DNA from: Klebsormidium nitens
Taxonomy: Eukaryota; Plantae; Klebsormidiophyceae
Direction: 5' to 3'
Assembly (NCBI GenBank): GCA_000708835.1
Contig: DF237471.1
Location: forward strand, 1-48,222
Length of the DNA stretch: 48,222 nucleotides
Under the pieces are notes generated by a model that was not told the DNA's origin, did not search any database, and saw only the letters and a program-made list of their open reading frames with translations. Made by a program: the position numbers and the translations under genes. The first letter of the stretch is position 1, and every line of letters begins with the position of its first letter. Shown one piece after another: positions 1 through 48,222 of the stretch.

Positions 1-1127
1 ACTTCAGGCTTGAATGCCCTGGTTCTTGAATCTCACAGCCGGCCGTGCACGTCGATGACTAACTTTAGCAAGGATCCAGATCTGGCATGTTCTTGCTTTC
101 GTCTATGATTGTAAAAGAGGGGCCGTGTGCTAACTTCGTGTCCGTTGTAACTCAACAAGTCTGGAGCAGGTGACTTTCAAGCGCGGATTTGTTTCGCGAG
201 CGTCGCTGCTAAATCGGCTGGCCAGCGATTTAATGTGATTGTTTCTTCAAACATACGCCATGTTCCAGAATAAAGAATTACGGTCCACTCTTACATTGGA
301 TTCAAAGTCTTCCGTTCGTCATCTATCAGGGTCGTAGATGTCTGCAGCGCCCTTAGAAAGGTTCAGGCCGCGTCTCCGAGTCCGATTCTGTTTCTTCAAG
401 ATGTCGTATCCTTGTTGTGGTTCTTGCTCGATACACCATTAAAAAAGACGGCTGCGATGTGCATGGACGCTCTGGGAACAGTGCTTTCCAAGAACTCTTC
501 CGCGCTCCGACGCCTGAGGCCGTCTAATCATCGGAAAAGCACAACCAATTTTTGCTGTTGTATCAGCAGGCTTACTAGTCCCCCACGCCGTCCTGCTAGT
601 ACTGCCGCGAGAAGCAAAAGCCGGCTCTCCTTTCAGAACTTAACTTACTCTGTGGGCGTAGTGTGCCCGTGGATCGCAGTATTGCCCATCAATCGCACGA
701 TCCAGATTGCGAATTCAGCTACGACCGGGGATGACCTAGTGAGGACTAGGCTATCATGCACCGCCTGCATGTCACTGTCGAACTCTAGTGTTTGATTTTG
801 TTGGTATGTTTTGTCGCACTGTGCACTGCAGCAATTGAGCCTCAAATTATGCTTACTGATCGGCTTGGTGATCAGGTATTCTAGGGTGCTGTTTATGAAT
901 CACACGTGCTCTTGTTTTTATTCCGCCGCTTTTTGTTCTGCTGTTCCGCTATATGCGTTTCTGATCCGTTGTCCTGGTCGAGAATTATGGACGCGAGTCG
1001 ACTGCTCACGTGGCCGCGCCGAGCTCAGAAAGGTTTCTTGGGAGCTTATAACAAGCAATTTGATGGCTTTCCACTTCTTTACCAAGCGTTGGGAATTATC
1101 TGTGTTTTGTTGAAGGGAAGTGTGTGC

Positions 1128-1208
1128 GGTGGCTTTGACGTAATAAAGGCTTCTGAGAGGGGGTCCTCTCTCAGAGATCTTGCTCACACACTAGTTTCTG
1201 ATGCCATC
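1128..1208 (+). ncRNA. K-turn module (TTT-GACG / CTGA-T class)
   Basis: GGTGGC-TTT-GACG ... CTGA-T-GCCATC; internal TCTGAGAG/CTCTCAGA hairpin; paralog at 4085. Confidence 0.6.
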
Positions 1209-1430
1209 CTGGTCCTTTCTCTGGCCCTGATTCGTCAATTTGAAGCTAGCTGGTTTTATCCTTCGAGGTTACGTACCCCCAGAAACCATCCTGCATATGT
1301 CGATGTGGCCTCTTCTTCTCCGTTTAAAACCTGCTAATTTTCTTTTGCTGAATTTGAAACATGTCCAGTCCATCCTTTATTGCTTTGCGTACTGAATCGG
1401 CGCTCAAACCAACGCGATGCTCCAAGATGT

Positions 1431-1510
1431 ATGGCCAAGACGATTTATGCTGCTACGTAGCGCGCATCTCGATGCTTGCAACGGTGAAGCGAAATTCTTC
1501 CTGGAGCCGT
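1431..1510 (+). ncRNA. K-turn module
   Basis: ATGGC-CAA-GACG ... TGGA-GCCGT; internal GCATC/GATGC hairpin. Confidence 0.55.
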
Positions 1511-1712
1511 ATTGCGGACCTCTGAATACTGGCTAAGCAAATCATTGAACGGGAGCGCACTTCTTCTAAGATTTTGAGATGCAAAAGCGCGCCATATATT
1601 GACTTTGACTGGCACACATTTGATCGATTTTTGCGCAACCCTTATCACAATACCTCGGGTTCTGGGGAGAAGTTTGCATGGTGGATCGAATTCGTGACCA
1701 AGTTGAACTGGA

Positions 1713-1780
1713 TTGGCAAGGAGAGGATTGACGTGGCGCCAGAAAGTGCGCTACTCCTCCCTTTTGTCACTTTGAGCCAA
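1713..1780 (+). ncRNA. K-turn module
   Basis: TTGGC-AAG-GAGA ... TTGA-GCCAA; internal GAGGA/TCCTC and GTGGCGC/GCGCTAC. Confidence 0.7.
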
Positions 1781-2394
1781 CGCACTACGTAACGATCGTA
1801 GGACAGGAAGGAAGACACGTTCTGTTCTGGATCCGGAAAGCAAATTCTCCGCGGTTTGTTGTAGTGCGAGGGCCCCTCAATCTGGTGATCTTCAAATCAG
1901 CAGCCATATTAGGTTAATTCGGACACTGGCCTTTCCAATCCTGACAGTAGAGCCAAGTGGCGGGAATTATACGCGGACCTTGTCTTGGCCGTGTCATGCT
2001 GCCAGCTCGGCTTCCGTGAAGGTTACGGCATCAGTCACATCCGAGCGACGTTCGAATTGACTTCTGGACTCAGACTCTGTTTGGCAGCCTAGCAGCCTCT
2101 CTTCAAAGTCCATATCGTTCCGTACAGCAGACCCGATGCTGTATGTGCCGATGTTAGGCTATTTCAAGCTTAGCGAATATTGAGGACGAATACTGGTTGC
2201 ACCAGGCTACATTGGATAATATTCTGAAACAGCTCGCAGTACCTTTTCCCAATCAGCACCTACTACGCTCAGGATCACGGTCCGCGTCGCCCAGAGCTTT
2301 TTCTTGCTTGCCCCTGCTTTCGATCCGCCTTCCAACACAACTTTCATTCCCGAGCATCTAAAAACCCGTCCGGCAGCTTCAGCTTGCTTTTCTC

Positions 2395-2510
2395 CCCCCG
2401 GTCTCGTCTTCGTCCCCTCCCTTCCGCGCGCGCGTGCGCGGGGGGTCACGCGGCGGGCTGATGCGTGAGGGCCCCCCGGCCGGCCGCGTCCGACGCCGGG
2501 CGCAGCATAA
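2395..2510. promoter_or_regulatory. GC-rich promoter-like island
   Basis: CG-dense; TCACGCGGC, GAGGGCCC and CGGCCGGCCGCGT shared with the island at 8575-8700. Confidence 0.4.
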
Positions 2511-3249
2511 ACTGAACCGCTCGGCTTCACGGTTCTTGGGCTAAATTCATGTGGGCAGAGTCTTCGGCCGGGACGAGGTTTTAAAAGTTGGTCAGAAGCG
2601 TTTCTCAGGCTTGCTCGAAGTGTGTTCGTTTATCAAGGACGTATGAAGCGTCGATGGCTCAGAGGAATTCGGAAGGGGTGTCGGGGTGGTTAGACTTGTC
2701 AGAAACCTGTTTATAGTGGGAGGTTCAAATGTTTCGCTTTCGAAGCCCGAGTCGTAAGTCTGCCCAGATTACCAATTTGCACACCACTTTCGGTCCATCG
2801 AGACCCCTTTGAGGTGCCGTCCGTTGGAACCCATCCTAGATTTGCATGACGGCGCTCGATCGATCTTAGCTCTGGAGATATTGTTCGCTGAAAAAACTCT
2901 GTGCCGTCTGTCGTCGCCTCCGCTGACGCTCCGCGTGCTCAACTCTGCTCTTGCCGGGCCTCTGTAGCTTCTTGTGGAAAGATTCTCGCAATGCCCCATA
3001 GGGCTTTCTTAATTCTCAACGGCAAGTCGTTGAGATCAGACTCGAAGGGCAGCAGCCATAACGCAATTACTGGTAAGTTGTTTCGTGTACCGTTGTTCTT
3101 GGTCTGTTCACTTTCCGGCTGGGTAGAAGTCTGCCGGAGGGCTGTGGAATTTTCTCGGTTTCAATCTCAGCATACCGCAATCGTGAAATCCGGAAGACCT
3201 TAGTGTTGAAGTCTTTGTAACGACTGCAAGTCTGTGTAGACTTTGAAGA

Positions 3250-3325
3250 ACGGCGGTGATGTAACTTTGAGAATGGGCGCTTCTCATAGCAGCTTCGCGC
3301 ACCCATTGATCAGTTCCTGATGCTG
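3250..3325 (+). ncRNA. K-turn module (near-canonical C box class)
   Basis: ACGGC-GGT-GATG ... CTGA-T-GCTG; AATGGG/CCCATT; paralogs at 5991 and 16969. Confidence 0.55.
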
Positions 3326-3521
3326 CCCACCACGATTTTAAAAGAAAGCCGCCTGACTCTGATTGTCTAGATGATCCGTGTAACCATCTATCCGAAGTTT
3401 TCTTTCGGAGTAGTTGTCTCTCGCCAAGCAGTGCTCGGATATGTACGAGACTCAAAAGTCCGAAAATAGGTTAAATAAAAATCAACCGATTGTGTTTTTG
3501 GCAGATCATTTGATACCGTGC

Positions 3522-3600
3522 ATGGCCGTGATCAAGAGGCGTCCTGTTGGGGATGAACAAATCTCCCAGGCTGATCCGGAGGTGCACCTGATTGACGCCG
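3522..3600 (+). ncRNA. Candidate K-turn module
   Basis: ATGGC-CGT-GATC ... TTGA-C-GCCG; internal CCTG..GGGA/TCCC-AGG. Confidence 0.3.
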
Positions 3601-4084
3601 GCCAGCCTTTTAGAGATTCAAGATGGTACCTTTGTATGATTACCAACAGCTGCGTAGTGTCTTGTGCGTCCGTTGTTCGACGAGTCAAGCGTGCCACTCG
3701 TTTGCGGCACACTATTGCATCTTTTGGGTCGTGAATTACGGTTCTGGACGTATCGACTCTGGGTTTGTGCGAGCGATCCGACCCCTTTCTGAAGTCCTGG
3801 TAGTCTGACGATTGTGTACGCATTTACAAACATTGAGAATTTAATGAGCCCTGGACGAGTTCGAAGACGTACGAAACGCAGCGAGGAACTGTATCCAGAC
3901 AAGGAACGCGGCGGTCGGGCACCATCAGTCGTTTCTGAAAGGTTTGGCTTGTTTCCAACGTTTGAATTTGAGCTAAGAGTACTAACCGGCGACTTGGTTT
4001 GATAGAACATTAAATGCGCGTGCACGTGGTATTAGCAAGCTACTGAATGTTGTCTCGTTATATTGTCGAGGCAGATTGTGTGCA

Positions 4085-4158
4085 ACGGCTTTGACGTGAC
4101 TTCTTTTGGGAATAGGTGCTCAAGGGCGCTTTTCATACGTCTCACCCTCTGATGCCGG
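4085..4158 (+). ncRNA. K-turn module (TTT-GACG / CTGA-T class)
   Basis: ACGGC-TTT-GACG ... CTGA-T-GCCG; internal CTTTTGGG/CTCAAGGG. Confidence 0.55.
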
Positions 4159-4569
4159 TTGTATCCCGTTCCCGCCAGCCCTGATGCGGCTTGCCACATT
4201 ATTTGTATTATCTATGTTGTAATCAAAGTATTCGTAGACTATTCTACACGACACGGTAAGCTGAACTGTGCTTCTAGCTCTGCCCCTGGAATCTACCGCT
4301 TAAAAATTCCTTGACTTTTGTCACGTGTTCAGCATCCACAGCTGGCAGATAGCTGCTTCAGTGGCGTTCGACTTATGATTCACCCCTGCAGCCTGCGCGC
4401 GCGTTGTCAGATTGTCCGCTGCTGTACTCTAAGATCGGAACTGTACCAGGGCCGAAGCGGAGCATGCAAGTAACAGCGATTGAAGTGAGATTAAGCCCAC
4501 TGTGACTTCAACATCCGGTTCGCTGAGAGTAGGAAATTCTAATTTGGATCGGCTGCCGTTTGCAACACC

Positions 4570-4603
4570 GGGTTGGCCCGCCGGCCCGGCGGCGGGGCCA
4601 CCC
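4570..4603. other. GC-rich hairpin
   Basis: GGGTTGGCCCGCCG ... CGGCGGCGGGGCCACCC imperfect inverted repeat. Confidence 0.4.
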
Positions 4604-4986
4604 AGTCGCCTTACATGGGCTTTCTTTCGCCAGCCTCTGCTTTTGTCCACCGTCTACGACACGTAACTCGTGCGTTTGATCGCTTGAAAACCCGACGGCA
4701 GTCACCTCTTTGATTGGTGGCGCACGTAAGCTTTCGCTTTTAAAAACCAGTTTCTTTCCACGTGTGATATTTTTGATGCCCGAGTCTAGTCGTTACGCTC
4801 CTACATAACACGTTCCAGCATTGCAAAGTGCAGAATAAGTGGGCTTGACCTTAGAGGACTACACTAGTAGGCGTGCGTCTGTGCTTGCCATCCAGTTTGC
4901 TCCATGCAGAGCCCACAGAGAGATCGTTGATTTGTTTCCAAACCTCGATGACTTTGAATCTGCCGTCACTAGTATAATTATACTAA

Positions 4987-5027
4987 AGTCGATGCTTCTA
5001 GAGTCGATCCAACTAGAGTCGATGCTT
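4987..5027. repeat. Short tandem duplication
   Basis: AGTCGAT three times, CTAGAGTCGAT twice. Confidence 0.7.
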
Positions 5028-5432
5028 TAACGTCTCTAGCGACACAGGAACATTGCTCAACGTTCCTCGCGAAGAAGGTCAGCTGCCATTCTTTGCAGTT
5101 TTGCACTGCGAATGCAAAAGGCTCCACGCACGCTGTCGACGCCCGCTTAATTCATTGTTGCTCCGGCTCCCTGTGGATGGGCGCTGGAATTGTTGTTTGC
5201 CGTGCTCAAGTCACCTGGAAGTATAATTCACCGTTCTCTTTGGTGGGCAGGAGACGTATGTTTTTGCGGCCATAATAGATCAGCACCTTTCGCGAAACCA
5301 ATGCGCGCTGTCATTATAACTAAGGCTTTGAAGAGACTCAAACCACGTTCTGGGCAATGGTCGACATATACTTGCTTCAAACTACGCACGTACCTATGAG
5401 CTGAATCCCCGTACAAGCCGAGATGTCTGAAT

Positions 5433-5507
5433 GTGGCTGTGATGAATCGTTTCGTGGGAACTCTTTCCCAATGGCAAGCTCCGTCGTAGTGCTTCGCACG
5501 ACGCCAC
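5433..5507 (+). ncRNA. K-turn module with canonical C box
   Basis: GTGGC-T-GTGATGA ... ACGA-C-GCCAC; hairpins TGGGAA/TTCCCA and CGTCGT/ACGACG. Confidence 0.5.
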
Positions 5508-5990
5508 CGCCGACCTGCTGTTTGCCTTCAACATGGATCAGGCAGTCTTTTCGAATGATATTTTGTTGGTGGGCTCTTCGCAAAGGTCTGACATGCCATA
5601 AAACTCTTCCAGCAAACTTGGCAACCGGCAACCGTCCCTGGAAAACTCCAGTGGGCAAGTTTCTCGTCATCCAACCGTGATTTTCTTGCGCCTTAGCGAT
5701 CGCTGTGATACACCGGGAAAACAGATTGCTCTCGAATGCTCGGTACATTATCTAGACCGCCCTTCGCGTACTTACACTCGTTCCTCAATTTCTGGTCTTG
5801 ATTTCGATGGTGCGCCTTCAGGTCATATGGGGTAATGCCACTTCCACGACAAGAAGCGCTTAGGAGAATAATTTTGTACCTTTCACACTCTGGCGCTCTT
5901 CGTCCTCCTCAACTCCGCTCACTATAAAACAAGAGAAGCCTTCCCACTGTTTTTGGGCATCTTGTTAAATAGGAAGGCCTCTCTTCATGA

Positions 5991-6050
5991 CGGCAGTGAC
6001 GAGCATCTTCTGAGGACGGGCGCTTCTCGTCGACTGTTTCTGAAGTGCCG
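5991..6050 (+). ncRNA. K-turn module
   Basis: CGGC-AGT-GACG ... CTGA-AGT-GCCG; internal CTGA followed by GACGGG/CTCGTC. Confidence 0.45.
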
Positions 6051-6567
6051 ATCCTGATTGTAAGTACTTAAAATATTCAAGGCTTCTTCCTCGAGTTGGA
6101 TCGCGAAGAGCAGTTTCGTTTGCATGGAGCTTGGGCGCTGCTGGAGACTGCCGGAGTCAGAACTCAAGCGGATGGCAATGACAGATTGCGACGAGGGTCA
6201 AGTCGAAACGACGTATTCCGGCATCATCATGCGAGCACATGAGAATCCTCGCTTCTTCAAGATTTTGAACGGGAAGGTCGAACGTTGTCACGGTCCCTCT
6301 AGTTACGTCGAAGGAGATGTTCATGGAGCTCCGGATGCACTTGTGTCCGAATGAGCTTTGCGAAGCGTCTGTCCAGAAGTTTCTCCCGTTCACTGTAGTA
6401 AGCGCTAGCATCGAATTCCGGCCGAAGTCACTGCTTGAGCCGTCCGCAACCTCATGGTCGTTATAGATATCCAGAGATTCTCCAGCCGCTGTTGGCGAAA
6501 TCTTTGGGGCTTACCTCTCAGGCTTTGATGAGTGAAAATTGCAAATGAAGCTCAGCTGATAACGCGT

Positions 6568-6638
6568 TTGTCAAGGAGGACCCCTATGGTTGGAGAGGCC
6601 CGGAATGCGGCCACCTCTGCTTGCCCTAACCGAGCCCC
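6568..6638 (+). ncRNA. Degenerate K-turn module
   Basis: GTC-AAG-GAGG ... CCGA-GCC; 5' stem mutated. Confidence 0.3.
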
Positions 6639-7708
6639 AAAATTGGTTTCACCTGTTATCGAAAGCACCTCCTGTGCATTGGCTTTGCTTCTTGTGATTG
6701 TTTAGGAACTATGCCCTGCTTACGACAAACAGAATGAGGCGCGGGCTTTTCGTGATCAATCCAGACGTGGTCTCCTTGGGCAGCATACAGAGCCGAAGTC
6801 ACTGGCAAGTTTATCTCCTCTGCTCTTTCAAAACGTGTCTTACTTGGTCCCTCCAATATTTCTCCACCAAACAATCAATATGATACTTTGGGTGCATTAC
6901 TCAAGCCCCAGGCAAACGAAGTTCGTTCATGCAACAAAATCCTTCTCCGCGCCTCCGCTAAAAGCTAACATGCACTGGTTTGTCTGAGAAGTTCGGTTGA
7001 AATCCTCGATGTTGGGCAGAAATGTGCTTGGTCAGCTTACTTCTCCTTCATTTATGCTGCTTGTAACGCTGTCCTTGCTCCTCCGCCCCCGCTAGACTAT
7101 GGAAAAATTTTCGGGGTGGTCATATAGCCGGGAACGTCACTTCCAGAGTTACTTGGTTCTCGCGATATTTTGAGGTTGTGGCTACTGTATTTGAGTCCGA
7201 GCTTGCATCGAAGGTCGCAACCTGACGCGCGTTTGGGACAGATCGATTCATGGCCTCGAAAACCATTCCAAAGCGTCGAGAACCGTCCAGAAGTTGTTTG
7301 AGCCCTTCAGAACATTGAGCAGCCCAGGTGTGGTAATTCTTTGTCCGTTCGATGTTTTCGAAGTTGAGATGATTTTGCGCGCCTTCTAGTCTGTGCATGC
7401 GGCTGGCAATCTGTCATCAACCAAACATCAAAGTGACATCGATCGGAAGTGTTATGTACATTCAACCAGGTGCAGCATATTTGGGCTCTGCCATATTCCG
7501 TGAAAAGCTTGGAGGCATCCCGGTTCGGACTGGAGTGCTTTCACTGGCACGGGTATATAATTTCTGAACAATCACGATCTTTTGCGCAGTGGTTGTCTTT
7601 TCTATAAGTAAGAGGGAGCTTCGCCTCACAACTCGCGCGGCAGGCAGGAACTCGCTCAAGTGACGTGTAACTCGCTCAGCGATCTTATGTCGTGTTTTTC
7701 TGTGAGTG

Positions 7709-7741
7709 GCGCGCTGCTTAAGCAAGCGCGCTGCTTAAGCA
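7709..7741. repeat. 16-bp direct repeat x2
   Basis: GCGCGCTGCTTAAGCA at 7709-7724 and 7726-7741. Confidence 0.85.
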
Positions 7742-8574
7742 GACGTATGATGACAATGTCAACTTCGAAATACTAATACGTTTCAATGGCGGTTGTGACG
7801 AAGAAGCATCTGGGCACTTTTGCTCATTTGTACCCTTGGTCGGATGCTGTCCGTGAATGAAATGACGCAACATGAAAGGTCATCCCGTCACATAGGGCTG
7901 TCTTTCAGAACCCTTTCAGACCATTTGCGTCGGATCGCCCTCCTTCGACCATGCATGGAACCACAACTATTGCTTACATTCATGAAGGCGGTGCCTGATT
8001 AGGGGTTTGACGACTTCAAAAACGCGGCTTGAATCTGAGTCTGAAGATCGTAAAGAAATTTTGTAGACGAGTCGCGAGAAACAGCCTTGGTGACGTCGGC
8101 AACTTGAGGACGCAAGGTCTTGTGGGCCTGCTCGAATGACGTCGTTGCTACGTGTATCTCTGGGGCCTGTTCTGCTACACGTTGAAAACCACTAGAACCG
8201 TTCAACCCTTTGGAAATTTGAGCTGATATCTTGAAGATCATCGCAGTGTTAGCTGCATTCGGCTACAACACTTTGAAGGGGCCCAAATGCTGGACTTGAT
8301 TTATTTATCTGGAAATTCTTGAAGCACGCAAGTGTTGGGCCTCCGGGAATTCAGTCCCGACTTTTCGCTCTCTCTTTCATGAGGTGGGCTGCGGCCCCGC
8401 TGCGGCGCCCTCAAAAATGCCTATCTGCACTGAGTTTTCTTCGCCCGGGCTTTTCCATCAGCTTTGCTTTAGTTTCCTCCGCTGTGTTCGGAATCTGATC
8501 CTCAAGTGTCTCACGATCAAATGGCAGCTCACTGAGGTTCCCCTCAGGCCAACATTAACGAAGACATTTTTCCG

Positions 8575-8700
8575 CGAATCGAGTCGGCGCGCGCACGCGA
8601 GCGATCGAGCGCACGGGTTCACGCGGCCAGCCGGGCCGCGTCTGGACAACGTCGGACGAAGGCGGGTCGAGAGGGCCCGCGCGCGGCCGGCCGCGTGCTC
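8575..8700. promoter_or_regulatory. GC-rich promoter-like island
   Basis: TCACGCGGC at 8619, GAGGGCCC, CGGCCGGCCGC at 8684; homologous to 2395-2510. Confidence 0.4.
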
Positions 8701-9032
8701 TCTTCAGCACAAGAGTGTTTGCACCATGTTTGCTCGGGCTGAAATAGCGGACCTTTGACTTCTTGCAAAGCAACTTTATATAATGAAGGCGCAAAAACGT
8801 AGGGCTTGGATCTCGAGATGCGGAAGCGCGCGACGCAATTTCAAACATTATGGACTGTCACATGTTGCCCTTGCCGTATATTGGAATCCTTCTCTTGTAT
8901 GCATTCCAAGGTAACTTCTCCTCTCATTTCTGGGGCGAGAAAGAAATTTGGTAGCAGCACTAGTAAAAGTTTGGCTTTGATTTTTTGATCAAGGTATTAG
9001 CATCCTGGGACTTACTAGGAAGAATTTAATTG

Positions 9033-9112
9033 GTGGCAACTTGAAGGAGAGGATCGATGTGGCGCCACGAAGTGTACTCTGGCACTCCACCTTTACCGTT
9101 ACTTTGAGCCGC
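9033..9112 (+). ncRNA. Diverged paralog of module 1713
   Basis: GTGGC-AACTTG-AAGGAGAGGAT..GTGGCGCC ... TTGA-GCCGC. Confidence 0.4.
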
Positions 9113-9372
9113 GCGCAATTGAATTTTTAACCAGGAACATTGTGACTGATCGGCACCCTTATATGTGCGACTTTGAATCTCACCCTTGATCTTATAGTCT
9201 TAACAGAACGGTACGTGTTACATCATCTTGAGGTACATCGATGCGGGTTATAACATAGGTGGCGCTTGAAATATTTACGATCATCTGGAGCGCGTGCAAC
9301 CTTGCAAGGGACATCGGCAGCGTTCCTACTTTGGCCATTACACGCGGAGGGAATCCCTGAGAAAAACGCCAG

Positions 9373-9450
9373 ATGGCAGGGAGGGTAAGCATCGCCTTGG
9401 CTGTTTCTATACTGCCAGGAATGGGTGCGTCTGCCTTCAGTCCGAGCCAC
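9373..9450 (+). ncRNA. K-turn module
   Basis: TGGC-AGG-GAGG ... CCGA-GCCA; internal CTTGGC/GCCAGG; paralogs at 17256 and 18846. Confidence 0.65.
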
Positions 9451-9594
9451 TGCCTTGTCAAAGACGAGGGCCGATATTAGAGCCTCTGCCTTCCAAACAT
9501 GTGCGTTCAATCTAGATTTCAAAGGGTGCTGCGGTATGCGCCTCGTCAGACTTGCAAAATACGCAACCCGTTTTCCGCAAGCCTTCATTTAATG

Positions 9595-9673
9595 TGTGGC
9601 AAGGACTACCCAACACTGTTGCCACGTGTCGCCTGACGGTGGCACCAGGCGGTTCTTCAATGCTTGAGCCACA
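9595..9673 (+). ncRNA. K-turn module
   Basis: TGTGGC-AAG-GACT ... TTGA-GCCACA; internal GCCAC/GTGGC; paralogs at 21221 and 22119. Confidence 0.7.
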
Positions 9674-9879
9674 TACTTACTATGTCCCGGGCTGCAGCTC
9701 CCAGGAAAAACCATATGTATGAAACCGTGAACCTGGCGTTATTCTTTCCAAGCGCTTTTTAGTTTGGATCTCGTATCTCCACCTGCACTGATCCGTTTGA
9801 ACATTCGTCCGTCTCTTGTAGTCGTATTTTGACATCGAGTCTCGGGCGTTCTTCTTTTAATTGAGCTGTGCTTCCTCCG

Positions 9880-10330
9880 TCCGTATTCTTTCCAGTCAGC
9901 CCGTCCGCTTTCGTGTTCTTTTCCATCACATATTCCATCCGTTCGTTAGTCTTTGAGGTTTAGGACCTTCATTCTCATGCTGTTTTTCCTCCTGTGTATC
10001 CTCCTTGTCAACGTCCCGCCATTTGTGATCCGCCCTTTCTCCGCGTCCTTTTCCCCATCCGTCCGTCCGCGCCGCTTTCTTTCCTGTTCGTCACCTCTTC
10101 TGGTCTGCTCGTCGGTCCACTCGTTCACTGATCTCTCCTCCTTTCGTTCACCTGCACATTCTTCTGACCATGTTCGTCGTTTCCCGTCCCTTATTCCCTC
10201 CGGAAGTTGACCCGTGCGCCAAAAAGTCCTTCCGTATCCATTTCTGTCCGCTCCCTCTCTGTTCCGTCCGCATGTCCACTTGTTGTCAAAGCGGTCCGTC
10301 TGACACTAGTACGTCCGGATGACTTTCCAC
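9880..10330 (+). repeat. CCGT-rich pyrimidine tract
   Basis: A-poor, dense TCCGT/CCGTC/TTCC words. Confidence 0.6.
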
Positions 10331-10574
10331 CTGTTGTTCGAGTCGATCTTTCAACGCCAGCCGGAAGCCTGCTGCACGTACCACTGCTTAGCTCTTGTGG
10401 TTGGTCTATGTGGCGAAGACGAACTCTCAAGTGGCGTAAAGAAAAAACGGATAGGCAAGCTGCCACTTCGAGCTCCTTTTCATCTCCACGGTTCTTGAGC
10501 CGCATTTTCTGCCTGTTGAGATTCATATCAATTAGCAGCGCAACCCCCTTCATGCACCTACTTCATGCTTTCTG

Positions 10575-10860
10575 CCCAGGAAAATGCCCCGCCTCTTTTC
10601 ACAGGGGACCTAGTTTCGCGTTCAACTGTGCGCACACGCGCGCGCGCTTTGCCGGCCGCCTTTGTAAAATTTCTTTTCTTTTAAAAGAAAAGGAAACCGG
10701 TTGCTGATTGTGGACCGCCGTTGTAAACCGTCCTCGAGCACTCGTCTTAATTATCAGCCCCAAACCTGGAGCACCCGTGTGGGACGAAGGCAATTCCGCC
10801 ACGGTAAAGATATCCAATGAGCTGGCGCGTTTGATCGTGACACCAAACATTCAGGGAACT
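10575..10860. promoter_or_regulatory. Promoter-like module, copy 1 of 3
   Basis: Homologous to 18385-18650 and 19815-20050 (ATGCC..., CGCG, TTGCCGGCC, CCCAAAC(C/G)TGGAG, (G/C)TGGCGCG). Confidence 0.45.
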
Positions 10861-11490
10861 TGAACCAATTCAGACCACCCTTAGTGGCCCGGCTTGCCTG
10901 AGCCACCCGGCGGGTTCAGATTCACGGAGTGTATCAAGTTGCTTATGGATTTGGAAATGATATTTGAATCACGTTTTGGCGTGCTTTATCCTTTCAAGTG
11001 GCGATCACCAAGTAAAGCTGGTGCCGTTTAATGCCAAACAGGGACACGTGTTTTTTAAACTCACAATCGTAGACTCCAATATGCGAACTGAACTTTCATT
11101 GACTTTCATCCAAAAAAGACGCATATAGTAGACCCAGGCTCGAGAACTAGGCGGCAGAAAGAACATGCTTTTCAGAGCGTGTGTTTGTGGTACATGTTCG
11201 CCTCCAGGGAGCTGTGTGAGCGACGACCGGGCCCTTAAAGCGCATTGAACCCAAGAGATGCAGATTGCCAGCTTCGTTCCCGCCTCTGTCGATAGCCATC
11301 GCACTTCGGCACTTGATAACTTGTGCCGCTTACCGTGCCCTGCGCCAATTTGTTTGGTCAGCTCAGGACTTGCTTCCCGAAGTGAATGCATCTCTCCGTA
11401 GCACTTGCTTACTGATCTGGATTTTAACACGACTCTTTTTCGGTCAGTTTGTAACTTTGGCTTATCTCATAAATCTGGAGGTATTTCGGT

Positions 11491-11563
11491 GTGGCTAGGA
11501 GGACTTTTGCAAGTAGTGGCTCATGCAGACTGTGCCACACTTCCCGTAACTTGAGCCTGAGCC
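11491..11563 (+). ncRNA. K-turn module with tandem D end
   Basis: GTGGC-TAG-GAGG ... TTGAGCC-TGAGCC; internal GTGGC/GCCAC; paralog at 20635. Confidence 0.5.
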
Positions 11564-11697
11564 TTCATCTGCTGTTGATACACAAGGAGCGCCTCCGCTC
11601 ACGACTGACATTATCAGATTGAAAGAACGGATCTGAAGTTGTACCCATATCTGCCCAGGACAGCTTGTGCTGGCAATGACGCCTTGGTGATGACGTC

Positions 11698-12003
11698 TCG
11701 GAACAACACGGCGTCTTTTGAAAGACTATCATAGACAAACCCTGCCTGCAGGATACCTTGACGAAACCGCTTTTTCCGCGTTGTTGATTGCATGACCCAT
11801 TTACCTCCATGCAAGCGTTCAAATACGCGATCAGCATTTAGCCGCTGAACAGTGTTCTGATAGTGAAACTGCGGTCGATTCTAAAGGTGGTTGATGGCGT
11901 CATTAAATGCAGATTCACTCGCAAGAAAGATACGGCCGGTGCCTGATTTTCAAAAATCATGTGTGCGCGTGTCTTAGGTACCCTAAATTATCCCGGCTTG
12001 GCA
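11698..12003 (+). repeat. Duplicate of ~24050-24330 / 29066-29350
   Basis: CCATGCAAGCGTTCAAA-like, CGGCCGG, ATGTG..CG, CCGGCTTGGC colinear. Confidence 0.55.
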
Positions 12004-12266
12004 TGCCAGAAATTCCTGCGTAGGGAGGAATTTCGATCGATTTCAGCGCGCTGTATATATCTTGCTCCGGATACAAGCCACAATCCAAGTTGCGCTCTTC
12101 TCATTTGATCGCCGCCCACCATTCTTTCAAGAGATGGTTTGGTTGCTTACCGTTTTAATTTGAGCTCTGAGCCATTTTCCAGTTCCCTGCTTTGAGGTAC
12201 TTTCTCCCCAGCCATCAAATATGAGTGGGCAAGCACCATACATATCTAAGTCCCTCAACCTGCTTA

Positions 12267-12339
12267 TTGGCAGAGATGGAAGTCTAGCTGGGCACATCGT
12301 CGCTCCATGGATGAGAAAGGATACGTCTAGATAAGCCAT
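12267..12339 (+). ncRNA. Atypical K-turn module
   Basis: TGGC-AGA-GATG ... ATAA-GCCA; D side has AA instead of GA. Confidence 0.3.
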
Positions 12340-12658
12340 CCGTTTTTGCGGCAAGTAACTTTACTCTTGCATAAGCAGGGCAGCGGCTGCGAAGCCTTGC
12401 GTCCATACGTACGTACTCCATAATTTGTTGAACATTTAAATCAGTCCCTTCAACTGCATTCTGCCAGTGCCAATTAGGCCGAATCATTATCCAATCTTCC
12501 GAAGGTCCTCAATGGTGTGCAGCTGAGCTCGAAGCTCAATTCTTACCAAACGCATTGGCGTCGTTCACGTTCTAGCCAGCCGTAATCCTGCTGAGATGAT
12601 AACAGCTGCAAATAGTAAGTACGCAAGTTTATTTACACTTGATAGTTGACATAAAAAG

Positions 12659-12731
12659 GGGTAAGGAAAATAACGCCACTGGTGAAGCATCGATGCTTCA
12701 CTCTTGAGTTTGCCCTTCGAAGTCTGAGCCT
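12659..12731 (+). ncRNA. K-turn module (palindromic-core family)
   Basis: GGGT-AAG-GAAA ... CTGA-GCCT; 20-bp palindrome GTGAAGCATCGATGCTTCAC at 12682-12701. Confidence 0.6.
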
Positions 12732-13818
12732 CCCGCGGGCCTTGTCTTACCAATTCGCTTCGGACAGTACCGTGCTTCACTTTGAAGCGGATTGAAGCCT
12801 GCTGCGTTGAGAAGGAAAATTGTGATAATAGGTTGATCAAAATGGTACTGGTGAAGCCGAATTCTACTAGATATCTCTGAAGAAGTGCTACCAAGCCTGC
12901 CAGGGGCAAAGGAGGATCTCTCAAGTGATGGCCTTAGTGGCGCCGTAAAGTGAATGTTGGCGAAGAACTCCGAGCGGGCCTCTTATCTAGTAGCGACTAC
13001 CCTCCAGCCCATCAATTCGAAATTAACAAACGAATCGTGTGGCATCAACTTTAAAAAGGGCCGTTCGTTGCTTGAAAAACGTGCATGCCTCGAGATTTCT
13101 GAAGGCTTACTAATTTTAAGGGCTTTGGTTTGTGATAACCTAACGCCAAAGGGTCGCTTTGATCCGCGTCAGCTCTGCCTTCTGTTCGATCCTACAAATT
13201 AAAATTGCTAGTGATATTACGTTGCATGACTGCTATTAGTGATGCTGCTGATTGATAGTCGTCCGAAATAAGGTTTCCTGTGCGCGTCCGGCTAGCGCTA
13301 CGTGGGCGCTTGGGGTTTCCGCTAAAATGTTTCTTGGTTTGCAACAATGAAGCCCGGTATTACTGGCCGCGGGCCGAGTTGATGGGTCAAGCTGACTGTA
13401 AAACTTAAGCAAGACGGCAGAGATTGCTTCTAGCATGGCGCTATGGCTGCCGCCATCAAGCGCGTAGATGTATGCGCCGTTGCTGAGGTCCAACTTGAAG
13501 GGGTAAATTTGTGCCATTTTGAGGGGGTTCCGGGGTTTTGCTATCAATTCTGAAGGCCTGTGTAGATCACGTACAATGTCGCGACTCAGACGACTTTTAT
13601 GTTAGTTGAACGGAATGCAGTTCAAAGAGATACCTGCTTCAGTACGGTTCCATCCTTGAGTATTCCCCTCGTGGAATCCCCAAATCAACTCAAAGAGGTC
13701 TGATTTACCAGGATATAGCACGTTGTGCCAAATACATGTAAAGGGGCTTCCAGGATAACCCGTTTCGATTTTTGCCAGATACCTTATAAAGAAAACTTGG
13801 GGAGATCGTGGTCAAGCC

Positions 13819-13914
13819 TTGTCAAGGATGAGTCTGACGTGGTGCCTCTGTCACCAAATGCGTAAAAATCTTTCGTAGCTGCCATTAGTCTTCTAGCTAC
13901 AAGTTCTGGATCAT
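13819..13914 (+). ncRNA. Decayed paralog of module 45341
   Basis: GTC-AAGGATGA-GTCTGA.. near-identical 5' half; terminal stem lost. Confidence 0.35.
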
Positions 13915-14201
13915 CATGACACTCCTTCAATCCAAAACGGACCTTCCACGCCCGGGGTTCAAGTACAGATCGGAAGAGCGCCTTTCGTCCGTCCGTCAGC
14001 CGTATCTCCTTTAATCTGCTCGCGCAAGAGACGAAAATTCTGCCGTTTTCCCATGTCTTGTCCAAGTCAAGCTCAAAACAAAGGCCTTCGTCTATCCACT
14101 CAACTCCAGACCGTGTTCAAAATCTTGATCGCCCTCCCGACCCCTAGACTTCATAGCAGGGAAGCGGACACGTGCAGGAGCGTCAAAGGTAGACGTTGCC
14201 A

Positions 14202-14261
14202 GTGCCAAGGATTTACTACTTCTTGGCGTCAGATGCTTCGCCAGGGGTTCTCTTGAGCCGT
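14202..14261 (+). ncRNA. Degenerate K-turn module
   Basis: GTGCC-AAG-GATT ... TTGA-GCCG; internal CTTGGCG/CGCCAGG. Confidence 0.35.
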
Positions 14262-15306
14262 CAATTGCCTTGAAACCATCCAAGCCCCTCAATGGCCAGT
14301 CTCAGGACGTTTCCTTTGTTGCGGTACCTCTTTTATCTGGCTATATATGCACTACGGAGCTCGCATAAGCCAGGCTTGATCTTTCTTCCTTTGCTGCTGT
14401 AGCGTAAATATCTTCGAGTAGCTTGATCGACTTGTCCGCCCATTCACGCGTCCGCTGATCCTTCAGTCCGTCCGTTTCCATCGTTCGCTCCGCTCGGTCC
14501 TTTTGTCCGCGCTCTCCCCGTCCATTCCGTCCCGGAGAAGCGGAAAAACGTAAGATCTAATCTGAACCGTTCAAGGCAATCTTGAAAGTACTTGACGGGA
14601 ATCATACAGTGCCAAACGTAACCTTCAAGTCTTGAACATTCAGCGGGTAATTCGGGTCCAGATTGCGAAACGTACACTAGTAGGCGTGCCGATTTTCTCC
14701 GGAATTTTCCTTGCGCGAATCCGGTTTCGCTTCTTCAACACAAATTTCACTTTCGAAGTCAGTTGACGTCCAACTCCACCTTGCCACGTGTACGCGGTCA
14801 CGAATATTCTTTTTCTTTGCCAAGTTGAGTCACGTTCTGCTTCATCGAGTCTAGCTTCCGCGTCCAGAAATTCTCCCCGCTTTCAGTACCACTGGCAGGT
14901 TTCCGCTTGTTTCCGCTGTTTTCTAGCTCAATTCTGTGAACTTCTATCGTCTCGGTCCGCGCTTTGACGCGTTTGCAGAATGCACGTAAAGTGTTAGTTG
15001 CGGCGGCGTACAGGTTCCAGGTGTTCGCTTCAGGATTTTGGCAGATTCTTCGATTTTAACCTTGTTGCTTCCATCGAAACAACAAGAGGTAATGGATGCG
15101 GTGTGGCGCTGGCCACTCGATGAAATATCTACACACTTTTAGATTTTTCGACTTTCTTCATGCCAGCTTATCTGAAGCTAGCTTCAGGACATGGCGCACT
15201 GCGTTCTCGATTCCGTTTGCTTCATGTCAATCGTGTCGGTTCCTGCGCGGTTTCGCCCATTTGAATGCACTGGCAGTTGCGGCTTCTGTTTGAATCAAGT
15301 CGTCTT

Positions 15307-15386
15307 ACAGCCAGGATGAGCCGACACCACAGCTTCCAAATCAAAGTGACCTTCAAAGATGTTCACGGATGATGTCCCGGAGCTGT
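15307..15386 (+). ncRNA. K-turn module with distinct stem
   Basis: ACAGC-CAG-GATGA ... CGGA-GCTGT; fully compensated 5-bp stem. Confidence 0.55.
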
Positions 15387-15517
15387 GAGCTAGCTTGAAA
15401 CCGGATGGCAAGCAATTAACTTTGTTTAGTCAAAAAGTCTAAGAGTGGTAGCAACCTGAACTTAGCGCTCATTTTCCTGGCCGGAGCGTCGCTGTCTGTC
15501 CGGAGCTTGTCTGCAAT

Positions 15518-15588
15518 GTGGCAAGGACTTTCCGAGAAGTGGCGCCAGGTTTTGGGCCAAAGCTCGGTGTGCAGAGTTTTGGAGCCAC
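15518..15588 (+). ncRNA. K-turn module
   Basis: GTGGC-AAG-GACT ... TGGA-GCCAC; internal CCGAG/CTCGG, TGGC/GCCA. Confidence 0.7.
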
Positions 15589-15659
15589 TCACCTTAGTCC
15601 TTATCCCAAACGCTCGAGCCATTGCCATCCGCCCTGTCAATCTGTTCCGCAGGGTTTGT

Positions 15660-15830
15660 TCGCCGGTCCCTTTCTGTTTTCTATCATCGCTTCCTTTTCC
15701 CTCCACAACGCCGGCCTTCCCTCGGTATGTCCGTCTAACACGTTGCATCTAAAGTTTCCGTCCGTCCGCTGTGCTGTTCGTTCAATGTGCCTTCAGTTAT
15801 CGCGCCTTTCTGAATCCTGTTCACTGCGCT
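15660..15830 (+). repeat. CCGT-rich pyrimidine tract
   Basis: TTCCGTCCGTCCG etc. Confidence 0.5.
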
Positions 15831-15929
15831 CCGCCGCCCAGATTCGCGGTCTTTCTTTGAATCCTGACTAGCTTGAAATTATGACGGCAGCTCATCTCTC
15901 CCGACTTCCAACCCGTCAAACGGTTTGGT

Positions 15930-16090
15930 AGACGCGTGCACGTGTCGGGCCACGCGGCCGGCTGCCGCGTCGGAAAGCGTGTTTAGGCTGCCAGCTGGGG
16001 GTGCCGGTTTCTTCTGCAACCGGCCGCGTTCCCAACCGCGCCGTGCGATGAGCCGCTCAAGTGTTTTCCCGCGCATTGAAACAAGTCGCG
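15930..16090. promoter_or_regulatory. GC-rich promoter-like island
   Basis: CACGTG, CACGCGGCCGGC at 15951, CG-dense. Confidence 0.35.
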
Positions 16091-16968
16091 GCACGCGATA
16101 ATGAGCAGACAGAGTCTAGAAATGATGCTTTAACAGACTGCAGAATCCACTTGGAGTGCGTTTGGTCGGAACGGGCTTCATGGAGCGACGTCCGTGGCCC
16201 AGATGGGTTTCAGTATGTATGGATGTTTACGTCAGGGAAACTTGTGTGCACAGCCGAGCTTAGTCTTGAGGGGGCTAGCAGTTCCTGACGTACGACGTAC
16301 TATGTACGCTCATTCTCATGCTGTTGTCGGACGGGTTAACATATTGGACGGGTCCAGCATAGGAAAACATATAGTCGCTTCGTTGCTTGGTCATCGATCA
16401 GCGCAATTGCCGTGTACACTCAAGCTTCTTTAGTACGAGCGCTGCGACGTATTTTTGGCGTAGCAGCATTAATGCCTTGCATAGAAGATTGGGGCCGAGC
16501 AGAAGAATTAAAGATCTCTGCCAGCCGTGCATTAGCGGAATCAATTTAGAAAGCTAAAAGCCGTCGGTTTGTTTTCAAACCTGACTGATGGGAGTCATGT
16601 ATTGAACCGGAGCCGAGGCGCCGATGCCTTGGTACGAGTCCGCCAAGTCCGCACACTTGTTCGATGTGGAGAACCATATTGATTCGTTGTCGCTTTAGGA
16701 ATCTCGTCGATCTTTCCTTGCACCCAATGTGAGATTGCTACACTGCCTGGATATAGCACGAACTATGGGGTTTAGCTCATCTTCTATTCTTTCGTGGTGC
16801 GTTTAATAGTCCTGGGCTAAGGCCCCGGGCCACTCCACGATTGTAATTTGGTCAGTCGATTGAATTAATACCTTTCTGATTACTTTCCTTACTCCTGGGG
16901 TTTTAGATTTCTACTAGTCCTTGATGGTTGTGCCTCACTCGTTTGAAATCTCAGACATTCCATCAATG

Positions 16969-17036
16969 ACGGCTGTGACATAAATCTTTTGAGGACGGGC
17001 GCCTCTCATTAGCTGGTTGCCTTGAGCTGATGCCAT
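16969..17036 (+). ncRNA. K-turn module
   Basis: CGGC-TGT-GACA ... CTGA-T-GCCA; paralog of 5991 and 3250. Confidence 0.5.
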
Positions 17037-17255
17037 CCCGGTCGACACAGTAGATATTAGCCCTCCCAATTTTGTGCCTTTGGCACGATTGAATGGAGTG
17101 TGGGCGTTGCTAGAGACTGCTGGAAGTACTAGAGCTTTTCAGCGGACTACAAATTGCAAGGGTCCAGGAAATGGATCATCGCAACCTCGAGAATTGGCAA
17201 CGGTCCTCGTTTTAACCCTCCGGTAGGTGCCAGTGATCCGCAACGGAAAGACCAA

Positions 17256-17339
17256 ATGGCAGGGCGGATCAAGCATCAAATTGCCTTGGCTGATTCCACA
17301 CTGCCAAGATCTGTCCAGTCTTCGTTCATTCTGAGCCAC
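17256..17339 (+). ncRNA. K-turn module
   Basis: TGGC-AGG-GCGG ... CTGA-GCCA; internal CTTGGC/GCCAAG. Confidence 0.55.
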
Positions 17340-17604
17340 CTTGTTAACAACGAGGGCTGATATTGCAGCCTCCGCCTTTGAAGCATGTTCCTTCAATCCT
17401 GGATTCGAGTAACCGCTGCGGTATGTGCCTCTTCAAGCTTGCAGACGCAAATCGTTTTCCGCAAACCTTCCTTTGTTGCGTGCGCAAGGCAACCAGGGGC
17501 TCTCACGTGTTCTGCGTCTCGTTATTCCGGGGGAACTTTTGCTTTTTCCTCGTCCTTCCAAAGTGTTTGCATCTGACGATTTCACCTCTGTCAGTGACGG
17601 GCAG

Positions 17605-17651
17605 GGGGCAAGGAATCACGAATCACTTGGTCTCCTAAAAGTGCGAGCCAA
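17605..17651 (+). ncRNA. Short candidate module
   Basis: GGC-AAG-GAAT ... GCGA-GCC; internal CACTT/AAGTG. Confidence 0.35.
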
Positions 17652-17809
17652 GCTGCGGGTACCCATCGGGACTTGTGGAAAGCCACCCTCAGGAAGTTCT
17701 TCTTTATGATTTTGCTCCTTCAAGTTTCTACACAAAATTGAAAGAAACCTTAGAAGATGATAACAGCAACGGGGAAGAAAAGGTTCCAGGTTTTGTCCTG
17801 ATGATTCTG

Positions 17810-17878
17810 GTGGCAATGAAGGAACTTGATGAATGGTGCACTCCGTGCGCCATGAGCTGAGAGCAAACTCCGAGCCAT
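17810..17878 (+). ncRNA. K-turn module
   Basis: GTGGC-AAT-GAAG ... CCGA-GCCAT; internal TGGTGCA/TGCGCCA. Confidence 0.7.
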
Positions 17879-18099
17879 GCTTATCCGGTACTCGGCTACA
17901 TTTCAGCTCTGCATGTAGTTTACCTTCGTCATCTTTTTAACGTCGTCAATTGCTGTTAGGTAGCGCGAACTTGTTTCGGCGGCCTAAGAGCGTCGCATTT
18001 ATTGGTAAGTATCGAAGGAACAGAGATGGCCATATCATTCGCTGCAATTGATAGAATCCATTGTGACGTGGCGCGGTTTGGCTTAAGGACTCAAGGTTA

Positions 18100-18650
18100 C
18101 AGCTTTCGCGGCCGCGTTGCGCGTGCCCTCGCGGGGTGTGAGTTGCTAACTCGCCCCGCGGCTTTCTGCGGCTGCGGTGTGCGCCAGGGATATTCTCATT
18201 GAGATCGATAGGTGCATGTGCTGATTTCCGCCCGCGATCCACTGGCGGGCGGAGGTCTTTTCATGCGAGTGCAAGTGGCCTTGTCTTTCGTCGCAAAGGT
18301 GAAGGGGGAGCATCTCGCAGTCGCTGTGCGCGCGCGCTCGCTGCCTCTATGAACCTGTAATACACGCAAGTGTGCGCGCGCGACACCCGGGTAAGATGCC
18401 TTAAGTTCGTAGGGAAACTTTCTTTCCGCACGCACTCGCGCGCATTGCCGGCCTCCTTTTGGAACTTTCCTTTCTTTCAAACCGCTTCCTGATTGTGGAC
18501 CGCCATTGTAAACCGCCCTCAAATTCTAATTCTATATCAATCCCAAACGTGGAGAGCGCTTGTTGGACGGAGGCAGCTCAGCCGTGGCAAAGATTTCTGC
18601 TAAGGTGGCGCGCTGGTTTGCGATACCGCCCGTCCGCTGACTTCTCCTCT
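18100..18650. promoter_or_regulatory. GC-rich promoter-like module, copy 2
   Basis: CG-dense; homologous to 19545-20050 and 10575-10860. Confidence 0.45.
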
Positions 18651-18845
18651 CCATGCATCTGCTCCAATCTATTGCCCAGAACGTACTTCGAGCAAATGAC
18701 ACGCGCGTCTTTACTTTGGTCTACGCCTTGTCTACGCGCTTTTCTCATAACTCGGATGAGTCAGATGGATCTCCCGGTAAGTTCCGTGGGCCGGGGAAGG
18801 TTCAAGGTCGTCTAATCGTTTGGTAGATGAATCGATGGAAACGCC

Positions 18846-18931
18846 AGGTGGCAAGGGGGATGAAGCATTGCCTTGGCAATTTCACACTGTTCGACAAATG
18901 GTGTTGATTCTGCGTTCAATTTGAGCCACCT
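18846..18931 (+). ncRNA. K-turn module (2b mutated)
   Basis: AGGTGGC-AAG-GGGG ... TTGA-GCCACCT; 7-bp stem. Confidence 0.55.
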
Positions 18932-19456
18932 TGATTATTGAGCTTTTCTTCACCTGGTTGGCAGCTTCAAGTTCCGCCTTCCAAACGTGTATCAAATAGA
19001 TTAGGTCTGTGTTTCTCTGTATTCGCTGCGGCAACCACTGCGGTATGCTTCTCGACTAATTTAGGCTTGCAAACGTACGGACCCCGTTTTGCGCAAGCCT
19101 ACTTCAGAGTTTCCTCGATCCATAAAAGGTTATACGAGTTCTGCGAAAACTCTTCCGGCCTGTGCTGACACCAGGAAAGCATATTTCTCTTTCAAATCCA
19201 TCTGGTGTTCTCATCTGAGGATATTGAGGAAATCTCGCTTTTCTACTGCGGGCAGGGGGAGAGGACGGACACTCGGTCGCCTAAAAGTGCCAGCCAGCTG
19301 CGGGTCAACATCGCGTGCGGAGAGCCACCCTCAAGGCTTTCTGATCCATGCTTTTGTTCCCTATCTCCCTACTGATGATCCGGAACGTCTTTATGAAAAA
19401 CGTAGATAATAGTATTCTGACACCAGAGCTTTTTATTTCGTTTTCTGAAGATTCTA

Positions 19457-19532
19457 GCGGCAATGAAGGAACTTCTTGAATGGGTGGATTTCGAGAGCCA
19501 TGCAAAACCTGAGCACGGAGATCCCGAGCCAT
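19457..19532 (+). ncRNA. K-turn module
   Basis: GCGGC-AAT-GAAG ... CCGA-GCCAT; paralog of 17810. Confidence 0.6.
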
Positions 19533-19544
19533 TTTCATTTGCAG

Positions 19545-20050
19545 CGGCGCGGGGCCAGATTGCCGCCAATGCGCCCCGCGGCTTTCCGCGGCTGCGGTGT
19601 GCGCGCGGGGTATCCTCCTTGAGATCCATGAATGAGCTGATCTCAGCCCGCAAACCACGGGCGTGCAGAGTGTCTATTTTGTCACTGCCAGTGGCCTTGT
19701 CTTTGTCGTAAAGTAGGAGGGGCAGCATCCCGCGCCGGCTGCGCGTGTGCGCGCGCTACCTCTATTTCCCTCTTTTCTTCCAATATACGCAAGTTGGCGC
19801 GCGCGCGGGCGCCCAGAAAGATGCCCCGCCTCTCTTCAAACGAACCCTTCTTTGTCCCACACTTAAGCGTGCGAACGCGCGAGTTGCCGGCCGCCTTTGG
19901 GAACGTTCCTATGATGCTGATGAACCGCCCTTAACCGGTTGATTTGGAGCAGACCCAAACCTGGAGAGCGCCTGTTGGTCGGAGCTGGCAGCTCAGCCGT
20001 ACGCGTGGCAAAGATGTGCGCTAAGCTGGCGCGACGTTAGTTCGTGACAA
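19545..20050. promoter_or_regulatory. GC-rich promoter-like module, copy 3
   Basis: Homologous to 18100-18650. Confidence 0.45.
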
Positions 20051-20409
20051 CAATAGTTCCGGATTCTGAAGTCGAGGCAAATCAGCGGCTCGTGCAATGC
20101 CAGTGGCGGGTTTGTATTTCAAGAAGTGTGCTAAGTTGGACACAGTTGCGGGGGTATCACATCGGATGTCTGTGTTGAGATCCGTGTTTGTTTTTTCTTC
20201 GAATTGTCAATATGATTTAACTGGGCACCTTCGCGAATCATCGAGTACAATTCCCAAAAGGGACGCGTGCTCTTTCATTCACTTTTTCCCTAAGAAAGAT
20301 AGCGTACGACTGAGCTGGAACAGGTTTTTCAAGCCTGTGAGTATTTCAGAGCTACCTATCACTTGAAGTGATTGCAGCCATAATCGAGTTCTTCAAGTGC
20401 ACTAAACCC

Positions 20410-20442
20410 GAGAGGCGGCGACAAGCTTCTTATCCGCCTCTC
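20410..20442. other. Perfect 9-bp hairpin
   Basis: GAGAGGCGG / CCGCCTCTC. Confidence 0.6.
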
Positions 20443-20634
20443 TTTTGCACTACGGAGTCCAATTTAACGTCCTAGAGACTCGCCCCAGCAACTACGTCTT
20501 GTGCTGCTTGCAGTGTCCTCAATCAATGTCTCTAAGCATATGGTATCGCTTACTGATTTGCATTCACTTTTGAATTCATATCCTTTCAACTTTGTGTAAT
20601 CTTTTCAGAGCTTACTGCTCGGAGGTGTCTCGTT

Positions 20635-20704
20635 CCGGCGAGGAGGTCCCCAAGTGGTGTAAAGTGTGCCACAGGTACTTGTCTCGACGCTGACTCGGAG
20701 CCAT
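20635..20704 (+). ncRNA. K-turn module
   Basis: GGC-GAG-GAGG ... CGGA-GCC; paralog of 11491. Confidence 0.45.
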
Positions 20705-20821
20705 CATGAAATACTCGATTGAAAAACAAGCCACGAAATCAGGAGCGCCTCCACTGACAGAAAATGTTTAGATTTGAAAGAACGGGTTTGAAGATGCACC
20801 CCTTCTGGCATGACAGATTTC

Positions 20822-20909
20822 GCGGGCAAGGACGCCTTGGCGGGTACTGGGGCTGGTAATATTCCAAGCCGAAAATAGCTGGACAACAGTGTGGCCCAAA
20901 TGAGCTGGC
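20822..20909 (+). ncRNA. K-turn module
   Basis: GCGGGC-AAG-GACG ... ATGA-GCTGGC; internal CTTGG/CCAAG. Confidence 0.5.
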
Positions 20910-21220
20910 CAGCTATATATATATAGTTGCCTATAATGAGACAAGTACTTTCTCTTTCGGCTTACCGTACTGTCTTGGCAGGCTTGAGATACCTGATCAG
21001 ATGATCAGACGCCCGTACAGTGATTTGCGAACAACAAAATTGAGGACCCGGATTACGATTGCAGGTCGTAGAACGACTTTAAGCCTGGTTTCGACTGGGA
21101 AGTCCGCGGTCGCAATTGGCAGAAATTGGCTCCTGCGCATAGCGTTTTGAGGCTGGATCATGCACAAGCGGTTGGAGTGTGATAGTATTGCTTTATTGCA
21201 TCTAGCAGCCGATCGAAGCT

Positions 21221-21296
21221 TGTGGCAAAGACTAATTAACAGGCTCACGATTGCCACATGTCGCTCCTGGCACCAGTTAGCCTTTTTTGAGCCACA
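21221..21296 (+). ncRNA. K-turn module
   Basis: TGTGGC-AAA-GACT ... TTGA-GCCACA. Confidence 0.7.
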
Positions 21297-21520
21297 TACT
21301 TATGCATGTCCCGGGCTATTGGTTTTTACGGAAACCATTTCTATAGCATCAGACCGTGAACCTGCGGATCGTTTCTCCAGACTGTTCTCATTTGATCCTG
21401 TATCTAGGTACTATACTAGTTATCCACTCTGTCCGTCCATCCAACAATCAATCTGCTGTTTCCGTCGAGTTTCGACGTCTTGTGACTTGTTAAGTATAAG
21501 AGTCTGGAGGTATCTCAGGT

Positions 21521-21592
21521 CTGGCAAGGTGGACGTGTCCAAGTGGCGCTGAATGGGCCACACGCGGCCTCTGTTGCTAGAGCCTGAGCCAT
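21521..21592 (+). ncRNA. K-turn module (2b mutated)
   Basis: TGGC-AAG-GTGGACG ... CTGA-GCCA; internal GTGGC/GCCAC. Confidence 0.5.
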
Positions 21593-21725
21593 ATGCGTCA
21601 CTGAGAAACACGTGATCACGTGAACACTCAGAGCGGCTTCACTGACACGAGAATTTGACGTCAGCATCGAAAGAATGGCTCGAAGTTGAAGTCGAACTTG
21701 AAATTTCACTCATGACAGCTTGTCT

Positions 21726-21810
21726 GCGTGGCAAGGACGTCTCGATAAGTACGGGGCTAGTGCAATCAAAGCCAGAAGCAACTCGAGACTGAGACCCAAA
21801 TGAGCCATGC
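21726..21810 (+). ncRNA. K-turn module with two possible D ends
   Basis: GCGTGGC-AAG-GACG-TCTCGA ... TCGAGA-CTGA ... ATGA-GCCATGC. Confidence 0.7.
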
Positions 21811-21850
21811 AAAAAGTAGCTCTGACAGTTCACTTTTGTGTCTTCTTACT

Positions 21851-21887
21851 GTTCAAGGTTCAAGGTTCAAGGTTTTGTTCAAGGTTC
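21851..21887. repeat. (GTTCAAG)n heptamer repeat
   Basis: Three tandem copies plus one spaced copy. Confidence 0.85.
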
Positions 21888-22118
21888 TTGTGCTTGCGCA
21901 TGATAGGATTCGTGTAACGCCGGTACAGTTGCATGTTGCAACAATAAGCCGAGGACCCGAATCAAGAATGGTAATGAACCGACTTTGAAGCTGGTTCCGA
22001 CTACGAAATCATCTGTCGAGAAATAGCTAGAGAGGTGGGCTAGTGCTTAGCGTTGTACTCCTAGCTGCAATCGGGTTCGGGTGTGGGACTTTATGCATCT
22101 AGCACCTTGATTAAGTTC

Positions 22119-22188
22119 GTGGCAAGGAGTACCCGACAGTATTGACACGTGTCGCTCCTGGCACCATATTCTTCAATTCTTGAGCCAC
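22119..22188 (+). ncRNA. K-turn module
   Basis: GTGGC-AAG-GAGT ... TTGA-GCCAC. Confidence 0.7.
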
Positions 22189-22329
22189 ATAAATATGTCC
22201 CGGCCCGGGCCGCCGAGTCGGAGGAAAAACCACATGTGAGCATCAGACCGTGTACCTGCCGTTCTTATTTCCAAGCGCTTTTTAGTTCGATCCCGTATCC
22301 TCATGCACCCGCATGCAGCACACATCAGT

Positions 22330-22870
22330 TTCCCCGTCTTCCGCCGCTTATAATCGTCTTTCGACGACGGTCGTCCCGGGAGCTCTTAGGTTGCTCAACC
22401 CGGGTTTCCCGTTACGCCTTCTTTCCGGTTAACCCGTCCGCTCTCGTGTCCGGGTCCAGTACCGGCTTCCGTCTGTTGGTCAGTCCTTTCCCTTGCCAGA
22501 ATCTTCACGGTTCTGTACTCCGGGGTACCATGTTCGTCTTCTTCGTTCCACTGTCCCGAGCTGCATGTCCTCGCTTTCCCTGTCTAGCCGTCCGCTCTGT
22601 TTTCCGTCCATTACCGTTCCCGGCCCGGCGGCCGTCCGTTGTTTGGTTCGTTTAACCATTCTGTCCTCGTCTCCGTTCTCTAGTGCAAATCCCTCTAGTT
22701 ACCAGGTGTCACTTGTTCCGCGCCGTAGTTCCTTCGTACGTTGACCTGTTCCGCTTTCTATTCGTCCGTCTCCACTTCCGTGGGCTCGTTTTAAGTTTAC
22801 CAGCCCTTCCGCTGCTTGAGTCGTCCGCAAGTCGACTGGTTGTCAGCTTTCGGTCCGTCTGGTTCCAGGT
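22330..22870 (+). repeat. CCGT-rich pyrimidine tract
   Basis: Long A-poor tract of TTCCG/CCGTC/GTTCC words. Confidence 0.6.
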
Positions 22871-23630
22871 TTATTGAGTTCTCACCTCTCAGTAGGTCCA
22901 CGAAAGGCCAGCAGACGTCTACTGCACCTTGCTTGAAAGGTTCATCTAGTACCTGGAAAAGATGACCTGTTGCCTGGCGCTAACGAACGCGTGTCAGACG
23001 AAGGGGAACGTGACCCGAGTCATTCTTTAAACCAAAGAGTCGCTCCGGACACTACCTTAAATTATCCTCTAGAATTGTTGATATCGTCATACTGGCCTCA
23101 TTTGTCTACATCCGCCTTGGCAGTAACGCGTTGTCTATTGGGCCCAATCGGAGGCCCAGATATGGCCAATTCACGGCACGCACTGAGCCATCTCGAGCCC
23201 CGTTTGGGGCTCGGATCGGCCGGCGCCATCGCACCTTGACTCCAGTAACGTCACCCGTATATTGGCGTGCTTTTGACTTGTGTTTTTCTAGTGCTTCGTG
23301 CCGAAGGATGTGGCCGCAGTGCCTCTTCAACTTAGTAAAAGCTTAGACGATTCCCATGATTGATTACTGCAGTTTCGGACGATTAAGAAGACAGTGGCAA
23401 ACGTTTTGGCTTTCGTGCTTCTGCGAAGTCCACTTCCCTTCGAAATGCGGTTGATTTGCAATTCTAGCGTCTTCTTATCTGCCCACACGCAGGTCTGATC
23501 TGCTAATTTATGTCGTTCAACTCAAACTATTATCATCGGACCGAGGTTTCCTTGTCTGCTTGATTCACTGATGCGACATGGGCCCCACGCTAGTTACAGA
23601 CCGTAAATTGAGCACAGGCTCAGTGTAGAA

Positions 23631-23701
23631 GCGGCTATGCGGATCCAGGCTTTGGTGCGCTTGCCAGAAGTTCCCCGTAGCAATATTTCGTTCCGAGCCG
23701 T
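23631..23701 (+). ncRNA. Module, TAT-GCGG class
   Basis: GCGGC-TAT-GCGG ... CCGA-GCCGT. Confidence 0.5.
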
Positions 23702-24052
23702 AAGCTCGTGGCCGTCCAAGAATTGCGACGTTTTGAATCTTCAAGGTCAGGCTTCAGGATTGCGTATGTCTTCAATATCAGGCTTAAAATGGGCTCAGCG
23801 GAGGCGACGTAGAAACCGCCTCTGCCCACAATTTTGAAATGCAGCCGGTAGATGTTTGGAACGGTATATGCGCCTGATTAACCACCAAGACAGCCTCTTC
23901 GTGTCTCTGTTACTTAGTCTGACGTGCTCTCTGGACGCCGCGGCGGCTGCCTTATGCTCCAGCGTATTGCTAGTTTCATGCATTGTCCCTACTGTGTTAT
24001 CATTATGGTGGATAATTAGAAAGAGAGACTGTTGAGTTTCACTTTCGGTGCA

Positions 24053-24127
24053 AGGCAACGACCGCTTATTCCTGTAGACAGTGAGCGCTGCGAGCGTCCA
24101 ACATCTTCCCAACGGGATTGGGAGCCG
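24053..24127 (+). ncRNA. K-turn module
   Basis: GGC-AAC-GACC ... GGGA-GCC; 3b/4b CC pair with GG. Confidence 0.45.
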
Positions 24128-24322
24128 CCGGCCTTTCCTCGCGTCTTTTTGATCTACATGATGTCATGCAAGCGTTCAAAATTTTGATGAGCACTTGAAA
24201 CTTTGCTTAGACAGTGCGGTTGCGACTGCTAGCTTCGTTGGCGGCCCTAGCTGCTTACAAGCAACTAAATAGACCCGGCCGGGGTTCTTCTCAGATAATT
24301 ATGTGCGTTTCTTGAAAACCGG

Positions 24323-24405
24323 CTTGGCGAGGAGGAACAAACTTCTAGTTTGGCTGAGTAGTACAAGACACGATGGTTCTCAGGATCCGACATATCAAGG
24401 CCAAG
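24323..24405 (+). ncRNA. Module with degenerate D side
   Basis: CTTGGC-GAG-GAGG ... GCCAAG; internal CAAAC/GTTTG, CTGAG/CTCAG. Confidence 0.35.
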
Positions 24406-24763
24406 TCAATCTGGCTGCTTGATTTTCCGATTGAAGCACGATCGAGAGAATGGAGAAAAGACAATCGCACCTGCTACTTGGCTTTGAAAACGATTCGTGC
24501 CACGAAACCTAAACCTCCCTCCGCAGCGTCCGGTTTTTGTAATTGCTTGGGTCCAGTTTTTCAATTTTCTCTATATGGTCAGCAAATAGTCAAGGAAACG
24601 CATATTTCTACTGCTTGATGCTGAACAGAGATTTGGACGACTTGTGTATTCCAGGGGGACTTGACCTCCGAGGACCGATGGAAGAAAATCCTTGAGCCTT
24701 GCTGCAGTTTTCCGTCAGCTGATGCCCTCGAATCCGGCCTCTTTACCTGAAGCGCTCGAAAAG

Positions 24764-24829
24764 GTGGCAAGGACGTCTGTTCTATTGGCCTGTAGGGGCC
24801 AATGGGGTATCTGGTCAGCTCTGAGCCAG
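24764..24829 (+). ncRNA. K-turn module
   Basis: TGGC-AAG-GACG ... CTGA-GCCA; internal ATTGGCC/GGCCAAT. Confidence 0.7.
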
Positions 24830-25377
24830 CTGTTTCAGTACAAAAGTTAAACTAACTTGAATCCCGTTCGACATAGGCAATAATAACGTCCGCTGAAGGG
24901 CGCTGCGTAGGCGCTGCTTGCAATCCAGATAGTTCGAAGTATTCTTTCAAACGGCCTAGAACCGGGCGTTGAAATGCGGTATGAACTTTTGTAACTGGCC
25001 AAAAACAACCCATACAGAAGGCACCAGCTACAGAGCCCAAGCCAACCTGGCTGGTTTTCCCGCATGATGAAGTTCAAACAAATTTTTGTACCCTGCTATT
25101 TTACTTACCCATGCTGATAGAGTGCGATGAGGCTGCCTCTACTTTTGCAGGGTGCAGAATACTCGTCTGCTTCTCTTTTGACCTCCGGACTCTGCACTCC
25201 ACTTAATTGTCAACACGTTTCGCAAATCTGCAATCACAAATTGTTCCTTTGCGGTTCGACACGAGGCTTCGCCGTCGTGTGCTCAACCGTGGCTTGGGTC
25301 CGACTCTAGCTGAAGATTTCTGCCCGAAGTTGCTGCATCATTTTTTCACCTTTCCCCTCCGGTAAGCCGCTTTAAAT

Positions 25378-25447
25378 CTGGCAAGGACGTCGGTTAGCTT
25401 GGCCCTAGAACTCCAGAAGCCAAAATTGGGTCGTGGTCGTGAGCCAG
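25378..25447 (+). ncRNA. K-turn module
   Basis: CTGGC-AAG-GACG ... GTGA-GCCAG; paralog at 30433. Confidence 0.65.
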
Positions 25448-26025
25448 CCTCTTGATGCAAAGTTGAAGTCCTGAACTATCATTGGAAGCGCATATGATTG
25501 CGGCGGGCCGGGTATGGTTCGATCAACTTGAAAGAAGGGTAATACACTTGAGGTACTTATCGTACAACATTACGAGCCACAATAGCTTTGCAATTATGCA
25601 TCGCTCTGAGAAGTTGGCGGGGAGTAAGGGTATTTTTATTTTTTACCATATATAGCTTGTTGCACCAAGGATCCGTTTGTCCTTCCCCGACCCGCGCGCT
25701 TTCTTCCTGCTGTACGTCGTATCCTTCCCCATACGCACATCAGGAATTCCAAGGTGTGCGCACTCTTTTCGCGCTAGCTTCAGTTGCTTTCCACCATATT
25801 TCTTTGACATTTCGAGGAAATGATTCAGCTGCCTGCCGCTGTGCCCACGATCGATCACAAACTCTTCCGCGCCCTTCATGTTCCACGCTATTTCCTCTTT
25901 GGCTTTTAGCAGCGCTTACGCGCCATCATCCCTACGGCATTCATCTACAGGGTGCTCGATCAGTCTGCTTTTTTAGCAAAGCTATTGCGTTTCCAGCTTG
26001 TGCAGGTCTGATGGTCATCTGGAGA

Positions 26026-26091
26026 CCGGCAAGGAGAAGTTGTCTCGTGGTTCTGCAGCCGTGCCAGTAGTACACCTGTCTAGTTGAGCCG
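26026..26091 (+). ncRNA. K-turn module
   Basis: CGGC-AAG-GAGA ... TTGA-GCCG; paralog at 31029. Confidence 0.65.
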
Positions 26092-26769
26092 ACTCAACAC
26101 TCCAGTGCTCACTCTGGTGGCCCAATCATACTCTTCATTAAGAAGTTGTCACAGCTTTCGGGAGCATCTTCTTCGACGACCGAACAAAACATGAGCAAAG
26201 CGTTATCTTGCAATCAATCTCCTTTGGCGGTTTGGTTGCCTTGAGGCATCTTTGATTGCGCGTTCCGATCAGCGACTTCCATCGCCCTGCTGGCCTGCTT
26301 TAAGTCTTTGGCTTTCTGACCTCGGTCAGGGATGACTAATTGGCTTACAACTAGAATGGTATCCTTTGTAGACGATGTTAACCCGGCCATTAACTTGAAG
26401 ATGCTTCATAAATACAAGAGGTGGAGGGGAGACCTGAGTGGTTCAATGTTCGTCTTGAAGCCAATCAGGTTTTGTACTCAGGCCGAGTAATTTCAGGAAA
26501 TGGGACTTCTACGTGCCAAAAAATTGACCCTCTTACGTTTCAAAATGCGCTTCAACACGCCGTAAGAGTTGTGCAAAAGAATTCACAATAGCATTTTTCT
26601 AAGTCTCATATTGTAGCTCGCGCCCACGTCTTGGAACATGTCGTTCTCAATGTTGCTAAGAAAAGTGACGGGCCTGGCCCGGTATCAACGACGGCTTCTC
26701 TCGGTGCTCAGCCCGAGATAAGAGTCTTTTTGCAATTGCTTGAAAGTCATTCATGAACCTGTTTCTTAA

Positions 26770-26840
26770 ACGGCTATGCGGAATTGAGTCTTGGTCCGCC
26801 CGCCAGCAGCTCGCAGAGGCCCCAAGTCCGATCTGAGCCC
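26770..26840 (+). ncRNA. Module, TAT-GCGG class
   Basis: GGC-TAT-GCGG ... CTGA-GCC; internal CTTGG/CCAAG; interior unrelated to 23631. Confidence 0.45.
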
Positions 26841-27199
26841 TTGGTAGCCTGGTTTCGGTACGTCTCATGGAATTGCGTAGCGTTAGGGACGTAAGTATTC
26901 TGGCCAACATGGAAGAACAGCTGCCAGCAGTTGATCAGGAAGACGCCCCTGATCAACCACCAGGACAGCGTCTTCGTTGCTCCAATATTTTGCGTTCCAA
27001 GACCCTACGGCCAGAGCTTGGTTCAGCATTACTGCTTATGTTTCCGGCGCGTCTGAAAGTGCAGGCGGCTGAGCTTTTCAAGATCGGTTTGCGACAATGA
27101 ATGCTTCTTCGTGTGGGCGATGCGGATGCCTCACCGTTGGAAAACTTTGGAGCCACCCGTTGACCCCTTTCAAGCGTTATCCCGTGCTTCCTTCCCCCG

Positions 27200-27640
27200 C
27201 CTTCTTTCTGGTCAGTCCGTCCCATTCTACTGTCCGTGTCTATCACCACGCATTCCTTCCGTTCGTTAAGAATCTCATGCATCAGACTTTTATTATTCCC
27301 GCTTCTGTCCTTCTGTGTATCAACATTGTCAACGTTCATCTTTTTCGTTCCGGTTTTCCTCTGCACGTCATATTACCGCCGCATCCGTCCGCTGTCCAAA
27401 ATCAACCGCATCCAACGGTAGACCGTTTCCGTTACGTTTCGCTCGGTCATTTATCTGTCCTCATCCGCCGCACCTGCACATCCATCTTGTCGGATGTCCT
27501 TTTGTGATCTGCTACGTATCTCCCCCGTAGGTCGGTCCGTCCGCTTTCTCTTCCCTCCGTAGATATCCACTTTCGTCAGCTCGTTTACCAGCCCATACCA
27601 GCCCGTTTGCTCTTCCGTCCGCATGTCGCGGTTCGACGCG
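27200..27640 (+). repeat. CCGT-rich pyrimidine tract
   Basis: Dense TCCGT words. Confidence 0.55.
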
Positions 27641-28023
27641 CCAAATTAGCGGAGTTCGATCATCCGTCTAGGCCTGTCCGTCCTGGCAATTGAACCGGTT
27701 CTTCTGACGGTTAGCGCGGCGACAATCTGATCTGTGTGCCGGTTTTCCTGGAACGGCGAGACCCGTCATGATGTTGCGCTTAACCCCGCACATTGACCCA
27801 GGCACAGTGAAATTTTGCTGCCAGTGTAATCTGCAGATTTTTGTCAGCAAGGAAGAAAGGGAGTGGGCGGCAGCTAGTGCTCAGCATTCTCACTTGTTCA
27901 TGTCATATTGGTGAGTCTTACGCTAGTACGTCCAGATGAGTTTCCCACCTAGTTGTCGCTGCTTCAAGGGCAGCCGGAAACCTGCTGCAAGTTACAGTGC
28001 CCAGCTTTTGCGGGCTCGTCCAC

Positions 28024-28081
28024 GTGGCAAAGAAGGCATCTTACGCTCACGCAGATGAGAGTGAAAAGCATTCCGAGCCAC
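28024..28081 (+). ncRNA. K-turn module
   Basis: GTGGC-AAA-GAAG ... CCGA-GCCAC; internal CATCT/AGATG. Confidence 0.65.
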
Positions 28082-28694
28082 TCTTTATAGCAGAATAGAA
28101 TGTCTCAGGTCGTAGCTCCGGACACCAACTTGAATCAAACGGCCTTTGAAATCCTGGAAAGCATAAGCAGGGCCTCATTTGTCTATAAGCACTTACTTCT
28201 GGCACCGAGGCCTGTCTAATGGGCCAATATTAATCGGAGGTCCAGAAATTGCAGCGCTCGCATGCGCAGTTATATTCTCCAAGCAATTTAGATCCCAAAC
28301 GTTTGCGGGCTCAGACTGGCTGCATCCCATCCTGACTCCAAATTGTCATCCGTATCGGCGTGTTGTAATCTTGTGTTCCTTTGCACCGTGCCGAGGAAGG
28401 ATGCTGGCCGCAATCCCTCTCTCGATTGTTTGCGCACGATTTCGGTGATACTGGAGAATGTCTGGCCGTCGCGCCCCTGCGAAGTTCATCACGATATATC
28501 AGTTTGAAATACCCTTGTATTGCGAGTTGCTACATCCATATTTGCCCACAAGCAGGTACTCCGCTCTGCTATTTCTGGAGTATTCAGGCTGTCATCGTAA
28601 TTAATATTAAGCACTTCCTGTCTGCGTCGTTTACTGAAGCGAGACTGGCCCCACGCTTACAAAACTGTGACTTGAGCACATGCTCAGACTTAAT

Positions 28695-28761
28695 GCGGCT
28701 ATGCGGATCCAGGCTTTGGTGCGCCTGCCAATAGCTTCTTTCTTGTCTCGTTCCGAGCCGG
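28695..28761 (+). ncRNA. Module, TAT-GCGG class
   Basis: CGGC-TAT-GCGG ... CCGA-GCCG. Confidence 0.5.
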
Positions 28762-29065
28762 AACTTTGTGGCCAGTACGTTTCATAAGAACGCTCAGCGC
28801 AAAGACGAGATATAGATTGCCTAACTGCCCACAGATTTGAAGGGCAGGCAGCATGTTCATGCTCTGCTAAGCGCCGAACAACTTTGGCCACCACAACATC
28901 ACCTTCGTACTTTGCTTTGTTGCAGACATGACCGGGGACACTCAAGTTTGGGCTTCCTTATGCCGCATCTCGTAATTTGCCTCGGTCATGCATCACTCGG
29001 GTCATTCCGCTCAATTTTCATGGCCGGGAATAAGAGATACGCAGGCTTTAGAGTTCTTTCAGGTC

Positions 29066-29140
29066 GTGGCAACGCAGACTGCTTCTCCTTGTGGGCCATC
29101 TAACTGTCTCACCTGTTTTTCTGCAGTATACTGAAGCCAC
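29066..29140 (+). ncRNA. Atypical module
   Basis: GTGGC-AAC-GCAG-ACTGC ... GCAGT-ATA-CTGA-A-GCCAC; paralogs at 24053 and 38036. Confidence 0.45.
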
Positions 29141-29799
29141 CTGTTTTTGCGTCCGTTGCTCTCTGACCCACTTGCCTCCATGCAGCAAGTATTCAATGAT
29201 CAGCAGGTGTACTTCGCTTTGACGACAACTGTACAATCAATTCCTAGCTTTGTTGGCGCTTCAATTGCTCAACAGCGAAGGAAACGGAACATCCGGCGAG
29301 GGCTTCGTTGTAGGCATTGTCAGGTTTGTCTTTTATAAGAACGTTCCTCGGCCCAATCCGGGCTCAACAAGGGAGAACTTTCGTGTTTGGCTAGAAGCAA
29401 GCCATGATGTTCCGTCTCTGGGTAACCGGGCCGGTATCCGGGCCCCAAGCCAACCTAGCTGCTTAAAATGGTACTTTCGTTTAGAAGCTTAACTAAATTT
29501 GTAGCCTGCTACTGTCCTTTGCCAATCATGCCACGAACGTCGCTAACCCAACTCTTTCCATAGCGAGCGTGCCGCCGCTTCCTTGTTGCTTGACGTTCTC
29601 AACGGCCGCTCTCCTGTAGCATAAGTCTCGTAGTCACCAAAACACCAAACCGGTTCTTGTCGATACTGGCACGAAAGACGGTCGCAATGTGTCCGAGGCA
29701 ACCGCTAGACTGAGGAGCGTAAGCTTGTGTTGTTGCGGCCACTACTTCTCACAGTTTCCAAAAGCCCTTCGAGTCCGGCCTCACAAATGTCTGAAAGAT

Positions 29800-29873
29800 G
29801 TGGCAAGGACGTCGGTAAAATTGGACCTGAAAGAAAACAAGGCAACAGGGGTATATAGGTAATCCGGAGCCAG
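29800..29873 (+). ncRNA. K-turn module
   Basis: TGGC-AAG-GACG ... CGGA-GCCA; paralog of 24764. Confidence 0.6.
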
Positions 29874-30432
29874 ACACTTCAGTGCAAATGACTGCATCAA
29901 AAGTCTCAAATGTAGGTGGCAAGGCATATGGCTACAATCTGCTGGTTACTCTATCCAAGCTTACAAGTATCTCTTAAACGGCCCAGAATCGGGCTTGTCA
30001 ATGACGAAGGAACTTTTGTAACTGGGTGAACAGAGCCACGTACGAAGGCACTTCACAGCCCGAGTCAACCTGGCTGATTCATGTATGATATCTGTCTCGC
30101 CTATTATATGATGTCTCGCTTCGAACAAATGTTTTATCCTGCTATTTGACTTACCCATGCTAATAAGGCTGCATTTATTCCCGCAAGCTAGGTGCAAATT
30201 ACTCGTCTGCTTCTCTTCCGTCCTCTGGAGTCTGCACTCTGGCTGAGCGCCGCAAAACGTCAACACGTCTCATAAATTCGATATCACAAAGCGTTCCTTT
30301 CTGTTGCACCACACGAGGCTTCGCCGCCGTGTGCCCAATGCATTAAGTTGCTGAAAGTCCGAAGCAAGAAATCTATTTTTCCATGTACTGCAGCCTTTTG
30401 CCCTCTGTCCCCGTCGACGAGCCGCCTGAAGT

Positions 30433-30502
30433 CTGGCAAGGACGTCGGTTGGCTTGGCCCTAGAAAGCCAGAAGCCAATGTTGGGTCGTGATCCTGAGCC
30501 AG
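30433..30502 (+). ncRNA. K-turn module
   Basis: CTGGC-AAG-GACG ... CTGA-GCCAG; internal TTGGCTT/AAGCCAA. Confidence 0.72.
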
Positions 30503-31028
30503 CCTCTTTGATGCAAACTTGAAAGCCTGAATGATCAACGGCGGCGCAATGTGTGCGGAGTGTTATGGTTCAATCAAATAAGAGTCTTGACGTTCACGCC
30601 CCCGAACCACATCACCTTCAAAATTTTCGCCCATAGAATTTGGCGGGGAAGGAGGGAATGTCTTCTGGTACACGACTCTCTGCACCAAGCATTCGTTGAC
30701 CTTTGAAGCCCGACCCCCTTTTATACTGATCTCCTCACCTTGAGCAGACTGCGCATCCAGGTTGCGCGCACCCGGTTCATGTCGACTGCCGTCCACCAGT
30801 TTTTTATATATACCGGCCATTTGAAGAGCTGTTTCGGTTGCCTGCCGCCATGCGGCCCACGATTCCAAACTCTTTCGCTTGCGTCCACACCACTTCCGCT
30901 TTGCCTTCAGCGGCGCTCCGCGTCATCACGATAACCCCTGTGCCCTTCATCGGGCCACACGGTGGTTCTGCTTTCTTGGCAAACTTTGCGTTTCTGACAA
31001 ATTGTGTGAATGATTTGTCACTTTGAGA

Positions 31029-31094
31029 CCGGCAAGGACGAGATGCGTCGTGGTCCCACGGCCGTGCCAGTAATAGGTTCGGCTCTCTGAGCCG
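31029..31094 (+). ncRNA. K-turn module
   Basis: CGGC-AAG-GACG ... CTGA-GCCG. Confidence 0.68.
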
Positions 31095-32030
31095 ACAAAT
31101 AGCCGGTGCTCGATTTGGTTGCCCACTACTAGTTGCCCTCAAAACGTGGAGACTTTTTCAATTGGACGATTGATTGAGCTGAACGGACCACCTTCATATT
31201 AGCATTACTGCAACCTGTCTCCTTAAGCGTTATGATCCGAATTGGCACAGATCTTCAAACGCGCAGTTCAGACCAACGAAGTCGAAACCCGGGCACTTCT
31301 TCCGCTCGTCCTTTCGTTCTCTTTCATTCCGGACAGTCCGTCATCGCGCGCGTCCAAACAAGCGCACGTCCATACGTCTCGCTTTAATTCCGCAGACCAG
31401 CTCTATGCTTCGACGGAGTCGACCGATGCAGTTCTTACAAATGCATGGCGAGGAAGATTGCACGTAGGGCGATTTGACGACTGCATGTGATGCCCAGGCT
31501 TCGCAGATCGCGGATTCATTCTTCAACGAACGAAGTTTCCCGGTTGCCATGATGTTTAAAGTGCGCAGCCTGCCAGTGACGCCCGCTTGATCAACCTATG
31601 CTGATGATGCAGGTCAGCCAAGCGCTTTTTAAAGTCGCTTATGTGATTGCGAGAGAGTGATTATTTAGACATCTGAACTTTCGAAAGCTGAGACTAAAAA
31701 AGACCGGGGCTCGACTAGTCCACAATGCAAACGCTAGCTTATAGGCCGGGCGGCCTGTGCCAATTGCGCCGCCGAGAACGTCATAATGGCCATATTGTTG
31801 AATTCAAGGCGAGTCTTAGCTATATTTACAAACGCGGCGCACGGCACAGTGTTGCGGGCAGCGCGCACACGGCCTGTACACGGGAGGGCGGCCGGTATGG
31901 GTAGTGACGTATAACAACATTGCTTATCCTGGAAGAGCTTTCCAACCTCGGGACCGACAATACTCCGCCGAGTGCGAGCGCAGAAACAAATTAGCCCTTA
32001 AATCAGGTTCACATCTCATTCGCACCTTGG

Positions 32031-32060
32031 CAATCTAGTCCAATCCTAGTCCAATCCTGG
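32031..32060. repeat. Tandem CAATC(C)TAGTC x3
   Basis: CAATCTAGTC CAATCCTAGTC CAATCCTGG. Confidence 0.8.
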
Positions 32061-32149
32061 TGATAACCCCGCGTCCGCGGAACATCCGCAGGACTCGCAA
32101 TAGCCTTATGAACAGGGGTCCCTTGAAAGCGCGGAACTGGTCCTCATGA

Positions 32150-32330
32150 GGTCCTGTCGGCCGGCAGCTGCTGTTCCTAAATCTGTACTGGATCGGCGCG
32201 GCCGCGCGTCCGGCCGGCCCCGTCCGCGCGGGCGTACGTTCGCACGTCGGTTCCGGCCCATCGACCGTCGCGGCCGGCCGGTCCGGTCAGACCGGCCACA
32301 ATAATTGTCACGCGGCCGCGGGGCGCCTGT
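32150..32330. promoter_or_regulatory. GC-rich promoter-like island
   Basis: CGGCCGGCCG at 32271, TCACGCGGC at 32308. Confidence 0.35.
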
Positions 32331-35300
32331 TCCAGGGTTTTCACATGACAAGTTAATTGACGTAACTTCTGTGACGTCAACTGGAGGGATCCCCGAGCCC
32401 GGGTCAGTCTGACTTGCTTTGCATGGATGAGTTTTAGGCAGATGCAGAAGTGTTTTGTGCATCCACCACAGCTCTTCAGGGCGATGAGATTAATGCCCAA
32501 AACAACTTTTCCACGTCTCGCAAATTTCGCGCGCTCTCCGCTACTATTTCCATGAGAGCAGAAACGCGGCATGTCAACCCTGGACACCAATATGTAATTT
32601 GCAGGCAAAGGGTAGGCAATCTAACTGAATCAAGAAGTTTAAAGTAGATTCATTGACACAGCTACACCTACAGGAGCAGGACATTACGCAGAGCAACAAG
32701 CTGAAGGCTCTGTAGATCCTAATGGTGCTTTGATTCTGCCCCTCCTTGAATGAAAGCCAGCAGAGGCACAGCGGTGGTGCACTTAGGGATCAACGGAGCT
32801 TACTCATTGTTGAGAATTTAAGTTGCATAGGTCAACACCATCTGTACCTAATTCTGTGAGTTGTGGGTATTCACCGGATGTCTCCCCCCCCCGGTTTGCG
32901 TGCACAGCACCCGCAAGGTATAGCAAAGTAAGTGGATCAACCTAGATCATTCTAAAATCTGGTTTAGTTGTTGCCAGACTGACTTTCTTGGATTTACCAG
33001 CCTAGCTGGAGGACGGGCCATCGCTCATTCAGGGTTCAGGTACTATTCCCAGGGTTCAGAAACCCAGGCCAACATGCATGTGCATGCTGGTCTATAGTTG
33101 CCTTACGCTGATGCGCCAATGTGAACGAGCGATGGTGCATTCAACTTTTGAGACTAGGGCGGACCGGAAGCAAGAAACCCTACTGCAGAAAGACAAGCTG
33201 GCGGTGAGGAACCACTGTTGATTTTCTCTCTTCTGACATTGCTATAGGACTGTTCCGGATCTGCTCTAGCTAGCTGGCATGCAGGCTCCGTCAGCTCAGC
33301 AGGAGAGACACATGATGCATGCTAGTCTCCAATATCTTTCTGCCATTCGAAGAAAAACAAGAAGAAGCTTTCCAAGCAGATTGAGCGGATGAATGCAGCC
33401 GTGACTTCGTGCATGTAGGCGCACATTTGTGCAGGCACTTCAGTCGGTCCTTCCGTGGATGTATTAAAAGGAATCTGGAAGCTCCATCTGGATTCTGAAC
33501 CTAGGCTCTCTTGACCTACCTTACATATATGACCTGTGACGATTGAGGCATATTTTCAGGGTGGAAGCTTATGTTCTGGTCATGAAGATCGACTCAAACA
33601 GCTTCCCTTCCCATGCTGCTGTATCATCGAGCCTTTTATATGTTCCAGTGCCAATTCCAAGTGGAGTTGTTGAGTGTCGCCGCCTTGCTGGAGGTGGGCG
33701 CGCTTGACTTGCAAACAGTATCTGCTGAGTAGCGCTGCACTTGAAGTGGACCACAAGAAGTCGCGCTATGTAAATGATTGGTGACGGCCTCCAGTGGTTT
33801 TGAATTGAGATTCCTGCACTCTCAGCACACCCATCACCTTTTTATGGACCAATCCATCGGGGACCGTCTCACTGGTCCAGTGCACAAAAGGCGATAGATT
33901 TGTGCTGCAGCTGCGTGGCCGGCTGCTTATGTACCCGGGTTGCGAGGACCCTTTTAAAGGCAGTGGGGATCAGGGGGGCAGCGGGGAAGCGGGTAAATTC
34001 AACGTATTCGTACTGATGCCAGCTTCGAGAAGCTGCCACGATGCAAAGGTTACGTGACACCAGTACAGCGGGCGAGGAGCTGATGCAGGATAATCGGGAT
34101 GACGCAGGGCAAGGCTGGGCGCACGCATGGGGGCAGCTCGGGGCCGTTGGGATTTATACTGACGTCATCTGTCGAGATGCAAAGTTAGCAGGAAGCGGAG
34201 GGGCCAGCGATGGAAGTTGGCGGATGCGGCATGGGCGGTTGGGCTAGGCTGGGAAGCCGGAGCGCTTGGAAGGTGTGCATGCGCATGCGTTGCGAGCCTG
34301 GGGGAGCGTCCGGGCAAGGGCGCGGTCACAGCTGTGGCGGCAGCTGGTGGTGTTGGTCATTGTGGGGGCGGCAATTAAGGTGATAAGGTCTGCTTTAGTG
34401 CTCCCACAATGCCAATTGCTTCCTGTTGAACCAGGGGCATGTAGCGAGATTGATGTGACATTGAAAAGGTTGAAGGTTGAAGATTTTGCAAAGGATCAGC
34501 TTGTTCGTATCGTTCGCCGACACCTCGGTCATACTTGAATTTCACTGTCGTTACTTTGCCTGGCCAGAACAGTTAAGACCAGGTTGATTGAAACGAGGTC
34601 AATGTTGTATCCACTTTTGCTGCTTTTCATTGATTTGAAAATTGGCAATGAGAGCATGCGACGCTGCGTTGGCAACAGTTGTCGGGGATCGCGGGTCCAT
34701 AGAGCCACAGAAGCAACTTTGAAGGCAGCGAATGATTTGAGGTTGTGTACTTCAATAAGGATTTGCTGGTCTCTCGAGATGCCAAATCGTCTATGATGAG
34801 GGGACCGAGCCTTTGCAAAAAATCATATTCCTGGCACCACAATCTGGTCGCCTTGGCTAGGACGCATCTACACATGATCCGGCAAAGCGCAAGCCTATTT
34901 TGAATTCTCAGAGTTACTTCTCCCTCAATGTGACTTCTCCCTCGGCTCAACAGGAAAATTCAAAGAGAATCTGGTTAAGATTGTGACTTGACCATCACTT
35001 TTCTTGCTGCTGATCGACCAGTGAATCAAGGCCGGAACCTTCAATGATGCTTCTCTTCCGAGCCCAGTTCTGCATAAAGCTGTGCCCTTCTTTCGTTTTC
35101 CTTTAGCACTACGCTTTAGTGATTGTTGACAGGGGGCGGATCTCGGATATCATCGAGGCCCTTTTTGAGGTGCTCGAGATCTGCTTAGTTGATCGACTCG
35201 CGTACAACTTCCAGTTTGGCTCAAGCAAGATCGGGTGTTGGAACATTGTTCGCCTATCTGCTGGAAATAATTGACATTCTGAGTGTGTCCTGCAATGCTG

Positions 35301-36429
35301 AACACGTGACGTTTTCCATGATCCTGCCAGTAACCGTTAAGCTCCGGGATTCTTTAACTGCGTATTCCGTTGGTAGGTCACAGGTTGCGTTTGATAGCAT
35401 CCGCTGGTCAAGCGTCAAGAGCTGAATTTCGAAACATTCAGAATTGAGAAAGCCTTACAGGCTTGAGCTTCCGTGCTGATGTTCGTCATCTTTGCTCAAA
35501 ACGGTCCTTCGATAAAACAAAACATTTGCTGCCAAACTCGTTCTGAAACTAAGACAGCTTGTCGGCTTAGTCGCGGTCAAGAAGACTCGTGTTCGACATG
35601 GTCTTTCCACAGGGCCAATTCAGCTTGTCCATGAGGTTCAGACCCGGCCGAACCGCGTCAATTCCGATTGACTCCGTTTCCTAAGCAAGGGTAAAAGCCC
35701 CGCTAATGCGCTCGAGCAGATTTAAAAACGTTCTCCTCGTCAGTGCATAGACATACCGGTCCGTTCCCGGTTGTTTATCCCGCTGTGTCGTTGCTATTCT
35801 CTGTCGGGCAATTGGTCAATCGGGTCCGAGTCATCAGGTTGATGAGTGTTTTACAGCTTGACAGGCGGGCCGCAGAACTTCGCGATGGTCGAAATCGCAG
35901 CACTACCGTCCGATTTCAACATAAGGACTCCAGTCTGCAAAGTTTAGACAGGGGGTTTCGGGGTTGCAAACTTTGGCAGGACCGGTTCCGATACTGGGGT
36001 TCAAAGAAACCTTGCCTAACCCGACACAAACGAAAGATCGAGAGCGTTCATTTTTTGACGTCAAAATCTGAACGGCAGCGCTGCGATTCCGGGTCGTCCC
36101 CCAGCCATTTCGTGGTTCTGCGGTCCGCCTGTTGACAGCTGGACAGAGGCATGCCGGCGGTTTGAATCGGAGAGCGCAGCGCTCGTCTTGCTTGATACTT
36201 TGATACTGCTGAAAAACTTGACTTGTCAGACTATCAAGCAGGGGACTCTTAGCAGTATACCACAGCTAAGGACATGCTCCTATAGTCGGGTGGATAGTCA
36301 GGTGGATAGTTAACGCTAATAGGCCCAGCAACGATTCCGGGGTAAAACAAGATGTTGTTAGTACTTGAGTAGCGAGCGTCAAATCTTAGCTGGAAAAACG
36401 GGTTGCGTGCAAAAAGGTATGAGAATTCT

Positions 36430-36502
36430 GTGGCAGGGACGATGTCAAGCTGGGATTGGTGCTACGTGTCGTGCCACCCACCGTCTCTTGACTCGGAGCC
36501 GT
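36430..36502 (+). ncRNA. K-turn module
   Basis: GTGGC-AGG-GACG ... CGGA-GCCGT; internal GTCAAG/CTTGAC, TGGG/CCCA. Confidence 0.68.
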
Positions 36503-37213
36503 AGACCCTGACTCTAAGCCAGCGGCCTCTTCCGTCCATTGCTGAATTAGTAGGCTTGAAAATTACCAAGCAGTATTGCACCGGTAGGCCCGTCTGCGCC
36601 CGTTGGTTATTCGCTGATCCGTCCTTAGTTGCTAAAATTGCTCTCCGTTGGTTTGTGCATCCTTCCGTCCATTCAACCCTGGTCGTCCGCTCGGGTACAG
36701 TTGAAAATTCTGGATGGTGGCCGCCGGGCTTAACGATCCTTTGACAATCCACCTGATCGGTCATTCTCAGAGCCTACCTCCACCATCCTCTTATCATCGG
36801 AGTCCAATAGAGTTCTTTTGTTGGGCACCAAGGGCTGTCTTCAAAAACAGAATTGTTGGGCGTCGCTCGAGGTGCCGTCACGGTGCTAAGGACATCCGGC
36901 AACTCTTTTAGGGATGCCTTGCTTTCAGAAGGACTAGTCGCTGCCAAAGTGTCAATCTGCAAGGCAGCTTGTGAAGCGGTTTGTCTGAGTGCTGTCGGGT
37001 TGTCTCAAGTGTTGGTCACTTGGTCCTAAATCTTTTGAGTCCAGTTTGAATTTGTGACAATCTTGCTCAGATGCAATCGTCAAACGTATCCCCCTGCTTG
37101 ACTGCTGACATTACTGAAGACGGCATCAAAGAGCTTTACTTCCGAGTTCTTCCATGCAACTCCGTTTGAAATCGAACCGTCTCCACCGCCCGGAACGGGA
37201 GTTCAATACGGCC

Positions 37214-37286
37214 TCGGCAAGGATGTTCGTGCAACGATAGTGCTTTAGTTGCATCATGCATATCGTCTCTTTGAACCTCGAGCCAA
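37214..37286 (+). ncRNA. K-turn module
   Basis: GGC-AAG-GATG ... TCGA-GCC; internal GTTC/GAAC, TGCAAC/GTTGCA. Confidence 0.6.
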
Positions 37287-37458
37287 CCGTCCTCGAAGCG
37301 ATAAAAGTTTGTTCGAAAATCCGGTGAAAGTACATGTGAATCCTCGAAGGCCCCACCGCACCGTTCATTTTTTGATCAGGTTCTCTAGGTGAAAACGAAC
37401 TTTAGAACTTGCTTTCGTCCACTTCCTGGATCAGGCCGCTTGGCATCGACATGGTTGG

Positions 37459-37526
37459 CCTTGCGAGTCGCTCGTTTTTTTGTTAGGCAGCACTGCTACG
37501 CAGTTCCCCTTGCGAGTCGCTCGTTT
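37459..37526. repeat. 19-bp direct repeat x2
   Basis: CCTTGCGAGTCGCTCGTTT at 37459 and 37508. Confidence 0.85.
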
Positions 37527-37666
37527 CGCAAGTGTGACCTTCTTCAATCTGGTCCTGCGCCTGTACACTCCCTTTTACTTGCGGCTATCAAAGCTCTTCC
37601 AGTTCTCGAGGTCGTGTTTTTGCCCAAAATGCTAGATTCCCCACGCGTGCAAACCGTCATTATACA

Positions 37667-37738
37667 GCGGCTATGCGGCACAAAGTTTTGGTGCGCCTGC
37701 CAGAAGCTTCCACGTTGCTACCTTTACGATCTGAGCCG
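37667..37738 (+). ncRNA. Module, TAT-GCGG class
   Basis: CGGC-TAT-GCGG ... CTGA-GCCG. Confidence 0.5.
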
Positions 37739-38035
37739 GAACTCCTCGCCCACATTGCGTTTTGTGTCCAACAAGCTTAGCAAAAGGAACACTGTTTCCC
37801 GCCCACAATAAGCATTCCGCTTGCATTTTTTAGAAGCGCTGCGGACGCACCTGATCGAAATGAATACTGCGGCGCCACCATCTTTTTTTATCTGTTCTTA
37901 TGCGTTGCCGGGACGCTGCGTCTGACTTCTGCTGCGCGGCAAGGTTAATTGCCTATTTCATCGCTGCTTCCCTCATCAGCAGCTATTGGACTACACAGAA
38001 CAACAAGGCCTGATTCTGACTTCTATATTCAAATC

Positions 38036-38107
38036 CTGGCAGTGACGACTGCTCCTCTTGTGGGCCATGCGAGTGTCTCACCATGCTAATGGAGGCTTCG
38101 AAGCCAC
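38036..38107 (+). ncRNA. K-turn module
   Basis: TGGC-AGT-GACG ... TCGA-A-GCCA; internal CTCC/GGAG. Confidence 0.5.
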
Positions 38108-38625
38108 CTTAGCCTTTTCCATGTTGTCACTCTGAACCACTTGGCCCCTGAGGCTGGCATGACGCGCTCATCAGCACTTAAAGTCGACACTACTTCAAAG
38201 GCGCAGTCGCTTGCGCCAGCTTTGTAGGCAACTTTAAACCCCGAATCAATCCCGTCACGAGCAAGTATGACTTGGCCGGTGCTTTGTTCAAGAAGACACA
38301 GTTGTCCGTCCTGTCCCCTGCCCTTTCTTCGTACACCGTGCCACACAAATCTGACCCTTCTTTTGCAGCGTGCGATTCCGCCCATTCTTTCCTGTTGCTT
38401 CTTTGTTGTTCTAAACGTCTACTAGAACCTCTTTGTGATGCTTTTCAGCTTCGTATCAAATACCAGGACATAAAGTTTTTTTTTGGTGCTAGCAGGAGAG
38501 TTCCAAGTCACAGTGTTTGCAAGGGGACTTGATAATCTGGGGACTGAAGGGTTAGCAAGTGTATTATCTCTGCAGCAACGTCCGTTCACTTGAGGGTCTT
38601 GGTACGTACTCGGTAGTGCTCAGTA

Positions 38626-38697
38626 GGTGGCAGGGACGCCCGTAAAGCCTGGCCTGAAATCAGCCATTAGCGGGTGAATAAGTCGCCCTGAGCCACC
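38626..38697 (+). ncRNA. K-turn module
   Basis: GGTGGC-AGG-GACG ... CTGA-GCCACC; internal CCCGT/GCGGG, GGC/GCC. Confidence 0.72.
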
Positions 38698-39019
38698 CTC
38701 TTTGGCGCAAGAATGGCACCACGTCATGAAGGAAGCCCAAATCATTGCGCGGACTGGTATGTTTCAAGGCATTCTCTGTCTTGACGACCCCGAATCATAG
38801 CATGCAAATCTGTCTCGCTTCGGCCACAAGCCGGTCGTATGCTTTCCTTTCAAGAACGGAAAAATGTGTGCCGATCTTATGGCACCACTTATTTAAAAGT
38901 CGAACGGTGCCACATGGCACGCCACTTTCTTTCGGCGACGGCGACTGTCGGCCATTTGTCCCGTTCGTCGGCTGCAATTTGAATCTAATCCATCCGGCAC
39001 GATCCTCTAAAAGCTGGTT

Positions 39020-39370
39020 AGCTTGCTTTCCGTTCCGTTCGTTGATTGTTCTGTCCGTAACCTGTTGCTGGGCACCGTCGGTTTCCGTTTCCTGTCTTTC
39101 CACTTCTCCGTTCCGCCCTGCGCGCTCCGTCTCCCTAAGAGGGATGACTCGTCTAGCCTGTGAAAGTCCTGTTCCGGAGCCCCTGCTTCTGCCCGTTCTC
39201 GCTTTGGACGTCCCAACCGGGGCCGCCCTTCCATTCCGCCGTTCCGCCCGTCCAATCCGCCGTTCCGTCCAACCATTTCGCCGGTCGACTCGGCGACCTT
39301 CAATCTCTCTTCCCCCTGTGCGTCCTTTTATCGTCCATATTTTGAATCAACGTTGCCCTCCCTTCACCAA
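39020..39370 (+). repeat. CCGT-rich pyrimidine tract
   Basis: TCCGCCGTTCCG repeats, A-poor. Confidence 0.55.
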
Positions 39371-39664
39371 ACGATAAGGTTTGGGTCTCCTCCCCTCCTC
39401 GTATATTATCCACCGCATGATTTTCGAAACGGGCACTGCCGGACCTAGTCTAGCTCATTTCGCGCTGATGTGGCAGCAAGCTAGGGACTGGTTGCTGCAG
39501 AGCATTTAATTTGAGCCGGTGCAAACGAACCCCTTCTTACTTTCACGCAATTAGTTGATTTCTTGCAAGACATCAGGTCACCGAAAGCTAAGTCCCTCAA
39601 GGATAACACGTTGCATCCTGGAGTTTATAGTATCTAAAGCGACTCATTTTTTGCGCTTCCATCG

Positions 39665-39745
39665 GTGGCGAGGATGGACACCGCTTGATGAGAAACGTAG
39701 CTTCAAGCTCGAAGGTGTGACTGCAATGCAGCAAACCTGAGCCAT
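39665..39745 (+). ncRNA. K-turn module
   Basis: GTGGC-GAG-GATG ... CTGA-GCCAT; internal CACC/GGTG, GCTTGA/TCAAGC. Confidence 0.72.
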
Positions 39746-39936
39746 ACGGTGTCTCCCATTTTCCCAATCAGATCACATGCTTGGTAAACGCGGTTTGATG
39801 CCTGGCACTTAGTGTGCTTGATCGTGTCCTCATTGTACTTCGAGGCGCTAGCTCCCGGCGCCCGTTCTAAACCGGCTTGCGCCTTGAGTTGCTCGACGAA
39901 CAGTTTGCCTTCTAGATCTAGGAGAGCAGTTGTCTT

Positions 39937-40015
39937 GTGGCAATGACGTAAGGATTTTTGACGTGGCCGTGACATGCATAGCCAATTCTCATCACGTAAT
40001 CCACACGCAGAGCCT
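39937..40015 (+). ncRNA. K-turn module
   Basis: GGC-AAT-GACG ... CAGA-GCC; internal GGATT/AATCC, ACGTG/CACGT. Confidence 0.55.
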
Positions 40016-40730
40016 CCCCTAAATTTCGTTGTCCAGGCTTTCAGCTTATTGATGGAGTTATGGCGCCACCTTGCCAAGTGCTTAGCGCTCAGGGCGGACT
40101 ATAGTCTTATAGTTGCTAGCTCGCGGTTCGATTTTTACGATCCAAGCCTAGCCTGCGAACTTAGTCTTTCTTGAAAGATTCAAACTTTCATCTTGTTGGA
40201 TCTGCACCCCTCGAAAGACAACAGCATGCATCTGAAGAGTCTCTTGGCACAACGTCGTGCTTCGCCTGGTGAATCCAACGTTAAGCCGCTATTTGATTGC
40301 TAGCAAAAGTACTACGTAGCGACCAAGACCCTCGGGTTCAGCAGTCTTGTTCAGCAGATCTTGTTTACTGGGTATCTCTGAGCAACTCGTCCTATGTTTT
40401 TTTGACATGTGGTGTCGTTTCTCTGCCAGGTTACTTCAACGAATTGGAAGCGACCGACAATGCTTCTCAGCTTCGAATTCTGATAGGCCGTGTCAGATGA
40501 GTCCTTGTCCGATGAACTCAAAGCCGTTTTCGTTTGGCTATGGCGTTAACGAACTTTACTCTGGGCCCTTTTTGAGCTTGTTCATCAACGATTTGATCTT
40601 TTATGCGCAGCTATAGATTGTCTTGTACGTTAACTTATCGTTGTTGCCCGGAGCGACCAGCAGGAGTTTCTAGATAGCCCCACTTCCAACCCTTGGACTT
40701 GTCGTCCCCGTGCCACGGGCATTGAGCATA

Positions 40731-40805
40731 TTGGCAGTGACGTCGGTCCTGGCTTGGCGCTTTATGAGGCGCTAAGTTTTTTTCGCTACGTCAAGTCTGA
40801 GCCAT
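40731..40805 (+). ncRNA. K-turn module
   Basis: TGGC-AGT-GACG ... CTGA-GCCA; internal CTTGGCGC/GCGCTAAG. Confidence 0.7.
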
Positions 40806-40979
40806 GAATCCTAGTTGTGTCTCGATGGGCTGATTGGCACGCAGATGAAACTTGGGATGAGTCCCTTTAAAGGGCCGTCACGGTCGGATAGAGTGGGCGC
40901 TTTCCGAGCAGACAAATCCAGCCAGTTCCCGTCTTGAGCAAGTTTTAAATGCGTCTGCTGACAAAAGAAATCGAGTCAG

Positions 40980-41057
40980 GCGGCAGAGATGGTTTTTTGT
41001 ATGGCGCTCCGGATTCAAGGCGGCGCCAGCTTTCTTTTTCGAGTAATTATGAGCCGC
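40980..41057 (+). ncRNA. K-turn module
   Basis: GCGGC-AGA-GATG ... ATGA-GCCGC; internal TGGCGC/GCGCCA. Confidence 0.62.
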
Positions 41058-41299
41058 GCGTCCTCAGTGTAAGGCGCTTTCAATTCCTGCCACGCTAGAG
41101 CAGTTGCAGATACGCTAAATCTTCCTCACCTGAGCCAAGTCGACTTGCTAAAAGTTCTGCCCTTAAAGTTGGCACGTCAAAAAGTAGATGCCTCTCAGAT
41201 TCTGCATACGCCTCGATTCCTGAGACAAAGCCTCGATTAAAGAGTGCGTGACCCGCACTTTGTGGCAGCCTTTCGAATATTTCGTATGCTGCCCGGTTG

Positions 41300-41630
41300 C
41301 TCATCCGTCGGGCCGAACTGGATGGCCTTGTCTTTTCTCCTCCGACTGCGCTTTAAGTTCGTCCCTGTCCGCCCGTCCTTTGTCCGGCTCCAGGCCACTG
41401 CTTCGTAACTGGTTTGTCCGATCTCGTTTCCACGTCGCACTTTATAGTAGCTCCACCGCAACTCCCCTTCCTTCTTTCTCAGCGCCTACTTGGTTTTTCC
41501 TCCGAGAAATGTTGTGTTGCGTCCGTCCATGTGCATTGTGGTCCGCAGTGCCTTTGTCTTTTCCAATCTGTTCCCTGTATAACTTATCATCCGTTGGGCG
41601 CGCTCTCGTCCGTCCCTTCCCGCAAACTGT
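41300..41630 (+). repeat. CCGT-rich pyrimidine tract (paralog at 43150-43500)
   Basis: C/T-rich, CCGTCC words. Confidence 0.5.
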
Positions 41631-41807
41631 TCTTTAGATTCCCATCTCTTAACAGATTTCTGATCTGAAGTCTTTAGGACATATATTACGGTCCGGTTTA
41701 TCTTGCCGTCCTTGATAAGATTGTCAATCGCCCCCGTCCCTATGAAGGTCAGCGCCAGAATCTGAGCAAAGTTGCTCGGTCAAAACCTGACTCTTTTCTT
41801 GATTGAC

Positions 41808-41892
41808 GTGGCAAGGAAGGACCTCGCCCGCTGGCCATCTTGCGACAGCGCCAGCGGGAGTTCTGCGCGTGCGATTTCGAGCTCTGAGCCAT
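41808..41892 (+). ncRNA. K-turn module
   Basis: GTGGC-AAG-GAAG ... CTGA-GCCAT; internal CCCGCTGGC/GCCAGCGGG, TCGC/GCGA. Confidence 0.72.
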
Positions 41893-42364
41893 CTTCGCCT
41901 GATCACCAATTTTTATGAGAATCAGCCCCAGAGAGGATTTGAGTGGGCAAGCACCTAAAAACATCTTGACCTGCTTACTGGCGGAGATTGAAACTGGGTG
42001 GGCCGCTTCTATCCAAGACGAATGGTGATGTCCAGATAAGGGAAACCTTCTTTTGCAAGCACCTTCTTTTTGCATCTGCACGGCGGTCGAATGCCAAGCC
42101 CTGCGCCAAACGTACCCTATTGAGATCAAGCTTGAATCCGGTCTTTTCATACGCATTCTCCCAGTGCCAAGTAGGTTAAATCATTCTAGAATCAACAAGG
42201 GTCCTCATTGGCCCGGGTGTGTGCTTGAATTTCAAGTCTTCTGAGCGTGATTGCCCGTGTTTCTAGTTTTAGCCAGCCGTATCGCTGCTTAGAGGGATAC
42301 CCGCGCTTTAAGTAGATACGCAGTTTTGTTAACAAGTTAATTTTGAAGATGTCACACAAGGGCC

Positions 42365-42444
42365 GGGCAAGGAAGACGACACCATTGGTGAAGCATCGAT
42401 GCTTCAACCTTGGACTTCCTGCTGCTTGTGCACAATCTGAGCCT
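42365..42444 (+). ncRNA. K-turn module (palindromic-core family)
   Basis: GGGC-AAG-GAAG ... CTGA-GCCT; internal GAAGCAT/ATGCTTC. Confidence 0.68.
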
Positions 42445-42729
42445 CCTACGGGCCTCGTCTTACCACTGTACTTCACACCAGGCTTCAAATGATTGGATTG
42501 CATTCTGCTACGTTGAACGAAAGTTGTCGCAGTATTTGATCAAACATGGTGAAACTGGGTTCCAGAGATTTCTTCTGAACTGTGAAGCGCTACCAATTAG
42601 CCTGCCTGTAGACAAAGAAGGATCTTTGAACTGACGCGCTTGGTTGTCGTTGAAGCGACCAGAGGAAACCTTTAGCCCCACTGCCAAACCACACACACTT
42701 GTCATTCCCGTGCCACGGCAAAGAAGCAA

Positions 42730-42807
42730 TGTGGCATTGACGTGGGTCCTAGCTTGTCGCTTTATGAGGCGCTAAGTTTTTACTCAATCCCTCAAGTCTG
42801 AGCCATA
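42730..42807 (+). ncRNA. K-turn module
   Basis: TGTGGC-ATT-GACG ... CTGA-GCCATA; paralog of 40731. Confidence 0.7.
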
Positions 42808-43685
42808 AAACCTAGTGGTGTTCCGGCTGCTTGATGGGCTTTTTAAAATGCATGGGAGCTTTTCTGGAGCCTTCGGGTGAGTGGGCATGCACTTGCCATC
42901 AGTTTCCTCTTTGCTTTGTGACTTACGTCCTCATGATTACGCGTCACGGCTTCCGCTATTTGAGAAGTCAGGCGGGCAAAGGTACGTCAATTAGACGACA
43001 GATTGAAAACCTGAGCCAAGTTGAATATCTAACAGTTCTGCCCTTAAGGTGGGCAGGAGGGACAGTAGATGCTTGTCAGATTCTGCATACGCTCAGCTAG
43101 AAAGTGCGTGGCCTACAATTTCAAAGAAAATGCCATTGGAACGTTTCGTATGTTGCCCGGTCGCCCATCCGTCGGGCCGATTTAGATGGCCTCGTCTTTG
43201 CTTCTCCGATCGCGCTTTTAACTTTGTTCCTGCCCGCCCGTCCTGCGTCCGGCTTCAGTCCACTTCTTTGTATCTGTTCCGTCCGCTCTCGTTTTTACGT
43301 CGCAGTTTTCAGCTCCACTGCAGTCTCCATCTCTTCGTTTCTAGATCAGCGCCTACTTGCGTTTTCCTTTGAAGATTCTTCTGTGCGTCCGTCCACCTGC
43401 GTTCTGGTCCGCAGGGCCTATGTCTTTTCCGATTCGTTCCGTAAACAAATCCGTGTTCTGGCCGGCGCGATTTCGTTTGCCCGTTCTCGCAAACTGTTCC
43501 TTAAGCCACAGTCTCTCAACAGCCTTCCATTCTAAAGGTTGTCGGTCTTGAGGACATGAGTACAGTCCGTATTATTACGTCCTCCTTTATAAGATTGCCC
43601 CCGTCCCATGAAGGTCAGCGCCAGAATCTGGGTGCATGCCATTGATTGGCCAAAATCCGACTTTGTCTTGATTGTCTTGATTGAC

Positions 43686-43767
43686 GTGGGAAGGAAGGAC
43701 ATCGCCCTTTGGCCATGTTATGACAGCGCCAGGGAGAATCGCATGGCGATTTCAAGCTCTGAGCCAT
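43686..43767 (+). ncRNA. K-turn module with a closing-pair mutation
   Basis: GTGGG-AAG-GAAG ... CTGA-GCCAT; paralog of 41808. Confidence 0.5.
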
Positions 43768-44227
43768 CTCGGCGGACCACTAGTTCGGGAAACTCGCCCC
43801 ATCCAGTGAAATTGATTGGGCAAGCACAGATTCACCCGTCACCCTGCTTACTAGCAGATGTTGAAGTCCACCTGGGGCCTTGTAGCTCCATCAAGATAAC
43901 GTTCAAATTACCATCTTATTCTTGAAAAGGCCTTATTGTTCATATGCAGGGCCGTCGGCTGCCCTGCCCTGCGTTCAAACGTACCCCGTTGGGATCAAGC
44001 TTGAAGTCTGTCGTCTCGATTGAATTCTGCAGATGAATAGTGGGCTGTAATTTGTTTTTGAAGGGCTTGATGTGTGCTCGATCTACTTCTTAAGATACGA
44101 AAGCGACTGCCGTTGTTCAAGTTCTCTCAATAAACTAGACTGTTTGTTAAAAGGGTGGTTCTGCACTGCGAGCTGTGGGTAAGCGGGTACGTTTGTTTGC
44201 AGAAAAGTTAAGAAATGGTCTCAAAAG

Positions 44228-44304
44228 GGGCAAGGATGACTGACACCATTGGTGAAGCATGCACCAATGCTTCGACCATGTCCTTGCTGTCTCTTTCCGA
44301 GCCT
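44228..44304 (+). ncRNA. K-turn module (palindromic-core family)
   Basis: GGGC-AAG-GATGA-CTGA ... CCGA-GCCT; internal CATTGGTG/CACCAATG. Confidence 0.68.
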
Positions 44305-44462
44305 ACCTCCCTAGTCCCAGATCGAGATCATCTGCACTAGACGGCTCTGATTGTTTAATTGAAGGTCTCTTGAAAACCCGTGGGCGGTAGGTGATGAACA
44401 TGACGAAGTTGGGCTCTACTTGCGACTTCTATTAGAGAAAGCTAGCGCTACGAAGCATGCTT

Positions 44463-44535
44463 GTGGCAAAGAAGAACTTTTGATTTATGCACTCCGTTGC
44501 GTCATGGAGGAAGTGTAAGCGAGGACTTCGAGCCG
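44463..44535 (+). ncRNA. K-turn module
   Basis: TGGC-AAA-GAAG ... TCGA-GCCG; internal CTCC/GGAG; decayed paralogs near 12903 and 42610. Confidence 0.55.
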
Positions 44536-45340
44536 GCCCGTTCTCCTGCAAGCCCATCAGTTTGAATGATTGTGTCTCTCAAATCGTGTGCATCAACTCA
44601 TTCCAAAAGGGCCGATTGCCACTCTAAAGGCTTGCATGACCTGATCATGTCGAGTATCAAAGCGTTGGCTTGTGTGGACCCAACGGAAAAGGCTGCTTCC
44701 GGGTGTGCTCTGCCTTCTGTTTGATGGTTCAAACCAAAACTGCCAGGGTCTTCCCGCCTCCAAATAAATGCTAGTGATGCTTTTGACGATTAGCCGTCTG
44801 AAAATAGGTTTTCTGATCAGGCCGTCTGGATGTATGATGGGCTCTAAGTTCGAGTGGCCGCTATAAAAGATTTCTAACCTGTCACATCAAAGCACAGTAT
44901 GATCAGGCCGCGGTGGGTCAAGCTAACTGTAATATCCAAGGCAGACGGCAAAGATTGCTACTAGCATGGCGCGCGCTCCGGCTGGCGCCATCGATCTCAA
45001 AGAACTTGAGCCGTTGCTCGTGTCCAAAGTGCAGAATCCCGTCACTTACGAGTTCTGGGATTTTCCTCTAAAATTCAGGCTTGTCTTGTCGACGGTATTA
45101 GCTCAAACGAGCTTCGTGTCAGTCGACCAAATGCAGAGTAACGCATGCCTGCTCCAGACGGTCACGGTTTACATCCTTGGATGTTCCCTTCGTTGTATCT
45201 CCAAGTCACTCAAAGAGATCCATTTACCAGCATGTTACAAGTTGTGCCGAATAAACGTAAAGGAGCTTTCAGAATAATATTCCGTTTCGATTTTCGCCGG
45301 ATACTTTTGGAAGGAATTCTGGGGAGATTGTGGTTAAGCC

Positions 45341-45434
45341 TTGGCAAGGATGAGTCTGAGTGGTGCCTCTGTCACCAAATGCCTTCATATCTCACGGAGC
45401 TGCCAACTATTTGTAGCTATAAGTGCCGGAGCCT
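45341..45434 (+). ncRNA. K-turn module
   Basis: GGC-AAG-GATGA-GT-CTGA ... CGGA-GCC; internal GGTG/CACC, AGCT/AGCT. Confidence 0.55.
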
Positions 45435-45939
45435 GCCACCCAACTTAGGATGGAATCTAACGGACTGTCCAGGCCCGGGGTTCTCGTTTTTCGCCGAGCT
45501 CCGCCTTTCTTCCGTCAGCCGTTTCTCCGTTCAACTGCTCGCATAATAGTACGACCGTACCTGCCGATCTTCCTTCTCTTGTCAAAGCGAAGCTCGACAG
45601 CCCGTCACAGTTTCCAATTCTCGATCGCCGTTCGGAGGGCCTCCAGATCAGTTTGCGGGAAGACGACAGAAACTTTGCAGGCAGATCTGTTCCGTGTGTG
45701 TGCAAGGATGGTTTTCTAGGGGCTCCAGAAGCTGCCTCAAGGTCGTCACGAGGCGCTGACTCCCTTCAAACCTTGACCACCGGCCCGCAAGCTGCAAAAG
45801 GCCATGATTCTCAGGAGGTCCCATTTGCATCTAGTACGGCATTTTGGACTCTGGCTCCGTCACCGGAGCGCGCGTGGGCCACCTCGATCTTTCATTCTCT
45901 GCTGTCTTTGCTGCCGTAATTTGACTATCTTTGAGTAGC

Positions 45940-46130
45940 AGGGTCGACCCATTCGCCCGTACGCATGCCAATGCGTCCGCCCACGATTCTTCCGTCCGTC
46001 CGTCCATTCCCTTGCTTTCCGTTCCGGTTGGTCCATCCGTCCGCTCCGCTCCCGGTCCGTCCCATGATGTCTCTGTATGCTCCCGGTTTTGTCCGTCAGA
46101 GCCCTTCCTCCGTTCCTGCGCTCTGCCCAA
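45940..46130 (+). repeat. CCGT-rich pyrimidine tract
   Basis: TCCGTCCGTCCGTCC etc. Confidence 0.6.
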
Positions 46131-46835
46131 TTTCGTCACTGCCAGTGCATCATGCAGGTTCGGAGTTCTGTGCAAAACGACGTTCCCCTTATCGTTTCCT
46201 GCCAGACGGCCGCTATACTTTGCTTCTGTCTAAGAACAACCCGGCTCGATCAATCTGCAAGTGTCCATGCTTCCCTGTAGTATCCGCTTAAATTAACTTC
46301 TGTACGTGGCCCGTTCGGAAAGGTGGGCGCTGCCACGTATCATGATTATGTGTCCTGTGATAGACGCGAGGCTGAGCACGTATCATTCTCACGATATTCT
46401 GACGATGGTTTATAAAGCAGAGTGGGCAACTAGTAGCCTGGCGCTCCTGGCTCTGTCGTTCGTTTTAGCCGTTCTTGGTGCAAATAAAGTGACTTTCGCC
46501 TTTCCCATTGTTAAATTTTGGGCGCTCAGCGGCACCTGCAGATTATATGCTTCTCAACTTGCACCCCCTTGAAAGGTGTGGGATCGCAGCTGGACAGCTC
46601 CTCGTGCATCTGGCTTCTTTCTAAGGTCTTCTTACTCAAATTGAGCGTTCTAAGAGATGATGCTTACTTCTGACATTCGTGTGGATGTCCAATAGAGTAT
46701 GGTCGTCGTGTGAGCGTCCTTTCTAGTTGCAGGGTACCAACCGAAAGATTTTCTCATCAATTTGTGACATCCACTTACAGCCCAGTGGCGCCAATTGAGC
46801 GCTTTGATTCCGCACGCCTCCTAAGCTCGAGTGAC

Positions 46836-46916
46836 GTGGCAAGGAGGACGTTATGTATGGTGCTGTTTCAAACGCGCCAGTGACTCTGCTAGGTTTGAGT
46901 AAGCGCCCCGAGCTAC
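46836..46916 (+). ncRNA. K-turn module
   Basis: GTGGC-AAG-GAGG ... CCGA-GCTAC (G-U keeps the stem); internal GGTGC/GCGCC. Confidence 0.68.
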
Positions 46917-47082
46917 ACTCTCGAGCACTCTTCTCAGTGAACAGTTGGCAGAGAGCGTTACGCTCGCTTATGCTTCGCATTTCTCCAGAAACAAAAGTTT
47001 GAAACGGCGAATCCTTGTACTTTGATCATGCCAGTTCAGCTGGATAGGTGCCTCTAAGCAAGGGGTTGCATGAAGTTGGGAC

Positions 47083-47160
47083 TGTGGCAAAGGCGATGTC
47101 GCGTCCGAACACGTAAACGCGCCCTAAAGCAAGAATGATAGAATCAACGGGGGAGCCACA
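47083..47160 (+). ncRNA. Module (2b mutated)
   Basis: TGTGGC-AAA-GGCG ... GGGA-GCCACA; internal CGCGT/ACGCG. Confidence 0.5.
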
Positions 47161-47819
47161 ACACCCGGCGTTGCCAATCTTCTTCGAAAATTTCGTCCAA
47201 TTCCTTAACAACCACCTGATCGGTCTTTTTTTCTGATCCGTTTGTCTCCCTCCTTCCGTCCTTTCGGCGGTTGATGAGTCCGTTTCTTCCTGGCAGACGC
47301 TTGAGAAAGCCGTCCATGTTTTCCTTACCCCTGTTCTCGCCTTCCGGCTGATCGCTTTTTTCAAGTTTTTGGGCTGTACTCTTTGTGTATGCTGATGTAT
47401 CCTCTTCTGAATATCTGGTTCGTCCACTGGCCTTCCGGCCGGTATACGTTTCCGCTTCTCTAGTAATTTCCATCTCAATCCTCGTAGGCTCTGGCACTTT
47501 AGAAGCACTGCTCCTTTGTTTTGCGCACTCGTTTATCCACGATCATTCCGTTGCTACTCCGCCGCTTTTTGAATTGCTTGTTTCCTCCGAGTTCGCACCT
47601 TAATCCGCTCTATTGTAAGTCCGGCGCCCTTCTGTAGATTCACGCTCGCAACTTCCTTCCGTCCGTTTACTCAGTTTACTCCCTTTCGTCAGTAGATCTG
47701 AACCATCCAAATGGTCCGCTCTTTCTTCTCTTCAAATATCTCCTTCAGTTTATCTTCTTCAAAGATCAGCTAAAAGCTTGATTCACATCTCCGAGTAATG
47801 CCTAGGTTTTAATGCTGAC

Positions 47820-47898
47820 GTGGCAAGGAAGGAGCTCGCAGAAAAGTTCCTGGAACGGGGTTAGCAGGACTGGTGAGTTGATACGAGCCCCGAGCCAC
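47820..47898 (+). ncRNA. K-turn module
   Basis: GTGGC-AAG-GAAG ... CCGA-GCCAC; internal GAGCTCG/CGAGCCC. Confidence 0.68.
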
Positions 47899-48222
47899 CT
47901 TTTGGAAGATTTAACTCCGGCCAAATCACTTATTTGGTAAAGCTGTGACTCTAGTAGTTGGCTTAATTTTTCCTGGTCAGTGTCTAGGATTTCTAGAGAT
48001 TTACTTCGCTTGGGGTGATATTTTCAATCGATCTAGAGGGTCGTAACATCATGTCCGGCTGAGCTGGGGGAAACTCCTTTTCAACCACTAATGTCAGGAG
48101 ATGCTCTAGCTAGCGTCTAACAGTGACCTGCACATCTGAAGCATCCTATTGGTATGAATTAAGCGCTGATTGGAGCGACTTTCCTTTGGGAGCATAGAAG
48201 TGTGGAATTCCAAAATGATGAC

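Follow-up and report, generated by a model that had tools for sequence, protein, structure and literature searches.

The window analysed here, a 48-kb stretch of 48,222 nucleotides from the green alga Klebsormidium nitens, carries ~45 to 60 hairpin units of ~75 nt each on a single strand (+). On balance, we somewhat favour the reading that this is a protein-free locus, at least partly transcribed, in which ~45 putative kink-turn (K-turn) RNP modules, snoRNA-like and orphan, lie on a long non-coding RNA. These modules are not rRNA methylation guides of the ordinary kind. We found no credible ORF in the window, none longer than 210 aa, no Pfam matches and no tRNA genes, and the module family has no match in Rfam, as the initial annotation anticipated in assigning it to no known family.

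Number, strand and position of the modules

The initial annotation had counted ~60 modules, all on the + strand. The bias in strand is already evident from short words, with GGCAAGGA occurring 20 times on the + strand and 0 times on the - strand, and TGAGCC 43 and 9 times. A stem-independent pair, GGC[AG]NNGA ... GAGCC with a gap of 45-105 nt, was found 39 times on + and once on -; when a stem of at least 5 bp was demanded, 27 pairs were counted on + against 4 on - and 1-5 in shuffles, so the density is equal neither on the opposite strand nor in shuffled sequence. We further scanned both strands with a covariance model of the modules (R1, filters off), whose matches on the + strand numbered 41 at E<=0.5, rising to 45 when E<1 was allowed and to 64 with E<=10, while the best match on the - strand had E=2.1; those at E<1 are thus exclusively on +. 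A control scan of 125 kb of unrelated eukaryotic DNA returned 3 matches, 0 of them above 17 bits. Given these counts and controls, the + array is real and 40-45 modules are solid, ~60 being an upper estimate. The described layout of stem, 3-nt bulge and GA was seen at all 12 module coordinates inspected, among them the six originally cited. The modules have a median length of 75 nt and a median spacing of 622 nt.

The array (all modules on +; R1 scores in brackets) opens with a weak module at 1429..1512 (GGC-CAA-GA ... GGAGCC, 7-bp stem; E=0.99) and one with a UUGGC/GCCAA stem at 1711..1782 (32.8 bits), of which 9031..9114 is a paralog (E=0.77; alignment A4). Modules follow at 9371..9452 (14.5 bits), 9594..9674 (36 bits), 10408..10505 (37.1 bits), 11489..11567 (27.3 bits), 15516..15590 (35.8 bits), 17808..17880 (26.7 bits), 18846..18931 (22 bits), 19455..19534 (16 bits), 20633..20706 (22.1 bits), 21220..21297 (27.4 bits), 21519..21594 (26.2 bits), 21726..21811 (8-bp stem; 27.1 bits), 22117..22190 (34.1 bits), 24762..24831 (33.9 bits), 28022..28083 (25.5 bits), 29798..29875 (47.1 bits), 30431..30504 (43.9 bits) and 31027..31097 (37.5 bits), the last two having paralogs at 25376..25449 (41.8 bits; self-BLAST) and 26024..26094 (30.6 bits). 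Interspersed are a truncated module at 13412..13458 (18.1 bits), a paralog of 44943 by self-BLAST; a variant at 15304..15389, missed by R1, with core AGC/GCU replacing GGC/GCC; a weak paralog of 9371 and 18846 at 17254..17341 (E=1.1; alignment A4); one without a clear 3' end at 18582..18635 (15.5 bits); and one with a divergent 3' end at 20003..20105 (17.1 bits).

A module-poor interruption spans 31100..36400, with a weaker T>A skew, a G-rich + strand at 34-36 kb and no credible ORF; it is possibly a boundary between two transcription units. Beyond it lie modules at 36428..36504 (28.7 bits), 37212..37288 (24.9 bits), 38625..38698 (29.7 bits), 39663..39747 (27 bits), 39935..40018 (18.5 bits), 40978..41059 (45.8 bits), 42729..42808 (23.3 bits), 43684..43769 (23.6 bits), 44225..44307 (14 bits), 44461..44538 (19.5 bits), 44943..45016 (31.8 bits), 45339..45408 (19.8 bits), 46834..46918 (GGC/GCU core; 39.6 bits) and 47818..47900 (34.5 bits). 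Paralogs of 42729, 43684 and 44225 are found at 40729..40807 (21.2 bits; alignment A3), 41806..41894 (37.3 bits) and 42362..42447 (15.4 bits), respectively.

Architecture and evolution of the modules

From 5' to 3', a module consists of a 5-bp stem, a 3-nt bulge, GA, a variable arm, a hairpin, a second arm, YUGA and the closing stem. The terminal C helix reads NUGGC/GCCAN and is closed by C-G at the turn in 37/40 modules. The bulge has the form A-A/G-G/A/U, i.e. A-R-N, and its L3 position is mainly G (G 25, A 8, U 5, C 2), where box C and U4 have U. The GA after the bulge is invariant, as is GA on both strands of the motif; the 4b.4n pair (G-C) forms in 30/40 modules, and the 3' strand carries the box D-like YUGA, with CUGA the commonest tetramer (13/40). 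At the sequence level, the K-turn geometry originally proposed is borne out, and the module ends carry a simple K-turn signature; placing the 3' GA in the bulge instead gives a poorer fit. Past 4b.4n, pairing in the non-canonical helix is inconsistent, many modules leaving 5-16 nt unpaired ahead of the 3' GA, and the K-turn assignment is therefore made from sequence alone. A varying bulge beside a kept GA, together with the C-G closure and 4b.4n pairing of most modules, is the pattern that would be expected of a K-turn, unlike that of a repeat held by descent alone.

The claim that the terminal stems covary stands for two pairs. Pair 4 is formed in 30/39 modules (permutation mean 23.1, p=0.0014) and pair 5 in 25/39 (permutation mean 18.9, p=0.016), while pairs 6 and 7 form no more often than chance predicts and the core pairs GGC/GCC, being invariant, are uninformative for or against. 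The model alignment had a covariation score of 0.220, shuffles one of 0.117, and 0/500 shuffles reached the observed value. The stem covariation is real but confined to pairs 4 and 5, and the sequences used are partly paralogs. G.U and A.C combinations number 12 and 9 in the stem, with no clear G.U excess, so stem chemistry leaves the folding strand unfixed. An enrichment of 9 to 1 is seen for a word in the flanks, TGACGTGG, whose core is ACGT.

It is very improbable that the modules represent a DNA signal or a non-K-turn RNA structure, such as protein-binding sites in one shared orientation or a basal-junction signal that an RNA-processing nuclease would recognise. The strict co-orientation, the flanking ACGT-core word and the G.U and A.C counts would suit such a signal; however, the stem covaries, the GA/GA arrangement is structurally sensible solely as + strand RNA, and self-BLAST revealed no inverted copies anywhere in the window.

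Inside the K-turn signature, the first arm is free in sequence and fixed in length (mode 12 nt), the inner hairpin starts with UGG and finishes with CCA, and the second arm, directly upstream of YUGA, measures 17-26 nt. An internal UGG lies 8-19 nt past the GA in 24/37 modules (shuffles: mean 7.7, maximum 15), in 11 of them at exactly 12 nt, and stems anchored at it average 5.33 bp versus 4.52 +/- 0.22 in shuffles. Modules fold more stably than their shuffles (mean z -1.12), which is not the case for spacers (-0.03).

Self-BLAST indicated that the array grew exclusively by old direct segmental duplications, now at 66-80% identity. In paralog alignments, module interiors (72-79% identity) and spacers (76%) change at similar rates; the 90% identity of module ends is an inflated figure, because those ends served to pick the modules. 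These observations bear on the possibility that the motif pair is a neutral relic, passed down from an ancestral duplicated unit or renewed through gene conversion, with no RNA function and incidental transcription. Growth by duplication, the equal conservation of spacers and modules in the block 40.6-42.5 versus 42.6-44.4 kb, and decayed copies at 12265 and 13412 are in line with a relic. We nevertheless consider it unlikely, as ~40 units keep the pair although neither their interiors nor their flanks are alignable any more, GA stays constant while the bulge varies, stem pairs 4 and 5 show compensatory changes, and the internal UGG holds a fixed distance across subfamilies.

We also looked for targets of the arms and found none. 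In none of the arms anchored at the box D-like motif did complementarity to conserved rRNA reach 10 nt, the conserved words being those shared by 4 or more of 14 eukaryotic rDNA loci, which stood in for the rRNA of K. nitens itself; sense, antisense and shuffled controls were alike, with no excess. The suggestion that the modules are guide RNAs is unsupported. Box C/D snoRNA membership is likewise unsupported: box C UGAUGA is present in 0/40 modules, C'/D' boxes are absent from them, and Rfam snoRNA models gave no match even at E<=10 in a 4.4-kb stretch. Ordinary box C/D snoRNAs with a divergent box C, serving rRNA 2'-O-methylation, would account for the CUGA peak and for a terminal stem, size and clustering like those of plant snoRNA clusters, but against these findings they are scarcely credible.

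Transcription and a possible fate of the modules

The locus is made into long RNA, at least in part. RNA runs X5 and X8 each yielded one unspliced contig of 12,192 nt across 36-48 kb (36060..48222), which matches the window exactly and has no joints; the word depth was 34.5 (X5) and 40.2 (X8). The contigs are unstranded, their 5' limit at 36060 is inferred from contig coordinates, and colinearity with the window was checked at 40700-46600 and ~47816-47869. None of the listed RNA runs contains the 21-31 kb part. X5 and X8 themselves have almost no sampled words from 24000-31500 and 21200-22200, a result that speaks against carried-over DNA as the origin of their contigs. On the + strand, T exceeds A throughout the array. 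Unspliced RNA over 36-48 kb fits both a precursor and the single lncRNA with dozens of K-turns envisaged by the initial annotation, and the accumulation of a 12-kb unspliced RNA argues against efficient module excision.

In the favoured reading, a long non-coding transcript would be produced from the locus and each predicted K-turn bound by an L7Ae-family protein (Snu13 or a paralog). Each module would then form a snoRNA-like RNP with exonuclease protection reaching the 5-bp stem, and either be kept on the long RNA or be trimmed to a ~75-nt RNA. The arm of 12-nt mode and the 17-26-nt arm would be the sole candidate antisense elements.

Alternatively, the RNA might be a scaffold from which modules are never released, its dozens of putative K-turn sites concentrating or sequestering, for example, an L7Ae-family protein. 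The continuous, joint-free 12.2-kb contig at a depth of 35-40 in two RNA libraries speaks for this, as do arms without targets found and module interiors that change near the spacer rate, so that the ends alone seem to matter. However, a fixed 12-nt arm of free sequence is hard to square with a pure binding site, the sharp stop of conservation at the 5-bp stem suits trimming equally, and neither library contains the 21-31 kb portion; we regard a pure scaffold as somewhat unlikely.

Comparison with known systems

The modules share with simple K-turns, among them ribosomal Kt-7 and the U4 snRNA 5' stem-loop, a C helix, a 3-nt bulge, G.A/A.G pairs and an NC helix, and in a much-used Kt-7 construct the C helix is likewise GGC/GCC, with C-G next to the turn. 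Kt-7 and U4 are, however, single sites in large RNAs or snRNAs, whereas here the motif closes ~45 separate hairpins, whose NC helix is often broken on the 3' side. Box C/D snoRNAs resemble the modules in size (60-100 nt), in a short terminal stem beside a K-turn that combines a 5' box with a GA-ending 3' box, in a 3' box peaking at CUGA with a variable arm directly upstream, and in a 4b G pairing with a 4n C, as box C G6 does with box D C1. The archaeal C-to-D' spacing also resembles the 12-nt spacing after the 5' box. In contrast to box C/D snoRNAs, the module 5' box is A-A-G-G-A-N-G rather than R-U-G-A-U-G-A, so that neither a protruding U nor a U.U pair is present, a plain UGG...CCA hairpin replaces the C'/D' boxes, rRNA complementarity and an Rfam match are missing, and the units are spaced hundreds of bases apart in a 48-kb array.

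TIGR arrays, to which the modules had been likened, share short conserved anchors and variable spacers of fixed length, and their UG and CCA anchors base-pair (PMC12045711), where in the modules UGG...CCA frames the inner hairpin. The likeness fails on architecture. TIGR arrays occur in prokaryotes and their viruses as compact units of 8-12-nt repeats and 9-nt spacers beside a Nop-domain Tas gene (PMC12045711); the modules lie hundreds of bases apart with no neighbouring protein gene, bear a K-turn signature, and use their terminal pairing to close a unit rather than to separate units.

Plant polycistronic snoRNA clusters place several small RNAs on one strand of one precursor with no individual promoters (PMC5122169), an arrangement that the putative module RNAs would share. 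In such a cluster, 2-5 canonical snoRNAs with rRNA targets lie ~100-300 nt from one another (PMC5122169), whereas ~45 non-canonical modules extend here across 47 kb. The mammalian SNORD115/SNORD116 arrays and the sno-lncRNAs derived from them consist of near-identical units with canonical C and D boxes in introns of a spliced host gene (PMC3413130, PMC12429941), whereas the modules are highly diverged (66-80% identity or unalignable) and without box C, and the RNA contig is unspliced. What these arrays share with the locus is dozens of co-oriented orphan K-turn units, putative in our case, which belong to a long non-coding transcription unit and multiplied through tandem duplication within one lineage (PMC3413130, PMC12429941).

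Module ends and terminal stems

The modules, plus-strand RNA hairpin units of about 75 nt closed by a putative kink-turn (K-turn; GGC-RNN-GA ... GAGCC), showed the proposed layout at every module coordinate read, including the six cited in the initial annotation, and their excess over the minus strand and shuffled sequence was confirmed. Within the window, GGCAAGGA occurs 20 times on the plus strand and never on the minus strand, and TGAGCC occurs 43 and 9 times, respectively. A sequence-only set, defined as GGC[AG]NNGA followed by GAGCC 45-105 nt later with no further pairing required, contained 39 motif pairs on the plus strand and 1 on the minus strand; with a stem of at least 5 bp, the counts were 27 and 4, compared with 1-5 in shuffles. 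A covariance model (R1) built from 27 modules and run without filters returned 41 plus-strand matches at E≤0.5; the number rose to 45 at E<1 and to 64 at E≤10. The earlier count of about 60 modules is therefore the upper end, and 40-45 are solid. The top minus-strand match of R1 had E=2.1, and 125 kb of unrelated eukaryotic DNA yielded only 3 weak matches, none above 17 bits. The modules have a median length of 75 nt, and their starts lie a median of 622 nt apart, with gaps at 1.8-9.0 kb and 31.1-36.4 kb.

Anchoring on the module ends gave the logo G-U-G-G-C/A-A-G/G-A/N-G at the 5′ end and A-N-Y-C-U/G-A/G-C-C-A-Y at the 3′ end, and no conservation was found outside these two logos on either side. 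In this register the bulge is always 3 nt long, and its bases vary while the adjoining GA is kept: L1 and L2 are each A in 32/40 modules, and L3 is G in 25, A in 8, U in 5 and C in 2. The pair at the turn (-1b.-1n) is C-G in 37/40, as in the Watson-Crick C helix of a simple K-turn, and GA on both strands agrees with tandem sheared G.A/A.G pairs; on the 5′ strand G is present in 37 and A in 33 of the 40, and the 3′ GA occurs in all modules, partly through selection of the set. Position 3b.3n is mostly a mismatch, which is common among K-turns, whereas 4b.4n is G-C or G.U in 27/40 and paired in 30/40. Positions 5 to 10 of the NC helix pair at chance level only. In K-turn-constrained folds, pairing between the 5′ arm (from the GA to the inner hairpin) and a portion of the 3′ arm (from the inner hairpin to YUGA) is frequent, and 5-16 nt ahead of the 3′ GA remain unpaired. 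Pairing the ends with the 3′ GA in the bulge instead gave a poorer fit than the K-turn register. The module ends thereby appear to carry the sequence signature of a simple K-turn, in agreement with the geometry originally proposed.

The terminal stem is exactly 5 bp long, within the 4-6 bp of box C/D RNAs. In the sequence-only set, stem pair 4 forms in 30/39 (permutation mean 23.1, p=0.0014) and pair 5 in 25/39 (permutation mean 18.9, p=0.016), while pairs 6 and 7 are at chance level. In the model-based alignment, changes on both sides of the stem were found in 13 cells, compared with 4.9 in shuffles, and the covariation score was 0.220, compared with 0.117; neither value was reached in any of 500 shuffles, and all slid stem registers scored lower. 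The covariation initially claimed for the terminal stems thus holds for pairs 4 and 5 and is real but thin, because the three core pairs are invariant and some of the covarying cases are paralogs. A signal acting at the DNA level, or one other than a K-turn, seems a very unlikely reading of the modules.

Several further features lie at or near the module ends. In two paralogous modules (40716-40731 and 42715-42731), an extra GGC-NNN-GA precedes the main one by 15 nt, and the 5′ K-turn strand is therefore tandemly duplicated there. In one module subfamily (25447-25500, 30502-30560 and 38696-38740), the 3′ flank past the stem is conserved too (CCUCUUUGAUGCAAA ... CCUGAA), and contains the words UGAUGC and CUGA at a distance of about 15 nt. 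The word TGACGTGG, which is G-box-like with an ACGT core, occurs 9 times on the plus strand and once on the minus strand, either directly preceding a module (TGAC-GUGGC) or where the inner hairpin begins, for example at 41802-41812, 46830-46840, 47814-47824 and 1727-1735.

Module interiors, spacers and array history

Inside the modules, UGG lies 8-19 nt past the GA in 24/37 cases (shuffled mean 7.7, maximum 15), a feature that the initial annotation had not listed, and in 11 modules the distance is exactly 12 nt. Stems anchored on the U of this UGG average 5.33 bp, compared with 4.52 ± 0.22 when the downstream part is shuffled, and the commonest interior words are GCCA, TGGC, GCGCC and TGGCG. 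Each module thus begins with the stem and K-turn, followed by an arm of free sequence, about 12 nt long, and a hairpin framed by UGG...CCA; a second arm of some 17-26 nt then leads to YUGA and the closing half of the stem. Relative to dinucleotide shuffles, modules gave the more stable folds, with a mean z of -1.12, and spacer pieces of equal length did not (-0.03).

Self-comparison of the window revealed 20 matches of 66-81% identity, all direct and none inverted, a pattern pointing to array growth by old tandem or segmental duplication. A transposon or MITE was rejected on the lack of inverted copies and A tails and on a 5-bp "TIR" that is too short. Copies of exon edges were likewise rejected, since the motifs bear no resemblance to GT or AG splice sites. 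Aligned paralogs are 83% identical in modules and 76% in spacers. For the K-turn ends, comparison of 13 paralogous module pairs gave 90-91% identity, a value that is partly circular because those ends served to recognise the modules, compared with 78% for the 5′ arm, 79% for the hairpin and 72% for the 3′ arm. A neutral relic, in which the modules would be left over from duplication, is in our judgement unlikely. In the block at 40.6-42.5 kb against 42.6-44.4 kb, a 600-nt spacer is conserved as well as the modules, and decayed module copies lie at 12265 and 13412. The stronger argument for constraint is that some 40 units have retained the K-turn ends, and the inner UGG at its position, even though neither their interiors nor their flanks are still alignable.

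The spacers carry a second motif, whose strand bias is stronger than that of the module motifs: CCGTCC occurs 59 times on the plus strand and 7 times on the minus strand, and TCCGTCCG 16 and 0 times. The motif lies in pyrimidine-rich tracts throughout the spacers and is in part a degenerate (TCCG)n, for example at 9877-10270, 14468-14530, 22434-22640, 27217-27680, 41373-41740 and 45992-46060. The core of this motif, CGUCC, complements GGACG within many of the 5′ K-turn boxes (AAGGACG). At 39223-39283, within a pyrimidine-rich spacer, a short tandem repeat of 2.9 copies of a 21-nt unit (CCGCCCATCCATTCCGCCGTT) overlaps the longest open reading frame (ORF) of the window, which has no Pfam match.

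Overall, the window of 48,222 bases is about 50% G+C, and each of its 2-kb bins has more T than A on the plus strand. Its longest ORF measures 210 aa, the ten longest had no Pfam match, and neither tRNA nor tmRNA was detected; the module-poor part at 31.5-36.4 kb contains no coding-looking ORF. At 31100-36400 the T>A skew is weaker, with a positive G-C skew at 34-36 kb and a G-rich tract at 33940-34350. Very G+C-rich, partly palindromic blocks (GGCCGG and CGCGCG runs) occupy 2400-2500 and 32160-32330, both in module-poor parts and with no BLAST similarity to each other; they could be CpG-island/promoter-like or inserted sequence. Paired TGACGTAA/TGACGTCA sites are present at 32350-32385.

Probable transcription of part of the array

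Read mapping covered 40700-46600 and drew on sequencing runs whose RNA label was guessed ("RNA?"). Two of these from different studies, X5 (2024) and X8 (2022), each gave one 12,192-nt contig that was identical to the window and without joints over this interval, with a word depth of 34.5 and 40.2, respectively; the contig is strand-less. Over the same interval, run X12 gave eight short low-depth pieces and run X10 none. The contig extends from about 36060, a 5′ limit inferred from contig coordinates, to just beyond the window end, and its colinearity to about 47.87 kb is indicated by a second matching piece and by a loose-end consensus that equals the sequence of the module at 47818. The inferred start coincides with another TGACGTCA. 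The near-identity of the contig to the window may mean that the RNA came from the assembled strain.

The runs X5 and X8 contained next to none of the words sampled from 24000-31500 and 21200-22200, and none of the RNA runs listed had these intervals. DNA runs contain the window in full. DNA carry-over is unlikely as the source of the RNA contigs, because the X5 and X8 contigs total about 44 Mb, which is transcriptome-sized (DNA runs, 104 Mb), and because words from 21-31 kb are nearly absent from the same runs. We read the 36-48 kb block as covered by a long unspliced RNA; in the available libraries, the 21-31 kb block is silent. The part at 31.1-36.4 kb, poor in modules and with a different skew, may be the boundary between the two blocks. 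The plant USE motif was not enriched, and neither a T-run terminator nor a conserved upstream or downstream flank was found at the modules. With no snRNA-type promoter element, T run or conserved flank, the modules are not separate genes.

Guide tests, interpretation and known systems

Membership of the modules among box C/D snoRNAs was not supported. UGAUGA, the core of box C (RUGAUGA), is present in the first 20 nt of 0/40 modules, whose 5′ box is AAGGANG or a variant, and the box D-like 3′ tetramers of the 40 modules are CUGA (13), UUGA (9), CCGA (7) and others (11), with the GA given by selection. Neither CUGA nor UGAUGA is enriched in module interiors, so C′/D′ boxes are absent, and a canonical scan (RUGAUGA ... 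CUGA with a stem) gave zero matches on either strand. Rfam returned nothing at gathering score or E≤1 for the whole window, nor at E≤10 for 40700-45100 (4.4 kb), and its sole alignment was a chance pyrimidine-rich one to NEAT1_2; the canonical box C/D snoRNA was rejected, and Rfam contains no family of this kind.

As an rRNA test set we used 14 long eukaryotic rDNA loci from metagenomes, fetched via the conserved 18S 3′ end; it represents rRNA of eukaryotes other than K. nitens. Against sense rRNA, the 3′ and 5′ arms had longest complements close to those in the controls (antisense, reversed and shuffled). For the 3′ arm the means were slightly above the controls, but matches of at least 11 nt were not enriched. 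When anchored at the box D-like motif, the arms of 0/40 modules matched 10-mers conserved in at least 4 of the 14 loci, and arm complementarity to the rest of the window showed no excess. As far as tested on these 14 loci, the modules are not rRNA guides, and that they are ordinary guides of this kind is scarcely credible.

On balance, we are inclined to regard the modules as K-turn elements that act at the RNA level, are carried on long non-coding transcripts and would nucleate L7Ae/Snu13-type RNPs. The abrupt end of conservation and the fixed-length free-sequence arm favour release as snoRNA-like particles of about 75 nt; the 12-kb RNA that accumulates, together with the near-neutral interiors, favours retention on a scaffold RNA. 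A bolder proposal, which we advance only tentatively and consider rather doubtful, is that the modules are new array-encoded eukaryotic guide RNAs, in which the K-turn anchor and UGG...CCA hairpin would hold a 12-nt free-sequence spacer and a longer arm in an L7Ae/Nop-type RNP with non-rRNA targets, the arrays turning over by duplication and being activated one block at a time. Because the 12-nt arm is fixed in length and free in sequence, this guide hypothesis can be tested directly.

If the modules are bound and used as RNA, they would constitute an undescribed large RNP family in a streptophyte alga near the land-plant origin, one using the snoRNA K-turn anchor without box C or rRNA targets in arrays tens of kilobases long. 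Such a family would bear on the diversification of C/D-type RNPs beyond ribosome modification, on the origin of orphan snoRNA-like arrays such as SNORD115/116, and on the role of rare long gene-free stretches in the otherwise gene-dense K. nitens genome. In literature covering snoRNA, small RNA and lncRNA in Klebsormidium and K-turn arrays in algae, we found no description of such modules.

Box C/D RNAs and the orphan SNORD115/116 arrays come closest among known systems, with TIGR arrays a more distant parallel, and the modules lack defining features of each. SNORD115/116-type arrays consist of tandem units that are nearly identical and lie one per intron in a spliced host transcript, whereas the self-matches here are only 66-81% identical and the RNA contigs run without joints over 40700-46600. 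The suggested likeness to TIGR arrays fails on gene content and on unit architecture. A TIGR array has an adjacent Nop-domain Tas gene, in contrast to the short, Pfam-negative ORFs of the window. TIGR arrays are compact, with repeats of 8-12 nt alternating with spacers of about 9 nt (PMC12045711), unlike modules of about 75 nt whose starts are hundreds of nucleotides apart. Under the tentative guide reading, the fixed 12-nt spacer would serve as a ruler, as in archaeal C/D sRNAs and TIGR RNAs.
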